DNA from: a virus
DNA: 64,000 bases
Reading direction: 5' to 3' (one strand)
Virus record (IMG/VR): IMGVR_UViG_3300050821_001428
Coordinates: 1 to 64,000 of that record
This document shows positions 1-64,000 of this stretch, one piece after another (positions within the stretch are counted from its first letter, which is position 1; each line of letters begins with the position of its first letter). Both the position numbers and the translations under genes were made by a program. The notes beneath the pieces are model-generated. The model had not been told where the DNA came from, searched no databases, and saw only the letters and a program-made list of their open reading frames with translations.

Positions 1-12
1 GCCCGTCGAGTA

Positions 13-198
13 TCATCGGCCGCCTCCCACGTCCTTGATAGCCGACCGCAGAACGTCCACTCGCGCTAGATGAGATGGCCCAAAACCTTCCTTCAGCCCG
101 ACGCAAGGTTGACCGACGCCAGCGCCGCACCTTGGGCACGTCACGTTGAGCACGCTTGGACGCTTCCCGTCTTTCAGGATCTGCGCCACGGTCCTCAT
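13..198 (-). CDS. small zinc-finger protein (CPxC...C...H)
   Basis: TCPRCGAGVGQPC...SHLAR motif, common in actinophage small proteins; GC-rich segment. Confidence 0.6.
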   Translation of the reverse strand: MRTVAQILKDGKRPSVLNVTCPRCGAGVGQPCVGLKEGFGPSHLARVDVLRSAIKDVGGGR

Positions 199-735
199 CG
201 TACGTAGCCCGGTTGGCAATGGGCAGGCAACGTCTCAACCTGACTAACGAACCCACGTCCGCCCGTCAAAGCGAACAGGACCGCGTTATCAACCATCCGC
301 TCCTCAACGCCCAAGACGCGCGCTGCGATCTTCGTGCACGCACAGCAGCATGCACTCGACACCGCTAACGACATCCTGTGAACGCGTTGCCGTCCACGCC
401 GGACCAGATCGAACTCAGGGTCGATCCAATTCTTATGCCGCACAACAGATGTATTCAGTTGTGTCATTAGTGCCCTCCAAACTTGGTCATGGATTCGGTC
501 GATGGCAAACCTACTCGGATCATCAAAGTCATAGTATACTTGTGCGTTTAGCTTTTGTCAATCTATCGAAAGCTCAACCCGAGCCACCAACGATACAGTT
601 TATCGGGAACCTTCACCCCCCGACGCTTATACTCTGCGATAAGCCGTTGGGTACTAGCACGATCCTCTAGCCTTAGTGACATAGCTAGCTGATCGTCCAG
701 TTTCCTAGCAGTTAGCGCACGTAGTTGCATAGCCT

Positions 736-954
736 TTAATGGCGGTAGAATTGTCCGTCTAGCTTATCGGTATCAATACCCTCGCCATCGGCCCAATCAT
801 TGAACATACAACGATATGCAATAGGGTCCGATCCTAGCAATGCGTCAGCCGGATCAATCGTAATTCCAAGAATGACGATATCGCCCTCCTGCATCTCCCG
901 AATGAATTCATCGAATGCGCCATATGCCTCTGATGTAGTGCTAATTTCGTTCAT
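736..954 (-). CDS. hypothetical phage protein
   Basis: 72-aa ORF; ATG lies 6 nt after a TTGACA-N16-TATACT promoter. Confidence 0.75.
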   Translation of the reverse strand: MNEISTTSEAYGAFDEFIREMQEGDIVILGITIDPADALLGSDPIAYRCMFNDWADGEGIDTDKLDGQFYRH

Positions 955-960
955 AAGTTA

Positions 961-988
961 AGTATACCGATTTCGTTGTAGTTGTCAA
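961..988 (-). promoter_or_regulatory. sigma70/SigA-type leaderless promoter
   Basis: minus strand TTGACA-N16-TATACT-N6-ATG(954). Confidence 0.75.
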
Positions 989-991
989 GGT

Positions 992-1297
992 CTAGTTGAT
1001 TATCAAACTTTGACTAAGATTTACGCGAATCCAAGTCCACGAAAATCCCGGGAAGAAACCGTCGCGCCCATCATGCTCATAGGGGTTAACGGTAGGTTTA
1101 CGCCTAGCCATTCCTACATACTCGACACATTTACGGATTGTCTTGTTACGATCATCATAGTACACCGTAGGGGTATACGGTGAAGCTTGTTGGATTGTCT
1201 CCCAAGCTTTAATATCGCTTGCGCTATCGGGAATACTCACATCGACTTCGTGAAGATAATCGCCATGATGCGTTCTAATTGTAAAGATGAGATCCAT
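992..1297 (-). CDS. hypothetical phage protein
   Basis: 101-aa ORF with a leaderless promoter upstream. Confidence 0.75.
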   Translation of the reverse strand: MDLIFTIRTHHGDYLHEVDVSIPDSASDIKAWETIQQASPYTPTVYYDDRNKTIRKCVEYVGMARRKPTVNPYEHDGRDGFFPGFSWTWIRVNLSQSLIIN

Positions 1298-1303
1298 AAT
1301 TAC

Positions 1304-1332
1304 AGTCTAAACGATTTTGGTTAGTTTGTCAA
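1304..1332 (-). promoter_or_regulatory. SigA-type leaderless promoter
   Basis: TTGACA-N17-TAGACT-N6-ATG(1297). Confidence 0.75.
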
Positions 1333-1613
1333 GGCGATTTTCTGTTTATGAATACAGAACTAAATCCGCTCCTAATAATCAAGTTCAGTAGAGCCTCGTC
1401 CCTATCCATATTCGATACCCAATAGAATGATGTAGCCCGGGATAGATCGACCCAACAAGTAAAGTAAGCTCTCTGGTGTGCATCATAACCTAGCACATAT
1501 GCCCTATTCTCGTCATCTGGGTCTGACACAACAGCATCTACAGTAACATCTAGATACCCAGAGTGACTAGAGACAATATCTGCGGCCTTAGTATAGTCAG
1601 AGTTATTAGTCAT
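1329..1613 (-). CDS. hypothetical phage protein
   Basis: 94-aa ORF in a co-oriented cluster. Confidence 0.7.
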   Translation of the reverse strand: MTNNSDYTKAADIVSSHSGYLDVTVDAVVSDPDDENRAYVLGYDAHQRAYFTCWVDLSRATSFYWVSNMDRDEALLNLIIRSGFSSVFINRKSP

Positions 1614-1623
1614 AATAAATTCA

Positions 1624-1737
1624 CTACCCCACCCGCATCATAGCGGCATTGGTTTTGATCCTGCTAGCGCGACGAGCCTTAGTGATCGGAGCTACGGTGC
1701 GCTTTCCGGCTTTGATTTTATGTGCTGTCTTTCGCAT
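1624..1737 (-). CDS. small basic protein, 37 aa (MRKTAHKIKAGKRTVAPITKARRASRIKTNAAMMRVG)
   Basis: below the ORF-track cutoff; ATG lies 6 nt after TTGACA-N17-AATACT (1744-1772). Confidence 0.6.
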   Translation of the reverse strand: MRKTAHKIKAGKRTVAPITKARRASRIKTNAAMMRVG

Positions 1738-1817
1738 AAGAATAGTATTCCACTATTCCCTGCGCTTGTCAATAGCTTGCGCTAAATATTTTCTTACGGA
1801 TTTGGATCTACCGGGCT

Positions 1818-2093
1818 TTAGATCACCTTTAAAGCGTTCGCAAGCGCCCGCTTGAATGTGTCCGCGTCAACGCGAGGAGTAGAGGAATCAATCAAATCAA
1901 GATGGCCACCCGTAGTCGGACCCCATATATTTTTATGGACGACAAGCCCAGTGGTCCGTGTGCGGAACGCTACTAGTGTCTCATAACTATAATAGAATTC
2001 GTTGCCCTGGGCGTCCGTCAATACAATAGTATGAATGCCATAGTTAAGCGACGAGTGACGACCATAGCAGCGGAATGATGGAATGTTGTTCAT
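1818..2093 (-). CDS. hypothetical phage protein
   Basis: 91 aa with FYYSYETLVA motif; promoter TTGACA-N17-AAGAAT-N6-ATG at 2100-2128. Confidence 0.75.
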   Translation of the reverse strand: MNNIPSFRCYGRHSSLNYGIHTIVLTDAQGNEFYYSYETLVAFRTRTTGLVVHKNIWGPTTGGHLDLIDSSTPRVDADTFKRALANALKVI

Positions 2094-2138
2094 TAGTTTA
2101 TTCTTTCACATTATTCGAAGTTTGTCAAGCTAAACTAA

Positions 2139-2500
2139 GAGCCTCTAGCCATTGCCATAGCCATGGCCATTGCCAGTGCCATAGCCAGTGCCATAGCCAG
2201 AGCCTCTAGCCATTGCCAGAGCCTCTAGCCATCGCCATTGCCATAGCCATCGCCATGGCCATTGCCATCGCCATTGCCAGTGCCATAGCCATGGCCATAG
2301 CCATAGCCATGGCCAGTGCCAGTACCATTGCCAGTGCCATGGCCATAGCCATCACCATAGCCAGTACCAGTACCATTGCCAGTGCCAGTGCCATGGCCAT
2401 AGCTATTGCCATCGCCATAGCCATCGCCAGTGCCATTGCCATTGCCATAGCCAAAGCCATTGCACTGGCTCTGGCTTACACCCTCCATACAGCTACGCTT
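2139..2500 (-). repeat. GGC-NNN hexamer tandem repeat tract, copy 1
   Basis: long run of GGC(TAT/AAT/GAT/CAT/ACT) units with GGCTAGAGGCTCT interruptions. Confidence 0.9.
2225..2488 (-). CDS. Gly-rich (GY/GN/GD/GH/GT) repeat protein
   Basis: 87-aa ORF overlapping the end of the upstream DUF6948-like gene, an arrangement seen in other phages. Confidence 0.55.
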   Translation of the reverse strand: MEGVSQSQCNGFGYGNGNGTGDGYGDGNSYGHGTGTGNGTGTGYGDGYGHGTGNGTGTGHGYGYGHGYGTGNGDGNGHGDGYGNGDG

Positions 2501-2847
2501 TCTACTGACTGACGTGCCGCCTTGGTTGCAGGGATAACCTCAATAACACCGGCGATAGTGATAGAGGATACTGCCATAGCAAATTTACATTGATTCGGTT
2601 TACTGACACCATCCGTTGCAAGCTGCGAGAGTGAAGCTGCCCCACTCCAATACCAAAGACGCCTAGCATTGGCGAGAACCACTGTCTGTGTAGACCTATC
2701 GTGTTCAACCAGCGAACCAGCAAAGACACCCGCCATGCCAGAGCGCACGATTACATATGGACCGATGTCTGTAATAGCGGGTTCGGGGAGAGAATCGGAG
2801 CGAACATAATCCACTCCGTCGATCGAGATAACTGTAGTGTTAGACAT
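2476..2847 (-). CDS. DUF6948-like protein
   Basis: YVIVRS..AGVFAG, ARRLWYWSGAASLSQLA.DG and VIEVIP motifs; RBS GAAAGG before ATG 2847. Confidence 0.75.
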   Translation of the reverse strand: MSNTTVISIDGVDYVRSDSLPEPAITDIGPYVIVRSGMAGVFAGSLVEHDRSTQTVVLANARRLWYWSGAASLSQLATDGVSKPNQCKFAMAVSSITIAGVIEVIPATKAARQSVESVAVWRV

Positions 2848-2960
2848 GTAAATTGCCTTTCTGGAAGATTGTTTAAAAATTAGTATACCACAAACATCAG
2901 CACACACGTCAAGATATATAAAGTGCCACGTATATTCGTGCGTGGCACTTTATTTGCTTC

Positions 2961-3266
2961 TTAGGCAGCGACTGCTACAGGACTATCCTGCTGAACCTTA
3001 GCCTGCTGCGACAGGATCGAGCGCACTCGACTGTGCCCGGGAAGGGTCAAACGGTACTCACTCTGCGGGCGACCTCGCGTTCCGGTCTGGCGATGACCGC
3101 TTTTGACAAGGTATCCCTTGTCACGGAGCGAGAGGATCATCGGCATATTCGCGCCAAGCTCAGTGGCAGTCGAGCCGGGATTAGCCTTCAACGCCAAGAG
3201 GATGGCTGGACCCTTGTAAGCCGGACGGCCAGGACCGCGCTTCTGAGACTTTGGTGACTTCGCCAT
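2961..3266 (-). CDS. small basic DNA-binding protein (AT-hook/wHTH-like)
   Basis: KRGPGRP and GTRGRP motifs around an HTH-like core; RBS AGGAG; upstream TTGACA-N17-TATTAT. Confidence 0.65.
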   Translation of the reverse strand: MAKSPKSQKRGPGRPAYKGPAILLALKANPGSTATELGANMPMILSLRDKGYLVKSGHRQTGTRGRPQSEYRLTLPGHSRVRSILSQQAKVQQDSPVAVAA

Positions 3267-3460
3267 GGTAATTCTCCTATGGTTGATATGATTGATAGTT
3301 TGATTTGCTCTGTAGCGTTATCGCTACTTGCTTTCTGTCCTAAATAATACCGAATCCGATTCTGTTTGTCAAGCGAATCTTTCAAAAAGAGATTTGCTTA
3401 CTTTGCGATCGGCTTGCTATGTAAAGCTTAGCACTTTCAATCTGATTGTCAAGTGCTAAT

Positions 3461-3610
3461 TAGCCAGTACCATAGTCATTGCCAGTGCCAGTGCCATAGC
3501 CAGAGCCATAGCCAGAGCCATTGCCAGAGCCTCTAGCCATCGCCATTGCCATCGCCATAGCCATTGTCATTGCACTGGCTCTGGCTTACACCCTCCATAT
3601 AGCTACGCTT
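3461..3610 (-). repeat. GGC-NNN hexamer tract, copy 2, with duplicated unique leader
   Basis: 3571-3610 matches 2461-2500 at 39/40 nt and is followed by a shorter hexamer tract. Confidence 0.9.
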
Positions 3611-3693
3611 CTGTGATAATTTGGTCATTGGTTAAATATAGCAAAAAGCCTTGAACTTGTCAAGGCTTTTCCCAATACTTAACTAATCCTCAA

Positions 3694-3846
3694 TCAAGGA
3701 TCTCGGAGATATAGATACCCAACCGCAAATGTCTTATCTGCAAAATCAGGATCATCTTCATATCGGTCATACTCGGAGGTATCCTCTAATTCGTCTGTAT
3801 CAGAGGATAGACGCCAGGCATCGTAGTTTGCCGGTAGCATTTCCAT
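3694..3846 (-). CDS. small acidic protein (50 aa)
   Basis: MEMLPANYDAWRLSSD...; start overlaps the stop of the upstream gene. Confidence 0.5.
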   Translation of the reverse strand: MEMLPANYDAWRLSSDTDELEDTSEYDRYEDDPDFADKTFAVGYLYLRDP

Positions 3847-4328
3847 TAGACTAGTCGACCACCATCAGGATCGGATATAAAGAGCAAATCTTGATGAGCT
3901 ACAATTACATCTGCAATATCTGGAAATGGCAATTCGGATAGGTCATTAAGATCAGTCAATCCCTCACTAACGATTGTGGTTTGATCGCTCAGCACTACCG
4001 TTATGGGCTTCGAGAAGATTGCGTCATTGTACCTAAACCCATAGAAATCTATCACCGGGGCGATTAGCTGTAGACTTGAGCTATGCCACGGATCTCCTAC
4101 GTTGGTGGAGATGGCACTAATCATAGCCTCAGTGCAGGCATATGTCATCGTCCCGTCGCCCGAATCATATTTTACAATATCCCCCGGGTGCTCTAGCCGA
4201 GTAAGCTCGGACGCAACACCCAGGCAGCAATAACCGCTCTTATCTTGGAGAGCATAATAAGATTGGGTAAATGATCCATCGCGCAGCGCATCTACTAGCT
4301 TCTGACGCCGTTCTGTCAGAACCCCCAT
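3846..4328 (-). CDS. hypothetical protein, ALRSG...CCLGV family (paralog 1)
   Basis: LVDALRDG..Q, YCCLGV..EL and LND...F.DIAD motifs shared with 4760-5103 and 6034-6429. Confidence 0.75.
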   Translation of the reverse strand: MGVLTERRQKLVDALRDGSFTQSYYALQDKSGYCCLGVASELTRLEHPGDIVKYDSGDGTMTYACTEAMISAISTNVGDPWHSSSLQLIAPVIDFYGFRYNDAIFSKPITVVLSDQTTIVSEGLTDLNDLSELPFPDIADVIVAHQDLLFISDPDGGRLV

Positions 4329-4572
4329 ATCAGATCACCGCTCCTTATTAGTCAAGCATCTAAGATAAATGCATAGTTTATTTACTATTCGATGTGCGTA
4401 GTATACCACAATATACGAGATAGGATCAACTTTCATTGCTCTCGTCGTCTAATTCTTTTAGACGACGCTCCGCGTCGTGAATCATGTGCTTCCAGTGTTG
4501 ATCGAGACTCAACAGCCTCTTGATAATCTATTTTTAAATCATTCGAATATTAGTTGTCAAGGCTTAGTGTGT

Positions 4573-4776
4573 TTATACTTCGTCCGCCGAGATAAACTCG
4601 TCAGCTATGGTTAGCTCATGATAATCAAACCAGTCGATATGACCCTGATTATCGACCGCTATAACCAGATAATCAGGGTCATCTTCTTCTACCCACAGAA
4701 ACCTACCTAAAGTACCATCGGGTAGTATCAATAGCTGTCGATACTCAAACTGTATAGGATTACACAAACAAACCAT
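4573..4776 (-). CDS. hypothetical protein
   Basis: co-oriented ORF; ATG at 4776. Confidence 0.55.
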   Translation of the reverse strand: MVCLCNPIQFEYRQLLILPDGTLGRFLWVEEDDPDYLVIAVDNQGHIDWFDYHELTIADEFISADEV

Positions 4777-5103
4777 ACGGCTCTGATTCAATCAGGTCTG
4801 CAATTTTTTCAAACGTCCAACCTAGCACATCATTAAGTCGTACTAGGTCATCATCTGATCCCTCTGAGTTTATGAACCTTCCACATGGATGAGTGAAACC
4901 CAACCAATCGCGTATTTCTGGGTGTAACTCATCCATATACTCATCATCGGCACCATCAATGACGTATCGGAATGTTCACGTCGATACAATTCAGAAGCGA
5001 CCCCGAGACAACAATATGATTCGGCGCGGCGTAAATAGTTATGACATTGCTCAAACTCACCGGAGCGCAATGCGTCTACAAGTTTTGTTGCGTTATCGTT
5101 CAT
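4760..5103 (-). pseudogene. frameshifted paralog 2 of the ALRSG...CCLGV family
   Basis: N-half in the ORF-track frame; the conserved C-half (...LVRLNDVLGWTFEKIADLIESEPYGLFV*) continues in another frame from about 4965 to 4760. Confidence 0.75.
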
Positions 5104-5106
5104 AGT

Positions 5107-5355
5107 TCAGAATACCATTAGCTTATCAATATCGTCAAAGGGGATTTGACGATCTTCCTTGCCATCCCACAGAGAAATACTATCTGTATTTACCGATAGA
5201 ATGCCAGAAAAGAACTCACCGTCTAGAACCGTAACGGTGATAGAACAGCCATCCAATAGACGAGCGAGTCGTTCAGAAGTAGTAAATTCTATGTTTAGTT
5301 CAATCGACTCGCGTAGAGTAGCGATGGTAGGATCGTACTTCGCTGATGTATTCAT
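5107..5355 (-). CDS. hypothetical protein (possible SH3/Sm-like beta fold)
   Basis: 82-aa beta-rich ORF ending QIPFDDIDKL. Confidence 0.6.
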   Translation of the reverse strand: MNTSAKYDPTIATLRESIELNIEFTTSERLARLLDGCSITVTVLDGEFFSGILSVNTDSISLWDGKEDRQIPFDDIDKLMVF

Positions 5356-5425
5356 CGTAACTTATACCTTTCTTTGTGAAACTCTTAACCCCAACAATAG
5401 AACGCATAGTAGCGCCATTCCCACC

Positions 5426-6037
5426 CTACAGTGTTGGTACGGCTGTCTTGAGAATCTTAGCAGATTCTTGAAGCAACCGCTTAAACGTATAGTGCAAGCC
5501 CTTGAAATCGTCAATCTCTCGACTCTCGCGCGGATTACGAAATTCATTGACGACATATGCCATCTTACGCCGTAGCTCTGTATCAGGTCCATCAAGTATA
5601 GCAGATACCAATGGGTTATCAAGATCCGCCCTTGGAATACCCGTACCACTCTTGACGTTAACGACCTTCTCAGGCTTATGCTCCGGGCAGAACTTAGGTG
5701 CCCTACCACACTTGACCCGCGTCCATTCATGCCCTTGCTCGCATTGTAGGACTTCTGTCTTAGGTGCCTTGATAGCTGCCTCGGGCTTATGATCGGGACA
5801 ATACTTTGGGGTTTTGCCCTTAGTCCTCGGACGCTCCCAAGTATGCCCATGGGCGCACGTCAGAGTAACAGTGCTAGACTTGACAGCCGCTACCGGCGCG
5901 TGCTTAGGACAGAAGCGTGGCTTCTTGCCTCGGGTCACAGGACGCTTCCACTGATGATCGCCATTGACGCATATAAGAATTTGTTGATTGCTCATGTCAT
6001 GTAGCTTAGCAAAGTGATCGACTTTCGTCAATATCAA
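5426..6037 (-). CDS. protein with three tandem Cx2-3(G)HxW..G..PKxCPxH zinc-binding repeats
   Basis: three repeats visible in the translation. Confidence 0.75.
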   Translation of the reverse strand: MILTKVDHFAKLHDMSNQQILICVNGDHQWKRPVTRGKKPRFCPKHAPVAAVKSSTVTLTCAHGHTWERPRTKGKTPKYCPDHKPEAAIKAPKTEVLQCEQGHEWTRVKCGRAPKFCPEHKPEKVVNVKSGTGIPRADLDNPLVSAILDGPDTELRRKMAYVVNEFRNPRESREIDDFKGLHYTFKRLLQESAKILKTAVPTL

Positions 6038-6429
6038 TCGTCTAAGTATGTCTCGCGCAAAACGTTAGCAATTTCTTCAAATGTCATAGAGTCATATATA
6101 TCATCTTCGCCATCATTCATACTCACAAGATCCGGACGGACAGGACCGGGGAAGAAATAGTCATATATTGTAGATGTAACCCCATGCCATCTGCGACCAT
6201 TGATTCTTAAGATTAATACAGATTGGTTTCGGTCTGGGTCTAGAATCTCCCATTTCGCTAATTCGGGATGATCTTGACGCCAAAGCTCAGCCATGACACC
6301 TTCGGCGCAAAAGCATTGTTCACGACACTGCGAACCGTTATCCTTCATCATGGACAATGATCCAAAAATCTGCTGATACTTTCCGCTCTCTAATGCTTCA
6401 ATCAATTTGAGTAGTTGGGTATTACTCAT
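6034..6429 (-). CDS. hypothetical protein, ALRSG...CCLGV family (paralog 3)
   Basis: LIEALESGKYQQ, FCAEGV.AEL and MND...TFEEIAN; start moved to ATG 6429 after RBS GAGGGG. Confidence 0.7.
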   Translation of the reverse strand: MSNTQLLKLIEALESGKYQQIFGSLSMMKDNGSQCREQCFCAEGVMAELWRQDHPELAKWEILDPDRNQSVLILRINGRRWHGVTSTIYDYFFPGPVRPDLVSMNDGEDDIYDSMTFEEIANVLRETYLDD

Positions 6430-6808
6430 CTTATCGCCCCTCGAACGACGTTTAAAAGCTTGTTTTAGGTTGGTTCTAATCTTCATTACGTAATTCTTTC
6501 TCCACTTCGGATTCAAAGTAATCTGGATCAACATCCACCCAAGGTTCATCCGAATCGCTACATCGTTGTTCAACAGCAGACACACGCCAGTATACTATAC
6601 CGACAACAATAATACAAGCAGCTATATAAAGTAAACTAGCCATCGAATCCACCATATCCCGCCGCGATACGGGCTAGACGAGCCTGCTCCGCAAATAGCG
6701 AATCATCACCTAAATGGCAGACTTCTACATAGTGTGCGGCTCGGGCTGCTTCTTCGATAAAGAACCATTCTTTATGACTTGCTACACCGAGCATGGTATG
6801 CAGGGCAC

Positions 6809-6991
6809 TTACTTGATCTGTGCGTTTTTGAGGCATAATGTAAAAACTAAGTTGACTAATGACCATACGATAGCCACACCAAAAATAGCGGCACTGTAAG
6901 AGCCGGTCAGGTTATATACGATCAGCACAGCCAGCGTATACCCCCAGATGCCAATTAACGTATGTGTATATAACCGCCAGCGTTTAGACAT
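6809..6991 (-). CDS. small two-TM membrane protein
   Basis: two hydrophobic segments in 60 aa. Confidence 0.6.
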   Translation of the reverse strand: MSKRWRLYTHTLIGIWGYTLAVLIVYNLTGSYSAAIFGVAIVWSLVNLVFTLCLKNAQIK

Positions 6992-7328
6992 ATTGATTAC
7001 TTAATTCCATGAGTTGTACTTGTACTTCACCGTTAGGTGTAATAGTTGCGCCAAGGGTACCGTCATCTACGACCTCTAGGGAGATAAGACCCTTACGCTG
7101 TAATGACCACACGGTATCAGTAATCCAGACATGATTTAACTCCTTCGTGAAAATATCCATGAAGTCATTATCATCAATATATTCACCGGTGTTATTTAGA
7201 CCGATATACTGCTCGTCGTATGTCTTGACGGCGCGATCAAATACTATCTGAATACGGTCCTGATTTTGTACGCCAAACCAATTATCAAATTCATCCTGCT
7301 GCGATGTCATTCTATTCCCGTTCTCCAT
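6984..7328 (-). CDS. hypothetical protein
   Basis: 114-aa ORF. Confidence 0.7.
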   Translation of the reverse strand: MENGNRMTSQQDEFDNWFGVQNQDRIQIVFDRAVKTYDEQYIGLNNTGEYIDDNDFMDIFTKELNHVWITDTVWSLQRKGLISLEVVDDGTLGATITPNGEVQVQLMELSNQYV

Positions 7329-7357
7329 ATTTAAAGGTTACACTAACATAATATGTG

Positions 7358-8524
7358 ATGCAGAACTTCACTATCTCCAGTATAGCACCCCTACAGCGGG
7401 TATCTCACTGGGCAAAATCAAGTTTATCACATTTGGTACATTCGACCACCCGAGCTAACACCAATGCTGTAGATTCTGTAGACTACTTCCATAGTAGTCC
7501 AACTACTGAGCGAGATCGTATCATGCAACACGGCCTTATGGCGAGTCCTCCATTTAATCCCTCAAATGATAGTATGATGGGTTTACAACAATTGGCTGAC
7601 GAGGGTAATGCCGTAGCTGAAAAGGCTCTTAACGATTATAAGAATCAGCCAAGTGGCGTATATGTTGCGCCTACACCTAATGCTTGGCAGAGTCCTAAGC
7701 GAGATACCTGGCAAATTAATCCTGGTTATATCCAACAACTAAATAGTAACCCTATGATGGGCGATGACCATCCTTTCAAAGTAATTCCACATAATATTCC
7801 ACCTGAGGCTTTGACGTTACACCATAGTCCCGCTGAAGATGCGATGTGGAAGGGGCGTCAACCTATTCAATTAAAGCAAGCTGATAATTATCAGCAGGAT
7901 ACACGTAATTTCCCCGATCCAACTGAGCCTCGCGCCTCTAATCCTCCTGTGCCAGACGGTTGCACCTGTCCTTTAGGACATAAGCTAGATTGTCCGGTGC
8001 ACGGTTTACATGGGACACAAGACGATTTAGATAATCAATGGGCTAACAAACAACAAGCAAATCCAATTGGATTTGCCCAAGATGCCACACAATCCTGGCA
8101 GCAAGCTTACTCAAATATTGCCAGGCTGTACGTTTACGACCCGAATCAAGTCTCTAAAATTGCTGATATTCACGGCGGCTACGGCCTTTGCCTTTTTACG
8201 AGTTATTCAACTCAACCTCTTGTTAGAATTAGTGATATATACAGTAATGAATGGTTTAATGCATCGGTAAAAAGCAATACTAAGTGCCACAATTGTAGTG
8301 ACACTATAAATAGGAAGCCAAATCCAGCCAGTGACACCAAATCCAGCATACAAGAAAACTACCGCGAAGTAAGCGATGAGTTGGCACGTCCAAAATATTC
8401 GATCGATCATTGGTCTAATGATAGCACATTGGCCAAGCTTCATCAAGGACAATCTCAATCTCAAAAATCTCCATCAAAGCTCAAGAGTGCCCTAGATAAA
8501 ATCGCTGCTCATACTAGGTCTTAG
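7358..8524 (+). CDS. putative virion-associated protein with a Tpt1/ART-like domain
   Basis: YFHSSP...RIMQHGL...GVYV...WQI resembles the ART-like domain of 21941-24805; TAATATGTGA motif overlaps the ATG; the 3' third overlaps a minus-strand TM ORF. Confidence 0.55.
   Translation: MQNFTISSIAPLQRVSHWAKSSLSHLVHSTTRANTNAVDSVDYFHSSPTTERDRIMQHGLMASPPFNPSNDSMMGLQQLADEGNAVAEKALNDYKNQPSGVYVAPTPNAWQSPKRDTWQINPGYIQQLNSNPMMGDDHPFKVIPHNIPPEALTLHHSPAEDAMWKGRQPIQLKQADNYQQDTRNFPDPTEPRASNPPVPDGCTCPLGHKLDCPVHGLHGTQDDLDNQWANKQQANPIGFAQDATQSWQQAYSNIARLYVYDPNQVSKIADIHGGYGLCLFTSYSTQPLVRISDIYSNEWFNASVKSNTKCHNCSDTINRKPNPASDTKSSIQENYREVSDELARPKYSIDHWSNDSTLAKLHQGQSQSQKSPSKLKSALDKIAAHTRS
8207..8410 (-). CDS. small membrane protein
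   Basis: two TM helices (MIDRIFW...); lies antisense inside the 3' part of 7358-8524. Confidence 0.45.
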   Translation of the reverse strand: MIDRIFWTCQLIAYFAVVFLYAGFGVTGWIWLPIYSVTTIVALSIAFYRCIKPFITVYITNSNKRLS

Positions 8525-9891
8525 GTTTTGATAAAGTAACTAAAGACGCCAAATGGCTGCATATTATTGTGGGAATTACCGTTGCCTAAGTTATTAGTAG
8601 TACCAGGGTGGGTGTGGTCTGCGCTAACACCATTAGTTGTAAAGCCGTGACTATGGTTGAGTGAATTATTGCCCCATGTCGAACTGTTATGATAAGCTAT
8701 TGGGGAAATATTGTCACCGCCACCGGCCAACCCATCAGAAACAATCTGGTCAAATACCCCAGCATACTGGAAAGCCCCGTTGCCTCCATCAGCATAGCTA
8801 TTATTAGTTGTACCCCCATGAGAGTGATTATTACTTTGAGGCCCCGTAGTGAATCCTACTCCGCTGGCGGGTAGTGCCCCCATAGATAATGTATGGTTCT
8901 CTTCTCCGCCACGATTACCAAGTTCTCGCTCGGTCAAGCTTGGTCCGGTACCCGCACCAATGCCTACGATCCCGGCTCTATTAGGAACATTAAACGTAGT
9001 CGAGCCATCTCCAACTCCATGGGGAGCAAACAAGAGGCTAATAGAACTCTCGATAGCCAATGTGGGACTAGCTAATGTCAAGATCGTTAATGGTGTAGAA
9101 GTGAATTCGACACTAGTAATAGTATTTGTATTAGATGCACCAATACCAGTACCACTAACCGGGATAGATGTACCGTATACTATATTAACATTAATGTTCG
9201 TAAAGCCTAATAACCCTTGGATAAATGGTTCTAGCGTAACATCCGGGATTGTTATCGTCGTAACGCCACTACCAAAAGATACCGTTTTTGTAATAGCAAT
9301 AGCTGATAACAACGTAGCATATGTAGAGCGTGAATATGCTCCCCCTAAAGCTGGAAGATAGCCCGCAGGAGCAATTGCTCCTGCGTGCTCAATAATAGTA
9401 CCCGCTGGCACTAGCTGGGCTTGCAGAACGGAAGCGGCAGTAGGATTAGGTAATGTCCCGGCGAGGATACCGCCTAGCGCCGTTGCTTGTGTTACAGGTG
9501 GCTGTCCTTGGATAGTGTTAATAGTAACATTTGGCAGAGTACCACTAGCATCCCCGGTTAGGGAACCTACGGACGAATCAAGGTTTCCTACGCCATCACC
9601 GTGAACCGCTTCAAAATAAACATTAAAGGCGCTGTAGTGAATAGAACCGGGTACCTGAATAATATAAGAACCCTCGGCTACGAAGTAGCTATTCACGCTA
9701 CCATTTAGATTACCGGAGACATCGGTAGTAATAGTCGATACAGGCGAGCCTGCCGACACAGAACTAAATACCGTAGCTGCGCCGCCACTACGTTTAATTA
9801 CCGTTACTTGCTGGTTAGCAACAGGAAAAATACTACTACCGTTAAGGTAGGTTAATGTACAAGTTAGTGCAACCCGCTGTGTTGAAGACAT
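8521..9891 (-). CDS. tail fibre / tail collar domain protein
   Basis: VPAGTI...APAGYL...YSRSTYATL, GVGDGSTTFNVP, GGEENHTL and HNNMQPF collar motifs; HxH repeats. Confidence 0.85.
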   Translation of the reverse strand: MSSTQRVALTCTLTYLNGSSIFPVANQQVTVIKRSGGAATVFSSVSAGSPVSTITTDVSGNLNGSVNSYFVAEGSYIIQVPGSIHYSAFNVYFEAVHGDGVGNLDSSVGSLTGDASGTLPNVTINTIQGQPPVTQATALGGILAGTLPNPTAASVLQAQLVPAGTIIEHAGAIAPAGYLPALGGAYSRSTYATLLSAIAITKTVSFGSGVTTITIPDVTLEPFIQGLLGFTNINVNIVYGTSIPVSGTGIGASNTNTITSVEFTSTPLTILTLASPTLAIESSISLLFAPHGVGDGSTTFNVPNRAGIVGIGAGTGPSLTERELGNRGGEENHTLSMGALPASGVGFTTGPQSNNHSHGGTTNNSYADGGNGAFQYAGVFDQIVSDGLAGGGDNISPIAYHNSSTWGNNSLNHSHGFTTNGVSADHTHPGTTNNLGNGNSHNNMQPFGVFSYFIKT

Positions 9892-10043
9892 ATCACTTAT
9901 TACTGTATCGTGATAGAATCTTTATCCAAATTTCTAAGTAGATTAAAATGGATGAGAACTACAGAGTAAGCATATAATTTCTGCTAATAAAAAAATACCG
10001 ACATACCATGGAAGTATACGGTGACGATGCCGAATAAACTTCT

Positions 10044-10343
10044 TCATTCGTCTTCTAATTCCTTGGTGACCTTGCGGATTTCTTCTTCCAATTCCTGTCT
10101 GGTCGGATGTTGCTCTTCTTCGTAATTCCCGGGCCAGTTGGGACTCAGGAAGGCTGGCAGTCCCATCATAGCTGCAAACAGAATAAGCAATGTTGGACGC
10201 TCCGCGTGTGCCAATAACGTTTCGTGTGCCGTACCCGCTAAGCCCGATATAAAAAGGACCGAATTCCGGTTGATAAGATAGAGCGGTCGCAGACGACGCC
10301 TTCTTTGTAAAGCTTTGTCCCGATTGGGTTTTAGTGACTTCAT
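10044..10343 (-). CDS. membrane protein (possibly holin-like)
   Basis: VLFISGLAG..HET...ERPTLLILFAAMMGLPAFL; start uncertain. Confidence 0.55.
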   Translation of the reverse strand: MKSLKPNRDKALQRRRRLRPLYLINRNSVLFISGLAGTAHETLLAHAERPTLLILFAAMMGLPAFLSPNWPGNYEEEQHPTRQELEEEIRKVTKELEDE

Positions 10344-10411
10344 TCATGTGCCAAATTGTTAGCTTCTACATATTTAATATCTTGTATTTAGCGTTATTGT
10401 TTCTATCACCA

Positions 10412-10834
10412 CTAAGTATTTTCGTAATGTTCACGTCCACCCATGATACGTTCAATATCAATGATTCGTCCGCGTGTTTCATCGTCAAATTGTCCCGCGA
10501 TAAGAATATTAAAATCATCATGCTTATGATACTCACGACCTTCTTGGCGGGCGGTTAGTATCTCAGCTATATGTTCATCAATACGAGATTCTAATTCGGG
10601 GTCTAGTCTCTCGGACGGGATATGCTCTGTCTCACAATAATATTCAAAATTAAAATACCGAGACAACATCTGTGCTTCCTGTTCATCTAATACGGCATCG
10701 GTCTGAATAGCAGAACCGACATATGAGTTATTAGTACGGCATCTCGGGCATTCTCGATACGCAGATATATACGGCCAATTTATACCGCATATTGTACATT
10801 TATAAGAAGAATGCCCTTGTCCTCCTTGACTCAT
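10412..10834 (-). CDS. zinc-ribbon protein
   Basis: CTICG...CPRC. Confidence 0.65.
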   Translation of the reverse strand: MSQGGQGHSSYKCTICGINWPYISAYRECPRCRTNNSYVGSAIQTDAVLDEQEAQMLSRYFNFEYYCETEHIPSERLDPELESRIDEHIAEILTARQEGREYHKHDDFNILIAGQFDDETRGRIIDIERIMGGREHYENT

Positions 10835-10853
10835 ATTTCCTACCTTAGCTGAA

Positions 10854-11084
10854 TTACTCGTAAAACATTACGTCAATAACTTTATTCACATCGTCAATAT
10901 GCGTAAAGGCGCGTAGTCCAAGACTACGCGCCTTTCGATGAATCATCGTTCGCATACTTAAAAGCCCAGCGTTGAAGTCTTCTCCCTGGCGTAGCTTTCT
11001 AGCTTGGCCATCAGCCCAGGCTGCCCAGTCATATAACTCTGGTCTACCTCGATTAGATTTAAAATTAGGAATGACTTCAGACAT
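10854..11084 (-). CDS. small hypothetical (possibly DNA-binding) protein
   Basis: RGRPELYDWAAW.DG motif; TAATATGTAGA motif at the start. Confidence 0.65.
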   Translation of the reverse strand: MSEVIPNFKSNRGRPELYDWAAWADGQARKLRQGEDFNAGLLSMRTMIHRKARSLGLRAFTHIDDVNKVIDVMFYE

Positions 11085-11098
11085 CTACATATTATATA

Positions 11099-12139
11099 TC
11101 AGTAATACCGATTGTAATATGCCCAATTAGTACGTTCAAATACAGCCTCTTTGGATGTATCATCTTCGAAATCGTCAGTATTAACAAAATGCAAGCCATA
11201 TTCTATATCCATATAATCATGCATATCATGATCGTATTCGTACCGACCCCGGCTATACCAATTCTCTTTAATCCCATCCCATGCCCATTCGCTAGGGAAT
11301 GCATTATCGTTAGTAGAAGAAGGAATAGATGTCTCTTCAATAAGAATAGATGTCTGATGAGGTGTATTAATCTCTTCGATTACCTTGTAACGGCAGACCC
11401 GAATCTTCTCGTTATTAGAATCGCTAGGGACCGACACCACATCGCGCGGGTTGACTTCTACGGCTAGACGAGTCGAACTGAACTGTGAGGCATAGCGCCA
11501 GTTAGATACATGCAAACCAGTCGAGCACGATACATTAGGGTCATCGACAACAATAGACCGTTGCATCTCGACAATATCGCCAATCTTCTGACGCACGACA
11601 CCGGATCTATGTGGTACTCCGTTGATAATAGCTGGACCCGAGCGATGTGACTGATAGCCACCTTCCTGGTTATCACTAGGATGCACACCCTTATAACCGA
11701 TGAAATTACCATCTTCGTTGATAGTAAATTCATGCTTCTGTAGGAAGCTATAAAGCTGATTGCGCGAATTCTGGGATGGATTCTGCTGAACCTTCTCCAA
11801 GAAATTGATAAGCGGTTTACTGGCGGCGTGGCCATGTTCTTTCAGAGAGCGCAAGATATGATCTATCAATTCTCCTGCAATTTCGTCACCATCGAAGAAT
11901 AAACTATTGTGCGTGTAAGTAATCCTGTCTGACAGAAAGGTACGTGCAATACTATTGCCAATATCGATAAGATCAAGCACCGAATCATCATCAGCCATAA
12001 CACCGGTGACAATAGCATTCCAATGAGTATGTTCAGAGTTTACTAGATGTAGATTAAAAATCTCGTCATAGATGGCTAGATGGCTTAGACCATCTGCCGT
12101 CTTAGACAGCGTATACGTCAAATTAGACGGGTTGGACAT
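11099..12139 (-). CDS. rIIB: rIIB-like protein
   Basis: FIGYKGV, VEMQR..V..DP..SCSTGLHV and VNPRDVVSVP.D....KIRVCRYKV; follows rIIA. Confidence 0.85.
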   Translation of the reverse strand: MSNPSNLTYTLSKTADGLSHLAIYDEIFNLHLVNSEHTHWNAIVTGVMADDDSVLDLIDIGNSIARTFLSDRITYTHNSLFFDGDEIAGELIDHILRSLKEHGHAASKPLINFLEKVQQNPSQNSRNQLYSFLQKHEFTINEDGNFIGYKGVHPSDNQEGGYQSHRSGPAIINGVPHRSGVVRQKIGDIVEMQRSIVVDDPNVSCSTGLHVSNWRYASQFSSTRLAVEVNPRDVVSVPSDSNNEKIRVCRYKVIEEINTPHQTSILIEETSIPSSTNDNAFPSEWAWDGIKENWYSRGRYEYDHDMHDYMDIEYGLHFVNTDDFEDDTSKEAVFERTNWAYYNRYY

Positions 12140-14165
12140 TTTGATACAATTTCTCCCAGATAGCGTTTATATACAGTGTATTATGTTCTTTGTGCTCTGA
12201 TGCAATCAGAGGATATCGTTCCATAAAATAAATTGATTTTGATGGGATATCTTTCTGCGGCAAGATATGTCTTAAATACCTAAATAGAGTGGTATGGGCC
12301 GGTGCATTATGCACTAAATTTAGCATAGTTTTCAATTCGGGATCGAGAATCTTGTCTATATCTAGAGCAGTTGCTAAGAGCAGACTATTGTTATAGATTC
12401 CATCAACCAATCCTTTTTGTGTGGTATGAGATAAATCCTTCCACCACTGAGTAATGACCGGTGTAATCCATTTATTCCACTCAATTGCGTTGGGTAGCTT
12501 CCGAATAAAGGCTTCGACCTGACGCCGCTGGATACATACTAGTGTATGTGGAGGCAAATAAGTGTTAAAATTATAGTGGCCCGGGGGCCTACCATGAATC
12601 CTATCTGCGATATAATACACCAATGTACCAGTGACACCTTGTAATTCCGTCATAGTCATACTATGAGTCTGACCGTCATGGGTCGAAGCATATTGCGTTG
12701 CATTCCGAGTATTAGATACCTTTGGCTTACTTGGAAGTTTACAAGCGTTAATATCCTCCCACTTCAAGATATAGCTAGGATCAACCCACTCACTAGTAAC
12801 TTTACCCGGTGTAAAGATGAACTGATTTGGTAGAGTTTTGTTATTATCATCAAAATACTGCCATAGCTTCTTTTTCACCGTAGCGGTATATTTACGGTCG
12901 AAACCCTCTACCCAATAATTATTAACTATTGAACGTAGATGTAACTTATACCGAATCTCATATTTTGATAGCCCAAACTCACCAGGGGTAACACCAAACC
13001 CATACTCGTAAGAACAATCATTATTATGATTTATATCATCATTGCGATTAAGAACTTGATCTGCCCGTAGTGGCGGGTAGATATAAGCAGGAATATCGCG
13101 GTTTTTATATTTGAGTTCAGACCAAGCAGCCCCCCCGTTCGATGAATACATAATCCCAGCCCAATGGTTTATCCGACGCAAGCAATCGGGAGGTGTCGGC
13201 TGATTAACGACATCTTCTACGATCAATCTTTTAATATTCGTCACACAATCTATATGTGCTTCCTTGAGGGCTTTATTGGTAGTAGCGGTATAATGTAGCC
13301 CCTCACGGCTAGGTGTAAAATGTACCGATCCCATCGGTACACGGACAACAATTTCATGTGAAGGAATAATATGATTCCAAGAAAGATCCAACGTTGATTT
13401 TGATTCTTCAATAGGATACGCGACATTGCCCATCACAACATGATGCTGCCGTGTTCTACGCCGCCCGCTAATATAGCATTTATCTTTAATATCATAAACT
13501 TCAATATTATTGAAACTAAATACCGGATCTCGTCGTATAGGGGCTACACCGTTAATAAGCACGGTCCCCGGCTCCCAGAATGAGAAGAAATCATTTGCTT
13601 TCTCTACAAAACCCATAAAACCATGGTGCGAACCGAGATTAACTACAATCGTGACAGTTACGCCATTAGGCTCGTCAACTTCTTGCTCACTGACGATCTT
13701 CAATACTGGAAAGTTACTCTCGTCGCGCATGATTAGAGCATTTGTCTTGATTCCATCCTTGATACCAATCACAGAAAATTGATTAGTATAAGTTAGTGGA
13801 GATTTACATCCAAGCCCCAACGAACCAATCTGGTCATTGGTCTGACGCTTTGTAGATGTACCATACTTTGAATAAATATTACGGAATCCATCAGCATTCA
13901 GTCCGATACCCCAATCCTGTACCTGAAAGATAGGGTTTAGCGAACTTGGCAACGTTATCTCAATAGGACGCTTCTGTCCTGCGGCTACGTGAGCATCATA
14001 AGCATTACAGCTAATCTCACGAATAATAGCCTTCTCTGGATCAGAATAAAGATCCGTCAATAGCCCTACGAGATGTTCGATTGCATTCTCATCAATCGTC
14101 ATGCGGATATCTTCGCCTGCAAGATTACCGCTAATATCAAGTTCTTTTTCTTTGGTTATGATCAT
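12123..14165 (-). CDS. rIIA: rIIA-like protein (GHKL/HSP90-type ATPase N-terminus)
   Basis: LYSD...IIREISCNAYDAH, DWGIGL, STKR..NDQIGSLGLGCKS and FTPSREGL. Confidence 0.88.
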   Translation of the reverse strand: MIITKEKELDISGNLAGEDIRMTIDENAIEHLVGLLTDLYSDPEKAIIREISCNAYDAHVAAGQKRPIEITLPSSLNPIFQVQDWGIGLNADGFRNIYSKYGTSTKRQTNDQIGSLGLGCKSPLTYTNQFSVIGIKDGIKTNALIMRDESNFPVLKIVSEQEVDEPNGVTVTIVVNLGSHHGFMGFVEKANDFFSFWEPGTVLINGVAPIRRDPVFSFNNIEVYDIKDKCYISGRRRTRQHHVVMGNVAYPIEESKSTLDLSWNHIIPSHEIVVRVPMGSVHFTPSREGLHYTATTNKALKEAHIDCVTNIKRLIVEDVVNQPTPPDCLRRINHWAGIMYSSNGGAAWSELKYKNRDIPAYIYPPLRADQVLNRNDDINHNNDCSYEYGFGVTPGEFGLSKYEIRYKLHLRSIVNNYWVEGFDRKYTATVKKKLWQYFDDNNKTLPNQFIFTPGKVTSEWVDPSYILKWEDINACKLPSKPKVSNTRNATQYASTHDGQTHSMTMTELQGVTGTLVYYIADRIHGRPPGHYNFNTYLPPHTLVCIQRRQVEAFIRKLPNAIEWNKWITPVITQWWKDLSHTTQKGLVDGIYNNSLLLATALDIDKILDPELKTMLNLVHNAPAHTTLFRYLRHILPQKDIPSKSIYFMERYPLIASEHKEHNTLYINAIWEKLYQNVQPV

Positions 14166-14199
14166 TTATGATTTAAATATAATTTAAGTTGATTATTTA

Positions 14200-14730
14200 T
14201 CAGGTAGTTGATACGCCCAGAGCTTCTGCTAGCTCGCTAGGAGAGATTGTAACACATTGAAGCGCAGGTGTAAAGTCGCCTCTCGTTAGAGCCTGGGCGA
14301 CTAGACCGGAGCAAATATTAGTACGGCCAATAAAAGCAAATCCACGCCCCGGAATTAGGAAACGGGTAGCCGTACCAAATACAGTAAGCCAACCGTATTT
14401 CTTACCTATTTGCGTTTCTAGATATCTCTCTGCCTGATACTTATCTGATACGTTTATTAAACAAGTATCTCCGGTGCGAACAATGAGATATTCAACGTCC
14501 TTATATTTATCAATATTTGTATGTTGTGTACCTGTAGTAATAGCTTCAACTAAATAGCCATTACCAGTATGGTAGGCAACATGCGACCACGTATCCTTAC
14601 GAAAACGGATAAATTCACCAATACGAATAATCCAATCAGTGATGGTTGTACCTTTAACGAATATAATATCGCCAGGATTTGGTAGCAAAATACTACCTTT
14701 TGGAATCTTTTCAGCGTAAATATTACTCAT
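14200..14730 (-). CDS. permuted papain-like amidase (YiiX/YaeF, NlpC/P60-type)
   Basis: PGDIIF, WSHVA, IGKKYG and ICSGLVA (His before Cys); start moved to ATG 14730. Confidence 0.75.
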   Translation of the reverse strand: MSNIYAEKIPKGSILLPNPGDIIFVKGTTITDWIIRIGEFIRFRKDTWSHVAYHTGNGYLVEAITTGTQHTNIDKYKDVEYLIVRTGDTCLINVSDKYQAERYLETQIGKKYGWLTVFGTATRFLIPGRGFAFIGRTNICSGLVAQALTRGDFTPALQCVTISPSELAEALGVSTT

Positions 14731-15124
14731 AATCACGGGCTGCAATATCGGACATGGTTTTTCGTTGTTTTTGCCTTTTTGGTTTAATATCAGGTTTCTC
14801 ATTGGCGCGCTCCACGGTCTTGACGAAGTAGCACCGCTGACACTGTTGAGTCGAGTACCAGTACGTATCCTCGCTCTCTTCGAAGTCCACCGGCCCGCAG
14901 TGCACATCCTCGACCTTGCCCCACGAATGATCGCGGAGCCAGCACAGCTTGTAGAACGTCCGCCACCGTCGTTCCCACTTGCGCCGCCGCAGGAATCGTG
15001 CGCGCCAGCCACATGAGCAAATCCCGAGCGAGGACGCCGCTCTACGACGGTTGTACCGCCAGTGGTACGCGGTCAGCCGATGCTTGACCCGCAAGACGCT
15101 GCTCTCTTCGATCCCGACGAACAC
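14723..15124 (-). CDS. Cys/His-rich hypothetical protein
   Basis: CSCGW, CWLRDH and CQRC; GC-rich island. Confidence 0.55.
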   Translation of the reverse strand: MFVGIEESSVLRVKHRLTAYHWRYNRRRAASSLGICSCGWRARFLRRRKWERRWRTFYKLCWLRDHSWGKVEDVHCGPVDFEESEDTYWYSTQQCQRCYFVKTVERANEKPDIKPKRQKQRKTMSDIAARDYE

Positions 15125-15559
15125 TTACGCCGCCTCTCGGAGCGGGTCGCTCTCCATCAGCGTGTGGTCCCAGGCGTCGCCAAACCCGATGGGTCGCCAG
15201 CGGCGGTCATCGAGAAGCTGTCTGGCCGGTCGAACGATGATCTGCCAGACGTAATGACCACCACGCCTGGAGGACTTCATCCGGTGGATGCCCCACTCGT
15301 CATTCGGGTACGAGCCGTAGACGACCCACACCTTGCCGGAGCGGACGTTGCGCAGCGTCAGGCCATTATGCACCGTCGGATGGTCCGGTTCGATGCCGCT
15401 CTTGTTGCAGCGCGGACAGATCCCTACGTGTGCGTAGGTGATCTGGCCCCGGCTGTAGCCGGTGCCATCGCAGCATATACACGGGTCACTCGGCACCGTC
15501 GCCTTCGCGCGAAGGAAGTCCGCGTAACTCGCGATGAGCCTATTGTCAGAGCCAGTCAT
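15125..15559 (-). CDS. hypothetical protein with a DnaJ-type CxxCxGxG zinc motif
   Basis: CICCDGTG...CPRCNKSG; coupled ATGA overlaps. Confidence 0.6.
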   Translation of the reverse strand: MTGSDNRLIASYADFLRAKATVPSDPCICCDGTGYSRGQITYAHVGICPRCNKSGIEPDHPTVHNGLTLRNVRSGKVWVVYGSYPNDEWGIHRMKSSRRGGHYVWQIIVRPARQLLDDRRWRPIGFGDAWDHTLMESDPLREAA

Positions 15560-15840
15560 GCGTGGCCGTCGCTCTCGTCGTATCGCCGGTTGTCCTCGGC
15601 CTCCAGCTTGGTGATCGCGGACATCACGTCGTCATGGCTCTCGCCTGAATCGAACCGCAAAGCTATGATCACGGCGGCCAATTCGGCATCGTTGAGCAGC
15701 GGCTCGGGCCACACGGCCTCAACAGCGGCCCGGATCTTTGGCCTTTGGCTCCAGCTCCGCCGATCCACTGGCGTCGCGATATACGCAGCCATCGCCTTGT
15801 CCACGATGTCCTCGCTAACGGTGCTCTCACGACTACTCAT
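15556..15840 (-). CDS. hypothetical protein
   Basis: translationally coupled ORF in the GC island. Confidence 0.6.
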   Translation of the reverse strand: MSSRESTVSEDIVDKAMAAYIATPVDRRSWSQRPKIRAAVEAVWPEPLLNDAELAAVIIALRFDSGESHDDVMSAITKLEAEDNRRYDESDGHA

Positions 15841-16075
15841 CGCGGACGCCCTCCATCATCTTCACGATTTCATTGAGCGCCGCCTGGATTTGCGAGCCAG
15901 CCTGAATCCGATCGGGCCAGCGTGCGCCAATGCCCCCGACGATCTCCCACGACCCCATGTAGTGCCTCATGCCCGACTCGAAGCCATCGACCTTGACAGT
16001 GGCTCGGTACGTCTGCTCCTCGTCATCCCAGCGCACCAGGCGCACGACGAACTCACGCTTCGCAGGAGGCGTCAT
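15833..16075 (-). CDS. hypothetical protein
   Basis: translationally coupled ORF in the GC island. Confidence 0.6.
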
Positions 16076-16656
16076 GCTGGCTCCGACGATGCGAAGCCGG
16101 AAGCCATGACCTGGTAGCGAGTAGGAGCATCGACGGTGTCCACTGGCTCATAGCAATTCGAGCACCGCAATTCGCTTCCGGCCTCAATCCAACCTTCCTC
16201 GCCCTTGCACATGATGCGGTCGCAGCGCACGCACACCTCTAGACGCTCCTCAACGCTCTTTGTCCGAGGCATCCATTCGTGAACCCCGATCCACTGCCGG
16301 GCGATCTCGCAAAGCGCCACGAACACGGCGTCCTTGTCACGCTCTCGCGACTCAAGCTCGTCGTAGGGCACCATGTCCGGGTGCGTCTTGGCGTCAACGT
16401 CGCGCGTAGGCCCGTAGATCCAGCCCATCGCTTCGTAGGCCTTCACCCAATCGTCGTGAAGCTCCTCCGGTGACGACTTCCGGTCGGGGCCGCACATCAT
16501 GTCGATCACGTCACGGAACTGCGCCTTGAACGGCTCCTCGCGGTCGTCCCACGGCTCGGGCACGATCGGCGCATCAACGGCCACAGCCTGTAGTGCCGCC
16601 GCCTCGTACACGAACCGAGCACGACGCTCTGCGAACGTGGATGTTGTCCTACTCAT
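16072..16656 (-). CDS. RyR-domain-like protein
   Basis: ELHDDW....EAMGW.YGP.RD...[12 protein letters not shown]...ERDKD matches the RyR repeat pattern. Confidence 0.7.
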
Positions 16657-16810
16657 TAGCGCCGTCGGCCTGGCACTTGATCGGTGGACCCCAGGTATCC
16701 CCCGGGTTGTCCCGTGTCGCCACGTACAGCGCAGGGGCGTCTCCGTAGCGCTGCACCATCACGGTGCTCTCAGCGTTCACCCAAACCACCGTCTGCGTCT
16801 CGGTTGTCAT
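16649..16810 (-). CDS. small hypothetical protein
   Basis: ATG 16810 overlaps the MTase stop. Confidence 0.55.
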
Positions 16811-17550
16811 GCTGCATCGACCTCCTGCGCGACACATTCGGCCGCGCGTATACGCTCAATTGCCAGATCCACATAAGCCCGGTTCGACTCAATTAGAAGC
16901 GCGCGCCGCCCACGGACAATCGCTGCGACAGCAGTCGAACCGGAGCCGGCAAACGGGTCAAGCACCATCTCCCCGACGCGACTTGATGACTCGATCAGTT
17001 CCGTCAGAAGCGCGACGGGCTTCTCCGAGGGGTGCCGCACCTTGCGGCCGGTCGGACGCGATACGCGCAGGACGGAGCCCTTGCGCCTACGTGCAGGAAT
17101 GGCATCACCCCCGGCCATGCCGCCGTGCCGATGGCGCGAGATCGCGAACCAGATCGGCTCGTGTGACGGTCCCCATGCCGACGACAGGTCGCCGCCGGAC
17201 ATCATCGTCTTGTCCCAGATCAGCGAGACGGGCTTCGTGATCTTCAATCCCTCGAGCACGTCCTCGGGTCCGAACACATAGAGATGCCGACTCTGCCCGA
17301 CGAGCCGCACGCACTCGCGGAGCACATCTTGCACGGCCTCACGGTCGTCAGCACCATCCAGTGCCATTGCCTCAAAGCGCTCTACGCGCTGGTTAGAGAC
17401 GAACTCCTTGCCGTACGGCGGATCGGTCACGATGAGATCGAAGCTCTCCGTCTCGAAGGTCGGCAGCACGTCGCGGGCGTCGCCCTCGTAAACCGTCGCC
17501 CATTCGGACTCATAGGCGACGCGGAAGACGCCGTTGGTCCTTTGCGTCAT
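16807..17550 (-). CDS. DNA methyltransferase (N6A/N4C, beta class)
   Basis: DLIVTDPPYG, HPSEKP and VLDPFAGSGST motifs; start moved to ATG 17550. Confidence 0.9.
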   Translation of the reverse strand: MTQRTNGVFRVAYESEWATVYEGDARDVLPTFETESFDLIVTDPPYGKEFVSNQRVERFEAMALDGADDREAVQDVLRECVRLVGQSRHLYVFGPEDVLEGLKITKPVSLIWDKTMMSGGDLSSAWGPSHEPIWFAISRHRHGGMAGGDAIPARRRKGSVLRVSRPTGRKVRHPSEKPVALLTELIESSSRVGEMVLDPFAGSGSTAVAAIVRGRRALLIESNRAYVDLAIERIRAAECVAQEVDAA

Positions 17551-17576
17551 AGCTGCATCTTCAGTCATTATTGTCA

Positions 17577-17810
17577 TTATTTGTCTACTTTCTGAATCGT
17601 GACGATGGCTGTCGGATTTAAGTATAGCGTCTGTCCGTTTCCGTCTGTGACGCATAGCAACCGATGCTCTCGGACACACCGTTTAATAAGTTCAATGTTA
17701 TCTAGTGAGAAATAGATTGTATGTGTGGTTCTCAGTGCCCAGCTAAGAGGTGCCCGGAGTGCGTCAGTACGGGTGACAGCCTCCAAAACGGAAGTGGTTC
17801 GATTGGTCAT
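17577..17810 (-). CDS. hypothetical protein
   Basis: 77-aa coupled ORF. Confidence 0.5.
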   Translation of the reverse strand: MTNRTTSVLEAVTRTDALRAPLSWALRTTHTIYFSLDNIELIKRCVREHRLLCVTDGNGQTLYLNPTAIVTIQKVDK

Positions 17811-18049
17811 GCTTGCCTCTCAAAGATGCGGTCGAACATCGAACCCCCTGACCTGCCGGTAAACACCGTCCCGCGCGACACCGCGTATGTTCGCGCTAGT
17901 TCGGCAGCCTCACGGATACCCACGGGGCGACGAGTGCCGTCTGCGTTCTCGACCCACCACTTGCCAGCGCGGTCGTAGCGGACGATCTCCTGCTGCTTGT
18001 CCGCGCTGCGCGCGTGGACCGTGCGATCAGGCTTTGTCCTTTGTGTCAT
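17807..18049 (-). CDS. hypothetical protein
   Basis: EIVRYDRAGKWW motif; RBS AAGGA. Confidence 0.65.
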   Translation of the reverse strand: MTQRTKPDRTVHARSADKQQEIVRYDRAGKWWVENADGTRRPVGIREAAELARTYAVSRGTVFTGRSGGSMFDRIFERQA

Positions 18050-18131
18050 GCCAGTTCCTTTACGATAACTTCAATTGTGCGCCAGTTATAATCGCTCATG
18101 TATAGAAGTATACCATCTAGCTACGAGCAAA

Positions 18132-20471
18132 TCAAGTACGGCGAATCATTGGGCTACTGCCGCGTAGATCCGGGCGATGCTGTATTTCATTAGGCATATA
18201 CCAAGCGGTCGCTCCCCAAGCTTGCATCTTGCCTTTTTGTAGGAATGGACCTTGATTAAACAATACCTCTACCATGCCGGTGGACGGATGCACACCTCTA
18301 ACCTCGCCAATAGTACCAGCGGGGATCTGAATTGGCTGACCTACACCACCATACCCCGGGTCACCAACCATAGTTCCCCAATCATCGTTTTTCGCCTGTA
18401 CCATTTCGCCTTCAATAAACATATCTGCGCTCTCTTTGATAGACGAATAAGTACCACCTGGGTATTGGATAGGATTAGCTGGCGATGGTGGTTTCTTACC
18501 GGGGACAGACCCATTAGGATCGACATCAATAGGTTCTAGTGGAGCCTGCGGCAGTGCTGCTTCAGGATTACCAGGACCGGCCGTAAAGCCTTCTGATTCA
18601 TCCGGCCCGAATGTCCGTTGCATAGTACCGGTATCCGGTCTAGGAGTCAAGCCAGGGATATTTGCTCCGGGTTGATTAGGGGCAAAATTCATTATAGGAT
18701 TATCTTTGAGTGGCGAGAACTGACTCATATCTCCTTGACCGTTTGGCGCAGGATTATCATTGCCTTCGCCAGTATCAAGTGGCATTGACTGAGCTAACCA
18801 CCATAAGGCCATCAAATGAGCACACGGAGCATTCTGATATTGCTTCCATTGTCTTGTTCTAGGAGTATTCATGAAAGCCCCCCAATCGCAATTATGACAA
18901 GCAATACCAGGAGCCATGACATATGTATGTTCATCAAGCACTTCAATGTTATACACTGGTCCACTATATTGCTTATATTCTGGTTCTCGCAATGCTTGTA
19001 TGACTCTATTGTTCTCAAAGTAATGCTTACCTTGTCCCTTCCCACCATTTGTACGCCAAGCAATTGTATAAAGATCTTTGCCTCCGGGTACTAGAGCCGT
19101 AGCATTATCTGGATAGTGACAGATAACACTCTCTCGACCAGTACGAGCTAGTAGATAACGTAATTGATTAACAAGTGTCTCGCTAGCGGTAGCAATACTG
19201 TCACGAACGCCCATATTACCGCGATTACCATCTCCATCTATCCAGGCATTTAGAAAATGCTTGATAGCATCCTGCGGAGCTTGCATAATACGTGCATCAA
19301 TGTGCTTAGATCTTGCACCTGTTCCAAATAGACCTTTGAATACTTGTACTAAAGGCCATGAAGCGCAGCAAACAACTGTACCGTGATCCTTATATTCGAC
19401 CCATGATTTTAATCCATAATATTTTAAAATATCTTGAACTTCAGCAACAAGATGATCTTCACGGCCTTCATAATCAAATGTCCATCGAACTTCATGAGTG
19501 TGAGTAGAAACAAGATTACCTTCTGCCATATATAATCCCGCAAGACGTGCAAAACGCTGATCAAAATGTATTGAGGCGGGCATCGAGGATGCGTTTTTAT
19601 TAAAAGGTCCACTAACTAATTCTGGATGTATATTCCATAACTTATTCATTTTACGAAGTCTATCTGTGTTAGCATCCCAACCATATGAATCGTTCAGATA
19701 ATCAAGGACATCGATATAGAACCCAGCTTGATTGGTAGCTTGAGGATAATAAACTAAATCTCCTTGCACAAAAGAATCAGCTTCACGAATGTTATCCTGA
19801 TCATCAAAAATAGGGTGATTGCTAGTTACCCAAATCCCCTCGGTGCTGCCTGTTGGCTGTAGCAAGACTGCTTTTCCATCATAATCATTCTTATGAAGAT
19901 GACTCACAATCCCAATTCCACCACTAGCCGTTAGTACGCGATCACCTTCACGCATATCTTCCACAGCTTTAGTCGAACCGTCCGCCATAATAATCTTGCC
20001 GCCAGGAAGAATGCATTGACAGTGCCCCGAAATAAGACCGTTTTGACTTCTGGGAGATTGGTTAGGATCGCGCTGAATTTCTGGTTGATAAGTACCATGG
20101 TCACCAATAACCGTACCGCTGATAAAATCAGGCATATTATCGTGTACATGCACCTTATTTGTGCGAATCAGACGTAAAGCCTTACCTTGAACTTCTTCAC
20201 GATTATTACCATTCCAACTGACAGGAGTGGCGATCTTACCAAAAGCTTCAATTTGATTAGATATAAGGCGGCGGGTAAACATGCGATCTTTAGATGTACC
20301 ACCCTCGACTTGCAAGTGATATTGTCCCGGTACGGGAGAATACCAAAACCAATCGGTTGATCCAATAGAGCCTTCATGTGCCGGTAGTTGGGGAGCCTCG
20401 GATGCAATAATTTGATCCAAATAGGCATCAAACCAAGTCTCTTGAGATTCGGATGTAAGAACCGTCCACAT
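18132..20471 (-). CDS. SWIM zinc-finger virion-module protein with an intein
   Basis: exteins rejoin as GHCQ|CDWG...PCAH (CxC...CxH, SWIM). Confidence 0.75.
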   Translation of the reverse strand: MWTVLTSESQETWFDAYLDQIIASEAPQLPAHEGSIGSTDWFWYSPVPGQYHLQVEGGTSKDRMFTRRLISNQIEAFGKIATPVSWNGNNREEVQGKALRLIRTNKVHVHDNMPDFISGTVIGDHGTYQPEIQRDPNQSPRSQNGLISGHCQCILPGGKIIMADGSTKAVEDMREGDRVLTASGGIGIVSHLHKNDYDGKAVLLQPTGSTEGIWVTSNHPIFDDQDNIREADSFVQGDLVYYPQATNQAGFYIDVLDYLNDSYGWDANTDRLRKMNKLWNIHPELVSGPFNKNASSMPASIHFDQRFARLAGLYMAEGNLVSTHTHEVRWTFDYEGREDHLVAEVQDILKYYGLKSWVEYKDHGTVVCCASWPLVQVFKGLFGTGARSKHIDARIMQAPQDAIKHFLNAWIDGDGNRGNMGVRDSIATASETLVNQLRYLLARTGRESVICHYPDNATALVPGGKDLYTIAWRTNGGKGQGKHYFENNRVIQALREPEYKQYSGPVYNIEVLDEHTYVMAPGIACHNCDWGAFMNTPRTRQWKQYQNAPCAHLMALWWLAQSMPLDTGEGNDNPAPNGQGDMSQFSPLKDNPIMNFAPNQPGANIPGLTPRPDTGTMQRTFGPDESEGFTAGPGNPEAALPQAPLEPIDVDPNGSVPGKKPPSPANPIQYPGGTYSSIKESADMFIEGEMVQAKNDDWGTMVGDPGYGGVGQPIQIPAGTIGEVRGVHPSTGMVEVLFNQGPFLQKGKMQAWGATAWYMPNEIQHRPDLRGSSPMIRRT
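18891..20015 (-). mobile_element. intein with LAGLIDADG endonuclease (375 aa)
   Basis: CILPGG start, TSNHP block B, LAGLYMAEG and FLNAWIDGDG, VYNIEV, HN|C end. Confidence 0.92.
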
Positions 20472-20472
20472 A

Positions 20473-21846
20473 CTATCTATTATATGACTGTCTATTGATA
20501 CCCGTAATATTTACGGCATCTCCTGTAGCAGCCTTCCACATCTCGTCAACTTCAGGAGTCTTATACTTGGCAAGATTACCATCGCCAACCTGCATAACCT
20601 TGTTATGAGGCACAAATTCCCATTTTCCACCAGGGCTGCTGAATCCTGTTAATGCCTGACGATCATCAGGATTTTCTGGCCAGTTGGGTATTGGCCAGAA
20701 TCTATTTTCTGCTGTAGATTCTGGCCCTCTATGCCATGGATCATCCAAAGGGATTTTATCGGTATGTCGCCAATAACCTTCCATTTGTACAGGAGCGCCA
20801 TTACGCATTCTAACTTCATGTTCACCACCCCAATTAGGATCTAACATATATGTTTGGTGGCCATGATCGTATGCATGATTCGGATCGGTTAAAGTTCCTT
20901 GCCAAATAATTCTATTTGGATACCCTTTAAGATATCGATCAGTATTCAACGGATTGGTTGTCCAGTGTCTACCAACAGAGATATCTTTATCCGAGACTCC
21001 GTAAGGACGATCTTCAACTCGCCACATACGCGTACCACTAGGTCGATCACGCAAAATAGGTATATTTTGTTCATCGAATCTACGCGTGTCATTCTTGAGA
21101 TAATCTAATTGCTCAGGTAAATATTCCTGATGAGTTCTACCGAAGGCAGCGGTATGTGTCGACATTAATTGATGTATTTTGTCGATTAACCCGCTACGCT
21201 CAAGAACCTTGTAAGCAATATTAGCGGGGCCAAAGTCTCCCTTTGTGTCATCCCTCTGACGGCGCTTGTGAATCTGCTCATAATACATCATCGCCTTATC
21301 CGGTTCATACTTGAGTAAGGATTCCATTTTATCAGCCGCTTCTAGTCCAGCAACATACCAAGCGTTTTCTTCCTTCTCTATATTCATAATGCGCTTACGA
21401 TCTGGCGGCTCGATCCAACGGTGATCGTCAATACTATAACCTGAGCGAATATGAGACTGATATTTATCGGCAGGTTTGACATCAGAAGGCATTACATATA
21501 CTTGCAATAAGTATTGTGTACCGGATAATGGCACGCCATCGAGTTCATTGACCATTATGCCAATCATCTCGGCCCTTGACCATTCTGGTAATTTTTCTGA
21601 ATCTACAAAAAGGTTTACATCAACATCTGATTCGGGACTATACTGAAGGGTGGTCAAAGAACCGCTGATATATAATTTGGCCCATTTAATAGGATCAGCA
21701 TACCCATGGCGTTCAAGAGTATCATAAATATGCTTTGTAATGAAATGAGCATATCGTGGTTTTAGATTAGGTTGATCAGCATCGGGATCGTCCCATATTT
21801 CAGGTAGAGATGGGTGAATCGGATCTAGAATTGAACTTTGAATCAT
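20473..21846 (-). CDS. Pol-beta-type nucleotidyltransferase fused to an R-S/T-E ART-like domain
   Basis: ISGS...SDVDV NTase motif; C-terminal MWRV...HWTT...EHEV. Confidence 0.65.
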   Translation of the reverse strand: MIQSSILDPIHPSLPEIWDDPDADQPNLKPRYAHFITKHIYDTLERHGYADPIKWAKLYISGSLTTLQYSPESDVDVNLFVDSEKLPEWSRAEMIGIMVNELDGVPLSGTQYLLQVYVMPSDVKPADKYQSHIRSGYSIDDHRWIEPPDRKRIMNIEKEENAWYVAGLEAADKMESLLKYEPDKAMMYYEQIHKRRQRDDTKGDFGPANIAYKVLERSGLIDKIHQLMSTHTAAFGRTHQEYLPEQLDYLKNDTRRFDEQNIPILRDRPSGTRMWRVEDRPYGVSDKDISVGRHWTTNPLNTDRYLKGYPNRIIWQGTLTDPNHAYDHGHQTYMLDPNWGGEHEVRMRNGAPVQMEGYWRHTDKIPLDDPWHRGPESTAENRFWPIPNWPENPDDRQALTGFSSPGGKWEFVPHNKVMQVGDGNLAKYKTPEVDEMWKAATGDAVNITGINRQSYNR

Positions 21847-21940
21847 ATCTATTTATTATCTCTCAGGCCCATTGAACTTTATCTTCTATTCGTCTGACCT
21901 TTTTGGAGGTCTACTAGACTATAATTCAAGATTTTCTAAG

Positions 21941-24805
21941 TTACATATATTGTTTTGCTAGATTCATTAAATCGTTATGGTTATTCAACGTAGGTTGTTC
22001 TATTACAAGATCAAGTAGATTGCGTAGAGTCTGGCCGATTTGAGCACCTTGTGGCATTCCCATACCGATTAAATCATTGCCATTAATAGCAAGATTATTT
22101 AAATCAGTGGGCTGTTGTCCCTTACGTACCTCATCTACGCGAGTTCTCATTTGATCTACAGGTGTCCTAGCTTCATAGTAGGCGGAATCCTGACCCTTAT
22201 CACCCATATCTGCCTGGCGTAAGTTTAGCAGATCATCTGCGTGTTCATCCCCTACTCTATTAAGGAATTTTCTAGCACCTTTTTGAGAATCGAAAGCAGG
22301 GAACATGTGATTTGATACTAGATGCTGCACCCGCTTAATACGTGCTACCGGATAGTTGAGATGGCGTAAACGATCTTCCGCCATCTTAGCACCTACATGT
22401 TCGTGGTCAGCACCGAATACCTCACCGGAAGGTAAATGCTTCTCGTAATAGTGGTTGTGATTAGTAACGGGATCTTTCCATGCAGACGCTGGCTTACCAA
22501 TGTCGTGAAGCATTGCTGCCATACGAACATCTGGGTCCGGTGTAAGCTGCGATGTATTCCCCAATACATGCATTAGGTGATCTCCTAATGGATATTTGTG
22601 ATGAGGATTAGATTGGTCAAAATCCCAATTATCATCAACCTCCGGGAAGATATGCTTAAGGATACCCGTATCATGTGCCAATCTTATAGCCGCTGCTGGA
22701 TTGTGGGAACCGATTAGTTTATCTATTTGCTTGTTAAGGGCATCGGATGACTCACCGCGTAGCAAGTGTGCGTTAGCTGCCATTTCACCGCGAGTCTGCT
22801 CGTCGGGGTGGAGGCCGAATCGTGAATGTGCTGTGAGCGCACGCACAAGCCTAGTTGGGTCTTCTCGGAATGAGTCTGGATGAGTTGTTCTAAGTAGATT
22901 CTTTTCAAGATCATTTTGTCCACCATGCGGGTCTATTATATCTCCAGTATCTAAATCTACTGCCATCGAATTTACAGTAAAATCACGACGCTCAAGATCC
23001 TTATCAATAGGTAAATTGTGATCTACAGTGATAACTCCTTCGCCTCTGCGGGACGTTTCGTATTTATCTTGTCTGGGCAGAGCAATCTCGACTTCGTGGC
23101 CATCGTGACGGTAACGATAGACACCAAAACGCTTCCCTGTTAGATCAACTCGGCCAGGTAGTTTAGAAAGAATATTATCAATCTCTTCGGTAGGAAGTCC
23201 GGCCACCATAAGATCAAGATCCTTAGGATTCTCACCACGCAAAACATCTCTTACTGCGCCGCCCACCACATATACCTTACCTCCTGAAAATCTCAATGCA
23301 TCATAAGCAAGACTAGCCGCCGGATCAGCGCTCGTAAGAACTCGTAAGAATTGTCCGGGGTCCATCTGATTTGCACTTATACCCGAAGTTGTACTCCATC
23401 GGTTGGTATAGGGATGGAGTACATTAACTAAAACAGAGGGTTCGTTCTTCATAATAGCAGCGCTAGCTCCATGATGTCCATCCTGCACAATCGTGCGATT
23501 CTTATTATCTTTTGCTCCTATAATAGGGTGAGAGTCAGGATAATTCAAAGCATGTTTCACACCATCTTGCGTTACATATTCTTGAGTAGGCACTAATTGA
23601 GAAACCGGAACCATCTCTTGATGCCATTCTGCTACATTAGGATCAGTATTACCAAGAACTGCCTCCTTGATATTAGGATCAAATGGATGGGACCATAGTT
23701 GACTAGTAGCTATCTCGTCTTGGGGATTCAAAGATACCCCGTACTGATTCTGCCACCAATTCTGCCAATTTGGGTCTAACGCCATGCTCTGTTTCGTATT
23801 GGTCAAGAAGGGTGTTAATTTCTCCTTCTGCCAATTCGGGACAATTGTGTCGGTAATAATCTTTCCATCGCTTGAGATGGTTTCCAATGTATTCGATGTA
23901 TTCTGAATGTTCCATGCGTCTATTATACTCCCAACCCGCCTTAATCTCATTGGATCTACATAGGACGTGTACCATCCTCCTGCGACCTGCTGTGATCCAG
24001 TATTATCGGGCTGTACCTGTAATCCTGCTCCATTGACCTGATAGATTACAGGTTTGTGTCCCATCTCTTGGATCTCCTGAGCATATTGCTGGGCCTTAGC
24101 TAGATTATCCCACAGATATACTCCGTCATCCCAATCGTCCACATTATCCCAGGGAGCGCTCTTAGCGCGAGTATTATCTAACCCATGCTGCTGAATTGAT
24201 TCAATTGCTGGTTCGGTAGTTACGTGATAATAAACTGGTCCTGCTGTTCCAACCTTGTGGGTTTTTCCTTCATGTTCTATTTCTAAGCTTGTAATCTCCA
24301 TTTGGGGAAACTGGGAAATCCAACAATTTTGTATGCTACGCGTGGTATAGAGAGCAGTATTAGACGGATAGATAATCATCTTACCGCCAGGTTGATACTC
24401 ACCCTCTACGATTGCAGCTTTAGAAAATTCGCCCCTATAAGGTTTGATGTCTCTAGTCTTTTCTCCCTCAAATCCTATCTGAATGTGGTTCTTATGCACA
24501 TCATAAATAAAAGGAATGGGAGCATTAATCAGATCTTTAGGATCTTTCCCTTTGCTCTTGGCTAGTATAGCAGCATTCCCATACTGTTGGAGGAATACAT
24601 TGAGGCCGTGATCAACTTCTGAATCGACCGCAGAGATATGTACTATCTCGCCATCTTTTGTTGCACCATATCCCACCTGCTGGCCTCTATAGAAAGCTCC
24701 GTAGAATTGATATGAATCATCATAACCAAAAAGTTCCTTATATATGGAATAATCTACGAATCTCTCTGGTGGTGTGGTTAATGGAATATATGCTATTTTA
24801 CGCAT
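21941..24805 (-). CDS. cca: multidomain CCA-adding tRNA nucleotidyltransferase with HD domain and N-terminal ART-like and ParB-like domains
   Basis: VVGGAVRD...KDLD, DLERRDFTVN and FREDPTRLVRA; LHDIGKP (HD); YYHVT...IQQHGL...GVYL (ART-like); LVPTQ...QDGHH (ParB/Srx-like). Confidence 0.85.
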   Translation of the reverse strand: MRKIAYIPLTTPPERFVDYSIYKELFGYDDSYQFYGAFYRGQQVGYGATKDGEIVHISAVDSEVDHGLNVFLQQYGNAAILAKSKGKDPKDLINAPIPFIYDVHKNHIQIGFEGEKTRDIKPYRGEFSKAAIVEGEYQPGGKMIIYPSNTALYTTRSIQNCWISQFPQMEITSLEIEHEGKTHKVGTAGPVYYHVTTEPAIESIQQHGLDNTRAKSAPWDNVDDWDDGVYLWDNLAKAQQYAQEIQEMGHKPVIYQVNGAGLQVQPDNTGSQQVAGGWYTSYVDPMRLRRVGSIIDAWNIQNTSNTLETISSDGKIITDTIVPNWQKEKLTPFLTNTKQSMALDPNWQNWWQNQYGVSLNPQDEIATSQLWSHPFDPNIKEAVLGNTDPNVAEWHQEMVPVSQLVPTQEYVTQDGVKHALNYPDSHPIIGAKDNKNRTIVQDGHHGASAAIMKNEPSVLVNVLHPYTNRWSTTSGISANQMDPGQFLRVLTSADPAASLAYDALRFSGGKVYVVGGAVRDVLRGENPKDLDLMVAGLPTEEIDNILSKLPGRVDLTGKRFGVYRYRHDGHEVEIALPRQDKYETSRRGEGVITVDHNLPIDKDLERRDFTVNSMAVDLDTGDIIDPHGGQNDLEKNLLRTTHPDSFREDPTRLVRALTAHSRFGLHPDEQTRGEMAANAHLLRGESSDALNKQIDKLIGSHNPAAAIRLAHDTGILKHIFPEVDDNWDFDQSNPHHKYPLGDHLMHVLGNTSQLTPDPDVRMAAMLHDIGKPASAWKDPVTNHNHYYEKHLPSGEVFGADHEHVGAKMAEDRLRHLNYPVARIKRVQHLVSNHMFPAFDSQKGARKFLNRVGDEHADDLLNLRQADMGDKGQDSAYYEARTPVDQMRTRVDEVRKGQQPTDLNNLAINGNDLIGMGMPQGAQIGQTLRNLLDLVIEQPTLNNHNDLMNLAKQYM

Positions 24806-26196
24806 TATGCACCTTCAAGTCCATTCCATGCACTCTCACCAATAGGTTGTGTACCGAAATCTACTTGTTGATTTCTTTCAAACGGTGTTTTAGGAAATGG
24901 ATCTTGAGGTACTTGGCTCATATCGGGATGATGAACGTCCTTATCATGAAGAATAAGCTCGTTGATCTTATCGAACTTGGCTCCACAACTCTCACACTCT
25001 AGATTATTAGCTTGGGATATATCCCCTAATTCACTCTCAGGTTCAGCGTCTTGATCGCCCAGATTATGTTGGTCTAAATGTGGCATATTCTTCATCTTAT
25101 CGAGCATATTACCACCACCTGGGTAGGTAGCCTGTGGCCTCCATGTTAATTTATATCCAAAATCTTCTGCCCATTCTTGTATAGCGGCTCTAGCCGAGCC
25201 TACTTCTTCAAGACAGTTTGCCATGTTAGCTATTATATCAATCTTTCTGCCATGAGGTAATGGAGTTTTAGCAATCACTAGATGGCCATCTGGACGAGTC
25301 TTATACCACATCGATTTCTTAGCACCAAAACTATCATCAATCGGCTCACCATGTGAATCTAGCATACCTTCGAAATTCCATCCGATGGAATCTGAAAACT
25401 CTTCCAGTTGTTGGTGAACGTTGTTAAGCGCCATATTAGAGGTTACGAACCACGTCACGCTACCATCGATCACTTTACCATATCCAACGGTAATAGGACC
25501 GTTGCTCTGATCCGAGGTACCAGCAAAATTTAATAATTCATTATGATCGTGAACCGGAGATACATGAAGCTGGCCATTAGCAAATACAAAACGATATTCT
25601 TCGGCAGGATCGGACATAGACGTAGGTTCATCGTGTATCATCGGTCCATTATTCTGCCAATCCTCCTGCTTCTGTGGTGTCTCTCCGGGATGCGCCGTTG
25701 GACCCATTAAATCCGCCTGCTTAAGCACACCGCCGCGCATATAAGCATCGGCGCGCTTAGCAAATACCTCGCTACGATCATGTTTGGTATTAGGAACAAT
25801 ACGGAAATCTCTATATAACGGATGAGTAGAACGAACGTATACCGATGGGCCTAGCATCCAACGTTTATGATGAGGTTCCAAACGGATAAGATCGCCGCTT
25901 TCATCTGTCTGTCCATCAACACTGGGATCGATCGGAGGCTTACTAAACAGGTCGCCTGTTAGATCAATAATATATTCCTTATCAGGGCTGACCCAAAAGT
26001 AGTGCCCCCTTTTTATACCTACGAATCCACCAAGCCGCTTTTGTAACCATCTAGACGTTACGTAACAACATCCCTGGGAAGGGTCAGGATGACCTTGATA
26101 AGCCGGATGGCGTGTATCTTCACCCCATGCTAATTCAGCGGCACGCTGAAGCTCGCTAAGGCGTTCTTGTGATATACTGTCGGGATTAAATGACAT
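24805..26196 (-). CDS. multidomain protein with a YunG-like papain-fold N-terminus and a C2H2 finger
   Basis: W..DT...P..GCCYVTS, HYFW and IDLTGD; CESC...H...H. Confidence 0.55.
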   Translation of the reverse strand: MSFNPDSISQERLSELQRAAELAWGEDTRHPAYQGHPDPSQGCCYVTSRWLQKRLGGFVGIKRGHYFWVSPDKEYIIDLTGDLFSKPPIDPSVDGQTDESGDLIRLEPHHKRWMLGPSVYVRSTHPLYRDFRIVPNTKHDRSEVFAKRADAYMRGGVLKQADLMGPTAHPGETPQKQEDWQNNGPMIHDEPTSMSDPAEEYRFVFANGQLHVSPVHDHNELLNFAGTSDQSNGPITVGYGKVIDGSVTWFVTSNMALNNVHQQLEEFSDSIGWNFEGMLDSHGEPIDDSFGAKKSMWYKTRPDGHLVIAKTPLPHGRKIDIIANMANCLEEVGSARAAIQEWAEDFGYKLTWRPQATYPGGGNMLDKMKNMPHLDQHNLGDQDAEPESELGDISQANNLECESCGAKFDKINELILHDKDVHHPDMSQVPQDPFPKTPFERNQQVDFGTQPIGESAWNGLEGA

Positions 26197-26226
26197 AGAT
26201 AATCACATATTATGTGCTGCTTATGC

Positions 26227-26706
26227 CTAGACGCTTGATACGTGAGGATAATCGCTTTTAAAATCCTTTGCTGGATTCTGGAACTTAATATTATCCAACA
26301 AACGCGGAGCGTTATATTTAGGCCAACTATATGCACCTTCCTTAATCGTCCCATCGTCCCAATGTTGCTGTAAAGGCATCTCCTTAGCGTGGATCTCAGC
26401 AGTATCGTTACGATAATCGAGCACTACTAATATCCCAAGAATACCTTTAAGCCCCATCTCGGCAGTCGCCTGATTCTTATCCTTTGTATTCCGAGGATAA
26501 TTCCCTCTACGTTCCTCAGGATCATATCGGTGCTTTGGGTCATATTTATTTACCGTCTTAACGTCAATCCCCCACTCGGAGGTTGCTCCGTCTAATGGCT
26601 GAGAGCCAGAACTATCCCACCAAATAATAGCACCGTAATCTGATAGCTTACCCAATTGTGCAACTATTTCTTTACCTAAATCATTCTGAGTCTCAGCGTC
26701 AATCAT
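26227..26706 (-). CDS. hypothetical protein, possible PD-(D/E)xK nuclease
   Basis: PLD...WGIDVK motif. Confidence 0.45.
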   Translation of the reverse strand: MIDAETQNDLGKEIVAQLGKLSDYGAIIWWDSSGSQPLDGATSEWGIDVKTVNKYDPKHRYDPEERRGNYPRNTKDKNQATAEMGLKGILGILVVLDYRNDTAEIHAKEMPLQQHWDDGTIKEGAYSWPKYNAPRLLDNIKFQNPAKDFKSDYPHVSSV

Positions 26707-26948
26707 TATTTATCAGTTTTATCGGTGATATCTGATTGGGGACTCTTTGGCAGAGAGAAGATCAATTCTCCATCACAAAAGGCACATGCAATAATAGGAA
26801 TCCCGTAATCGGTTGTTGCAGGCACATTATGTGCATCTAATACAGATTGATATCTCTTGGGTTCTAGCTTCTGATGCGTCCATTGAGGGCGGCACGTCTG
26901 ACAGATATCCCCGGCTTTTGTAAGAAGACTAATCTTTTTCTTATCCAT
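26706..26948 (-). CDS. small zinc-binding protein
   Basis: CQTC...CAFC. Confidence 0.55.
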   Translation of the reverse strand: MDKKKISLLTKAGDICQTCRPQWTHQKLEPKRYQSVLDAHNVPATTDYGIPIIACAFCDGELIFSLPKSPQSDITDKTDK

Positions 26949-27657
26949 CTGCATTCTCATTTTTAAATATATCAACCAATGCCTTAGATGCCAACTCCTG
27001 ATAAGAGTCAGCCGCTAATATCGACAAGAAAGCATCAGCTACCAGTTCAGCCTCCGGTGTCAATGCAAATTTTAGAGTATACGGGAGTACAATATTACTG
27101 CTCTCAAAACGTTCAACTCCTACAACAATAAATGCTTCGGCCTTGGACAACGTTTCAAATGCACCTTCTAATGCATCAAGGAAACGTTCCTCATCCTTAC
27201 TAAGCTTACCCCCCTTTAGAGCATCTTCGATATCAGCCATAGCATTAATATGCTCAACATCAGACTCGGGAGCTTTCAACGCCGCCGTAGCTTGATCTTC
27301 TGTGTCATCGTCCATAGCAGCAATAAGCTGCTGTGCAAAATTAGAAATAACTTTCTTAATTTTTGTATCTTTGTCGTCTTTATTCTGACTAGCCATATCT
27401 GACTCCCTTGTTACTTGCTTTACTTTCTCAAAGTGTTCTGCAAACGTTAATCCATCCGGTGCTCCATTATATGACCAGTGGTTTTTGTCCCATTCAATCA
27501 CCACCATAGGGGATTGCCAACGATCTACTTTAATATCTCTAATCCAAGCCTCATTACCTATCGTTGTCATCCCGTTGTAGATCAACGGGTCTACGTGATC
27601 CTTAATACGAACTTTATCACCTATCTGAAATGGAAGTAAATCAAATTCAGTCATCAT
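26941..27657 (-). CDS. hypothetical protein (SH3/KOW-like N-terminus)
   Basis: FQIGDKVRIK; TAATATATGA motif at the start. Confidence 0.7.
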   Translation of the reverse strand: MMTEFDLLPFQIGDKVRIKDHVDPLIYNGMTTIGNEAWIRDIKVDRWQSPMVVIEWDKNHWSYNGAPDGLTFAEHFEKVKQVTRESDMASQNKDDKDTKIKKVISNFAQQLIAAMDDDTEDQATAALKAPESDVEHINAMADIEDALKGGKLSKDEERFLDALEGAFETLSKAEAFIVVGVERFESSNIVLPYTLKFALTPEAELVADAFLSILAADSYQELASKALVDIFKNENADG

Positions 27658-27685
27658 ATATTAGCCTGCGTTCCTTAGTATTGTC

Positions 27686-28003
27686 TTACCGTAGCCCGGA
27701 GTTTGTCCCCATACTGTTAGATAGATGTTCTGCATAATTGATAATCTCTGTCCGTAAGTCTAGCAGATCGTTGCAAATAAAATTCCGGTTAGAGGTACGC
27801 ATATCCTGATCTTCAATATCAGAGACAATTCTGTCAATATGGGCAGCCCAATCCTCAAAAGTTTTAGAATCAACGTGTGTATCTACCACCCGGGATTGAA
27901 TCTGTTTCTCCCGCTGATGTACAGTAGGATCGGTAGGATCGGTAAAATCCTGAGTGAATAAACTATTCTGACTAAATTGGCTAGAGCGCCTGAATTGGCT
28001 CAT
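27686..28003 (-). CDS. hypothetical protein
   Basis: ORF with likely start MSQFRR. Confidence 0.55.
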   Translation of the reverse strand: MSQFRRSSQFSQNSLFTQDFTDPTDPTVHQREKQIQSRVVDTHVDSKTFEDWAAHIDRIVSDIEDQDMRTSNRNFICNDLLDLRTEIINYAEHLSNSMGTNSGLR

Positions 28004-28361
28004 TATAGCGATACCGATCGTCCTTTGCCGGGTGTGCATAGTAGAATTCCATCAAAGCCAAGGCGTGCCAAGCTACGGCTGTGATATGTAGTGACGGATC
28101 TTGATCTGGAAAACTATCAGTATCCCAATCTTCACACTGCTTAAATTTATTTAAGTGACGTTCTAAAGCATCAATACTGAGCGACCAATCATACCCAAGT
28201 CGCCAATTGTTGGGTGCATATTTGGTCGCGCCTTTACCATAGTGCTCCGCTAACAACTCCAAAGGCAACGCAGGAATAAGACTAAATCTAGATAGTTTCT
28301 GACCCTTCTGACCGCCAGTATCTGGATCAGTGACAATCTCTTCTTTACTTACTTTGCTCAT
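27981..28361 (-). CDS. dATP/dGTP diphosphohydrolase domain protein (DUF5664-like)
   Basis: K.R.SLIP, GATKY..NNWRLG, ALERH and LH...AW motifs. Confidence 0.8.
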   Translation of the reverse strand: MSKVSKEEIVTDPDTGGQKGQKLSRFSLIPALPLELLAEHYGKGATKYAPNNWRLGYDWSLSIDALERHLNKFKQCEDWDTDSFPDQDPSLHITAVAWHALALMEFYYAHPAKDDRYRYNEPIQAL

Positions 28362-28660
28362 GCTTGTTCCTTATGTACGAGTCGGGTTACTATCTTACCA
28401 CCTTTAGCAGTTCTTTCAGCTTCAGGGTCTATCTCTCTCATTTTAATCGTTCTAAGTATTAGCGATATTGATGACGTACCCGTACTTCTGGGCGACTGCC
28501 CAGATAGCATTTTCGGCTTCGTCTTGAGCCTCAGAGGTAAGTTCCGATCCGTCTAATGTATGCATCGTAAGACATAATCCATTGACTGCTTCACGATATG
28601 TTCGGTGATCTTGTTGCTGGCTTTTCTTCATAATTTTTCTTACCTTTACTATACTTGGGA

Positions 28661-29986
28661 TTAATATCTTTGATCACGCCAATAAGCGTGGCCATTTACA
28701 TATGTAGCGTGCTCTAACCTAAATTCACCCGTAGGCCATATACAAGCGGTTGTCCAACCTTGCTGCCAATCGGGTGCTACGGTATATGAAGGAAAACGGC
28801 GACCCGTTTCATCTATCTTACTATCAATCTTACACATACACCCGGCTTCTACACCCGTCAGCGTACTAACATTTCGGTTAATATCATGTTTACTGTGATA
28901 AATCATTGATTGACGATGTGTATGCCCGATAATAATACTATATCCTAATTGATCTAGTGTCTTAAGGGCACTACTACCAGATCCCTTAGCAGCTATCCAA
29001 CCATGACGCACTGCTAACTTATCTGATAAGAGAACCTGGGCATCTTCGTATGAGCCGTTGGTGGTAACAAGTTCTACGCCTAGTTCATCAAGGCGCATTA
29101 AATGCGTAAGTGCGTGAATAAATTCAGGCTCGGGATTCTTCGCATCTATAACACGGGACAGGTTATTGACAAATGGTGCCTTGTCAATAATATATCGCTG
29201 AATCCGAATATCGTGATTGCCGAGAAGGAACTGCCAAATAGTATCTGGAGATGCCATTATATAGTCACGGAAAACTTCATATCCGCTTTGCAGACACTCT
29301 TGCACTGAGGCGACATTATCTGGGTCCATAGGATGGCGTGATACATCCGGGAAATCTAGTAAATCACCTAAGACTACTCCGCGAGAGGGTCGATTATACC
29401 GTAACCACTCACAGAATGTGTCGTGTAGCGCCTTGTCATGAAAGGGGGCTTGCTGATCGCCACATACAACCACTAATTCTTGGCCCTGATCTTGCTTAGG
29501 AATTAATAATGATCGTATCGGCTTCCAACCCTCTGATCGTACTGGGTTTAAGACGAGATCAGGATGTTTACGCTTAGCTGTAAACTTTGCCTGATGGTTA
29601 GTGATCTTATTACCTGTCTTAGTGCGACCCTCCCATTCATTGACGGTGATCTGATCTATTACCCAATCTGCCGGGTCAAGACCCCGTTCGCGTAACATGG
29701 TATCTGGATCGTCTAGCACTATAGGGGCATCAGATAGTGCTAGACGCGGCTTGGTTGTACATTGGGCATCGTCGCCATTGATAGTTGTAGATGACTTCTC
29801 TACACCGGGGATCTGCACATTATGACGTTTGCGAAAACGTCTAACAGCAGATTCTCCTATCAATACATCATATTCTTTAGATATAGTACGCGCGATACCT
29901 GTATTGAATTCGCCCGCTTGAATTAATTCAAGGATACGTGAGTATATCGGGTCTTTATCCAGCGGACTCTGGTTTTGTTGATTCAT
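28661..29986 (-). CDS. metallophosphoesterase with an N-terminal HTH
   Basis: GDQQ, GDLLD, GNHD, HG and GHTH calcineurin-like motifs. Confidence 0.85.
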   Translation of the reverse strand: MNQQNQSPLDKDPIYSRILELIQAGEFNTGIARTISKEYDVLIGESAVRRFRKRHNVQIPGVEKSSTTINGDDAQCTTKPRLALSDAPIVLDDPDTMLRERGLDPADWVIDQITVNEWEGRTKTGNKITNHQAKFTAKRKHPDLVLNPVRSEGWKPIRSLLIPKQDQGQELVVVCGDQQAPFHDKALHDTFCEWLRYNRPSRGVVLGDLLDFPDVSRHPMDPDNVASVQECLQSGYEVFRDYIMASPDTIWQFLLGNHDIRIQRYIIDKAPFVNNLSRVIDAKNPEPEFIHALTHLMRLDELGVELVTTNGSYEDAQVLLSDKLAVRHGWIAAKGSGSSALKTLDQLGYSIIIGHTHRQSMIYHSKHDINRNVSTLTGVEAGCMCKIDSKIDETGRRFPSYTVAPDWQQGWTTACIWPTGEFRLEHATYVNGHAYWRDQRY

Positions 29987-32909
29987 CTAGATTTTCTAAA
30001 GTTTCTGATAAAGGATCTATTAGTGAATATTTCTTATGTGCTTCGATTGGTAAGTTGAGTCTCTTTTTGTGTGACTCAATAATGATATTTTCGCCATTAT
30101 GTTTAGCGATCTTCTGATTAGCCTTTAAAATCCATGTTTCTGGATCATCCGGATCTTCATTATTTAGTATAGCAGAGAGTTTAGGTTCTTCATCCTCTGG
30201 TTCCTCATAGAACCAACCGTACTTATCGATTGATTCCTTGATTACTATAGCACGATCTTGCATTTCTTTAGGCCAATTCTCCTGAGGGATAGGTGAATAA
30301 ATATCATTCACCGATGCCGTGTTGTAAGTAAGACCAGGGCGACGTTCATTTGAAATCTGTGGGGCATTAGTACCTCCACCCGCTGGACCACCAGGGGCCA
30401 TTGGAGGGGCACCACCACCAGGAGGCGCAGTACCGGGACCGGGGCCAAGGCCACTAGGGGGCGCTGGCATCTGTGATCCAAAGTCACTCTCGGGTCCACC
30501 ACCGGGTGGTGGACCACCCATACCTGCGCCGCCAGCGCCACCCATATCTCCACCGCCCGCACCGGGGTCACCCATTGCCGGGCCGGTACCACCTTGAAGC
30601 ACAGACTCTACCTCGTATTTGAGGTCCATTGGTACCGGTAAACCTTGAATAACAAGTGCGGTATATGTATCCATCTTGGCCCTCTGCTGGGCGATGGTCT
30701 TCTTCATAATGTCACGGTTATATTCATTGATATAATCATCGCCCTTCCATGTGACACCAATCATTAGCTTATCATCGGGAATTGGTAACCCGGCTGAGCG
30801 TAGACCCATTAAGAACTGACGTTCGGTAGCCTCATCTCTAAGATCGAAGGTATTATGAGTTACCAGACCCTCAGTAATATGAGTGTGATCACCACTAATA
30901 CCTAAACTCCATGTAGGCTCTGCTTGATGTAGTTGAATATCATTAATTTCATCCCAAGAGGGATCAAGGCGTGCATCTCGTTCACTAATTGTTTGATTAA
31001 ATATTGGCAGTTGTGTACCAACCCTAATCTTATCTTCTTCGCATAAATCAGAAGCCTCTACCCAACCGCGTTGGGTTAAGAATGGATGCTCCGCAGTTGT
31101 TCGAATATTACGACCCGATTTGGTATAAACCCCATATGTTGTTTGAAGACCATTATCATAAGAATGAGTAACCTTGGCTAATGTTGCTCTATCATTCGCA
31201 ACATCCCATCCCCAAACATCGTCTCCTACTTCTAATGTCTCTGTTGCTACAGGACCATTTGGAGTCGATACGCGACTACCATACGCTAGGCATTCCATTT
31301 TCAAGTCTGGCACTAGTAACTTATGTTCCTTAGTGATTAGCTTATTACCATCGTCATCATATGAAACAACGTTCTCATAAATAGGTATTCTACTCTGCCC
31401 TTTGCGTTCATATGCATAGTGACCTTGAGCCTCAGCAACTACCGAAGCGCGGAACTTGAAGTGATCTTTTAATACCTTCTGGAATGTACGAAGCATCTGA
31501 TTCATAAATTCAGCTTGTAATGCAGAAGAAGCATAAGGCTGTGAATTAGAACCGGCAGATAGTAATGATGGATTAACTCCGAATACCTCCATCAAACGAC
31601 GCTCGATACGATCAAAGTCATCGCCTAGACGTGGCATCTGTTCGCGTCCGAAGACCGAAGACATATCAATACCGAAGTGGTGAACCATAACGCGAAAGTC
31701 TGATGCCATAGCGATATCGATATCATCACGAACGGCATTTAGCTCATCAGGACCAGGAATCCATGGTGGTAGGCCGTCGCCCATATCCATGATTCCAAGC
31801 TTAGCTAGCAAGAATGGAGAATACAAACGTTCCGCGATAGCATCTTGAGAGGCTAGGAGTTTTTCTTCATGAAGAAGGGTACGTAGGCCACGAAGTAAGA
31901 TAGGCGTACCGTGATCATCCCAGTCATTGAGCTTATTTCCTACTTGCGTAAGCATGACTGGTGATATAGGGATATGTTCACCCTTTAGTAGATACGGAAT
32001 CAAGTCCGAATAGTTCTGTTGCAACATGTACCATTCACGCGCTGGCGACTTGGTTTGCGCAATCCTACGAAGATAGTCAGGAGGGACAATCTTTAGCTGT
32101 TTAGAATCAAGCAACGGGAAGTTATCAATTACAACATCCTCGGGGTTAATTAACTCTTCGTGCTCCCATACACCAAGGTCTTCATCAAATGACCCTAATG
32201 GGAAGGCTTCACCTACAAGCCAGAATTCACGACCTAGTGCGACTAAGAAATCTTCGTATTTTAATTGATTAAGAAATAAGTCTTCATAAATAGCAGTCAG
32301 GGCCGGGTCTGATGATTCCAAATGCATTCCCACTAGTGGGAATCTAGTGAAGATATCAATAAGAATAGGGACCAGATAGTGGGTAGCATAATACAGGCGT
32401 AACCACTTATGTAGCTTATGACGATGGCCCTCATCAGCTACATTCCAAGGTAGTCCTGATAAGTCCCAATATTCTAACGGATCATAGAAACGTGGGATAG
32501 CATTATAGACATCACCACCCATGGCAGATCCGCCACCACCAAGCATTGAGGTTTTAGGATTAAATCCCTGAAACCAGCGTTCGTCCTGAGATGACTTACG
32601 GGCTGAACCTGTTCTGGAAGAACCCCGAGGATTACGGCTTTTTCCCATAAGACTCGTTAGGGCCTGATTCTGAGCCGTAATCTTCATAGCCTCCTTGTCA
32701 TAATTCTCTGACGTGACGGGACGACCTAGACTTGCAGATATTCCAGCGATATCCTTAGATGCAGCTTCTTTAAGCATCTGGTTGGTTTGCATACCATCGC
32801 CATACGCAGAAAGCGCACGATAAGGGTTGTAGGGCAAACCCGGCACTTGATCACGGACAGCTTGAAGCTCCGAGATGAAAGTGTCTTTATCTGAAATATT
32901 TTTAGCCAT
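29955..32909 (-). CDS. portal protein with a mini-intein
   Basis: IDIFTRFPL, GEAFP and HGTPILLRGLRTL...AQ-like DAIAERL; sits near TerL; Gly/Pro-rich tail. Confidence 0.75.
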   Translation of the reverse strand: MAKNISDKDTFISELQAVRDQVPGLPYNPYRALSAYGDGMQTNQMLKEAASKDIAGISASLGRPVTSENYDKEAMKITAQNQALTSLMGKSRNPRGSSRTGSARKSSQDERWFQGFNPKTSMLGGGGSAMGGDVYNAIPRFYDPLEYWDLSGLPWNVADEGHRHKLHKWLRLYYATHYLVPILIDIFTRFPLVGMHLESSDPALTAIYEDLFLNQLKYEDFLVALGREFWLVGEAFPLGSFDEDLGVWEHEELINPEDVVIDNFPLLDSKQLKIVPPDYLRRIAQTKSPAREWYMLQQNYSDLIPYLLKGEHIPISPVMLTQVGNKLNDWDDHGTPILLRGLRTLLHEEKLLASQDAIAERLYSPFLLAKLGIMDMGDGLPPWIPGPDELNAVRDDIDIAMASDFRVMVHHFGIDMSSVFGREQMPRLGDDFDRIERRLMEVFGVNPSLLSAGSNSQPYASSALQAEFMNQMLRTFQKVLKDHFKFRASVVAEAQGHYAYERKGQSRIPIYENVVSYDDDGNKLITKEHKLLVPDLKMECLAYGSRVSTPNGPVATETLEVGDDVWGWDVANDRATLAKVTHSYDNGLQTTYGVYTKSGRNIRTTAEHPFLTQRGWVEASDLCEEDKIRVGTQLPIFNQTISERDARLDPSWDEINDIQLHQAEPTWSLGISGDHTHITEGLVTHNTFDLRDEATERQFLMGLRSAGLPIPDDKLMIGVTWKGDDYINEYNRDIMKKTIAQQRAKMDTYTALVIQGLPVPMDLKYEVESVLQGGTGPAMGDPGAGGGDMGGAGGAGMGGPPPGGGPESDFGSQMPAPPSGLGPGPGTAPPGGGAPPMAPGGPAGGGTNAPQISNERRPGLTYNTASVNDIYSPIPQENWPKEMQDRAIVIKESIDKYGWFYEEPEDEEPKLSAILNNEDPDDPETWILKANQKIAKHNGENIIIESHKKRLNLPIEAHKKYSLIDPLSETLENLDESTKPESAG
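30852..31292 (-). mobile_element. mini-intein (147 aa, no endonuclease)
   Basis: CLAYGS start, TAEHPF block B, VTHN|T end. Confidence 0.9.
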
Positions 32910-32938
32910 AAGCTAATTATACCATATTAAATGGAATA

Positions 32939-33910
32939 TCAGTAGGATCTACTAGGTAGTGAAGATTGCTTTTCGTGAGTAACCGGATCAGTTTGTCCGC
33001 CGTTACCATGCCATGTACCGGGGCCATCTTGTTTGGTGACACCGCCATCGGCAAATCCCGAATCGTCACCCTTAGCGGCAGGCAGGTCTACAGTCTCTGT
33101 GGTCTTCTCGCCAATTTCCTTAGGATCATGACCTTCTTCTGAACGGTTCTTACGCTCAATTGGCTTGGTCACATCCTTTTGCTTTGTAGGCCAACGCCCT
33201 TTGTCCTCATCGCCAAGAACATCCTTCTTGGGGAATTTATGAGCCTTATCTATCTTTGGCTCAGGACCACCAAGATCGGTATTACCGCTTTCACCTACGA
33301 CACGCCAGCTACCCGTATATTGTGGTTGTTGGTGCATCATAGGGTCCATTGCCTGCTCGATTTGATTAGGATCTTGACCAGGAGCACCTAGTGGATTAGC
33401 CGCTTGCGGATTATGCATGGCTGCTGGATTAGCTTCGACTGGATTAGCAGATGGCCCAGTGAACGGAGTTACCGATGGCGCAATCTGTGGCTGTGTTTGT
33501 GGCTGTCCCGTAGTAGGACTTGGCATACCGGGATTAGCACTACGCTCCATACCAGCGGTATGGGCTTCCTTCTGTGCCTCCTGCTCTTCCTCTTCTTCAG
33601 CGGGAGTCTCTGCAAAATTAACTTTCTCTGATACATGATAAGAAGCAATAATAGTTTTCTTAATGTATTCTGGGTGTTCATAACCAACCTCTTCGGATGC
33701 GCTATGAACTAACCAATCAAAATCTTCTTGCACAAGTCCTAGACGAGCTAGGAATTCTTCTTCATTTCTAGCACCGCGCAGGAATTGCCCCATCTTGTCG
33801 GCAACGCGGGTATCAGCTAGTGCCAGAGCGCGACGTGAGGCTACACGCTGATGCGTCTGATCTGCTTCTAAAGATTCAAATAATGAAGGAGTGTCGTACA
33901 TAAACAACAT
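32939..33910 (-). CDS. head-module protein
   Basis: lies between portal and TerL; low-complexity P/Q/A linker. Confidence 0.65.
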   Translation of the reverse strand: MLFMYDTPSLFESLEADQTHQRVASRRALALADTRVADKMGQFLRGARNEEEFLARLGLVQEDFDWLVHSASEEVGYEHPEYIKKTIIASYHVSEKVNFAETPAEEEEEQEAQKEAHTAGMERSANPGMPSPTTGQPQTQPQIAPSVTPFTGPSANPVEANPAAMHNPQAANPLGAPGQDPNQIEQAMDPMMHQQPQYTGSWRVVGESGNTDLGGPEPKIDKAHKFPKKDVLGDEDKGRWPTKQKDVTKPIERKNRSEEGHDPKEIGEKTTETVDLPAAKGDDSGFADGGVTKQDGPGTWHGNGGQTDPVTHEKQSSLPSRSY

Positions 33911-33919
33911 TTTCCTTGT

Positions 33920-34897
33920 TTAAAGGAAAAGCCCCTCGTCGGTGGCATTTTCCATTGAAGCTTCCTTGACAGAAGCTTCTCTTGCCATGTTTTGCTTACG
34001 ACCAGAAGCTTCCTTCTGACGAGCTACTTCGGTTGCAGCAACATACTGTATACGATAATCGTCAACCTCAGAGCCGACAAAACCGGCTGTCTTAGCTTGG
34101 ACGTCACCTAGAGCAATCTCACGGACTATACTGGCATCCTGTATAGCGCCATCATCAAGCGCCGCTACTAATAGTCGTGGACCTTCTTGCATAATTTTGT
34201 CAAAATCTTGTGATGCCGACTCATTAGCCATGTCATTAGCTATTACTTCTAGCCACGAATCGCTCTTACCAAGACTTGCTTGCTCGACGGCAACATACTG
34301 ACGGGTAGGAACTTCGTAAGCTTCATCGACCGAGGTCAGATACTCTAGTGCTTCTTTAACCTCTAACTTCTCATGATCTGCCGAGAGCGCAATCTTATGA
34401 AGCTGATCTTGCTCCGCTGCCGACTGACTCTCAAGAATATAAGTCTTAGCAGTATGACGGATTTCCTCAAGCTCATTTAGACGAGCGATAAGCCCTTCCT
34501 TATGTGGCGTGTAAATCGCATCAACCTTCTTCTGTAAGTCTTGTACGCGATTCTCTGCTACTGGTACTTCTGCGACATACCGTAAATTAGCACCCTCGCC
34601 GTGGGATACATTGAAGTGGCGAATCTGGCCATTCTGAAAACGTACGGTAATTTCATCATCCCAAAGAGATGCAGTACGACCTAAGATTTCGGCTTGCATA
34701 CCGTTGGGGGTAATAATATGGGTCGCTTGCTTACGAGACTTTTTAGCCTTCTCAGCGCGGAGAGTGTTGAAGTATTCTTCGGCAGTCTCCGCAACCTTGG
34801 CAAAATCTGTACCGTTTGCAACAACGGTACCAGAATGCTTGGCTACGATCTGATCGCCTTCAAATTCATAGGTAGGGAAATCGGCCATGTGTATCAA
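33920..34897 (-). CDS. head-module helical protein
   Basis: lies between portal and TerL; many K/R-x-A motifs. Confidence 0.65.
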   Translation of the reverse strand: MIHMADFPTYEFEGDQIVAKHSGTVVANGTDFAKVAETAEEYFNTLRAEKAKKSRKQATHIITPNGMQAEILGRTASLWDDEITVRFQNGQIRHFNVSHGEGANLRYVAEVPVAENRVQDLQKKVDAIYTPHKEGLIARLNELEEIRHTAKTYILESQSAAEQDQLHKIALSADHEKLEVKEALEYLTSVDEAYEVPTRQYVAVEQASLGKSDSWLEVIANDMANESASQDFDKIMQEGPRLLVAALDDGAIQDASIVREIALGDVQAKTAGFVGSEVDDYRIQYVAATEVARQKEASGRKQNMAREASVKEASMENATDEGLFL

Positions 34898-34930
34898 TGA
34901 TTATAAGGTGTAATCATCAATATTATAGTG

Positions 34931-37900
34931 TTAGCGTCTACCGCGCGAATTTATTCGATTCCCGCCACCGTTCCTGCGCATACCAATAGATCCTCGCGCC
35001 GGATTGCCGCCAGATCGTTCGGCGCGGGAGCGTTCTATATTACCTTGTGAATAATAATAGCTACCATCAGTGTTCATAGGCATTGGGGCACCATTTGGAT
35101 AATTATTTTGTCCCATACCATACCCTCCAGGTGCGCCGCCGACCACTGATGCTTGAGATAACCGCTCACGCATAGTCTGAATCTGTAGATTACCTAGTAG
35201 TGCCCATACTACATCGATTACAGCATCTGCCATATCCTTGGTTTGTACCGGGCCGAGGTCTTGTTTGTCTACGCGGGGGAATTTACCACTAGTTTGAACC
35301 TGCTGTAAGAACTTTAATTCTTCTTTCGAAGTATAACTGTCGATTTCCTCATCATTTGGAGCATGTACTAATCCTTGATACAAGGCTGTTTTAAATACCT
35401 CGCATTTCTTCCAGTTTAACTCCGCAGTTGTAGGTCGCACATAGACCTGACAAGTAATATTTTCTTTATGTAACCTATCTTGAATATCCTGTAATGGGGA
35501 CGAGCTATTATGACTAATGATACCATTAGCTACAAATAGTTCTGGGCCGGGTACAACAAGATCAAAACAATTTGCCGTAGACTCTACAATTGAATCAATA
35601 CGGAAATATTGTAAATCTCCTTCTCTATTCAACTTGGATCTTTTACCAACATCCTTACGACGGCTAATTTGATCTACAATGGCAGATAGTTTATGATTTT
35701 TTCTATCAGAGCAGAAACCAATCTTTTTATGGAATTCTAGAATGTCTAAACCGAACATTTTGACACGCCATTCTTGCTGAGGGGTGCCCTTATAAGTGCT
35801 TGCCGCCCCATTCCAAATAGTCGAATATATTCCTAAATTTAACAATAACTGTTGAATACCCTTGGCTAATGCAGCGCTTCTGGTACTACATCCCACAATT
35901 TCATCATTGTGTCTGGAATTAACAGCCCAACCATCACCTTCAAAATAAGCCTTTAAAAAGTTTACGATTACTGATTCTGGGGATTGAAAAATAGCCCAGG
36001 GCACCTCTTTGATATAGGAGTCACCAAAGCATCCTAACTGCGTGAACATTTTAGAGATATATCCCGATGCAGCAATTGATCCATACATAGTGTCAATCTG
36101 TCCGCCTTGAGGTGTTGTATTATGCTTTAGTTCATACCTATATGACCAATCGCCCCCAAAGGTTCTCTCTGCCGCATCCTTATACATATCTAAATAGGTT
36201 TTATCTGAGTTACTAAAACATATATTGGATTCATTAACATAACCTTCGGCTGTTAGCGCCCCCAGTATAAATCCAATATCTTCATTTAATTGTGTGGGGT
36301 ACAAACAACCTTTACGCCTAGAATGCTGTCTCTTCCAATCCAAAACAGCATTATAAGCTAATTTTTCGGTATCAAATCTTCCAATTGTGATTTGATGGTT
36401 GTTTTTGGAGACATTCGCAACCCAATGTTGTTTCGTCTCTGGATTATAACTGACACCTACATATTTAGAACTACCAGAGCCAGTTGGGTGATATTTTTTA
36501 ATATCAACATAGTTTGTTGCTGTCACGTTGTTTTTGCGCACAGCAACATAATCACCCTTTTCAATTTCAGCAATTTCTAACCATTCCCACTTATTGGATT
36601 TATGCCAAGGCTTTATTTTGTTCTTACGAACCCAAAGTCTATGGTCAGTGGTTCCTTCTATACTGTATCCAGGTTTGGTTGTAAGGATTCTCGTTGGCAC
36701 ATGACCTCTGTTGTAAATCTCAGTGGCAGTCACTATCCCTTCCATCGTTTGTACTGGTATATTAATAGTTTTGGTTTTACCTACAGGTAATTCGCCAGCT
36801 AGCTCTTTCAGTGTTTTATTACCACCAATGGTTGGAATCAAAGTGTTTTCATTGAGACATTGGTGTTGGTCCATGGTAATTTCGAATGGATGGAAAATCT
36901 TAGCATAAGTAATAATTTCATCAATAATAGGTGCCCAACGGATAACCTTATTTGGCTGCTTAGAAGGATTCCATCGTTTTATTAAATCGAATACGCAGTG
37001 TTCATTATCTAGACCGGTGACCGGATCGGGCAGGTATTCAATGTGTCCAATGGCAAATCCAAATCCAGCGGTGGTAGAAGAAGGGTCCAAGTGGAATTTA
37101 TAACGATGAAAGCCTGTGTTAATACCGACACCATAGTTGGTAGAAAATGGTTCGTATCCCAACACCATGTCTCCATTCGGCTGGCGCACCAAGCCTATTG
37201 GACGACCATTATACATGCGATCTACCATTGATGGATTTAACCAAGCTTCAGAGATTTCAGCAAATTTACCACGACGCTCAACCTTGTAGGTTTCGGGATC
37301 GGCTGCTTCGGAAGCTCGCGCCTGAATAATAGCGGCCTTATCCTCTTGGCTGAATAACGGACGATCCTGTTCATCCACCTCATCGGGATTCCAATCAGGA
37401 GACACTGTAACCATCTTACCGAGCATCTTGCCTCTGGTACGTGGTTTATATTGTGATTTATAGTAACGATATCCTTCAAACAAAGCCCATGATGGTCCTT
37501 GGAATACAAGACGACGAGGATCACCATTGATTCTTTGATCTGCCAGGTCACTATCGTCGCCCTGAAGCTCGATAGTCATTAGGTCTACAGGCCGGGTCTG
37601 ATCAAATGGCATTAGTCCTAATTCATATAGATCGTGAAACATTCCAACCTTAGAATAAGGTGATGAATTAATGAATAATAATCCATCGGTACCGAACTGA
37701 TCGAGCGATGGACCAGCCGCATTATATACCTCACCAGCCGATGACTTGCTTTCACCAGCGATCATGTGGGCAGCCTCATCGATCGTGACACAATTATGCG
37801 TAATAATCATATCATCAGTAACATATAATCCATTCACATTTGAAACCGTAATACATTGTTGTACGGCCTCTCCTATATATTCAACGTTAACAAGAGCACG

Positions 37901-39547
37901 TCGGCGTCTACTATAAAATGCATAAGGTTTTTGACGAAGTAATTTACGTTGACATCTAAACAAAGGATATTGTCTTAAATCACTAATGCATATCTCGTAA
38001 ATTGGCAGAGGGGACCTAATTACCTTATCTTCTACATATGAAATATTAGGACTAATAGGACGAGAATGTATAGTCGCGTATCCTCCTAGACTACGTACTA
38101 ATTCAACTGTATCTAGCGCTAGTTGATAGGACGTTGTACCTAATTTAATTGCTGAATCTTTTGAGATAGTACCGTCTGTATCTAAAAGTCCCTGGAGTAT
38201 AGATAATCTCTCATCAAATGATCCTCGTAAATATTGTTCCGGTATGAATTTATACTGTCCCGAATGTTTAGATAAACCTAATTGGTGAATAGCATTTCGC
38301 ACCTGATTGAGATGCGTAGGTCCGGTTTTTTTATTAGATTTAACAATTCTGAATTGAATAAGTTCATTAGGATTCTGGATTAGTTCGTGACCATCGGGTA
38401 AAGCCTTACGTACTTCTTCGACAATATCGTTATCTAAATTATAAAAAGCTACACCCGATCTTCCTGAGAAGCTTCCATCTCCTAATAAAGCTCCCAATAA
38501 ATAGGGATCTAGCGGTAACTTCTGAGTATCATACTGTATCACTGGTGCTTGGGGAAGTGCCCACTTATAGTAATCGGGCTTATTACCCCCAGCTTTTTTG
38601 GTTAAATCATTTGCAAATTCTAAAATGGTTTTGGTCTTACCTATATGTGTTTTACGAGGTTGATACAATGTCCATAAATGATCTGGCCCACATGTTGTGG
38701 AGGACCCGTCACTCATAGTTACACGATAGGTGGGTTGTATACCTCGCGGATGTATGTGGGTCACATGTTGTGATTTTCCATCAGAACCTATGATTTCATC
38801 ACCTATTTGTATCTCGCCCATAGTGGTCCAACCATATGGGGTAAGAATTTTGGCATCTAGAGGTTGGGCCATCGTTGCCGATCCACGTAACGTACCGGCA
38901 TTAGCTGCTAGAGCATTACCTCTAAGTCGCGCCTGATCTTTTTTAAAAGTCTGTCCTCTAGCTTTGGCTGATGAAATCTCCCTAATATCGGCCGGTGTCA
39001 TAATACGAATCTCTGTTTCAAGAGAATCAGCGATATATGGTTGGAAAGCTTTATTAGACTCGATACGAGCAACCATGTCGGCGTACTGGAACTTCTTTGC
39101 CTGGGATTCCGAACCAGCAATACATGAGAAATATATTTCCTTCTTGCGGTCAATACCGTAGTATTCACCAGGATTACCAAGCTGGAGCGTTGTCCAGAAT
39201 TTATATGCCATTGAAGTGCCGGTGGTAAACCCCTTAGATGCACGTCGCCCGACCGCCATCTGAATCTCACGGAAATGAGGATATCCATGAGATCGTAGAT
39301 AATCTCTACGTTCGCGGATATTAGGGGAGATAGTTATCTCTGATCCGTTGCGTCCCCCGTTGATCCACTCGGTTAGCACATCCTCTTCCGCGCCTGTCAT
39401 TTCCTCTAAAAAGATTAACTTCAAAAGGACTAGCTGACGAGGATAAAGCGCGATTCCGGCATAATCATCAGACTCAGTGAATTCTTCAATACCAACCCTT
39501 TTGGGCGCTAGTTGATCAATGTTATCTAGTAAACCTAATACACTCAT
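34931..39547 (-). CDS. terL: terminase large subunit with two inteins
   Basis: Walker A GRRASKG, Walker B CVTIDE, SSP coupling motif, nuclease HLDP and KDMADA. Confidence 0.9.
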   Translation of the reverse strand: MSVLGLLDNIDQLAPKRVGIEEFTESDDYAGIALYPRQLVLLKLIFLEEMTGAEEDVLTEWINGGRNGSEITISPNIRERRDYLRSHGYPHFREIQMAVGRRASKGFTTGTSMAYKFWTTLQLGNPGEYYGIDRKKEIYFSCIAGSESQAKKFQYADMVARIESNKAFQPYIADSLETEIRIMTPADIREISSAKARGQTFKKDQARLRGNALAANAGTLRGSATMAQPLDAKILTPYGWTTMGEIQIGDEIIGSDGKSQHVTHIHPRGIQPTYRVTMSDGSSTTCGPDHLWTLYQPRKTHIGKTKTILEFANDLTKKAGGNKPDYYKWALPQAPVIQYDTQKLPLDPYLLGALLGDGSFSGRSGVAFYNLDNDIVEEVRKALPDGHELIQNPNELIQFRIVKSNKKTGPTHLNQVRNAIHQLGLSKHSGQYKFIPEQYLRGSFDERLSILQGLLDTDGTISKDSAIKLGTTSYQLALDTVELVRSLGGYATIHSRPISPNISYVEDKVIRSPLPIYEICISDLRQYPLFRCQRKLLRQKPYAFYSRRRRALVNVEYIGEAVQQCITVSNVNGLYVTDDMIITHNCVTIDEAAHMIAGESKSSAGEVYNAAGPSLDQFGTDGLLFINSSPYSKVGMFHDLYELGLMPFDQTRPVDLMTIELQGDDSDLADQRINGDPRRLVFQGPSWALFEGYRYYKSQYKPRTRGKMLGKMVTVSPDWNPDEVDEQDRPLFSQEDKAAIIQARASEAADPETYKVERRGKFAEISEAWLNPSMVDRMYNGRPIGLVRQPNGDMVLGYEPFSTNYGVGINTGFHRYKFHLDPSSTTAGFGFAIGHIEYLPDPVTGLDNEHCVFDLIKRWNPSKQPNKVIRWAPIIDEIITYAKIFHPFEITMDQHQCLNENTLIPTIGGNKTLKELAGELPVGKTKTINIPVQTMEGIVTATEIYNRGHVPTRILTTKPGYSIEGTTDHRLWVRKNKIKPWHKSNKWEWLEIAEIEKGDYVAVRKNNVTATNYVDIKKYHPTGSGSSKYVGVSYNPETKQHWVANVSKNNHQITIGRFDTEKLAYNAVLDWKRQHSRRKGCLYPTQLNEDIGFILGALTAEGYVNESNICFSNSDKTYLDMYKDAAERTFGGDWSYRYELKHNTTPQGGQIDTMYGSIAASGYISKMFTQLGCFGDSYIKEVPWAIFQSPESVIVNFLKAYFEGDGWAVNSRHNDEIVGCSTRSAALAKGIQQLLLNLGIYSTIWNGAASTYKGTPQQEWRVKMFGLDILEFHKKIGFCSDRKNHKLSAIVDQISRRKDVGKRSKLNREGDLQYFRIDSIVESTANCFDLVVPGPELFVANGIISHNSSSPLQDIQDRLHKENITCQVYVRPTTAELNWKKCEVFKTALYQGLVHAPNDEEIDSYTSKEELKFLQQVQTSGKFPRVDKQDLGPVQTKDMADAVIDVVWALLGNLQIQTMRERLSQASVVGGAPGGYGMGQNNYPNGAPMPMNTDGSYYYSQGNIERSRAERSGGNPARGSIGMRRNGGGNRINSRGRR
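35507..36859 (-). mobile_element. TerL intein 2 (451 aa; LAGLIDADG plus embedded AP2 domain)
   Basis: Q|CLNENT start, ILGALTAEG and FLKAYFEGDG, SHN|S end. Confidence 0.92.
37793..38869 (-). mobile_element. TerL intein 1, class 3 (Ala1, WCT triplet), LAGLIDADG (359 aa)
   Basis: M|AQPLDAKILTP start; DHLW, QCITV and ITHN|C; LLGALLGDG and LQGLLDTDG. Confidence 0.9.
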
Positions 39548-39613
39548 GAAGTCATTAACTACCTGATATTGTTTGTTTTATCGCTTCGTCCCATAAATCC
39601 TGACCGACGAGCA

Positions 39614-40225
39614 TCATGTGTGCGGCGCATTATCACCATCGCTACTTTCCCCGTTAGATTTCTTTTGTCTACGATTAGTTTCATCTTTAATACTGTTGCG
39701 ACGTTTGGTATTGGGGTTGGGTTCATATTTTTCACCCAAGAATGCTTCGCCTCGTTCATTAGCCTTTTTAACCTCATATTCCTTACGCTCATGATCTAGA
39801 CCGTATTTGGCCGACGAGTGGGTATCAAGTGCGCCTATAAGCTCTACTACAGGGGGTTGTCCTTCAAATACCGGAGCCATATCTACAGTAGCGATTAACT
39901 GAAGTTTTTCTGCCAATGTATGATGGAGTTCTGTCTCAAACTGATCAATTAACTTAGCCGCTTCTTCCATTACTTGGGACTCGCTCAGATGGCTGTACGC
40001 GGCGACATTGTTAAATTTATAACGGAACCGCGCCTGCCATTTTTTACTGATAGTTATAATAATTTTCAATGCTTGTTTAATCTCCGTATCTGTTAGATCA
40101 AGAGTTAGATTATCTGAAAATTGCTTTGCGGATCGGATGATACCGGGATCGGTATCGAGCGTAGGTGAAGTTACTGGGTTAGTGGGAAATTCTTGCATAC
40201 TATCAATGATATCATATAAAAACAC
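39614..40225 (-). CDS. hypothetical protein
   Basis: 203-aa ORF upstream of terL. Confidence 0.7.
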   Translation of the reverse strand: MFLYDIIDSMQEFPTNPVTSPTLDTDPGIIRSAKQFSDNLTLDLTDTEIKQALKIIITISKKWQARFRYKFNNVAAYSHLSESQVMEEAAKLIDQFETELHHTLAEKLQLIATVDMAPVFEGQPPVVELIGALDTHSSAKYGLDHERKEYEVKKANERGEAFLGEKYEPNPNTKRRNSIKDETNRRQKKSNGESSDGDNAPHT

Positions 40226-40257
40226 AAAAGGAGAAGAGGTTGTCCTCTTCTCCTTTT
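40226..40257. terminator. bidirectional intrinsic terminator
   Basis: AAAAGGAGAAGAGG-TTGT-CCTCTTCTCCTTTT. Confidence 0.8.
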
Positions 40258-40281
40258 AACTTTGTGTATGACTATATTATA

Positions 40282-41193
40282 TTACGAAGTTAAGGCGATG
40301 TTCTGGATGTTACCAGATGAAACTGAAGTAGCCCCACTTGGGATTAGAACATATGCTACTGGAAGCGAGTTACCACCGAATGGGAGTAGACCAGCACCGA
40401 CACCAGCGGTTGTCTGAACAAAACTACCCGCTACGTTTGTACCACCGGTTAGACCAGAAACGTTAATCGATTGATTAGTAATCGGTCCTTCAAGTAGGCC
40501 AGATGCAGTTAATGTTACAGGGCCAGCAGGAAGGGCACTGCCCGAACCTGTTACAGTGCTTGCGGGCAACGCTAGGTAGGAGCCATTAGCAGTTGCAGCT
40601 AAAATAGCTGACGCAACTGCTGACGCTACGGCATTGTAAGCAATTGTCGCAGTAGTGTAGTTGTATCCGTTATAAGTGAATGACAAGGTGAATGTACCAC
40701 CGGTTGGTGTACCAGTAATTGCTACCGTATCAACCTCATATACCGGAGAACCGTTCGAAGCAGGACCGGGAACTACGACGAACGTACCGTCAGATTTCAC
40801 TCTTACCGAGTAGATGACATCGTTCGTAGATAGAGCCGGAACTGCTAAGGTGTTGGTGGTTGCCGCTACCGCTAGCGATGCCTGATCCGTAAATAGACGG
40901 CTAGATAGAGTAAACGCAGCCGTGTTGATCGTTAGACCAGAGCCAGCAGAGACAATACTGTTCGTGCTTGCAATAAGGTCCGACCACTTACTGGTTACAT
41001 TGCCTACCTCAATATATGAGCCAATAGCACTATGACGCTGAAGATCACGACGTGTAGTAGCGCGGCCTAGGTTAGCGTGTAGAGCATGAAATAGACTCTG
41101 GTTGCCCTGGCTAGTACGACCCAGAGCGTCAGGAGAAGCACCACCGATGGTTACTTCTTGCGAGCGATTTAGAGATACAATTGGGATATACAT
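40282..41193 (-). CDS. virion structural protein (T/G/S/A-rich, decoration/fibre-like)
   Basis: EVDTVAITGTPTGGTFTLSF...TATIAYNA motif typical of actinophage structural proteins. Confidence 0.7.
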   Translation of the reverse strand: MYIPIVSLNRSQEVTIGGASPDALGRTSQGNQSLFHALHANLGRATTRRDLQRHSAIGSYIEVGNVTSKWSDLIASTNSIVSAGSGLTINTAAFTLSSRLFTDQASLAVAATTNTLAVPALSTNDVIYSVRVKSDGTFVVVPGPASNGSPVYEVDTVAITGTPTGGTFTLSFTYNGYNYTTATIAYNAVASAVASAILAATANGSYLALPASTVTGSGSALPAGPVTLTASGLLEGPITNQSINVSGLTGGTNVAGSFVQTTAGVGAGLLPFGGNSLPVAYVLIPSGATSVSSGNIQNIALTS

Positions 41194-41293
41194 ATATGTT
41201 GATTTCCTTAGAGGGCAATATTTTTATCGGCTGATTCCGATAATCTCTACCCTCATCAATTATTCACTAACGGAGAATTGGGAAAATAATGTT

Positions 41294-41833
41294 CTATGCT
41301 GCTGCTGCTGCGAACCAGAATACATTAATCGATGTGCTTGTTGCTAACGTAATATTGCTAGTTGTAGGATTCACCAGGACGATATTGAAACTGATTCCGG
41401 TTGGCGAGGCGCTAACTGGCATAGCATATAGATTGTAAGTGAAAGAACTACCAGCTTGTACCTGGCCTAGCGCACTAACGGTTGTACCCGAGATAAATGG
41501 CTGGGCAAAAGTAACGCCGAAGGTTGTCACCCCGGTTGATAAACTTACTAATCCCGATGTTTGTGCATTGATAGTCGTTGCTACAGAAGTTGTAAATGAA
41601 GCAAGACCATTTAGCACACCTGATTGAGAGGGATTGATCGCGCCTGTAGATGTAGCAATATGTAACCCGGATAATGAGCCTGGGGTAATACTAGCCCCAG
41701 TGAGTCTGACGCCACGACCAGGGGAGTGATCGTGGTAATCCGTCAGATAAAGGTTCTGCGCGTTAGTCGTAGAACTATAAACATCTTTCTGACTCGCAGG
41801 AGCGGTCAGACCCATATTGGTAGTGCGCCTCAT
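41294..41833 (-). CDS. structural/fibre-like protein with an H-type lectin-like C-terminus
   Basis: HDHSPGRG; VTFAQPF...INVFWFA. Confidence 0.6.
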   Translation of the reverse strand: MRRTTNMGLTAPASQKDVYSSTTNAQNLYLTDYHDHSPGRGVRLTGASITPGSLSGLHIATSTGAINPSQSGVLNGLASFTTSVATTINAQTSGLVSLSTGVTTFGVTFAQPFISGTTVSALGQVQAGSSFTYNLYAMPVSASPTGISFNIVLVNPTTSNITLATSTSINVFWFAAAAA

Positions 41834-41886
41834 ACACTTTACGTTGTTGTATTAGGAAAAACTTATGAGTCGCGCCTGAAACTAAG

Positions 41887-41955
41887 TAGCGGTAGCAGGA
41901 ATCGAACCTGCGTCTATTCCGTATGAAGGAATTTGCCAACCATAGGCTTACCGCC
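41887..41955 (-). tRNA. tRNA-Met(CAT), short D-arm (Met vs Ile2 uncertain)
   Basis: ATTCC-TTCATAC-GGAAT anticodon arm; GGTTCGATTCC T-loop. Confidence 0.65.
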
Positions 41956-41960
41956 AAATA

Positions 41961-42031
41961 AGCGTCTAGTCAGGATCGAACTGACATACTTCGGGTGGAA
42001 GCCGAATTCTCTACCATTGAGATATAGACGC
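41961..42031 (-). tRNA. tRNA-Gly(TCC)
   Basis: cloverleaf; TTCGG-CTTCCAC-CCGAA. Confidence 0.9.
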
Positions 42032-42074
42032 GAAGGATAGCGTGCTAGGTCGTTAACACTTCGCCCACATCATA

Positions 42075-42148
42075 AGCTAAGGGAGAGAATCGAACTCTCG
42101 CAACCATACTTACAAGGTATGTCACCCTACCAACAGGGAGTCCTTAGC
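42075..42148 (-). tRNA. tRNA-Thr(TGT)
   Basis: CATAC-CTTGTAA-GTATG. Confidence 0.85.
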
Positions 42149-42157
42149 GAATTTTCC

Positions 42158-42457
42158 TAGCTCCTATTAGCCGCCGTTCTGGTTTATGCTAACATCTGTC
42201 TCGGGTTACCCCGGCCACGGCATTATCCGTAAACGTGGTCTATCTCCACGATGGCTGCCCTCTACCTTGTGACCTTAGTTTCCCTTAGGTCAGCATCTTG
42301 AGGTCATATCATATGCCGACTAGCTAGGTTCAAACGGATTTCCCCTCCCTGATCTAGTCTCATCTTTACCGGCTTGATTAGGGCCGATCCCCTTTCAGGG
42401 ACACGATAAGGCGAACTTCCTCGATGGATTGGTTACCGCCGCGTTAGCTCGGAACTA
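42158..42457 (-). ncRNA. rnpB: RNase P RNA-like gene (about 300 nt)
   Basis: P1 UAGUUCC/GGAGCUA; P2 GCUAAC/GUUAGC; P4 GAGGAAGUUCGCC pairing with CAGAACGGCGGCUAA (bulged U); P5 UUAUC/GAUAA; P18 CGGG-GUAA-CCCG; J18/2 AGACAGAU. Confidence 0.85.
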
Positions 42458-42464
42458 TGAAATT

Positions 42465-42911
42465 TTAATACCATCCGTGGGCGTAATGAAATGCAAGTGC
42501 CCTAGAAGGGCTTTTATACCTTTCGGTCACATAGTTACCGAAGCCAATCAATTGTCCCAAAACGGTTTTGGGACTTCCGCCATATGCATAGTATTGCTTC
42601 CAACTAGCAAATTGGGCCGAACCAGCACAACCGCTTTGCGAATTATAAGCATTTATATTGACATCACTTGGTGTTGAACTCGATTCCATATACAATATCA
42701 CCCACGCATCATATACCTCGGTATCATTCCAATGATGACTTTTAGCCACGATATCCATTGGTGATAAAGTCTTATGAGTCTTATGATATCTGTACTTATG
42801 TACATTAGTCTTGTTGACCCATTTAAATGGATGAGTTACATGTTGATGTTGATGATTATTATGAAACGGTGATAATGTAATCGCCGCGATTGTTAGAATA
42901 GTAGCAAACAT
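42465..42911 (-). CDS. secreted lytic transglycosylase-like (Apf/Rpf-like) protein
   Basis: signal peptide; ILYMESS, SG.AG.AQ and Y..ERY.SP..A..F...HGWY. Confidence 0.75.
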   Translation of the reverse strand: MFATILTIAAITLSPFHNNHQHQHVTHPFKWVNKTNVHKYRYHKTHKTLSPMDIVAKSHHWNDTEVYDAWVILYMESSSTPSDVNINAYNSQSGCAGSAQFASWKQYYAYGGSPKTVLGQLIGFGNYVTERYKSPSRALAFHYAHGWY

Positions 42912-42916
42912 AAGCC

Positions 42917-43014
42917 TTCCATCCGTAGATTTTGTCGTACCTTTACTTACCTAGTCACCGATTGGATTCGGCTCTTTATACCTTAGACTCACGGACATCT
43001 ACGGAAGAGTGGAA
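42917..43014 (-). promoter_or_regulatory. structured 5' leader, possibly a degenerate c-di-AMP (ydaO) riboswitch
   Basis: TTCCA/TGGAA and TCCGTAGAT/ATCTACGGA stems sequester the GGAAGG RBS; loop contains GCCGAATCC...TGACTAGGTAAG. Confidence 0.4.
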
Positions 43015-43042
43015 TATACTCCTTTTATTTTATTTTACACCA

Positions 43043-43116
43043 TACTCCCACCAGGACTTGAACCTGGAACCGTTCGCGTATAAGACGAATGCACTAACCA
43101 ATTGTGCTATAGGAGT
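43043..43116 (-). tRNA. tRNA-Ile(TAT)
   Basis: TTCGT-CTTATAC-GCGAA; A73. Confidence 0.85.
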
Positions 43117-43143
43117 GAGAAACTGGGAGACTGAAATTGTAAG

Positions 43144-43218
43144 AGGGTAGTGTCGGATTCGAACCGACATAGGCTAGGATCACAACCTAGAACATTAGTC
43201 CAATTATGCTAACTACCC
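43144..43218 (-). tRNA. tRNA-His(GTG)
   Basis: CTAGG-TTGTGAT-CCTAG. Confidence 0.85.
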
Positions 43219-43229
43219 ACAAGCTACTA

Positions 43230-43300
43230 AGCACCTAGCCGGAATCGAACCGGCGTCTACTGCCTGGCAAGCAGTTATAATACCATTATACCATAGATGC
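43230..43300 (-). tRNA. tRNA-Gly(GCC)
   Basis: ACTGC-TTGCCAG-GCAGT. Confidence 0.9.
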
Positions 43301-43304
43301 GACA

Positions 43305-43376
43305 CGCCCTCGGAGAGAATCGAACTCTCGCCCCCGCCATCGGAAAGCGGTGCTCTGGCCGCTGAGCTACAAGGGC
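43305..43376 (-). tRNA. tRNA-Arg(CCG)
   Basis: CCGCT-TTCCGAT-GGCGG. Confidence 0.9.
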
Positions 43377-43431
43377 ATACTCGGCGTTTTTATCTATTAT
43401 GAGAACGCCCAAACTCACAGACTATATTTAC

Positions 43432-44028
43432 TTACTGACTACTCTTGATGTCATTGAAGAGCGTCGTAGCATTACCCACCAGCTTTGGACTGTTGGTAGC
43501 ATTGTCCCAAATAGCTGGACCAAAAACTACTCTTACAAAGCCCTCCCAATATTGGGCATACGTCCGACCTGTGCTCGGATCGACACACATGACATAAGTT
43601 CCACTCGATGGTCCAGAGTATACCCCATTTGGGTCCATCTGTGCTAGAACATTACTGCCAGGAACACTGCCATTATTCGGATCACGAACCTGCATTTGTG
43701 GATTACTTAGCTCTGTATCAGATGCAACCGGTGCTCCAATCGATGAACACGAACCCTCTGGGTGAGGATCACCCATGTTCATAAAGAAGGTAGTAGACTG
43801 TACGCCATTAGCCTGGGCTGTCTCAATATCAATCAATTCTTGACGAATTTGAGAATGGGTGAACACGGGAATCGGTTGGTTATTAACTAGATTAAACGAA
43901 TCTTGATTCTGGGCACGCGATTCTCGCTGGGCGGCGGCATTGACATTATTACCTCCACATGCCGTAATTGCCATGGTAAGTACAATTACGATAGGCACAA
44001 CAATCCATCTGGTCTTAAACTTAGACAC
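43432..44028 (-). CDS. lipoprotein
   Basis: signal peptide with lipobox ITAC; DPNGVYSGPSSGTYVMC. Confidence 0.8.
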   Translation of the reverse strand: MSKFKTRWIVVPIVIVLTMAITACGGNNVNAAAQRESRAQNQDSFNLVNNQPIPVFTHSQIRQELIDIETAQANGVQSTTFFMNMGDPHPEGSCSSIGAPVASDTELSNPQMQVRDPNNGSVPGSNVLAQMDPNGVYSGPSSGTYVMCVDPSTGRTYAQYWEGFVRVVFGPAIWDNATNSPKLVGNATTLFNDIKSSQ

Positions 44029-44030
44029 TA

Positions 44031-44444
44031 TTATTTGGCTCCGGAATAACTTGATGATGGACTCACCGCACCATCAATACAGTTGATATAAATAAATTCA
44101 CTTTGTTGGGCGTTCAACGTTCCGCCATGTGCTTGCTGCGCCAACTCGCACAGTTGGCTCAAATCCGCATATTGTTCCGCCTTTAGAGCAATTACTTCAT
44201 TACCTTGTACGTCTGGGGACTGAATTTGTGCTGTAATGGTTTCAATGTTCTGAAACTGACCATCAATCTCTGATGCGAGATTGGACTGATATCCAATGGA
44301 ATTTCGGATCATCAGAGTTGTACGATTCTCGTTTTGATTGTTAAACCACCAACCAAGTTGCCAACCACCAAATACAATTACAGCAATTATTAGGATTGCT
44401 GTAAACGATCCACCGACAATCACCATCTTTTTAATCTTCTTCAC
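44031..44444 (-). CDS. membrane-anchored protein
   Basis: N-terminal TM helix, GGWQLGWW; paired with the lipoprotein gene. Confidence 0.75.
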   Translation of the reverse strand: MKKIKKMVIVGGSFTAILIIAVIVFGGWQLGWWFNNQNENRTTLMIRNSIGYQSNLASEIDGQFQNIETITAQIQSPDVQGNEVIALKAEQYADLSQLCELAQQAHGGTLNAQQSEFIYINCIDGAVSPSSSYSGAK

Positions 44445-44529
44445 TAATCGTTTACCTTTATTTTAGTTGACCTACACTTCTACAGTGTAGCAGACAAATG
44501 TGATGGCTGAAATGACTGAAAAGTCAAAG

Positions 44530-44602
44530 TACCGGGAGCGAGAGTCGAACTCGCGCACATTAGATTAAAAGTCTACTGCTCTGGCCACTGAGCTACCCCG
44601 GC
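44530..44602 (-). tRNA. tRNA-Lys(TTT)
   Basis: TAGA-CTTTTAA-TCTA. Confidence 0.9.
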
Positions 44603-44605
44603 TTA

Positions 44606-44678
44606 AGCCCTTGACAGGAATTGCACCTGCGACACACGGTTTCGTAGACCGACGCTCTCTCTACTGAGCTACAAGGGC
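44606..44678 (-). tRNA. tRNA-Arg(ACG)
   Basis: CGGT-CTACGAA-ACCG. Confidence 0.85.
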
Positions 44679-44731
44679 TGGTTGGAGAGATTAATAGCTC
44701 TCTCCGGGCTATGATTCTTATTCTATCACGG

Positions 44732-45403
44732 TTAGGCTAGAGTTTCAACCCGATCGTAATCGTACTCCGATAGAGAGTATGCACCCTTGGTAGAAAGGAA
44801 CCCTCCTTTTACATGGTCGTGCATAATCTGTGCTTCGTATACCTGTCCTTCTTCTCCCGAAAGGGCTAATTCGTAAATCTTAGGATGCTCTTCCTTTAGT
44901 TCATCTAGCAACTTCTGGGCAAATATACGTTCATGATCCCTTAGATAAGGAACAATGCTCTTCCCGGTACCATCTCCACGGTAATGAAGGTCACGGTGCC
45001 GTCCGACGCACAGAGGAATCGTACAAACAGATCTAGCAGCATAGCTAACGTAGTTATCAAGCTCCTTCATAAGCCATCTAGGGATGAAGTGATGCCTAGT
45101 AATCCGACCTTCACATTCCCATCCATGTATAGCACAGATGCGGCAGGTTGGCTGGATTTGGGACTCGATCTTACGTAATCGGCGGCGTTCAAGAATCTCA
45201 GGAGGAACTACAATAGTATTAGAAGCTAACCTTAGACGAAATAAGACCTGCTTTTGTGTAAGCCCTTCATCCAATAGATCATCTAATTCTGCATCCTCAT
45301 AGTCGGCAAGAAGTTCCAATTGCTCTACTGTAGCCCGACTTTTTTGATCAAACCAAAAGACTTGGTTAGAACGCGGATCATCAAACCAACGAGCGCGAGA
45401 CAT
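44732..45403 (-). CDS. HNH-family endonuclease-like protein
   Basis: CRIC...TRHHFIPR...PLCVGRH..LH; RBS AAGGAG. Confidence 0.7.
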   Translation of the reverse strand: MSRARWFDDPRSNQVFWFDQKSRATVEQLELLADYEDAELDDLLDEGLTQKQVLFRLRLASNTIVVPPEILERRRLRKIESQIQPTCRICAIHGWECEGRITRHHFIPRWLMKELDNYVSYAARSVCTIPLCVGRHRDLHYRGDGTGKSIVPYLRDHERIFAQKLLDELKEEHPKIYELALSGEEGQVYEAQIMHDHVKGGFLSTKGAYSLSEYDYDRVETLA

Positions 45404-45435
45404 GAACTCTCCTTTCCTAAATTCGGGTTGCAAAG

Positions 45436-45508
45436 TACCGATACGGAGAATTGAACTCCGATTTACGCGCTGAGAACGCGCTGTCCTACACCATTAGACG
45501 ATACCGGC
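45436..45508 (-). tRNA. tRNA-Glu(CTC)
   Basis: GCGCG-TTCTCAG-CGCGT. Confidence 0.9.
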
Positions 45509-45856
45509 TTAGGTTGAATTTTTACTACTTTAGGTTCTTCATTAGCTTTCTTAATTTTTACAATCATCATCTACAATTCTATCCAGGGTAGATATATGTA
45601 TCTATAGCCAGATGTACAAGATTACGCCCCTGTTTAGCGCCGAGGGGCAAGGCGGAAGGACATGGCGGTAGCACCCAGCATACACTTATCCTCAGATTAT
45701 CCCCGCCTTTTCCGCACGGCATTAGGGACCATGAATTTCGTTACAGTTACAAGTACTCCCACGGCATACTGCCAGCCGCTCGTCGGATTAAGTTGTAATC
45801 CAATGACCTCTAGGTGGGGTTTCTACATTAATGATTCAATTAACACAAAAAGTTAA

Positions 45857-45930
45857 TACGTTGCCTCGGAGTCGAACCGAGATTTGCCGAATTAAGAGTT
45901 CGGAACTTTATCCATTTAAGTTAGCAACGC
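45857..45930 (-). tRNA. tRNA-Lys(CTT)
   Basis: CCGAA-CTCTTAA-TTCGG. Confidence 0.9.
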
Positions 45931-45994
45931 TTATTCCTAGCTACTAGGGGTTGAAGGCTTATTTTATTACTTCGTTAATAAGTACTTTTAAAAG

Positions 45995-46077
45995 TACCCC
46001 AGGTGGGACTTGAACCCACAATCTCTTACGAGCAACCGATTTTAAGTCGGTTTGTTATACCAATTCACAACTGGGGC
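45995..46077 (-). tRNA. tRNA-Leu(TAA)
   Basis: ACCGA-CTTAAAA-TCGGT; long variable arm. Confidence 0.9.
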
Positions 46078-46083
46078 GAGAAG

Positions 46084-46154
46084 CTGGAGAATAGGGATTC
46101 GAACCCCAATAGACGGTGCCAAAAACCGTCGTCTTGCCTTTAGACGATTCTCCA
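46084..46154 (-). tRNA. tRNA-Gln(TTG)
   Basis: ACGGT-TTTTGGC-ACCGT; U1-A72. Confidence 0.9.
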
Positions 46155-46170
46155 GTGATTTGTAAAATAC

Positions 46171-46461
46171 TTAATTGTTTAGTTTTCCAGGTTCAACGTT
46201 TGTCGTTGTCGCTGAATCTAGTATAGCAACTTCCTGATCAGAGTCAAGCTTTTTTGCGGGTTTGGGGGTTTTGGTTTTTAGCAACAACTCTTCAAGGATA
46301 TCTCGCTGACGCTGATTATACGGTTGGTTCTTAGTATTGAGAACTATAACACGATAATCGGCAGGGACATCTTGTGATTGACTCCATTTAGTCGCCTTTG
46401 CCGGGTCATGAGTTGTGTAACATGACACGCCACTCTTATAAAATACGCTGTAAATCTTCAT
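46171..46461 (-). CDS. hypothetical protein
   Basis: 96 aa; TAATATATGA motif 2 nt upstream. Confidence 0.6.
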   Translation of the reverse strand: MKIYSVFYKSGVSCYTTHDPAKATKWSQSQDVPADYRVIVLNTKNQPYNQRQRDILEELLLKTKTPKPAKKLDSDQEVAILDSATTTNVEPGKLNN

Positions 46462-46502
46462 ATCATATATTATGTACCGAACTTAGGGTTCGCCATATTT
46501 GA

Positions 46503-46577
46503 TTGCCCCTCTAGGGGTCGAACCTAGATAACTCCTGGTTCAGAGCCAGGCGAGTCTGCCAATTCCTCCAAGGGGCA
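46503..46577 (-). tRNA. tRNA-Gln(CTG)
   Basis: CCTGG-CTCTGAA-CCAGG. Confidence 0.9.
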
Positions 46578-46583
46578 TTAGTA

Positions 46584-46659
46584 TGGCAGAGACAGGATTC
46601 GAACCTGTGATCTCCTGCGTATGAGACAGGCGGGGACGGCCTTACTCCCCTACTCCGCG
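46584..46659 (-). tRNA. tRNA-Met(CAT), initiator-like (C1:C72 mismatch)
   Basis: CCTGT-CTCATAC-GCAGG; 5' CGCGG. Confidence 0.8.
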
Positions 46660-46717
46660 TCGAGCCAAGTTGATATCGCTCAACTTGGAAAGCGCAAGTC
46701 TGTTGCTAGATTATAGC

Positions 46718-47053
46718 TCAGACCGCATGGGTGCCTTCGACACCACGGGCTTCACGCGCGGTGGTGCGCTCTTGTAACTTATCAAGAGCCTCCCCAAGCA
46801 GTACGAGTGCCTGCGCGTTGTAATCGCAGGCGAACTTGGTTGATTGGTAGAACTCAATCCGGTCGACAGCGGCGGCGATCACGCCCTCTACAAACGCACC
46901 GTTCGGCTCTAGGCGGACCCCGCCGCGCGTGAGCATGTGTTCGGCAAGCGGCCCGTTCTGCCATCCGATCGTAAAGCCGACGCCGTAGGTCGTGCCACCG
47001 GCTGGATTTCCGTCGTCGTCAGTGAAGTGATGGCTCTCGATTGTCTGCAACAT
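46718..47053 (-). CDS. Tad1-family cyclic-nucleotide sponge-like anti-defence protein
   Basis: WQNGP...NG...E.VI....DRIEFYQ..KFAC..N..AL..L.EAL..L..RT..R..RGVEGT; RBS AAGGAG; start ATG 47053. Confidence 0.7.
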   Translation of the reverse strand: MLQTIESHHFTDDDGNPAGGTTYGVGFTIGWQNGPLAEHMLTRGGVRLEPNGAFVEGVIAAAVDRIEFYQSTKFACDYNAQALVLLGEALDKLQERTTAREARGVEGTHAV

Positions 47054-47124
47054 CACAGTAACTCCTTTTCTCTCGATTAACGAAATATTGTCAGTATATC
47101 TTTCATCTTGATTGAATTGTACAG

Positions 47125-47208
47125 TGCCGATGGAGGGAGTCGAACCCTCACGTCTGTCAAGACACTGGGATTTGAAGCCAGCATGTATACCAATTTCATC
47201 ACATCGGC
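47125..47208 (-). tRNA. tRNA-Leu(CAA)
   Basis: loop TTCAAAT; long variable arm. Confidence 0.85.
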
Positions 47209-47277
47209 TTGTCTGGTTGCGTGATTTTATCAAGCTAGCATCATATTATTACACGCCATTACCTGCTGCCACGACCA

Positions 47278-47316
47278 TAGCACCACGGAGAATCGAACTC
47301 CGATTACAAGATTGAA
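47278..47316 (-). pseudogene. 3' half of a tRNA (TTC anticodon remnant)
   Basis: TTCAATCTTG...CGGAGTTCGATTCTCCG-TGGTGCTA; 5' half missing. Confidence 0.6.
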
Positions 47317-47323
47317 CTATTTA

Positions 47324-47397
47324 TAGCTCCAGCGGGGTTCGAACCCGCAATCTTTTCCTTGAAAGGGAAACGAGATAAACCATTACTCTATGGAGCC
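47324..47397 (-). tRNA. tRNA-Glu(TTC)
   Basis: TTTCC-CTTTCAA-GGAAA. Confidence 0.85.
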
Positions 47398-47420
47398 AAG
47401 ATTTTCTAGTACGACCTACA

Positions 47421-47451
47421 AGTATAGCAGAGGGCGCTCATACAGTGTCAA
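47421..47451 (-). promoter_or_regulatory. internal promoter of the tRNA array
   Basis: TTGACA-N19 with extended -10 TGcTATACT. Confidence 0.55.
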
Positions 47452-47541
47452 TTTCCGCATCGCTTGTATCTAGGTGCCATATTTTCATCCACAAAGAAAT
47501 ACCACCGACTCTTTTGATGAATTTATCAGGCCGGATTACGA

Positions 47542-47762
47542 CCCTACAACGCTCCAAGGTTTGAGGTTATCGCACGATCCGCCCGGTTCCTGCGCTCCCT
47601 CTTAGTAGGCCCAGATACCCTGGGTTCGGTGCGAGAATTTTGGCCCGGCGTGTTCCGGATCAAGTCTCGCCCGACAGCACTGTGCCGGTTCGTCATGAAA
47701 ATCATGTAGCACATGTGTTGGGCGGCAAGTTCGATAACTTCAAACCTTGGAGCGTTGTAGGG
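47542..47762. mobile_element. 221-bp element bounded by 31-bp inverted repeats (MITE/invertible-like)
   Basis: CCCTACAACGCTCCAAGGTTTGA(G/A)GTTATCG at 47542-47572 and inverted at 47732-47762 (30/31). Confidence 0.6.
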
Positions 47763-47841
47763 GAAGCTTTTCAAGGCTCGCATTTTCCTGACAACAGTCC
47801 AGATGAGAGGAATCGAACCTCCACCGGGGGTTAGCCCGTAA

Positions 47842-47931
47842 CGGAAGGTACGGGGATCGAACCCGTAAGGCACTTTCGTGCTCGTCACTTTTCGAGAGTG
47901 GTCCCATCGCCAACCATTGGGTTGCCCTTCC
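47842..47931 (-). tRNA. tRNA-Ser(CGA)
   Basis: CACT-CTCGAAA-AGTG; long variable arm; G73. Confidence 0.9.
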
Positions 47932-48120
47932 AAGAATTCATCATTCATTGCATGTTCATATGTGCAATTTATAGTTGATCTACCGTCAAGTTCGCATGGC
48001 ATAACGGTTTAGTAAACCGCTCCAATACCGTTATGGTTATATTTCCTTGGCACCAGTGAGGGGACTTTCACCGCCTATCTGCCCGTGGGCTATTCTAATA
48101 ATTAAACTACACTGATGTAG

Positions 48121-48206
48121 CGGAGGGACAGGGAATCGAACCCTGTGGACGCTCATCACGTTTTATACCGTTTCCAGCGATATTCCTAGCCATTTGGGTT
48201 CCCTCC
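48121..48206 (-). tRNA. tRNA-Ser(GGA)
   Basis: TATCG-CTGGAAA-CGGTA; long variable arm. Confidence 0.8.
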
Positions 48207-48252
48207 AAGTGTACGTTCCCGATGACAATTTAACACACTACTTCGCACTTGG

Positions 48253-48459
48253 CTATTTCTTCAAACAGCATAACTTCAGAGCGTCGAGTCGGGGAGCAGC
48301 ACTGCGTGACGCGCGCGTCCCACCTGCTGCTCGCGGATCATCATCGCGGACGGCATCTCGACGCACGGCAACCGACGACAACGGCTCCTGGGAGCCGTAC
48401 TGATCGAAGAAGCCGATCCGAATGCGCTTCTGGAGCGCACGATCACCGTAGTCAGTCAT
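48253..48459 (-). CDS. GC-rich hypothetical ORF or gene remnant
   Basis: GC-rich insert inside the tRNA array. Confidence 0.35.
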   Translation of the reverse strand: MTDYGDRALQKRIRIGFFDQYGSQEPLSSVAVRRDAVRDDDPRAAGGTRASRSAAPRLDALKLCCLKK

Positions 48460-48649
48460 CAGAACGTGAAGTGTATGCCGTTGTCGGAATCCCGCCAGCC
48501 ACAGCTAGTTTACCAGAACTCATACGCGTAAGCCCTGGTCGAGAATAATATACATCACCGGATTCATATCTACAGTATAGCATATCAGACTAGAGTCGCC
48601 AACTTATGGTGACTCCTCATGCTCCTTCCGCCACAAGGTGGATGAGTCA

Positions 48650-48741
48650 CGGATAGAGTGGGGGTCGAACCCACAAGGGCTTATTCATCCTCGTCGCTTT
48701 TCAAGAGCGATGCCGTCGGCCAACTATCGGCTTGCCTATCC
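48650..48741 (-). tRNA. tRNA-Ser(TGA)
   Basis: TCGCT-CTTGAAA-AGCGA. Confidence 0.9.
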
Positions 48742-48746
48742 ATAAA

Positions 48747-48829
48747 AAGCCAGTGTGAGAATCGAACTCACTCCCCGTTATGGGCGATACGTGTTGCAGA
48801 CGCCGGTGTTACCATTCCACCAACTGGCC
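48747..48829 (-). tRNA. tRNA-Cys(GCA) with a long variable arm
   Basis: GCGT-CTGCAAC-ACGT; U73; extra CCC-ATAAC-GGG arm. Confidence 0.8.
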
Positions 48830-48913
48830 GTTATACCCCAATTCCCCAAAAGGGCTGCTGCCGGTCGAGCTAATATTAGCCTTTACCTACTCGGGGTTTG
48901 ATAGGTAGCAAAG

Positions 48914-48986
48914 CTGCTCAGATAGGACTTGAACCTATAACCATCGCCTTAACAGGGCGTTGCACCGCCAATTGTGCTACTGAGCA
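48914..48986 (-). tRNA. tRNA-Asn(GTT)
   Basis: CGCC-CTGTTAA-GGCG. Confidence 0.9.
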
Positions 48987-49170
48987 TTGTTATTCCATCT
49001 TCAACTTCCATGTGACAATTTGAACATAATAAAATACATTTACTAGCTTCTGCTCTCATTTTAGCTAATCCAGGGATTTTACCCTTCCATGCTAAATGGA
49101 ACAACTTCGTAGTGGGATCTATATGGTGAAAATGTAAGGCTCTCATACATTTATCATATCCGCAAATCAC
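48949..49170 (-). pseudogene. HNH endonuclease, probably 5'-truncated
   Basis: CGY.KC..ALHFHH.DP..K...KCILLCSNCH; in-frame TAG upstream; 3' end runs into tRNA-Asn. Confidence 0.65.
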
Positions 49171-49203
49171 ACAGATTGTCCATAAAACCTATGATCCGTT
49201 AAG

Positions 49204-49293
49204 CAGAGGGTAGGGGATTCGAACCCCTGATACACGTCTAAGGTGTATGACGGTTTAGCAAACCGTTCTCGTCAGCCACTTGAGTAACCCTCT
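49204..49293 (-). tRNA. tRNA-Ser(GCT)
   Basis: ACGGT-TTGCTAA-ACCGT. Confidence 0.9.
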
Positions 49294-49383
49294 GAGACTA
49301 CAGTTCGATGACCACTGGTACACAATTAAGGTACGTCAATTTAGCAAACTGATGCAATCGGCCTCTCTGCCAACCTTCCAATA

Positions 49384-50046
49384 CTATACTTCAATCATTA
49401 CCGGTGAATTAAGCGGTTGGTAACGTGCATCCATTATAGCAACATTCCAAACTTCGGTTTCGCCTAATTCGTAATGGCCGAATCCTTCATGAATATGCCC
49501 ACAAATGACATGCTTAGGTTTAATATCCCTAATCATCATGTCACACTGTGCCGATCCCACATGAGGATGTAGTGCGCTGATAACCTTGTCCGCTACTCCA
49601 TAAGGAGGTCCGTGGGTTATAACTACATCCGTATCGGTATCTACGGCCTTATACTTCTCGCTTAGAGTAGCATTATCTCCGTAAAACGCCCAACCCTTTA
49701 GATTGGGAACCCATGGAATACCATAGAATCGAATATCATCTACAATGATAGCCTCATCCTCAAGATAAGTCCATCCTACATCGTAGGTAGTGTCCTTTGC
49801 ATCACCAAATACTGCGTATCTATTCTCCAGAGCGAAATCATGGTTACCAGCGATTACCAATCGGTGTTTTGCTGGCATTTTCATGGTCCAGTCTGAAAAT
49901 TCATTTCTAATCCAACTAGTACAACGATCGGTATCACGATCGTACCGAATCGGACTAATATCCCCCGCTACCACCAGAATATCGGATTCTGGAACCGCTA
50001 CAGGCAAATAGCCATGTAGATCCGAAAGAGCACAAATTGTTGTCAT
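49384..50046 (-). CDS. metallophosphoesterase
   Basis: SDLHG, AGDI, AGNHD, THGPP and CGHIHE. Confidence 0.9.
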   Translation of the reverse strand: MTTICALSDLHGYLPVAVPESDILVVAGDISPIRYDRDTDRCTSWIRNEFSDWTMKMPAKHRLVIAGNHDFALENRYAVFGDAKDTTYDVGWTYLEDEAIIVDDIRFYGIPWVPNLKGWAFYGDNATLSEKYKAVDTDTDVVITHGPPYGVADKVISALHPHVGSAQCDMMIRDIKPKHVICGHIHEGFGHYELGETEVWNVAIMDARYQPLNSPVMIEV

Positions 50047-50057
50047 TTTTCCTTAAG

Positions 50058-50427
50058 TGGACCTGCTCGCATCGAAGCGAGGTGGCCCGTAATCGTCATC
50101 AGAGATTTAGTATAGCATCTTTCTAGGACAAGAGTTACTTCAAGGACAAGCAGAGCTTGTCTCCACCAACTTAGTCTACATCTTAGGGGCGACTAGTAAC
50201 CCCGATTCCTATGCTTCTGTTGACAGGTGCATAGACCCCGTTCTGGCTATTTAAGCAAGAACAGAAAGAACTTCACTTGCACGGATCTCGCTCTTTGCAG
50301 AGAAAGCGCCAGCAGGGATGTTCATAGGACGATATGATTCGCCAGTTAATTGTTTTGCGAGATTTAGGTGTCTCAAAACCGATGCAATTCTTAATTCGTT
50401 TTTACGAGATCGAAACCTTTCAGGCCC
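50058..50427 (-). ncRNA. ssrA: tmRNA
   Basis: 5' GGGCCTGAAAGGTTTCGA pairs with 3' CAGGTCC-A giving G3:U70; T-arm CTCGC-TTCGAT-GCGAG; internal tag ORF ending VLA-stop at 50251. Confidence 0.85.
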
Positions 50428-50462
50428 GTTGAAGAGAGGCAGCTTGTAATTGTAATTTGCTA

Positions 50463-50882
50463 TCATTTTTTACGTTGGTCGATACGTCTACACTCTTTGC
50501 ATTTATGTCTAGGTCTAAATGACCCATCTTTATTTGGCTCAGTATGTAAACTAAAATTATCCACAGGCAAAAATTGCTGATGCCCATGACACCACCACAT
50601 CCCTTCGGGATAATTGTTTTTATGTGGTGCTTGATTTCTTTTAATATTACAATTAAGATGTGAAAATGCAATGTTATCTAAATCCCAAAATAGATCATCA
50701 GGATTTTGAAGCCAAGGGATTTTGTGTTCAACAGATAATTCCTGAGCACACTCAATCGGTTTTTCACATACAAAACAAATATCTCTTCCGCTCTGTTGTA
50801 CAAGTTGGAAAAATATTTGTTTTCTGAGTCGAGCATAGGCAGTTGTAGTATACATACCTAACATGCTACGATAGCGTTCCAA
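50463..50882 (-). CDS. HNH endonuclease-like protein
   Basis: CFVC...SVEHKIPW...NIAFSH..CN plus a C-terminal zinc finger; start uncertain. Confidence 0.7.
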   Translation of the reverse strand: MERYRSMLGMYTTTAYARLRKQIFFQLVQQSGRDICFVCEKPIECAQELSVEHKIPWLQNPDDLFWDLDNIAFSHLNCNIKRNQAPHKNNYPEGMWWCHGHQQFLPVDNFSLHTEPNKDGSFRPRHKCKECRRIDQRKK

Positions 50883-50935
50883 AGATTTAGATTCTTATTT
50901 CATCATCTATTATATCTATGGACTATTACATTTCT

Positions 50936-51006
50936 GTAACTATAACGGTCCTAAGTAGAAATCCTACCTACACGGTAATAGCGTAACATAACTTCGAACG
51001 CTGCCC
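50936..51006 (+). other. 23S rRNA helix 69-70-like sequence fragment
   Basis: exact GTAACTATAACGGTCCTAAG, then colinear CCTACCTACACG and AATAGCGTAAC (compare CCGACCTGCACG and AATGGCGTAAC). Confidence 0.75.
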
Positions 51007-51024
51007 ATTTTTGCTACCTCTCAG

Positions 51025-51096
51025 TAGACAGAGAGGGATTCGAACCCTCAACCTCCCGCATGTCAAGCGGGTGCGCTACCATTGCGCTATCCGTCT
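51025..51096 (-). tRNA. tRNA-Val(GAC)
   Basis: CCCGC-TTGACAT-GCGGG. Confidence 0.9.
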
Positions 51097-51112
51097 GATT
51101 ACTACTTGTAAG

Positions 51113-51185
51113 TACCCAATCTGTGAATCGAACACAGTCAATAGGGGCATGTAAAGCCCTTGCCGTCCCATCTGGCTCATCGGGT
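51113..51185 (-). tRNA. tRNA-Val(TAC)
   Basis: AGGGC-TTTACAT-GCCCC. Confidence 0.8.
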
Positions 51186-51222
51186 ATGGTGGGCAAGCAA
51201 GCTTTTGAACTACACTTGCCCT

Positions 51223-51273
51223 TGGCCGCATCCGGGAGGATTTCAACCTCGCCTACAGAACTAAATCGGATGC
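51223..51273 (-). ncRNA. anticodon-less tRNA-like minihelix
   Basis: GCATCCG/CGGATGC acceptor-like stem, GAGG-TTGAAAT-CCTC T-arm, 3' GGCCA. Confidence 0.45.
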
Positions 51274-51305
51274 TTTATTGAGGGTGGGTGGTCCCCCATC
51301 CTCAG

Positions 51306-51377
51306 CGGTTCTAGAGAGAATTGAACTCTCGTATGAGGCTTGACAAGCCCCCGTAATATCCACTATACGATAGAACC
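51306..51377 (-). tRNA. tRNA-Asp(GTC)
   Basis: GGGGC-TTGTCAA-GCCTC; G73. Confidence 0.9.
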
Positions 51378-51386
51378 TAATTGTAA

Positions 51387-51457
51387 CACCCCATCAAGGT
51401 AACGCTCCCTGGTCTTCGGGTTTGGAAGCCGACGTTTTGCTATTAAACTAATGAGGT
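51387..51457 (-). tRNA. tRNA-Trp(CCA), atypical T-loop
   Basis: loop TTCCAAA; T-loop AGCGTTA; acceptor ACCTCAT/ATGGGGT. Confidence 0.7.
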
Positions 51458-51663
51458 TTTAAGAGGCCAAGACCATAGGTAATCTACCTTCCAAGCACTA
51501 CCTGGGTCTTAATGACCTACAGTAATAATAAACACTGATCGCACCCCTGAGTAGCAGTCAATAAGGAATTGTCCACATAGTGCCAGCTATATAGGTTTCA
51601 GAGAATACAGCCCTGGCAGGCTAATCTCTTGCGATGGCGAGTTATGTACTGGTCGCCACAGTA

Positions 51664-51715
51664 AGACTGCATTCGGATTTGAGCCGAAATGCGCTACCCA
51701 TCGTAGCATGCAGCC
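51664..51715 (-). ncRNA. tRNA-like element lacking the anticodon arm
   Basis: GGCTGCA/TGCAGTC acceptor; GCTAC-GATGG-GTAGC arm; TTCGG-CTCAAAT-CCGAA T-arm. Confidence 0.5.
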
Positions 51716-51839
51716 GAAAAATAAGTAGGCATCCTCTGTTCTAGACCAGAGCCTTTTGGTTATTCTTGAGCGCCTATGTCAAGGTTTTCCATATCTAGGA
51801 CTTTAAACCGACAGAGCTTTTCCCTTGAACCTACTTATA

Positions 51840-51911
51840 AGCCAACTATGAGAGTCGAACTCATTCTTTCTACTTACGGGGTAGACGTGCTTCCGTTGGC
51901 ACTCAGTTGGC
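51840..51911 (-). tRNA. tRNA-Thr(CGT)
   Basis: TCTAC-CCCGTAA-GTAGA. Confidence 0.8.
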
Positions 51912-51920
51912 GGCGGGCTA

Positions 51921-51993
51921 TCAGAGATGAGAGATTTGAACTCCCGATAAATGCTCCCAAAGCACTTGTGTTACCAGACTACACTAATCTCTG
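51921..51993 (-). tRNA. tRNA-Pro(TGG)
   Basis: AGTGC-TTTGGGA-GCATT; C1-G72. Confidence 0.85.
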
Positions 51994-52226
51994 TTTTGGT
52001 CCCAATGTATCGCCCTATTGGCTTGACGACTCCTAGAACATTGGGACCATAGACCCATACCGAAAGGTATAAAATAGGGCCTATTTCGTTATATAGGTGC
52101 TATATAAGGTTGGGTGGAGAATTACCTCACTCGCTTACTCGCTACTTGTTCGCGACAGGCAAAACCCCAACTTTATACGTGAATTTCGTTGGCAACCTGT
52201 TACTTTCACTTTCTTCTAATGACCCA

Positions 52227-52279
52227 TGGAAGATAAGGGAGTCGAACCCCTTCGCACACTAATTAATATCTTAGTCCCC
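52227..52279 (-). pseudogene. Ala-like tRNA remnant/minihelix without an anticodon arm
   Basis: 5' GGGG...AAGGGGTTCGACTCCCTT-ATCTTCCA. Confidence 0.45.
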
Positions 52280-52294
52280 ATCATAAATAGATAG

Positions 52295-52371
52295 TGGAGG
52301 ATATCGGATTCGAACCGATGCAAAAACCCACGGTGCAAACGTAGTGCTCTCCCAAACTGAGCTAATCCCCC
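52295..52371 (-). tRNA. tRNA-Ala(TGC)
   Basis: CTACG-TTTGCAC-CGTGG; G3:U70. Confidence 0.9.
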
Positions 52372-52388
52372 AAGAAGGATAATAAAAA

Positions 52389-53120
52389 ATGAAAATTAAA
52401 ACTGTTGAAGTTGTTTGTGATGGTTGTGGTCAACTTTTTGACCGATATATAGGCGAAGTAAAACGTTCTCAACGCAAACATATGAAAATGTATTGCGCGC
52501 AATCTTGCACAGCAAGATATCGTGTCCGACCCATTACTATACACGAACCTAATGTAATCTGCGCCCATTGTAATAAAGCATTTTACAAAAACCCCTCATC
52601 TTTGAGTAATTCAAAATCTGGCTTATTCTTCTGTTGTCGGGAGCACAAAGATATATCGCAACGTATAGGTAATTTACACGCGATACGGGAGATAATGCCC
52701 AATCATTATGGAACAGATCCCAATAAAAATATTAATTATAGAAAACTTGCTTTCGATCATTTACCTAATGAATGTGAAATTTGTCAATGGAAGGAATATC
52801 CCAATGTTTTAATTGTTCATCACAAAGATCGAAACAGGAATAATAATGTCCTCGAAAATTTACAAATTATTTGTCCAACACATCATGATGTAGACCATTA
52901 TTTACAAAAGGATGGACGCTTTACAACAGGACGCCGTCATACCGGAATCAATCGCTCTCAAATCAAATGGCCACCCATTCCTTGGCTTTTAGAACGTTCT
53001 AATCAAATTGGAGTCCGTCAGACCGCGCTTGAGATTAATGTATCAGATACTGGTTTACGTCACTATTTACGTAGAAATGGTATTGACCCACCAGATTTTC
53101 GAGGTAGAAAACATACATAA
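52389..53120 (+). CDS. HNH homing endonuclease with zinc ribbons and a C-terminal HTH
   Basis: CEIC...VHHKDRNRNNN.LENLQIICPTHH; the only plus-strand gene in the array; RBS AAGGA. Confidence 0.85.
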   Translation: MKIKTVEVVCDGCGQLFDRYIGEVKRSQRKHMKMYCAQSCTARYRVRPITIHEPNVICAHCNKAFYKNPSSLSNSKSGLFFCCREHKDISQRIGNLHAIREIMPNHYGTDPNKNINYRKLAFDHLPNECEICQWKEYPNVLIVHHKDRNRNNNVLENLQIICPTHHDVDHYLQKDGRFTTGRRHTGINRSQIKWPPIPWLLERSNQIGVRQTALEINVSDTGLRHYLRRNGIDPPDFRGRKHT

Positions 53121-53164
53121 TCCTGCGTGCAAAGCAGGTGTGTTCCCATTAGCACTAATCCCCC
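53121..53164 (-). pseudogene. 5' two-thirds of a tRNA-Ala(TGC) interrupted by the HNH gene
   Basis: GGGGGAT...CCTGC-TTTGCAC-GCAGG ends at the HNH stop codon. Confidence 0.75.
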
Positions 53165-53168
53165 TAAG

Positions 53169-53241
53169 TACCACCTCTGGGATTCGAACCCAGACTTGTA
53201 CGCTCCTAAGGCGTATGCCTCTGCCGTTGGGCTAAGGTGGC
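53169..53241 (-). tRNA. tRNA-Leu(TAG), short variable arm
   Basis: TACGC-CTTAGGA-GCGTA. Confidence 0.85.
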
Positions 53242-53247
53242 TAATAT

Positions 53248-53913
53248 TCAATTTTCAATCTTCGTTACTTTAATACCAAGTTGACCCGCTTGATATCGCA
53301 TTTTAACATAAGTATGAGCGTTTGTCAAGCTTACTCCAGATTTTATCGCACCATGGAGACTTTTATGGTGCTGACGACAAATCGGTACAACATCTTCAAA
53401 TTTTTCATGCCCTAATCTTACATATGTATGGTGATGTAAATCATATGATTCATCCCCACATACGAAACAAAACTTTAATGTTCCACTATTAGCAACATAG
53501 GCTGTTTTAAATTCTTTCCAATGATCCGAATCGAGATATTCTTTATATTCCTCTCTAGTCATTGAGGGTGGACACACAGCTACTTGTGCTGCTGCGGCAC
53601 GCCTGCGCTTTAAGCTTTTTTCATGTACTACAGGAAAAAATGCTAATTTTTTAGCACGGGTAGTGTGTCTACGCCTGCTGCGATTCTTCATTTTACTTAC
53701 TTGTAAAGGGCTTTTATATGGATGTTTGGAGATTTCCTCCAAAACTAACATACGTAGTTCTTTAGGCACATCCATAATATCTACATGAATCATACATGTA
53801 GATTCACGATACAGCGAATCTACATGCTTTGGAGCAAAAATCACCAAGGGACGCTCGCGCCCGCATGTTTTGCAATATTTGCTTTTCTTAGTAGGGATAA
53901 ATGATTTACTCAT
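53248..53913 (-). CDS. HNH-family nuclease
   Basis: YKEYL.S.HW...CFVCG...LHHHTY.RLGHE...DVVPIC..HH. Confidence 0.75.
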   Translation of the reverse strand: MSKSFIPTKKSKYCKTCGRERPLVIFAPKHVDSLYRESTCMIHVDIMDVPKELRMLVLEEISKHPYKSPLQVSKMKNRSRRRHTTRAKKLAFFPVVHEKSLKRRRAAAAQVAVCPPSMTREEYKEYLDSDHWKEFKTAYVANSGTLKFCFVCGDESYDLHHHTYVRLGHEKFEDVVPICRQHHKSLHGAIKSGVSLTNAHTYVKMRYQAGQLGIKVTKIEN

Positions 53914-53927
53914 AATCAAAATTCCTA

Positions 53928-54009
53928 TGCTCATTTAAGGAATCGAACCTTACTGTCATAAAGATACGGATTTACAGTCCGCTACCAACACCAGTTGGAC
54001 ATAATGAGC
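53928..54009 (-). tRNA. tRNA-Tyr(GTA)
   Basis: GCGGA-CTGTAAA-TCCGT; long variable arm. Confidence 0.85.
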
Positions 54010-54161
54010 TAATTTGAATTGAGAATCTGTGCTCGGCGCGACCATAGTAATTTGTGGAATACACCCACCCAGAGGGGAATTGACCACTATCACAGACCAT
54101 AACCTCAATCCTATGTTTTCTTTCTGACTCTAGTTTAGCACATCGCTTCACCTTTATCAAA

Positions 54162-54234
54162 CACCCACTGAGGGATTCGAACCCCCAATCTAGACCTTAG
54201 AACGATCTTGCCTTATCCATTGGGCTAAGTGGGC
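54162..54234 (-). tRNA. tRNA-Arg(TCT)
   Basis: AGATC-GTTCTAA-GGTCT. Confidence 0.85.
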
Positions 54235-54256
54235 TTATGTCTTCCAACGTTCAACA

Positions 54257-54285
54257 AGTATAACACACTGCTCTACAAATAACAA
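54257..54285 (-). promoter_or_regulatory. promoter heading the tRNA array
   Basis: TTGTTA-N17-TATACT, 23 nt upstream of the first tRNA. Confidence 0.65.
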
Positions 54286-54459
54286 GAGCCAGATTTTCAT
54301 CTGGCCCCTACGATAACAATTGATGTTTATCGTAGGGGCTTACGAGGCGAAAGCACCCTTAATAGGTAGTTGCACTTCGTAATTAACTCTGGTTAAAACT
54401 GTCATCTTACTAATTGTATAGTAAGACTCAAATAAAAACTAAACACATTGGCAAAATTT

Positions 54460-54690
54460 TTATCTATAATATTTTACACACATTCCATCAAACACAAGGG
54501 TACCAAGTGGGTCCCCTTCTGTAGTTAGATTTATAACACCATCGATAGTGATAAATTTTCCTGCGTTTATCAACTCCGAAGCGGCAATCATTAGTCTAGC
54601 TATATCTTCTATATCGTCTCGATCTAGAGGCACCGGTGTAGTCACATCGGGATATACATTGGGATATAATATAATAGGTGCTTCTGTCAT
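54460..54690 (-). CDS. hypothetical protein
   Basis: acidic ORF, likely start MTEAP. Confidence 0.6.
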   Translation of the reverse strand: MTEAPIILYPNVYPDVTTPVPLDRDDIEDIARLMIAASELINAGKFITIDGVINLTTEGDPLGTLVFDGMCVKYYR

Positions 54691-54715
54691 TGTATGATCT
54701 AGCAATTCTTCACTT

Positions 54716-55161
54716 TCAAAAGTTTCTGTTGTGTTTATAGGGACGGTTTCGATTCTTCTCTAGCTTAGCAGATATCTCTCTATCAATATCGACTTCGTTT
54801 AGATATGCGTAGTCTAGCATACGGATCAACACATCTGCAACTTCTTCATCGTGTTCTGCTAGCGAAGCTTCGATTGTTTCAATAATCTCCGATATAACCA
54901 AGAGCAACTTGACATTATGATAAGCCCGATCATTAGGTTGCACCATACGATCCAGATTGGGAGTAAAATTAGGATTTTTACGAAGAGCTTCAAACCCTTG
55001 GACAATGATACTAAATCTGCCAGACATAGCTGTGCCGTAATGCATACATCTTCTGGGAGGTCTTCGTGGAATCCGTGATCATCATTAATCTGGCCGATTT
55101 CTTCTGCTAATCGGCCCAACGAGGAATCTCGCAATATTTGTACTGCTCGACTCCTCCTCAT
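54716..55161 (-). pseudogene. MazG-like nucleotide pyrophosphohydrolase split by a frameshift near 55045
   Basis: N-part LAEEI..IN..HGF in one frame; KLLLVISEI.E..EA, EEVADVLIR.LD and K...N..RPYKH in another. Confidence 0.7.
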
Positions 55162-55346
55162 GCCAACATTTGCCCATGATCTTTACATTTATACGTACCA
55201 TCTTTGAGCACCCGTAGATTCTTGCCACACGAATGATAATTATGATCATCCGGTCCTATGTTAGCCATACAGGTACGTCTACTGCTTACTTCGTCGTAAA
55301 TTACATACGCTAGGGGAGTACCGTCGACGGCTGAATAATTTTTCAT
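55158..55346 (-). CDS. small zinc-binding protein
   Basis: C...CG...CKDHG; promoter TTGACA-N17-TATAAT at 55355-55383. Confidence 0.6.
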   Translation of the reverse strand: MKNYSAVDGTPLAYVIYDEVSSRRTCMANIGPDDHNYHSCGKNLRVLKDGTYKCKDHGQMLA

Positions 55347-55389
55347 CGCTAGAAATTATAGCACTCCCCTAGATATCTGTCAAGCTAGA

Positions 55390-58300
55390 TTATAAGATTT
55401 CGCATCCTCCATTAGCACTACACGCTAATTCTTGTGAGCCTGTCGTATAATCCTCACTCTCGTACAAGGTTAGCAGGTTCCAATCAATCTTGGATGGCAT
55501 CTCGTTTACTAGTTCAAGGTATGTATCCCGATCAATCTCTTGATAAGGTGCCTGTTGGTAACTACCATTATCAAATGGTAGGAAACTAACACCAGACATC
55601 TTATCAAAGTGGTTATATACAAAGACACCTACCTCGTCCCACTCGTTATCACGTACATATACGGTGATTGATGGCTTATGCTCGCACCAATGCTCCGCAT
55701 AAGCCAACCATAGTTTCAACTGATCTATAGCTGTAATATCATTACGGAGAATAGCACGATCTGGTGACTTGATAGGATATGAAAATACCATAGTCTCATC
55801 TGGCTTCATTACATCGTCTTCAGTTGGGATACCTTGCATGTATAGGAACTGGGAGATAGGATCAATCTTATTACCGCGATTGGTACGAATATAGTATTCG
55901 GAGTAGCGTGGGTGAATGCCCGATGCTGCATCCACTAGCTGTGATACGGTCCCACTGGGTTTACAACAGGTGATTGCGGTTGATTGGTTGATGCCAAGTA
56001 ACCTGGCCCATTTTTCGTTCTCTTCGATCGCGCATTCCTGTAGATAACCCAGACGCTCCGCTAGATCAGGATCATTATGATCTGATAGCAATGGGCAATC
56101 CATGATCCCTGTAATAGATACACCGAGTAAGCGTTCTTCTTCACAGTTCTCGCGCCACTTGTCCGACAAGTAACGGAAATCTGTAAATGTACTCTGAATA
56201 GTTCCGACTATGGTAGCTAATCTAACCTTCTGTTCTAGGGTTTGATTAGTATCGTCATGCCTTGCTACTACTTCGGACAGATTACACATCTGTCTATCTC
56301 TCAAAATGATTTCTGAATTGTGAGCAAAAATACCATTGGCATCAAAGGCATGAACATCCGATACTTCAGCGTCCCACACTTCGCCCACACGTACAAACTC
56401 AAATGACTCCATTGCGGATTCAAAGCGCTTCTCATAAAAGGTCGTAGTAGCCACAATATGCTTTAGCTGAGCCATCTTCTTAAGATGGGAGAACCCCACG
56501 CGCTGGGCATATACCTCGATATCACTTGAAGAAATTACCAACCGCCAACTAGCCTTGGTTGGGTATTCGCGTGATCCCCCCCGACCATCTGGCAATACCG
56601 AGACACCCTTGTCCTTTGCTCGATAAATACGCGATTTGATACCTAGACGCAGTAACATACGCTGTATAGCCTTAAGATCGGTCAGATCAGACTGGCTTAA
56701 GCGAATAGACCATCCCTTAGTTGCATTACCTTCGATATGACCATCAGCATCGAACAGGCCACGCAAGAATCCTTCATGAAAAGCCGAAGAAGTAAGCTCT
56801 ACGTCCTCATTGATATGCTTATTACCCCAATCCATACCAAATTTCTGAGGTAGTCTACCGATAGACATGCGCCTATAGAGTCTGCAATCTCCGCAGCCAT
56901 TCCAATCCGAACGATGCGGTAATTCATCACCAGCTATACGAGCCGTCTCCGCGATACCCACGCTGCCTTGATCGTTGTGCCAGGTCTTCACCTCGCCTCT
57001 AGCCCCGGTGCGAGGGTTTATGAAATTACCATCGCCTAAGAATAGCCCCAATAGATACCCTTCATTCCATGTACCATCCCCTCTCCATGAGAGCATCCCA
57101 TGATTCTGAATAAGCACAAGGTCGTCCGATGTTAGATGCTGTGCTTCCACCCAACCACGATTAGAGGTCTTGATGCGATGTTCTGGTGTAAGTTCAAGTT
57201 CGTAACCAGCCTTCAGAGTAAGGCGATAGATTTCTCCTTCACCGCTAACCCATGACCCATGCGGGGCATCGTATTCTCTGCCGGTGACCAGCGCCTTGAA
57301 TGGAATATCTAGCAAAGAATCGATACGACGAGGACCATCTATAGTCATGATAATAGTATCTGGAGCAAGACAGCATGGATTAGTCCCGAAGGCATAATTG
57401 GCATCGCGCCTAAAATTGCGACGTGCTTGTTCTTGCATACCTGTACGATTTATGATACCACGTTCGCCGGATTGAGAATCCCGCAACGATTGCCATTCCC
57501 GAGCGAATATATCAAGAGCCGGGCGACCATCCCATACCGCACTATTATTAGCTAGACGATATTCCGGATGGTCTATCCACCATTCTCCCTGCTTAGCATC
57601 GCGCATATCTAGATCATCCGGATCAGATAGCGAGATGAGAGCAGCACGACGGACACCGCCTACTACTACGATATCACCAATCTTGCACATGATACCGTGA
57701 CATTCAAGAGAAGTTAATTTGCGCCCTTGAGCGTCCTTGAAGATGCTAACAACGTATTGAAATAAATCCGTTAGTGGTTCTGGACCCGATGCGCTACCTC
57801 CGAATGTTTTAAGCCTAGAACCCGCAGGACGAACGAGGGATACATCCCAGGTAGGTATGCCTCCCTTATATAACTCACTGATCAATTGACGTAGGGCTGT
57901 GGCCCAACCAATCTTAGAATCCTCTACGACGATAGTCAAATTAGAATTCTGTAGGTAAGGAATTTCTGGCAATCGGTTTGTGTAACCTCTCTCAACCGAG
58001 AATCCCACCCCGGTACCGCAGCACAGGATATATAGGGCTTCATCAAAGGCTTCAATGCGATTAATAGCCAGGTAGGAACAATTATACCCAGCGACATTAT
58101 CTCTTTCAAGGGCTGGTCCCGCCGTTGTCATAGCCCGCATAGAGGGCATGATCTCTAAACCCAAAATTTTCCCTGTAATGCTTTCGCTAACGTCCTCCCA
58201 AAGACTTGGATCAATCCCTAATTCACTTATCTTACGTGTAAGCTGATTTACATAACGATCTACAGTTTCGTTCCAATGCTCTCTACGTTCTAAATCATAG

Positions 58301-58404
58301 TCCCAGCGAGCATACTTGGTCTTATGGATTTGCTGCTGATATAAGGTCGGTAAAACATGCTGATCTACATCATTTTTCTCTAAATCTATACTACTTACTT
58401 CCAT
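55390..58404 (-). CDS. nrdJ: class II (B12-dependent) ribonucleotide reductase with an intein
   Basis: MPSMRA, YNCSY, GTGVGFS, VGGVRRAALI, GTNPC|SEI, KPSGTVSQL and a C-terminal CxxxxC. Confidence 0.92.
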   Translation of the reverse strand: MEVSSIDLEKNDVDQHVLPTLYQQQIHKTKYARWDYDLERREHWNETVDRYVNQLTRKISELGIDPSLWEDVSESITGKILGLEIMPSMRAMTTAGPALERDNVAGYNCSYLAINRIEAFDEALYILCCGTGVGFSVERGYTNRLPEIPYLQNSNLTIVVEDSKIGWATALRQLISELYKGGIPTWDVSLVRPAGSRLKTFGGSASGPEPLTDLFQYVVSIFKDAQGRKLTSLECHGIMCKIGDIVVVGGVRRAALISLSDPDDLDMRDAKQGEWWIDHPEYRLANNSAVWDGRPALDIFAREWQSLRDSQSGERGIINRTGMQEQARRNFRRDANYAFGTNPCCLAPDTIIMTIDGPRRIDSLLDIPFKALVTGREYDAPHGSWVSGEGEIYRLTLKAGYELELTPEHRIKTSNRGWVEAQHLTSDDLVLIQNHGMLSWRGDGTWNEGYLLGLFLGDGNFINPRTGARGEVKTWHNDQGSVGIAETARIAGDELPHRSDWNGCGDCRLYRRMSIGRLPQKFGMDWGNKHINEDVELTSSAFHEGFLRGLFDADGHIEGNATKGWSIRLSQSDLTDLKAIQRMLLRLGIKSRIYRAKDKGVSVLPDGRGGSREYPTKASWRLVISSSDIEVYAQRVGFSHLKKMAQLKHIVATTTFYEKRFESAMESFEFVRVGEVWDAEVSDVHAFDANGIFAHNSEIILRDRQMCNLSEVVARHDDTNQTLEQKVRLATIVGTIQSTFTDFRYLSDKWRENCEEERLLGVSITGIMDCPLLSDHNDPDLAERLGYLQECAIEENEKWARLLGINQSTAITCCKPSGTVSQLVDAASGIHPRYSEYYIRTNRGNKIDPISQFLYMQGIPTEDDVMKPDETMVFSYPIKSPDRAILRNDITAIDQLKLWLAYAEHWCEHKPSITVYVRDNEWDEVGVFVYNHFDKMSGVSFLPFDNGSYQQAPYQEIDRDTYLELVNEMPSKIDWNLLTLYESEDYTTGSQELACSANGGCEIL
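56317..57372 (-). mobile_element. RNR intein with LAGLIDADG endonuclease (352 aa)
   Basis: NPC|CLAPDT start; LLGLFLGDG and FLRGLFDADG; AHN|S end; inserted right after the thiyl-radical Cys. Confidence 0.93.
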
Positions 58405-58559
58405 CTTTATCCTTTACTTCGATCGGGTTTTTCTTTCTTAGTGATGATTATCTTCGAGAAAAATTCGGTCGATAAACGTTACTGTCAAAGTCTTTTGGGT
58501 ATGTCCAAAGTGTATCAAGCTAAAGGGATAAATTCAGCTTGACAAGATCAAAATAATGT

Positions 58560-58730
58560 GCTATTCGCGCGCGTACGCGATATAGTTTTATTATTATTTA
58601 GTTTTTAGTTTTTTAGTTTTATTATTATTTAGTTTTTAAGTTTATAGTTTTATAAATAATTTAACTTCTTACTTAAGTAAGAAGTTTATTAAATAACCCT
58701 ACGGGTTATTTATTATATCACAGAAAATTA
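58560..58730. other. AT-rich repeat/palindrome region, putative replication origin
   Basis: repeated TAGTTTT units; 24-bp palindrome AACTTCTTACTTAAGTAAGAAGTT; TAAATAACCC-TAC-GGGTTATTTA; sits between divergent operons. Confidence 0.5.
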
Positions 58731-58778
58731 AAGGAGGGGGGTGTGGGGGGACCAATTTTCTGTGCTACAATTTCTAGA

Positions 58779-59096
58779 ATGATTCGTACTGCCCAACATT
58801 GCATCTCTGGGGAGCCTTTCTTCGATCGGTATGCGCCTTCGGAATCAACTCCGGGACAGTTCTACACGGTGCGAATCAACTTCGTTGGAGATCCATCCGA
58901 TCAATGGACATGTACTTGTCCCTCATTTGCTTATCGAGGTAACTGCAAGCACATCAAGATGATGGCGGGCTTTAACATTTGTCACTGGCACGAACTTGTG
59001 CATCAAGAGACACAGACAGAGCAACAGAAGATAGATCATATCTGCCCGGGATGTGGTAACATGACCGTAGACGAATTGGAAGATGATGGCACCTAG
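58779..59096 (+). CDS. SWIM zinc-finger protein
   Basis: WTCTCPSF...CKH and CPGCG; leaderless TGcTACAAT-N7-ATG. Confidence 0.75.
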   Translation: MIRTAQHCISGEPFFDRYAPSESTPGQFYTVRINFVGDPSDQWTCTCPSFAYRGNCKHIKMMAGFNICHWHELVHQETQTEQQKIDHICPGCGNMTVDELEDDGT

Positions 59097-59751
59097 ACAA
59101 CCAAACCTAACAAAAATTACTAACGCATTCGAACGTGCATATAATAGTGCGGAGAAGGCTAGTCAGCGCAAAGTGGTAGCGCAAGCTAAGTTCTTCTCGG
59201 CTATCGATCAGGTACTTGAGGGCAAAGTACGCAAACAACAGTTGGTAGACTTGGAGGACTCAGGATATGACGGGGACGATCCTGTCTCCTTTATCAGTCG
59301 ACAGTATCCTGGTTGGCGTCTAGTCAGCGTTAATGATGATGGTCTTCAGGCTGTTATCGAAGAAGATCCTAAGTTTATGAAGTTCTCCTTCGTAAATAAG
59401 GAGAATTCCAGAGTTTATCAGCGGACTAATACTCAGGCCGGTAGCTCATTAGATAATGAACGACTGCGTGAAGAGAATCCAGAGCTTTGGGATCAAGTCA
59501 CTACATGGCCAGAGCCATGGTATACCTTGATATATGAATTTGCTATAGCTACGGCAGCGACGACCCAAGAAGAATTGGAAGCCGAACTAGATAAGTACCT
59601 AAAGGCACAAGGTATGCAGCGCATTCTTAAAAGCCCCGAAGAATGGTCAGACGATGAATTCAAAGCTATCTCTAAATATATTATCCCGGGTTCTATTTCT
59701 ACCCGTATAATCAAGCCACGGGACGCTACTGATAAGGACATTGCTCTATGA
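59083..59751 (+). CDS. hypothetical protein
   Basis: 222-aa coupled ORF. Confidence 0.7.
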   Translation: MMAPRQPNLTKITNAFERAYNSAEKASQRKVVAQAKFFSAIDQVLEGKVRKQQLVDLEDSGYDGDDPVSFISRQYPGWRLVSVNDDGLQAVIEEDPKFMKFSFVNKENSRVYQRTNTQAGSSLDNERLREENPELWDQVTTWPEPWYTLIYEFAIATAATTQEELEAELDKYLKAQGMQRILKSPEEWSDDEFKAISKYIIPGSISTRIIKPRDATDKDIAL

Positions 59752-60380
59752 AACTATTTAAGATAGCTATCTTGGGAGCACCCGGAGCGGGTAAGACCAA
59801 GGTTGCTCGGAAGGTAGTACAGCTTCTACAGGACCCGGAACCTAAATGGATAGTTGTTGACGGATATGTCAATCAAATGATAAAGCAGACTGGTATTCAG
59901 TTCGGGGCTAAGTCTAACTTCCCACAGAATCTATCGGTGATTACCACAAGATGGACCAAGGAAGCCGAAGCTTATAATAAGGGATTAAGTTCAATCACCT
60001 GCGGTAGTATTTATGAATCTATATTATACTCAACATTTGCCACCATGTTTCGCTCGCCAGATGAACAACAGATTGTACGCGATCAACTGTTCAATAACGT
60101 TATGATGCAGGCTCTTGGCGCGATCGAGGGAACGACGTATGATTATGATGCTATGTTCTTCATCCCGCTAAATCCTAAGGTCGCAAAAAATGCTGAAGGT
60201 ACTTGGGATAAGGTCATAGATGCTAAACTACCTGAAGTGCTTGAAGCCTTCCAGAAGAAGGTTATATTACTTGATGAGAAGACAGACACCGCCAAAGCCG
60301 AAAGTATTGTAGAGGTTATAGGAAAATTCCATGAGTTTTACACCAGTCTCATTACCACGAATGACGAACAAACAGTATGA
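59748..60380 (+). CDS. P-loop nucleotide kinase (NadR/AAA_28-like)
   Basis: KIAILGAPGAGKT; YDAMFF. Confidence 0.7.
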   Translation: MKLFKIAILGAPGAGKTKVARKVVQLLQDPEPKWIVVDGYVNQMIKQTGIQFGAKSNFPQNLSVITTRWTKEAEAYNKGLSSITCGSIYESILYSTFATMFRSPDEQQIVRDQLFNNVMMQALGAIEGTTYDYDAMFFIPLNPKVAKNAEGTWDKVIDAKLPEVLEAFQKKVILLDEKTDTAKAESIVEVIGKFHEFYTSLITTNDEQTV

Positions 60381-61176
60381 ATACGTTGAAGATCAGGCAG
60401 CACGCCGTAATATCTCATTCAATGTATGTCCTACGTGTGCATCAAAGCGGACGGAGATCGTTATTGATGGCAAGCACACCGAAGAATATGATTGGCCAGA
60501 AGACGCTACCTTTAAGCTAAATGGTGTTGAGTGGGCTTGCCACTGCAACGATCAGATTAACCTACTACGCCATTATATATTAGCCGATATTCCTAATGGA
60601 TATTGGCGTCTAGGTGAGAAGGAATATTGGGGCGATCCTAATGCGCTAGCGAAGGTAAAGGATTACCTAGATAACTGGGATCAATATAAATTGAACGGTT
60701 TTGGTATCGAGCTATACTCACCTCGGATGGGTGTGGGCAAAACAATGCTTGCGAGTATGCTAGCTAAGTGGCTCGTACAGAAGGGTGAGCGAGTCATGTT
60801 TGTACCTTTCAAGGACATTCTTGGCTTATATAAGTTACATGAGGACGAACGCTACGCAATCCTAGATCGTCTACGTAGCACTCCGGTATTGATTTTGGAT
60901 GAAGTTAGGGCTGGAATTAGCGATGCTCAGCACGCTTACATGGCGGGTGAGCTTGAGGATCTGCTACGCTTCCGTACAAGCGGAAGTGCTGTAACTATTG
61001 TTACAACAAATCTAACCCCCGAACAGCTTGACGAAGAGTATCCACGATGCTTCTCTCTGCTATCAGCTAAACAGTTGCCTATTGAGGTTGACGGCGACGA
61101 TGCCCGTAAGAATGGTAATAAAATGTTGGTAGATATCGAATTGATTAAGATGGGCGAAATTCGCCCAATAAATTAG
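60361..61176 (+). CDS. DnaC/IstB-like helicase loader
   Basis: N-terminal zinc motif, GVGKT, LILDE and TIVTTNL. Confidence 0.85.
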   Translation: MTNKQYEYVEDQAARRNISFNVCPTCASKRTEIVIDGKHTEEYDWPEDATFKLNGVEWACHCNDQINLLRHYILADIPNGYWRLGEKEYWGDPNALAKVKDYLDNWDQYKLNGFGIELYSPRMGVGKTMLASMLAKWLVQKGERVMFVPFKDILGLYKLHEDERYAILDRLRSTPVLILDEVRAGISDAQHAYMAGELEDLLRFRTSGSAVTIVTTNLTPEQLDEEYPRCFSLLSAKQLPIEVDGDDARKNGNKMLVDIELIKMGEIRPIN

Positions 61177-61183
61177 GACTATA

Positions 61184-62434
61184 ATGAACACGACTGAGAT
61201 ATTTGCGCTGGACCTTGAGGAAGAGTTACTGGCGCATTTAGGTTCACCCGATAGTTGGATGGTGATTAATGGCGAAGGCGTAACATCTGAACTAATTAAT
61301 GATCCTATAGTGGCAGAAGTATTTGAATGGCAGAAGAATCATATTCGTGAGCACAAGCAGCCCGCAACTATTCCCGTACTTGAACATCAATTTCCCGACC
61401 TACGGATTGAAGAACCCCAGACGGCGATCGGTGACCTTCTAGATCGTTTGCGCGAGCAATATTCTAAGAATCAACAGCGTAGGAAAATTACTAAAATTGT
61501 AGAATTACAAAAGAGTAATCCTCTTGCCGTACCCGATTACCTTGTGCGTTCGGGTCGAGAGCTTAAGACAGTGCTACAGAAACGCGGCGAGGTTTTTGGC
61601 ACCGGAGATATTGATCGTGCGCTTCATGCTTATGAAGCGCAGGTATTACGTGGTCCTGGTGCTTCGCTAGGTTGGAAAGAATTGAATGGATTTTTCTATG
61701 GTATGCGTGGGTTAAACGCTGTCATCGGAGCACCTAAGACTGGAAAGTCATGGGTGCTTGTGCAAATTCTAGTAGATAATATTCTTGAGGGTCACGTCAC
61801 GCACTTGCATTCGTTAGAATTGCCAGCGGTTGAAACCGATATGCGTGTGCGTTGCGCAGCAGCAGATGTACCTTTCTGGAGGTATATTCGCAACTGTCTA
61901 TCTCCTGAGGATAAGGAGAAATTACGCACAACTAGTGAATTTCTAGATGATACGGGCTTATATCGTATCATTAAGCCACCCGCAGGGAAACGGGGTATTG
62001 ATGAGATTGTCAATAGCTCGCGGGATAATGGGGCAGACGTAATCCTCATCGATCAGCTACAATATGTAGAGTCGGAAGACGGAGTAAACCTCGGATCACA
62101 CAATGCCACCGGTATGTATTGGAAGGTACTAAATAAGGCGCGGGATTACACCGACGAGGGACCAATCCTATACGCACACCAATTCAACAGAGCAGCCATG
62201 AATTCCGATACCATGCCATCAATGGAGATGGCAAAGGGTTCGTCTTCTATCGAAGAGACTGCTACACTAGCATTAGGCATATGGGCCAACAGAGATATGC
62301 GCCGTTTAGGCCAACTAGAGATTGGCGTATTATGTGCGCGTAACCATGAACACGCATCATGGGAGATTCAGGTCGAACGCAAATACGGGTGTAGCTTGAA
62401 TATTACTAGGCGAACTGACTTAGATGAAGAATGA
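61184..62434 (+). CDS. dnaB: DnaB-like replicative helicase
   Basis: GAPKTGKS, SLEL, ILIDQLQY, HQFNR and GSSSIEETA. Confidence 0.85.
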   Translation: MNTTEIFALDLEEELLAHLGSPDSWMVINGEGVTSELINDPIVAEVFEWQKNHIREHKQPATIPVLEHQFPDLRIEEPQTAIGDLLDRLREQYSKNQQRRKITKIVELQKSNPLAVPDYLVRSGRELKTVLQKRGEVFGTGDIDRALHAYEAQVLRGPGASLGWKELNGFFYGMRGLNAVIGAPKTGKSWVLVQILVDNILEGHVTHLHSLELPAVETDMRVRCAAADVPFWRYIRNCLSPEDKEKLRTTSEFLDDTGLYRIIKPPAGKRGIDEIVNSSRDNGADVILIDQLQYVESEDGVNLGSHNATGMYWKVLNKARDYTDEGPILYAHQFNRAAMNSDTMPSMEMAKGSSSIEETATLALGIWANRDMRRLGQLEIGVLCARNHEHASWEIQVERKYGCSLNITRRTDLDEE

Positions 62435-62630
62435 CGGTCGTAGATTAAATGTACCACCGTGGGTATCGGACCCCGATCTAGTCGCGCCCTGCTTATGCGG
62501 TGAGGAATTTGACCCAGACAGCTATTATATTATCGTTCAAGATCCATATACGAACCTCAAACGTTGGTTTCATCTAACATGCTTACAAGACATGCAAGGC
62601 TTTTTCTTTGACATCGAAAATGAAGATTAG
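62424..62630 (+). CDS. small zinc-binding protein
   Basis: CLCG...FHLTC. Confidence 0.6.
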   Translation: MKNDGRRLNVPPWVSDPDLVAPCLCGEEFDPDSYYIIVQDPYTNLKRWFHLTCLQDMQGFFFDIENED

Positions 62631-63711
62631 ATACTATGAATTCGTAGATGATATTGATCTTGATGCTCTATACGAAGCAATCGGATTTGATCCCCTAGTA
62701 AATATAAAGGACAATGACATTGGGCATTGTCTATTTCCAGACAATCATTCCCATGGCGATACAACTGGTAAATTTGCTATTCATCGCGGCAAGAAGATTT
62801 ATAATTGCTATAAGTGTGGTGGAGGGTCGCTACTATCCTTGATAGTAGAATTATATGGGTGGACCGTGGAGGAAGCTACCCGTTATTTACGTACATTTGC
62901 CATCGGTGATACTCGGAGCGATTCTGAATTTGCAGATCATTTGATGAAGATGTTGGGATATCAGGGAGAGAAACCATATCCTATTCCATACTTCAACGAA
63001 CGTGTACTTGATAAATTTGACGGGCCAGTCGACTACTTTAGGCGCAGAGGTATCTCTAATGAAGTAATCAATGACTGTCGCCTATGTTATTCAACGGAGG
63101 TAGTTAGAACAGCACCGATTAGGATGCGTGATAATGAATCCGTGAAAATCGATACGGACTATGTAGGTCCGGCTGCAATTTTCCCACATTTTTGGAAGGG
63201 CCGTCTTGTCGGATGGCAATCACGATGGATTGATTATCCAGATCCTAATCAACACCGACATACAGATGACACATTTCCCAAGTGGCTACCTAAGTATACG
63301 AATACTAGCTCATTTCCAAAGCATAATTCAATATATAATTATGACTGGTGCTTAACACAGAGCGATAAGATAGTAATCTGTGAGTCGGTGCCAACGGTAC
63401 TATTTTTGCGATCTAATGGTATACCTGCTATAGCATATTTTGGCGATGCACCAAGTCAAGAACAGTTAAAGATGTGTCGTCGTTTTACCCAAGGTGTAAT
63501 CTTAGCTCCCGACAACGACAGTAATGGTGATAAACTACTTATTAGTGCTACTAACGCGCTTCAAGACTTTATTGATGTGTGGCACGTACCCAAGGTTGGT
63601 GCGTCCCATGATGATCTAGGGACATATGCAGACTATGAAGATGGCCCACAACTTGTAAAGGAGCATTTAGACCTAGCTGAATTATCATATCTAATACCTA
63701 GCTATTACTAA
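62620..63711 (+). CDS. dnaG: DNA primase (CHC2 zinc finger + TOPRIM)
   Basis: CLFP..H...CYKC, PKY.N, ICES and PDND. Confidence 0.88.
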   Translation: MKIRYYEFVDDIDLDALYEAIGFDPLVNIKDNDIGHCLFPDNHSHGDTTGKFAIHRGKKIYNCYKCGGGSLLSLIVELYGWTVEEATRYLRTFAIGDTRSDSEFADHLMKMLGYQGEKPYPIPYFNERVLDKFDGPVDYFRRRGISNEVINDCRLCYSTEVVRTAPIRMRDNESVKIDTDYVGPAAIFPHFWKGRLVGWQSRWIDYPDPNQHRHTDDTFPKWLPKYTNTSSFPKHNSIYNYDWCLTQSDKIVICESVPTVLFLRSNGIPAIAYFGDAPSQEQLKMCRRFTQGVILAPDNDSNGDKLLISATNALQDFIDVWHVPKVGASHDDLGTYADYEDGPQLVKEHLDLAELSYLIPSYY

Positions 63712-63738
63712 CAAACCGTAAGATAATAGTTAGACTTC

Positions 63739-63861
63739 ATGTTCACCAAGACCGCTGATATTCCAACTTCCTCTGCAAAGATTGTCCCTCATGATGATCC
63801 CCAGGTTAAGAAGATCAAGGAAGATTTATCCTCGGGCAAGAAAATCAAGAAGTCACTGTAA
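63739..63861 (+). CDS. small protein, 40 aa (MFTKTADIP...)
   Basis: below the ORF-track cutoff; preceded by TAATAGTTAGA late-type motif. Confidence 0.4.
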   Translation: MFTKTADIPTSSAKIVPHDDPQVKKIKEDLSSGKKIKKSL

Positions 63862-63926
63862 CTAAATAGCATACCTGTGCTATAGTTTATTCATCGACTC
63901 TATATGAGTCACTATTAAAGGATAAT

Positions 63927-64000
63927 ATGCCTAATTTCAATAAGGACGCCGCTAATCGCGGTAATGAAGTAGTCGAGCGTGGTACCGGAGGCGGTAATTT
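63927..64000 (+). CDS. start of the next gene (truncated by the window edge; possibly an SSB)
   Basis: RBS AAGGA, MPNFNKDAANRG...; follows primase. Confidence 0.45.
   Translation, partial: MPNFNKDAANRGNEVVERGTGGGN

Follow-up and report, generated by a model that had tools for sequence, protein, structure and literature searches.

A phage region combining a tRNA array, an RNase P-like RNA, a CCA-adding enzyme fusion and a tmRNA

In phage T4, some genes of the tRNA cluster do not encode CCA; maturation of the precursors relies on RNase P for cleavage and on the CCA enzyme for completion, both of them supplied by the host. Among larger genomes, CCA-adding enzymes, tmRNA and SmpB have been reported in huge phages (Al-Shayeb et al., 2020, PMC7162821), and in jumbo phages the CCA enzyme has been described as a tRNA-repair gene (Iyer et al., 2021, PMC7824862). 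The combination of tRNAs, a CCA enzyme and a tmRNA is already published for big phages. RNase P RNA, of which the T-type of Thermoproteaceae is a reduced form (PMC7191817), has so far been regarded as a ribozyme of cells and organelles, and we found no paper on phage RNase P-like RNAs in the searchable literature. Here we describe such an RNA in the window, a stretch of 64,000 nt (positions 1 to 64,000 of IMG/VR record IMGVR_UViG_3300050821_001428) from a soil phage genome of 144 kb that is about 90% complete. We consider it likely that the window holds a translation-support region in which one long minus-strand tRNA array, the RNase P-like RNA, a CCA enzyme and a tmRNA act in series with host proteins (Table 1).

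Table 1. Coordinates of the features of the region, as positions of the window.
Feature	Position	Strand	Extent or description	Basis
tRNA array	41886..54234	-	33 genes, 19 amino acids, no Phe	ARAGORN, Rfam, 3' end extraction, spacing
tRNA-Trp(cca)	51387-51457			43 bits (Rfam)
tRNA-Ser(tga)	~48649-48740			29.9 bits
tRNA-Ser(cga)	47841-47932		homologue in relative L012	relaxed-threshold ARAGORN
RNase P-like RNA	42158..42457	-	~300 nt, end 9 nt upstream of tRNA-Thr(tgu)	
P1 of RNase P-like RNA	42457-42451 with 42164-42158	-		
P2 of RNase P-like RNA	42448-42443 with 42193-42188	-		
CR-I-like / P4 5' strand	42422-42410	-		
P18-like hairpin	42213-42202	-	GNRA (GUAA)	
J2/4	42181-42176	-	CAGAAC	
P4 3' strand	42175-42167	-		
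Class II CCA-adding enzyme part	21956..23299	-	residues ~503-950 of ORF 21941-24805	Pfam, NCBIfam, PHROGs, PDB matches
Variable insert	23366..24247	-	residues ~187-480 of ORF 21941-24805	alignment
N-module	24248..24556	-	residues ~84-186 of ORF 21941-24805, ~100 aa	alignments, 84 representative proteins
Partner ORF	24805..26196	-	463 aa; stop overlaps CCA ORF start by 1 nt	
Calcineurin-type metallophosphoesterase	49384..50046	-	directly 3' of tmRNA	Pfam, PHROGs
tmRNA	50057..50427	-		relaxed ARAGORN; homology to L012:9366-9728

Default ARAGORN called 30 tRNA genes, all on the minus strand, and three lower-scoring calls (one tRNA-Trp and two tRNA-Ser) were upheld beside them, which bears out a preliminary description of this DNA that had counted 33 tRNAs for 19 amino acids, with none for Phe. 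The same description had noted that no full 3' CCA is encoded, and extraction of the 3' ends agrees: CCA is absent after the discriminator in all 33 tRNA genes and in the tmRNA gene, so it must be added to the transcripts after 3' trimming. By an approximate count, about one third of the array genes encode C74. Ten junctions of the array have a spacing of just 0-15 nt, and small ORFs and HNH endonuclease genes are scattered through it. An extra tRNA-like element at ~48038-48110 has a GCCA end. One relaxed ARAGORN call, Leu(aag) at 49602-49699, was rejected, being located inside a genuine metallophosphoesterase gene.

The ~300-nt RNA of this array, judged from its sequence and that of its homologues, is a conserved structured RNA with the core layout of RNase P RNA. 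Its elements run P1, P2, P3 and the P4 5' strand, followed by P18, J18/2, P2 3', J2/4, P4 3' and P1 3'. P4, built from CR-I and CR-V strands, comprises 7 bp and a bulged U and is invariant in three phages; the GAGGAA and ACAGAA junctions that flank it match those of authentic E. coli rnpB, CR-I having one A fewer. The S-domain position is occupied by a stem enclosing three helices, in which CR-II and CR-III gave no confident match. Two further phages, L016 and L249, have homologues in syntenic position (E = 2.6e-20). In the alignment, pairing holds in 96% of cells and 23 pairs are doubly compensated; shuffles gave 8.9 +/- 2.3 such pairs (0 of 500) and slid registers 0-5. These figures come from three sequences, from which the structure was itself derived. 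The compensatory changes keep P1, P2, a GAAA hairpin, a P15-like stem and the P18-like hairpin, and the junctions are invariant. Metatranscriptome contigs, which are strand-blind and may include DNA carry-over, match with 100% identity inside this RNA (151 nt) and over 50060-50415, nearly the whole tmRNA.

The preliminary description had named this element an RNase P RNA; core layout and covariation in three phages speak for the name, but membership in an Rfam family does not follow, as no Rfam RNase P model matched the window copy at E <= 10 under the laxest filters, a 322-nt stretch included. The missing covariance-model match, the reduced S-domain, an L15-like loop that lacks GG and the absence of RnpA from the phage could all be accommodated by a structured RNA that derives from or resembles RNase P RNA and is no working ribozyme, for example a decoy that titrates a tRNA-binding factor such as host RnpA, or an element through which the array transcript is processed or stabilised. 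We regard this as unlikely, because the parts that are invariant in the three phages are those of the E. coli catalytic core (CR-I/P4 with its bulged U, J2/4 ACAGAA and J18/2) and because the RNA is located where the substrates are made. RNAs that share its motifs occur in other phage tRNA arrays, L254 and L257; recovered by a search demanding both core motifs, they match the full archaeal model RF00373 weakly (29 bits, E = 2e-5, and 22 bits, E = 0.004, respectively, against a cut-off of 84), and nhmmer found no match between them and the RNAs of the window phage and its relatives.

The CCA enzyme was described too broadly at first. The preliminary description gave the whole ORF 21941-24805 (954 aa) to a class II CCA-type nucleotidyltransferase with an HD domain; the domains and motifs are present, but confined to the C-terminal half. 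They follow the order of a nucleotidyltransferase head (PolyA_pol, PF01743, 90 bits in Pfam), an RNA-binding neck, an HD domain (PF01966, 32 bits with a cut-off of 22, including LHDIGKP), of a kind that the E. coli and actinobacterial enzymes have and PAP I lacks, and a C-terminal tRNA_NucTran2_2 domain (24.5 bits, under the cut-off of 27), and the translation carries catalytic motifs A, B and D (VVGGAVRD...DLDLM, ERRDFT and REDPTRLVRA). The top NCBIfam model is the actinobacterial CCA equivalog TIGR02692, of which positions 22-462 of 466 (441) are matched, with 195 bits against an equivalog cut-off of 438.8. An alternative identity, as a poly(A) polymerase or as a half-enzyme that adds only A or only CC, could be argued from the head domain it shares with PAP I (pcnB model, 114 bits) and from the roughly one third of genes that encode C74. 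We hold this to be very improbable: PAP I models cover the head only, whereas the actinobacterial CCA model is matched nearly in full; HD lies above its cut-off and tRNA_NucTran2_2 just below; and the top-ranked solved structures in the PDB, 3h37, 1miv and 6ibp, belong to true CCA-adding enzymes, with A-adding enzymes and PAP I ranking lower. From its sequence, the protein looks like a CCA-adding enzyme rather than a poly(A) polymerase, as first proposed. Homologues of the CCA part were found by tblastn in at least 500 phage records, and the N-terminal half is covered by no catalogued phage record among the matches listed.

This N-terminal half begins with a module bearing the motif PKD-L..PIPFIYD...FTPGGIVEG.YEPGGK...LWY...KLA, which we call the N-module. 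It lies upstream of the CCA enzyme, and fused to it, in all long proteins checked (84 representative proteins were surveyed), and a fold search with its predicted model (pLDDT 84.5) matched no known fold. The variable insert that follows is missing from the 662-aa relative P0002 and has a partial homologue in L008; its sole domain hint is a sub-threshold match to a ParB-like nuclease (ParBc_2, E = 0.049, relaxed Pfam). In other phages, single-chain fusions of 1150-1250 aa have an N-terminal part of ~450 residues with which the partner ORF is colinear; two of these fusions, P0130 and P0008, align to the partner ORF in BLASTP with 43% identity (E = 8e-117) and 37% identity (E = 6e-93). Partner ORF and fusions share a layout with a YunG-like start and a Zn-finger-like end; the YunG match is weak on the partner ORF, and YunG is also found in the fused relatives. 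These alignments identify the partner ORF as the split-off front of the single-chain proteins, and the phage CCA enzyme as the two-gene version of a larger fusion known from other phages.

The tmRNA escaped both default ARAGORN and the Rfam thresholds (no match to RF00023, only alpha_tmRNA at 14 bits). It is homologous (nhmmer E = 3e-43) to the tmRNA of relative L012, which default ARAGORN calls and which scores 59 bits with RF00023, above the gathering threshold of 47. A tRNA-Ala-like domain is formed by a 7-bp acceptor stem (GGGCCUG/CAGGUCC) with G3:U70, discriminator A73 followed by C and not by CCA, and a T-arm (CUCGC-UUCGAUG-GCGAG) whose stem shows compensatory changes between the window and L012. 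The internal tag frame, predicted at 50343-50251, reads GESYRPMNIPAGAF...VLA and then stop, and its peptide is conserved in L012, with synonymous changes between the two copies. These elements and the L012 homologue identify the tmRNA named in the preliminary description and show that it has alanine identity elements. The metallophosphoesterase gene adjoins the tmRNA in L012 too. Because this tmRNA and the RNase P-like RNA are both missed by default ARAGORN or Rfam, phage catalogues probably under-count such genes.

We compared the window phage with two relatives, one represented by L009, L012 and L016 and the other by L011 and L249. All three phages with the CCA-enzyme fusion combine it with the RNase P-like RNA and with tRNA genes that lack CCA; the tmRNA is present in the window phage and the first relative. 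The components proposed at the outset are real, form one array-centred region and are found together in relatives. A second phage group has an RNase P-like RNA and a tmRNA, and CCA is encoded in each of its 16 tRNA genes; no CCA enzyme was found in the records of this group, which are 22-34% complete. Across this small set of lineages, the CCA enzyme accompanies arrays that lack CCA.

The fusion protein could alternatively serve mainly in counter-defence, repairing the 3' ends of tRNAs attacked by host toxins (such as acceptor-end nucleases or MenT-type nucleotidyltransferases), with the CCA-less genes incidental. In favour of such a role, phage CCA enzymes have been published as repair genes (PMC7824862), and defences that target tRNAs, as well as toxins that act on the acceptor stem, have been described (PMC10264068, PMC11555353, PMC10435456); the enzyme has an HD domain, it belongs to a large multi-domain unit with the YunG-like region and the N-module, and one relative shows a sub-threshold match to a LigT-like 2H phosphoesterase. 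As the main function we find it somewhat doubtful, since CCA has to be added in any case to the products of the 33 tRNA genes and to the tmRNA, and since the enzyme, in this small sample of lineages, occurs alongside CCA-less arrays, although repair can coexist with maturation in series, the explanation that we prefer.

For maturation in series, the first proposal of a self-contained kit acting independently of host enzymes has to be given up. RnpA, SmpB, RF-1/ArfB and PTH2 were searched for in the 144-kb genome (about 90% complete) and not found, nor was a 3' trimming nuclease identified there. With no RnpA or SmpB of the phage, both RNAs must borrow host proteins, and the host alanyl-tRNA synthetase is needed as well.

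We propose that long precursors are transcribed from the array, and that the RNase P-like RNA, probably with host RnpA, would cut the 5' side of each tRNA. At the 0-15 nt junctions, only a short trailer would remain on the upstream tRNA after the same cut, for host exonucleases or RNase Z to trim. CCA would next be added by the phage enzyme, whose HD domain may repair 3' ends that have been damaged. The tmRNA, matured likewise, would free stalled ribosomes with host SmpB and alanyl-tRNA synthetase. For the nearly complete tRNA set of the phage, the net effect would be more capacity in those host steps that limit the rate and less dependence on them, and no independence from the host. In E. coli RNase P RNA, the GG of L15 pairs with the substrate CCA; an L15-like loop without GG fits CCA-less precursors. 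Tentatively, and with somewhat more doubt than confidence, we suggest that large-array phages possess a lineage of RNase P ribozymes of their own, miniaturised and invisible to standard annotation, which in one soil-phage clade would be tuned by such a loop to CCA-less precursors and work in series with a multi-domain CCA-adding/repair protein (YunG-like region, ~100-aa module and CCA/HD enzyme), so that the virus would control both ends of tRNA and tmRNA maturation.

If this is true, viral miniaturised RNase P RNAs in tRNA arrays would be natural minimal ribozymes to study, and phages would take over tRNA 5' processing besides tRNA supply. The link between CCA-less arrays and phage CCA enzymes offers a simple, testable rule for retention of the enzyme. 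The N-module with its split or fused partner represents an uncharacterised family of proteins joined to CCA enzymes, whose members are candidates for tRNA-end repair in conflict with tRNA-targeting defences.

Among known systems, the RNA resembles bacterial type A RNase P RNA (E. coli M1, rnpB, RF00010) and reduced forms (archaeal RF00373 and the T-type) in the order of its elements, in the 7-bp P4 with a bulged U and in its GNRA-capped hairpins, and it has a cruciform at the S-domain position. It is virus-encoded within a tRNA array, unlike bacterial RNase P RNA, and at ~300 nt is shorter than the 377 nt of bacterial type A. It reads GAGGAAGU where type A has GAGGAAAGU, its P4 is UCGCC/GGCGG, with compensatory changes relative to type A, P3 of the window copy is weak, that copy goes unrecognised by every covariance model, and the GG of E. 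coli is absent from its L15-like loop. The CCA enzyme has the head, neck, HD and tail order and the catalytic motifs of TIGR02692 and PRK10885 (the actinobacterial and E. coli types), whereas it scores under their equivalog cut-offs, is preceded by a ~500-residue extension (N-module and insert) and appears functionally tied to the upstream 463-aa ORF, with which it is fused in other phages. The tmRNA shares with RF00023 and phage tmRNAs the G3:U70, A73 and T-arm of the tRNA-like domain and a tag frame with a hydrophobic end; it differs in a tag predicted to be long (30 residues) and to start with Gly, in falling under default thresholds and in not encoding CCA. Large tRNA arrays with a tRNA nucleotidyltransferase and a tmRNA are features that the region has in common with huge and jumbo phages (PMC7162821, PMC7824862); RNase P is unmentioned in both papers, whereas the window phage has an RNase P-like RNA, and SmpB, reported for some huge phages (PMC7162821), was not found in its genome. 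Compared with T4, the window phage supplies its own CCA enzyme and RNase P-like RNA.

With default settings, ARAGORN detected 30 tRNA genes. All of them belong to one minus-strand array, and the rest of the genome has none. Three further calls complete the 33 tRNAs for 19 amino acids, without Phe, that were counted in the preliminary description; a fourth relaxed ARAGORN call, lying within a genuine phosphoesterase gene, was discarded. None of the genes (0/33) carries CCA after the discriminator, as had also been stated, and N73-C-U-U is the 3' sequence of many. At ten junctions the gaps are only 0-15 nt. The array also holds two HNH-type endonuclease genes, one of them against the array strand, and a 55-nt non-coding stretch between tRNA-Lys(ctt) and tRNA-Glu(ctc) with 84% identity to L012:17335-17389 in the closest related phage. 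The whole IMG/VR virus record, of which the window spans bases 1-64000, is 144,267 bp and about 90% complete (CheckV). G+C content is about 44-45%, and the sequence is present in a soil metagenome. The gene neighbourhood is that of a large tailed phage, with an intein-bearing terminase, a ribonucleotide reductase, a tail protein and metallophosphoesterases. Several large genes have intein/Hint signatures or excess size, among them a 1538-aa terminase with an HNH region and a 1004-aa ribonucleotide reductase.

Coordinates of the features discussed in the text
Feature	Position	Strand	Call or remark
Large genes	18132-20471, 29955-32909, 34931-39547, 55390-58404		Intein/Hint signatures or excess size
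CCA ORF (954 aa)	21941-24805	-	
Partner ORF (463 aa)	24805-26196	-	Upstream of CCA ORF, overlap one base
tRNA array	41886-54234	-	30 genes, ARAGORN default
RNase P-like RNA	42158-42457	-	3' end 9 nt upstream of tRNA-Thr; elements read in sequence
ORF used as protein query	42465-42911		
Non-coding stretch	45615-45668	-	
Structured element	47520-47800	-	
ORF over split tRNA-Ser-like gene	47544-48002		Probably spurious
tRNA-Ser(cga)	47841-47932	-	Relaxed-threshold ARAGORN; syntenic counterpart in related phage
Split tRNA-Ser-like gene	48046-48002 and 47844-47805	-	
tRNA-like element	~48038-48110	-	
TGAAAGTCC near-match	48062-48070		
tRNA-Ser(tga)	~48649-48740	-	Rfam, just over threshold
tmRNA	c[50057-50427]		Relaxed ARAGORN
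tRNA-Trp(cca)	51387-51457	-	Rfam, 43 bits
HNH-type genes	52389-53120	+	
	53248-53934	-	
Metatranscriptome contigs	42170-42320, 50060-50415, 50439-51011		100% identical

The RNase P RNA proposed for the window corresponds to an RNA of about 300 nt that no Rfam model matches, even on a 322-nt stretch. Rfam searches of the whole window and of sub-windows at E <= 10 matched neither window copy to an RNase P or tmRNA model, and the bacterial RNase P (RF00010) and tmRNA (RF00023) models returned only tRNA-derived noise from the whole genome. The RNA nevertheless presents the element order of a bacterial RNase P RNA: P1, P2, a GAGGAA junction and a 7-bp P4 with a bulged U, then a GNRA hairpin at the P18 position, AGAUG before the P2 3' strand and CAGAAC before the P4 3' strand. 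Compared directly with E. coli rnpB, it has clear equivalents of CR-I, J5/15, J18/2 and J2/4-P4. Its L15-like loop is missing the GG to which the CCA of the substrate pairs. RNase P motif scans with GGAAAGTCC and ACAGAANNCGGCTTA did not rise above chance, and the near-match TGAAAGTCC was rejected as the T-loop of a tRNA-like element. A protein search with ORF 42465-42911 found only the query itself.

Homologues of this RNA were found at the same place in two more phages with the CCA fusion (L016, E = 2.6e-20, and L249). The junctions are invariant in all three sequences, and compensatory changes occur in P1 and P2, in a GAAA hairpin and a second hairpin, in the enclosing and P15-like stems and in the P18-like hairpin. 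In this three-sequence covariation analysis 96% of cells were paired, and we counted 23 double-sided pair changes against 8.9 +/- 2.3 in shuffles (0/500) and 0-5 in slid registers. Scans of viral contigs with single 14- and 15-mers gave chance matches only, and single-sequence nhmmer queries found no homologue at those loci. A two-motif scan of large collections returned seven loci, namely six mutually related RNAs and one unrelated, GC-rich chance match (L253). Four of the six lie within tRNA arrays, on an activated-sludge contig (L254) and on three viral contigs from a single phage group (L255-257); L251 and L252, the remaining two, come from short contigs, with a single tRNA near one of them. 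The archaeal RNase P model spans two of the six lengthwise with scores under the gathering score (29 bits, E = 2e-5; 22 bits, E = 0.004). The link that this gives between the archaeal model and the window's RNA is indirect: the scan presupposed the core motifs, and nhmmer found no match between the six RNAs and the window's clade. Overall, the window's RNA is very probably a conserved RNase P-like structured RNA, and we favour, with some reserve, a functional RNase P ribozyme.

The tmRNA is detected in the window neither by default ARAGORN nor by Rfam, and lowering the ARAGORN threshold to -ps70 yields 440 "tmRNA" calls, all meaningless. The relaxed call retained here combines an acceptor stem of 7 bp, including G3:U70, with a T-arm and a 30-codon tag frame; discriminator A73 is followed by C, and CCA is not encoded. 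Its homologue in the closest relative (Logan contig, L012/L016; nhmmer E = 3e-43) is called by default ARAGORN and scores 59 bits in Rfam against a 47-bit threshold. Between the two the tag frame is kept with synonymous changes and the T-stem differences are compensatory, which establishes the tmRNA as real.

The class II CCA-type nucleotidyltransferase with an HD domain was correctly recognized by its domains, although these cover only the C-terminal part of the 954-aa ORF: the head, neck, HD and tail domains are confined to residues ~503-950. The translation contains motifs A, B and D as well as the HD signature. The best curated model, an actinobacterial CCA equivalog, gives a near full-length match at 195 bits against a cut-off of 439. 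A poly(A) polymerase could carry a similar head, yet the closest solved relatives are true CCA-adding enzymes, ranking above A-adding enzymes and poly(A) polymerase I. At least 500 catalogued phages have homologues of the CCA part, which makes a phage CCA enzyme in itself ordinary (PMC7824862, PMC7162821). Blastn of the ORF against catalogued phages gave no match, and a related-locus search of viral contigs with this ORF and the metallophosphoesterase gave nothing useful.

The N-terminal half of this ORF is covered by no catalogued phage record and is new. Alignment with metagenomic relatives revealed a conserved N-module of ~100 residues (residues ~84-186), followed by a variable insert that is missing in a 662-aa relative. 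We found the module in 84 representative proteins; in all seven long proteins checked that keep the region after it, a CCA enzyme lies downstream. A YunG-like start is present in two of these seven and in an eighth protein, whose chain stops at the module. The confidently predicted structure of the module (pLDDT 84.5) has no convincing match among solved and Atlas structures (Foldseek best E = 0.025; VIA-align best Z = 5.0; Atlas TM <= 0.5), which does not by itself make the fold novel. Over its whole length, the partner ORF can be aligned to the N-terminal ~450 residues of relatives that are single chains of 1150-1250 aa (43% identity, E = 8e-117). This collinearity indicates that a larger multi-domain CCA protein has been split into two genes in this clade.

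Components of the set in the window's phage and other loci
Phage or loci	CCA-enzyme fusion	tRNA genes	RNase P-like RNA	tmRNA
Window's phage	Yes	33/33 CCA-less	Yes	Yes
Closest relative (L009/L012/L016)	Yes	CCA-less, two exceptions	Yes	Yes
Second relative (L011/L249)	Yes	8/8 CCA-less	Yes	Region not covered
L254		11/12 CCA-less	Yes	
L255-257	None found (records 22-34% complete)	16/16 encode CCA	Yes	Yes (78 bits)

The fusion, CCA-less arrays and RNase P-like RNA thus occur together in three related phages, the co-occurrence that had been expected. This pattern, in few lineages, fits a functional tie between the CCA-less genes and the phage CCA enzyme. Contigs from a soil metatranscriptome cover the tmRNA (almost exactly), part of the RNase P-like RNA and the spacer from tRNA-Val(gac) to the tmRNA; as they give neither strand nor absence of DNA, they are only a hint of expression of the array RNAs, and array parts without such contigs are uninformative. 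The spacer has the deepest contig (depth 22), and the ~90 nt following tRNA-Val(gac) are conserved in the relative.

The set had been described as a self-contained kit, a view the genome contradicts: RnpA, SmpB, RF-1/ArfB and PTH2 are all absent from it, and no 3' trimming nuclease was found. Independence from host enzymes is likewise not borne out; the set would boost tRNA maturation in a phage that is still host-bound. The components of the preliminary description are confirmed, and its interpretation is supported in part. The accessory set varies between relatives, since the closest relative's array has PTH2 and RF-1-domain genes that the window's genome lacks. That array (L012/L016) carries PTH2, RF-1-domain (ArfB-like), NUDIX, NAMPT and Band_7 genes and a tRNA-Phe; NUDIX, NAMPT, Band_7 and tRNA-Phe were not seen in the window's array. 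The closest relative also carries a GOLLD RNA (RF02032; L012:7504-7941, 170 bits against a 150-bit threshold) around a CCA-encoding tRNA-Ile(tat), and no GOLLD was found in the window.

Several odd elements lie in the array. A tRNA-like element encodes a 3' GCCA, in contrast to all 33 tRNAs, and has a variant T-loop (UGAAAGU/UGAAAAU); its counterpart, L012:12896-12966, adopts a cloverleaf fold in which the "anticodon" arm is closed by a loop of just 3 nt. An ancestral tRNA-Ser-like gene lies in two halves, with ~160 nt between them that hold the intact tRNA-Ser(cga); the arrangement resembles the scar of a rearrangement, and the ORF overlapping it is probably spurious. A highly stable structured element (-148 kcal/mol, z = -8.6) has a perfect 23-bp closing stem. 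Within it, 44 nt are identical to codons 11-25 of a 120-aa PD-(D/E)xK-like gene 22 kb off (genome 70080-70123), and, read on the array strand, they are antisense to the mRNA of that gene. The element has no Rfam match and is missing from the relative, which has tRNA-Phe near that place. Being devoid of RNase P features, it was ruled out as the claimed RNase P RNA.

Evasion of tRNA-targeting defences by phage tRNAs is documented (PMC10264068, PMC11555353), which makes a repair role of the CCA enzyme plausible. Surveys of huge and jumbo phages record CCA enzymes, tmRNAs and SmpB but make no mention of RNase P (PMC7162821, PMC7824862), and we found no phage RNase P RNA in the literature searched. 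The combination of tRNAs, CCA enzyme and tmRNA is already known; what is new is the RNase P-like RNA, together with the extension and splitting of the CCA protein.

Follow-up and report, generated by a model that had tools for sequence, protein, structure and literature searches.

The element at positions 42158–42457 on the minus strand of the window, by which we mean the whole 64,000-nt stretch of viral DNA analysed here, is very probably a real, conserved and structured RNA, encoded by the phage and homologous to the class A RNase P RNA of bacteria. The best overall explanation, which we consider probable, is that this RNA matures the pre-tRNAs of the phage together with the RnpA protein of the host. 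RNase P RNA is the ribozyme that matures tRNA 5′ ends, and it is considered an essential gene of cells, present in a single copy. A full-text literature search yielded no account of such an RNA encoded by a virus. An earlier, sequence-only reading of this DNA had proposed a phage-borne, divergent RNase P RNA inside a tRNA array, probably using host RnpA, and this proposal is upheld by a chain of Rfam homology, by covariation of helices P2, P4 and P5 (together with P1 and P3), by synteny, and by the lack of an rnpA gene in this phage and in three other carriers.

The window is contained in an IMG/VR virus record of 144,267 bp, with a completeness of approximately 90% and a G+C content of approximately 44%. 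The element occupies an ORF-free gap of 316 nt, bounded by the stop codon of a 148-aa ORF (42465–42467) and by a tRNA-Thr gene (42148), within a long array of tRNA genes. The array, its neighbours of interest and the parts of the element are as follows.

21941–24805, minus strand: 954-aa protein with a tRNA nucleotidyltransferase domain of the CCA-adding type (PHROG 2244, E = 4.7e-58, residues 509–894)
41886–54234, minus strand: tRNA array of 30 genes, all on the minus strand; Rfam adds a 31st
42075–42148, minus strand: tRNA-Thr(UGU), first of a Thr-Gly-Met trio, beginning 9 nt after P1; presumed substrate
42158–42457, minus strand: whole RNase P RNA-like gene, 300 nt from the 5′ end to the 3′ end of P1, in the ORF-free gap; syntenic homologs in L058, L059, L060 and L063; covariation in alignment A2 (19 aligned members)
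42451–42457, minus strand: P1 5′ strand UAGUUCC, 7 bp with GGAGCUA at 42158–42164; predicted by RNAalifold
42443–42450, minus strand: P2 5′ strand GAGCUAAC, seven of eight positions paired with GUUAGCAU at 42186–42193; core GCUAAC (42443–42448) with GUUAGC (42188–42193)
42422–42441, minus strand: P3 hairpin CGGCGG/CCAUCG, five of six pairs, 8-nt loop, one C·A mismatch in the window; from RNAalifold on nine homologs, columns 26–31 with 42–47
42409–42422, minus strand: CR-I and P4 5′ strand GAGGAAGUUCGCCU, with a bulged U at 42414; P4 98% paired, six of eight pairs covarying
42403–42408, minus strand: P5 5′ strand UAUC(GU), pairing with (AU)GAUA at 42307–42312; 100% paired, four of four pairs covarying, 6 bp in the closest subgroup
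42313–42402, minus strand: specificity-domain region, reduced and remodelled, about 90 nt; GAAA-capped hairpin 42388–42401, hairpin 42370–42386, junction GGUAAAGAUG, nested helices 42318–42359
42297–42306, minus strand: J5/15 (UGA), P15 5′ strand CCUC and AAG, mapped via the Rfam alignment of L093; A 42304 aligns with the GCAA junction of the model
42270–42292, minus strand: P16/P17-like hairpin within the P15 loop, from reading of the sequence; all members have a hairpin here, with differing sequences
42259–42266, minus strand: L15 GGUA and P15 3′ strand GAGG, aligning to model positions GGGUa-ggcc in L093; the same in every member, though used in the retrieval pattern
42217–42250, minus strand: two hairpins between P15 and P18, at 42234–42250 and, with an AUAAUG loop, at 42217–42230
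42193–42213, minus strand: P18 (CGGG-GUAA-CCCG), a GUAA-capped hairpin at 42202–42213, followed by J18/2 GAGACAGAUG
42169–42185, minus strand: J2/4 (AAACCAGAAC) and P4 3′ strand GGCGGCU (CR-V equivalent), aligning to ACAGAA-UCCGGCUU of other members

The window element keeps the order of the catalytic domain: P1, P2, P3, the P4 pseudoknot, P5, the J5/15 A, P15 with L15 GGU, P18, J18/2 and J2/4. P1 and the GCUAAC/GUUAGC core of P2 lie where the earlier minus-strand reading had placed them, as do the two strands of P4, GAGGAAGUUCGCC (42410–42422) and CAGAACGGCGGCUAA (42167–42181), for which the bulged U and the compensatory changes were confirmed; the GNRA-capped P18 followed by GAGACAGAUG was likewise recovered. 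When P4 of the window was compared with the canonical GAGGAAAGUCCGGA in an ungapped register, seven of the eight counted pairs were kept, the outermost counted pair being U·C, and the bulged U 42414 was found at the canonical position. The A-U and G-C pairs formed in canonical copies by the AG of AAAGUC are replaced in the window by G-C and U·G, with compensation; every cellular-context copy found here has AG at these two positions. Against the CR-I consensus GAGGAAAGUCC and the CR-V consensus ACAGAA..GGCUUA, the window keeps GAGGAA, the bulged U with the C that follows, and CAGAA, and departs from them by this compensated change of AG to GU, by C in place of the first A of ACAGAA, and by CUAA in place of CUUA.

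Two helices required correction. The sequence-only reading had formed P5 from UUAUC and GAUAA; the 5′ strand exists, but its 3′ partner is at 42307–42310 and not the GAUAA at 42223–42227, which lies in the loop of another hairpin. The same reading had described P15 as reduced, with no clear L15 GGU. In the Rfam alignment of the cellular-type RNA L093, GCAA-CCUC-AAG corresponds to J5/15 and the P15 5′ strand, and GGGUA-GAGG-GCA to L15 and the P15 3′ strand. Because this alignment maps the blocks shared with the window onto these parts, the window has the junction A, P15 (CCUC 42300–42303 with GAGG 42259–42262) and L15 (GGUA 42263–42266, with GGU at 42264–42266). The junction A at 42304, which we take to be in the place of A248 of E. 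coli, is invariant across A2. In class A RNAs the L15 loop is the binding site of the tRNA 3′ CCA, and the missing L15 had been thought to fit substrates that lack an encoded CCA; since P15 and the L15 GGU are present, this argument falls. Encoded CCA is missing at the expected place in 29 of the 30 tRNA genes.

The remaining parts show a mixture of conservation and remodelling. In class A RNA, the specificity-domain modules CR-II and CR-III read the tRNA elbow; neither of these modules (class A J11/12 and J12/13) was recognisable in the specificity region of the window. P13 and P14 are absent from the window element, and likewise from its cellular relatives. RNAalifold of the specificity region of the window, L058, L059 and L063 showed compensatory changes in 15 of 23 predicted pairs. 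The counterparts of P18 are GNRA-capped on different stems, as in AUGC-GAGA-GCAU (L058) and CCUA-GAAA-UAGG (L063), and J18/2 has six invariant positions in A2 and two more that are at least 90% conserved. A hairpin with a loop of the AUAAU or AUAAA type recurs between P15 and P18 in L058, L078, L093 and L100.

Taken singly, the window copy was not recognized by RNase P models. No such model of Rfam matched it at the gathering threshold. The RNaseP_bact_a, bact_b and arch models, named as a check in the earlier reading, left it unmatched at E ≤ 10, as did the RNase P families searched on a 511-nt slice and the single-family searches with RF00010, RF00011, RF00373 and RF02357 on the 144-kb record. 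The lack of a covariance-model match had been named in that reading as a point against the proposal, and for this copy only the homologs rescue the identification. RF00010 gave fragments of 5–7 bits on this copy and did not reach the class A gathering threshold (100 bits); in 8–13 of 14 control genomes, the same models detect RNase P RNAs even of other domains. The fold z-score of the element was −2.3, and the tRNA array of the window has many gaps of 200–500 nt whose z-scores are similar. A loose P4-motif scan performed no better on the genome (12 matches) than on shuffles (12.1). By blastn the element was unmatched in GenBank phages, and no blastn relative was found among 50,697 GenBank phage records. 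An exact search of IMG/VR with a 16-mer from CR-I gave 32 matches, all chance. ARAGORN (on the genome) and Rfam at E ≤ 10 detected no tmRNA, and readings of the element as tmRNA, Y-RNA-like RNA, group I intron or GOLLD/ROOL RNA were dropped, lacking an Rfam or ARAGORN signal.

Homologs were reached through the neighbourhood of the element. Downstream of the tRNA trio Thr-Gly-Met lies a 179-aa ORF with homologs on contigs L058–L061, and the window, L058, L059 and L060 share one gene order: a small ORF, an element of approximately 300 nt, tRNA Thr-Gly-Met, a 155-aa ORF and a 302-aa ORF. The flanking proteins of these syntenic phages are 57–63% identical to those of the window. The corresponding gap of L058 aligns with the window element through the conserved single-stranded blocks UCGAGGAA, GACCUCAAG, AGGUAGAGGGCAGC, GAGACRGAUG and CAGAA, and the P1, P2 and P4 strands differ compensatorily between the two: P2 reads GAGCUAAC/GUUAGCAU in the window and GAACGGUC/GAUCGUUU in L058, and the inner P4 pairs CGCC/GGCG are exchanged for CAUG/CAUG. 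Other anchors were less productive. The 148-aa flanking ORF is an orphan, matching only the same phage in two other assemblies (SRR7094834 and ERZ27253567); the terminase and a 303-aa ORF retrieved no relatives from IMG/VR; and the tRNA-Thr anticodon arm used as a probe gave 0 matches.

The blocks common to the window and L058 alone were then used as a retrieval pattern (GAGGAA, 100–130 nt, CCTCAAG, 20–50 nt, GGTAGAGGGCA), so that, by construction, all members have the same P15 and L15 blocks. This pattern matched three loci in IMG/VR and 40 in metagenomes (43 in total), and also ten loci in species-representative genomes. Approximately 25 of the 43 viral and metagenome loci carried a canonical or near-canonical CR-I (GAGGAAAGUCCGGACA) and CR-V (ACAGAAUCCGGCUUAC); the remaining matches look like chance or an unrelated coding sequence. 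Among 23 curated members, 17 were located in loci with 2–37 tRNA genes, all on the same strand, and two of these arrays (L064 and L082) carry tmRNA alongside the RNase P-like RNA. A tRNA ends 0–3 nt before P1 in eight members, and a tRNA starts 3–10 nt after P1 in seven.

The recovered RNAs were scored over the full RNaseP_bact_a model, for which the gathering cut-off is 100 bits, with the following results.

L093: 121.1 bits, E = 6.9e-37, tRNAs not nearby (cellular type)
L090: 120.8 bits, E = 3.2e-36, tRNAs not nearby (cellular type)
L088: 86.9 bits, E = 2.6e-25, between tRNA genes
L067: 69.9 bits, E = 1.6e-19, between tRNA genes
G008: 49.4 bits, E = 1.8e-15, 150-kb phage, 93% complete
G007: 39.2 bits, E = 5.5e-12, 160-kb phage, complete
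G006: 19.6 bits, E = 7.5e-6, 50-kb phage, complete
Window: below 7 bits, no E value, present phage

The two highest-scoring RNAs have twins in MAG contigs (L106 for L090 and L107 for L093), with Mrp/ApbC, transporter and dehydrogenase genes as neighbours and no tRNAs nearby, and we read both pairs as cellular RNase P RNAs. On the viral side, the element of G007 (= L063) matched the window genome at 42254–42422 with E = 6e-6, and matched L058 with E = 1e-20. The portal protein of G007 is 73% identical to that of the window, and that of G008 68%; the G007 element is located approximately 10 kb upstream of the portal gene, as in the window. The 50-kb phage G006, which has terminal repeats, is unrelated.

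At 40% identity, the portal of the window phage also resembles the portals of myophages of Mycobacterium (cluster C), Rhodococcus (E3) and Gordonia (Pupper). The cultured relatives Gizmo, Pupper and E3 had neither an RNase P RNA match nor the P15/L15 block, and two fragmentary IMG/VR relatives showed no sign of the element; the gene is therefore not universal in this phage group. It was likewise absent from the IMG/VR relatives collected by portal similarity (L035–L044 and G001–G005), of which only G004 has a tRNA array, tightly packed with ORFs. No tRNA array was found near the portal gene of Rhodococcus phage E3.

Conservation of the fold was assessed on alignment A2, for which the columns of P2, P4 (as a pseudoknot), P5 and P15 were supplied. 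Paired cells amounted to 94.4%, compared with 72.4% in shuffles, and 16 of 24 pairs showed changes on both sides, the number of cells with both-side changes being 96 against 28.3 ± 4.7 in shuffles. The covariation score was 0.532, compared with 0.123 for shuffled alignments (reached by 0 of 500) and 0.05–0.12 when the partners were slid by 1–3 columns. The covariation across related phages that the earlier reading had called for was thus found, and it is strong in P2, P4 and P5. P2 was 84% paired with six of eight pairs covarying, a few rows being misaligned there; the window differs from L058 by three double compensatory changes in this helix, and across the family six of its eight pairs have changed on both sides. 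P15 never varies in A2, though it is part of the search pattern. Nearly every untruncated member has a P1 of 7–12 bp, made from unrelated sequence. When RNAalifold was applied to nine members with no helices supplied, P1, P3, P4, P5 and P15 were predicted, with 20 of 30 pairs compensated. In the window row itself, 18 of 20 non-block pairs were formed at the family columns (binomial P ~2e-6).

Profile HMMs (nhmmer) built from other members, leaving out the window, L058 and the pattern blocks, returned the element as the top match in the genome, at E = 0.1–0.3. Because these leave-out profiles reach only this level, the membership of the window copy is based on its structure, on synteny and on three short blocks. 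The copy was found only via synteny and covariation.

These results bear unequally on the other explanations that we considered. That the gap is a non-functional spacer, or holds the remains of decayed tRNA or protein genes, agrees with the abundance of ORF-free gaps of 200–500 nt in the array and with the modest z-score of −2.3, but the position of the element is conserved and its helices are compensated between phages whose flanking proteins have diverged to 57–63% identity; we find this explanation scarcely credible. Nearly as improbable, and close to refuted, is that an unrelated structured phage RNA (a new class of ncRNA, or else a tRNA-operon leader or processing signal) resembles RNase P RNA by chance. 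The window copy is indeed unmatched by covariance models, loose pairs of P4-like motifs are as frequent in shuffled sequence, and other gaps of the array fold comparably. However, a pattern drawn from the window and L058 retrieves RNAs to which Rfam gives RNase P scores of up to 121 bits, five copies in tRNA arrays or complete phage records were detected at E = 7.5e-6 to 2.6e-25, and the syntenic ortholog in G007 has E = 5.5e-12. Moreover, the order of the covarying helices, including the pseudoknot, is that of RNase P RNA.

More weight has to be given to the possibility that the element, although truly homologous to RNase P RNA, has ceased to be a ribozyme. It would then be a decaying relic or else a repurposed RNA, retained because of its fold and not for catalysis: a decoy for host RnpA, or a scaffold that binds pre-tRNAs and modulates host tRNA processing. 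No other family member is as divergent as the window copy, which every Rfam model misses; the P4 positions of the AG in AAAGUC are altered, the specificity domain is reduced with CR-II and CR-III unrecognisable, and the gene appears dispensable, since several phage relatives lack it. Against this, compensatory changes relative to L058 and L063 preserve every core helix, which speaks for ongoing selection on the fold, and the parts concerned with catalysis and docking (the bulged U, the J5/15 A, the L15 GGU, J18/2 and J2/4) are kept. The same two P4 positions are altered in many phage copies (CU, CC, UU, GG and GU), always with compensation, so that these changes look tolerated rather than degenerative. 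Overall, we judge the loss of ribozyme function to be unlikely, and activity of the window copy as a ribozyme during infection to be moderately likely.

The RNA is most readily compared with class A RNase P RNA (RF00010; E. coli M1 RNA/rnpB and Thermotoga maritima P RNA), with which it shares helix order and topology. Bacterial class A RNAs are approximately 350–400 nt in length. In contrast to the RF00010 class, the window RNA has 300 nt, lacks P13 and P14, has a specificity domain of approximately 90 nt and GU in place of the P4 AG, and scores below 7 bits; it is also viral, lies in a tRNA array, and has no partner rnpA gene. The cellular pairs L090/L106 and L093/L107, from MAGs labelled Proteobacteria and Chloroflexota, have the identical J5/15-P15 block CCUCAAG and L15-P15 block GGUAGAGGGCA at the same spacing as the window, are approximately 305–315 nt long, and share the absence of P13 and P14, whereas their housekeeping neighbours, canonical CR-I and CR-V, recognisable P7–P12 and scores above the Rfam cut-off set them apart. 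Minimised RNase P RNAs, such as the type T of Pyrobaculum (RF02357) and the small Mycoplasma and organellar RNAs, also keep the catalytic domain and reduce the specificity domain. Those are, however, single-copy essential genes of cells or organelles in other lineages, and the window RNA keeps a structured remnant of approximately 90 nt. With regard to genomic setting, Mycobacterium cluster C or Bxz1-like phages carry tRNA arrays and tmRNA; the window element likewise lies in the tRNA array of a distantly related myophage, in which, unlike those phages, no tmRNA was found.

We propose that the element is a phage-encoded RNase P RNA transcribed as part of the tRNA array. No sigma-70-like promoter was found near it on the minus strand, and one weak terminator-like hairpin lies inside the 148-aa ORF, no more than shuffles give. 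The RNA would be freed by the same cuts that release its tRNA neighbours, including RNase P cleavage at the downstream tRNA, and the 5′ cleavage of tRNA-Thr would also set the 3′ end of the ribozyme. PF00825 (rnpA) had no match in the window phage or in the three other carriers G006–G008; since the phage has no rnpA, host RnpA is proposed as the protein partner with which the RNA would assemble. The ribozyme may then cleave the 5′ leaders of the approximately 30 phage pre-tRNAs, and tRNA maturation would continue even if host RNase P became limiting or were shut off. After the nucleotidyltransferase homolog of the phage has added the 3′ CCA, the retained GGU loop could pair with it.

More broadly, we lean slightly towards the view that an RNase P ribozyme of their own is carried and used by large phages. 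The window copy would then show that the ribozyme still works with a replaced but compensated P4 AG, with an elbow-reading domain of approximately 90 nt and with no cognate protein gene; it would borrow host RnpA or act alone. A viral branch of the ribozyme would offer a natural mutational series, in which Rfam scores drop from 121 bits to less than 7 while the fold is kept, and which would reveal which supposedly invariant features of P4 and of the specificity domain are dispensable, as well as a source of small candidate ribozymes for structural and engineering work. It also points to a blind spot in annotation that relies on Rfam. If the proposed mechanism is true, excision from a tRNA-punctuated transcript means that the enzyme matures itself along with its substrates, and an essential step of host tRNA processing has been taken over by a virus. 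This viral branch would add tRNA 5′ maturation to the steps of translation already borne by phages, namely tRNAs, tmRNA and CCA-adding enzymes.

The non-coding sequence in and around the tRNA array of the window included an ORF-free stretch ahead of the array, several further gaps within it and one additional tRNA call, as follows.

54235-54459, minus strand: ORF-free stretch of 225 nt that immediately precedes the array's first tRNA
52569-53062: non-coding gap
51994-52293: non-coding gap
51458-51839: non-coding gap
51387-51457, minus strand: 31st tRNA of the window (Rfam, 43.2 bits; no ARAGORN call)
48460-48746: non-coding gap
45509-45856: non-coding gap

The upstream stretch contained a near-perfect long hairpin and was folded much better than its shuffled counterparts (z = -6.56); it may act as a leader or regulator, or may terminate the upstream unit. 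The gaps inside the array were 290-490 nt in length, two of them with fold z-scores of approximately -2.3 to -2.5, and may contain additional ncRNAs, degenerate tRNAs or very small ORFs.

Matches to translation-related domains, or to intein, LAGLIDADG or HNH domains, were obtained for the following protein genes.

21941-24805, minus strand: 954-aa protein with a tRNA nucleotidyltransferase domain, restricted to residues 509-894
29955-32909, minus strand: portal, 984 aa, with intein-splicing matches
34931-39547, minus strand: terminase large subunit, 1538 aa
L058:5907-6236 (contig of a related phage): 109-aa ORF with an RF-1 domain (peptide chain release factor/peptidyl-tRNA hydrolase type)

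The N-terminal ~500 residues of the 954-aa protein gave no family match. The RF-1-domain ORF represents another translation-related gene, located within the tRNA array of that related phage. For the terminase, the same protein's precomputed Pfam matches included intein and LAGLIDADG, and PHROGs gave an HNH match. The portal of the cultured relative Gizmo is also annotated as containing an intein.

In both MAG contigs with cellular-type RNase P RNAs (L106 and L107), whose P15 and L15 blocks are those of the phage family, the RNA gene adjoined a gene for an Mrp/ApbC-type P-loop NTPase. These MAGs carry different labels, Proteobacteria in one case and Chloroflexota in the other; the common synteny suggests a single lineage and a questionable label.

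Finally, an RNase P-like RNA was identified in IMGVR_UViG_3300049801_000012, a complete phage of 50.5 kb that has direct terminal repeats and encodes no fewer than 18 tRNAs.

L062:10279-10546 (locus in this phage): RNase P-like RNA, 263 nt, squeezed between two tRNAs at distances of 0 and 7 nt

Since the portal of this phage is unrelated to that of the window phage, the RNase P-like RNA gene is present in more than one phage lineage.

Follow-up and report, generated by a model that had tools for sequence, protein, structure and literature searches.

How does a piece of 23S ribosomal RNA sequence come to lie between the tRNA genes of a phage, and does it do anything there? The question is raised by a short spacer in the stretch of 64,000 nt analysed here (the window), the opening 64 kb of a virus record that is 144,267 nt long. 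Between 41.9 and 54.2 kb the minus strand of the window carries 30 tRNA genes in an array, with several nuclease genes scattered among them. The original prediction had recognized in one spacer of this array a sequence from helices 69 and 70 (H69, H70) of 23S rRNA, antisense to array transcription and placed between tRNA-Val and an HNH gene. Both the placement and the orientation were right: the fragment lies between tRNA-Val(gac) (51024-51096, minus strand) and the HNH gene (50463-50882, minus strand), and it reads in the rRNA sense on the plus strand while both neighbours are encoded on the minus strand. As explanations the prediction had offered an antisense RNA acting on ribosomes, a plus-strand decoy, or sequence captured together with the HNH gene. 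The fragment is real and unusual, with no parallel among 50,697 phage records, and our analysis points to a by-product of a known process.

Direct reading and alignment established that positions 50936-50955 of the plus strand are an exact 20-mer of Escherichia coli 23S rRNA 1910-1929, as had been claimed. This is the standard numbering, which we take to be set by the landmark pseudouridines 1911, 1915 and 1917; the annotated E. coli 23S copy that we used numbers the same 20-mer as 1912-1931. The 20-mer spans the loop and the 3' strand of helix 69 and runs into the start of helix 70; it also takes in the left part of the I-CeuI site. It is identical in the 23S sequences of enterobacteria, Staphylococcus, Listeria, Acinetobacter and Paenibacillus. 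Local alignment showed that the homology continues colinearly from 50936 through 50987 (about 23S position 1978), 52 nt in total, with helix 71 skipped as originally described. The fragment had been drawn as far as 51006, but the 36 nt that follow 50987 have no 23S similarity (p = 0.30), and the sharp end of the homology at 50987 therefore places the earlier limit 19 nt too far. No 23S similarity was found either in the 53 nt upstream of 50936 (p = 0.98). The bases just before 50936 are TTTCT instead of the GGCC of 23S, and the 5' strand of the H69 stem is missing. A 5-bp inverted repeat, TTACA-TTTC-TGTAA at 50926-50939, straddles the HNH-proximal end of the piece; it could be due to chance or be a microhomology trace of the joining event.

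The fragment carries four deletions (1, 2, 1 and 16 nt), one 2-nt insertion and two substitutions. The first deletion removes one G at G1929/1930, the second removes CG at 1934-35, the third a single T, and the 16-nt deletion takes out the helix-71 hairpin. The insertion is GT, and both substitutions are G-to-A. Direct TTCC repeats of the rRNA sequence bracket the 16-nt deletion, which is thus accounted for as a product of replication slippage, and a selective skipping of helix 71 is not needed. The two substitutions occur together in no natural 23S sequence among 185,579 species genomes, which indicates that the downstream part was truly mutated and not copied from an unusual donor. One match to the pattern of paired substitutions in these genomes was rejected as a non-rRNA, chance occurrence. 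The seven events all fall in the 49 nt of 23S beyond the 20-mer and none inside it, a distribution expected with p ~0.09 under uniform decay. A perfect 20-mer beside a decayed remainder is weakly unusual, a hint towards constraint and no evidence for it.

When the whole 23S sequence was compared by blastn-short with the whole 144,267-nt phage genome, a check that the original prediction had itself proposed, the 20-mer was recovered with E = 3.4e-4 and nothing else in the genome fell below E = 1. The downstream part, scored without the 20-mer, exceeded 5000 of 5000 shuffles and all but 3 of 11,526 real genome segments, which bears out the colinear continuation. When both strands of the genome were scanned in windows of 80 nt by Smith-Waterman alignment with E. 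coli 23S, the fragment reached a score of 48, the background maximum being 30. It is the only 23S-like piece in this 144-kb phage, far beyond chance. The LSU rRNA model of Rfam (RF02541) found no match in the whole genome, nor in the region 49200-52400 at E up to 10, and no LSU rRNA, group I intron or other Rfam family was detected over the spacer. A 20-mer is short, and the whole window had been screened by eye, so that an accidental resemblance, or a chimeric assembly that had taken in host rRNA reads, had to be weighed. Such an artefact is extremely improbable. Taken together, the 20-mer (E = 3.4e-4) and the colinear extension scored independently of it (3 of 11,526 segments) are significant, and a chimera should show a long stretch that matches 23S perfectly, whereas the piece is 52 nt long and has seven lesions. 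Moreover, in a second assembly, an ENA contig of 60,458 nt, the genes are the same and their spacing across the spacer is again 1525 nt. The assembly chimera that the original prediction had named as its own refutation is thus unlikely, because the piece is short and decayed and the spacing is equal in both assemblies.

The genome around the fragment is crowded with selfish elements. At least three further HNH-type genes lie in or near the tRNA array, and intein or Hint domains, some accompanied by LAGLIDADG or HNH domains, occur in four large genes (Table 1); so many protein-splicing elements are unusual in a single phage. Within the array, tRNA-Ala(TGC) is split into a 5' half at about 53121-53164 and a 3' half at about 52227-52255, both on the minus strand and both confirmed by alignment; the halves are separated by an HNH_3 gene on the plus strand (52389-53120) and by a complete tRNA-Ala of divergent sequence (52294-52371), a replacement copy that came in with this HNH gene. 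It follows that cassette junctions in this genome do leave gene debris. The split tRNA-Ala resembles the 23S case in that a nuclease cassette is flanked by a broken conserved RNA gene; it differs in that the broken gene is the phage's own target and is present as both halves, whereas the 23S piece is foreign and stands on one side. Elsewhere in the array, Rfam reports a tRNA at 51387-51457 (minus strand; 43.2 bits, cut-off 29) that ARAGORN does not, and which may be a 31st, atypical tRNA adjoining tRNA-Asp. Outside the array, the C-terminal half of a 954-aa ORF (21941-24805, minus strand) matches tRNA nucleotidyltransferase, the CCA-adding enzyme (phrog_2244, 4.7e-58); the approximately 500 N-terminal residues fused to it belong to no family that we could name.

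Table 1. Coordinates of the 23S-derived fragment, its neighbours in the tRNA array and the intein-bearing genes of the window.
Feature	Position	Strand	Basis or remark
Exact 20-nt 23S copy	50936..50955	+	alignment; blastn-short E = 3.4e-4 vs whole genome
Whole 23S-derived fragment (~1910-1978), decayed	50936..50987	+	alignment, segment statistics, window scan
36 nt between 23S piece and tRNA-Val, no source found	50988..51023		part of ~88-nt excess
tRNA-Val(gac), co-oriented tRNA upstream of HNH cassette	51024..51096	-	73 bits
Degenerate leader of HNH cassette, 29 nt	50907..50935	-	same length as tRNA-ATG gap of relatives
HNH homing-endonuclease gene (predicted), 133-139 aa	50463..50906	-	PF01844; phrog_23251
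Class II ribonucleotide reductase with intein/Hint	55390-58404	-	domain match
Terminase-like 1538-aa ORF with intein/Hint	34931-39547	-	domain match
984-aa ORF with intein/Hint	29955-32909	-	domain match
779-aa ORF with intein/Hint	18132-20471	-	domain match

Relatives of the phage or of the element were sought by megablast and blastn in 50,697 phage records, and none was found. A pattern specific to the junction had no match in viral contigs, metagenome contigs or 185,579 species genomes, and searches of viral contigs with the HNH, phosphoesterase and DnaB-like proteins of the phage returned no phage relative. The HNH protein has no paralogue in the phage genome. In a large protein collection it has 16 homologues of 39-63% identity, which are free-standing genes in phage-like contigs where the context is readable, and a profile scan of metagenome contigs yielded 80 loci of the family. 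According to ARAGORN, applied to 59 of these 80 loci and to locus L002, the HNH gene is co-oriented inside tRNA arrays in most of the 60. As a measure of spacing we took the number of nucleotides between the LGM motif, which is conserved close to the N-terminus of the protein, and the 3' end of the closest co-oriented tRNA upstream. This distance is 47-72 nt in 33 of the 50 loci that have a co-oriented upstream tRNA, with the first ATG 16-42 nt past the tRNA 3' end; it is shorter in 3 loci and longer in 14, at least two of which have an extra degenerate tRNA in the gap, as detected by Rfam. The HNH homing endonucleases of this family are therefore specialists for the site immediately behind a tRNA gene.

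The family shares the motif EHKxPW...LFWDLDNIAFSHxxCN, found in the window (50463-50935, minus strand) and in loci L005-L084. A AAYTTAATCATCAAC-like start is common to many of its leaders, and many open with AAYTTAATCATC. In many leaders inspection by eye revealed a GGAGG ribosome-binding site enclosed in a mini-hairpin of 3-4 bp, whose stem is changed on both sides between loci (GACC/GGTC, GTCT/AGAC, GTTC/GAAC, GCCC/GGGC); RNAalifold found no consensus structure for 18 family leaders. ARAGORN made tmRNA-like calls in two of the related loci, L009 and L063, the latter overlapping tRNAs and possibly false. For the window itself, the tmRNA that the original prediction had paired with the HNH gene was not confirmed: ARAGORN found none next to the gene. 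A weak Rfam alpha_tmRNA match at 50205-50353 (minus strand; 14.2 bits against a cut-off of 50, E = 0.17) overlaps a 71-aa ORF (50251-50466) accepted by the gene callers.

The HNH gene of the window is a recognizable member of this family with a damaged 5' end. The ORF matches PF01844 with 25.3 bits (cut-off 21.4) and phrog_23251 with 8.8e-22, and it keeps all 20 invariant columns of a 17-sequence family alignment. Its frame is family-like in length when read from an ATGATG at 50906, with an in-frame TAA at 50897-50895. The usable starts are TTG at 50882 or ATG at 50864, and gene callers give a protein of 133 aa. The leader (50907-50935) has no GGAGG mini-hairpin, and GGAGG precedes none of the candidate starts. 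The nuclease may thus be poorly expressed or decaying, though all its invariant residues are kept.

The spacing departs from that of the relatives as well. From tRNA-Val to the LGM motif the window has 159 nt, against 47-72 nt in the relatives, and from tRNA-Val to the family-like ATG 117 nt, against 16-42 nt. The excess at the junction, 88 nt, is made up of the 52-nt 23S piece and 36 nt of no found source. Between the end of the 23S piece and the family-like ATG there are exactly 29 nt, so that the piece ends at the place taken by the tRNA 3' end in the relatives. The finding is thus an insert of 88 nt on the upstream edge of a mobile cassette that is itself damaged at its 5' end. The 36-nt stretch (50988-51023) is no recognizable tRNA remnant, its best match to 551 tRNAs being no better than that of shuffles (p = 0.43), and the spacer that includes it has no repeat anywhere else in the phage genome. 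Neither a 23S-like stretch nor a window-like spacer was found in 83 related HNH loci (286 kb). The place of the fragment at the family junction and its absence from the HNH relatives are as directly observed as its homology and its boundaries. The suggestion that the sequence was captured with the HNH gene holds in this respect, since the fragment sits exactly at the upstream cassette boundary, and an HNH-linked origin is for this reason closest to the evidence. It fails in its specific form: a 23S piece carried as an rDNA-intron exon along with the gene had to be rejected, since the family resides in tRNA arrays and 0 of 83 loci have 23S sequence.

Does the fragment act as RNA? The orientation of the genes, and the absence of a terminator-like site between tRNA-Val and the HNH gene, indicate that the complement of the fragment is probably transcribed, with a tRNA 3' processing site upstream of it in the minus-strand transcript. 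This complement probably rides as a trailer of tRNA-Val or as the 5' untranslated region of the HNH mRNA, with none of the marks of a separate gene. To be a functional antisense RNA, it would be released by 3' processing of tRNA-Val, either as the 5' portion of the HNH mRNA or in the form of a small RNA, and its 20 perfect bases would pair with the loop and the 3' strand of H69 in free or nascent 23S rRNA, modulating ribosome assembly, subunit joining or recycling. Over 20 nt it is perfectly complementary to an rRNA segment that is universally conserved and functionally central, and it has the orientation of the tRNAs and the HNH gene; the predicted fold leaves roughly half of the 20-mer unpaired, and the 20-mer is intact where the rest has decayed (p ~0.09). 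Synthetic oligonucleotides directed against functional sites of rRNA can inhibit translation (PMC5774723). However, the minus-strand spacer folds no better than shuffled sequences (z = -1.4), and the region shows no promoter or terminator of its own above chance, with 8 promoter-like sites found and 7.5 expected. No copy exists in any other phage or metagenome searched, and with its 30 tRNAs and a CCA-adding enzyme the phage has made an investment that relies on functioning ribosomes. In mature ribosomes, moreover, H69 is base-paired and modified. Debris is also the better match to a place at the junction of a mobile element and to the decay of the 32 nt next to the 20-mer. Of the original antisense proposal the orientation and the open path of transcription thus stand, while a fold signal is missing, and we consider a functional antisense RNA improbable. 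We give the same low credence to the idea that the phage deliberately keeps the 20-nt H69 complement in the RNA released between tRNA-Val and the HNH gene, in order to bind 50S subunits that are free or nascent, for instance to stall host ribosome assembly or to tether its transcript to the 50S subunit. If true, it would be the first natural phage antisense RNA against rRNA, the remaining captured rDNA having been left to decay, and only then would the finding touch a major question, the direct control of the ribosome by a virus at the RNA level. A plus-strand transcript, for its part, could be imagined as a decoy that mimics H69/H70 and soaks up a host factor that cleaves or modifies rRNA. 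The sense orientation on the plus strand and a weak promoter-like site just upstream (50886-50913) would suit this role, and nucleases that cut H69 exist, such as Ribocin, which acts on eukaryotic ribosomes (PMC13189344). The promoter-like site, however, which is the only one on the plus strand, is within chance expectation, and the plus-strand spacer also folds no better than shuffles (z = -1.15). Since the 5' strand of the H69 stem (1906-1910, GGCC in the stem, which pairs with 1920-1924) is absent, the hairpin cannot form. Indeed, the predicted plus-strand fold contains no H69 and uses the 20-mer differently; in addition, helix 71 is deleted and helix 70 damaged. The decoy proposed in the original prediction is therefore disfavoured and very unlikely.

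The region of 23S concerned is itself a target of mobile elements, and the fragment could accordingly be a leftover flank, from a cassette that sat in a 23S rDNA site or copied from one, if the HNH enzyme, or a recent ancestor of it, recognises and cuts the H69-H71 region. In 23S rDNA, group I introns with LAGLIDADG enzymes are known at L1917, L1923 (I-CeuI), L1931 and L1951 (PMC1995217), in the same ~70 nt of 23S that the phage piece covers. The fragment abuts the cassette boundary, where the family has a neighbouring, presumably targeted, gene, and H69-H71 is a known hot spot of homing endonucleases, with introns at L1917, L1931 and L1951 (PMC1995217). The phage lesions lie near L1931 and across L1951: the first deviation, at G1929/1930, adjoins the L1931 site, and L1951 falls within the 16-nt deletion. 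By losing a few nucleotides beside the I-CeuI cleavage point, the phage copy would also have become immune to cutting. Yet all 83 related HNH loci are in tRNA arrays or phage-like contexts and none has 23S sequence, while the bacterial rDNA endonucleases at these sites are of the LAGLIDADG type and not HNH in all the cases listed (PMC1995217). In contrast to the rDNA introns, the phage locus has no ribozyme core or other group I intron signal (E up to 10, 49200-52400), and it has a single 23S 'exon' side, on the strand opposite to the nuclease ORF. No 23S sequence lies on the other side of the cassette, as an insertion in rDNA would leave, and the location is a phage tRNA array instead of an rRNA gene. 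Bringing host rDNA back into a lytic phage would in addition need two rare steps. We thus regard a relic of a former 23S target as unlikely.

The reading that we favour, and hold to be probably correct, is that the 52-nt stretch is a scrap of a bacterial 23S gene, foreign to the phage and now decaying and non-functional, which was captured at a junction of the homing-endonuclease cassette that is prone to breakage. Homing endonucleases cut genomes that are free of their cassette, and repair from a cassette-bearing genome drags flanking DNA along (PMC2330249, PMC2988022). The boundary of a cassette is thus a site of recurrent breakage and repair. In a phage tRNA cluster, flanking DNA is moved in this way by SegB of T4, a GIY-YIG enzyme whose gene, like the one described here, lies between tRNA genes (PMC2330249, review PMC2988022). 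SegB-type elements spread by cutting a cassette-free genome and are copied in with their flanks, their junctions being sites of gene conversion. The locus described here differs in its predicted HNH enzyme, whose family members begin immediately behind a tRNA 3' end, and in the foreign 23S piece at the junction, which is undescribed for SegB-type elements.

We infer how the fragment was captured, where it came from and that it has no function. The most plausible source would be either a host chromosome broken down in the course of infection or the genome of a donor; rDNA is multi-copy and would be available as loose pieces once the host chromosome is degraded. The family cassettes normally start directly after a tRNA 3' end, and this junction would be cut and repaired each time the element moves. 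A mis-repair there, by end joining or template switching, in the course of such a move or after a later break in the same place, may have picked up a loose rDNA piece; alternatively, the piece may have entered as donor flank hitch-hiking during gene conversion. It would have lodged at the upstream cassette junction together with the 36 nt of no found source. Small deletions would have accumulated later, including the slippage between the TTCC repeats that happens to remove helix 71, and the 5' end of the cassette, with its Shine-Dalgarno hairpin and first codons, would have degenerated as collateral damage. The helix 69 complement in the minus-strand transcript would then be a by-product.

Filler DNA captured at repaired double-strand breaks is known mainly from eukaryotic end joining. 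The phage junction resembles such cases in combining short, unrelated cellular DNA with small indels at a break-prone site; it differs in that our search of the literature for filler-DNA capture at phage homing junctions found no precedent, and to our knowledge the process is undocumented for phages. Among the 50,697 deposited phage records, no genuine phage genome has a comparable short 23S H69 piece; where the E. coli 23S H69 region occurs in deposited phages, it is as full-length 23S only, and the records are contaminants or hosts. Capture of this kind is accordingly a rare event. A rare capture that persists invites a functional reading, against the debris explanation.

If capture at the cassette junction is the correct reading, the locus documents, on a small scale but cleanly, how phage genomes are remodelled in nature by the traffic of homing endonucleases: a scrap of foreign rDNA frozen at the exact boundary of a cassette, a boundary that can be defined from dozens of relatives. 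It is also a caution against inferring function from striking matches to universally conserved rRNA. The HNH family specialised for tRNA 3' ends may be a more useful result than the 23S fragment, and it could help to explain the shuffling of tRNA arrays between phages.
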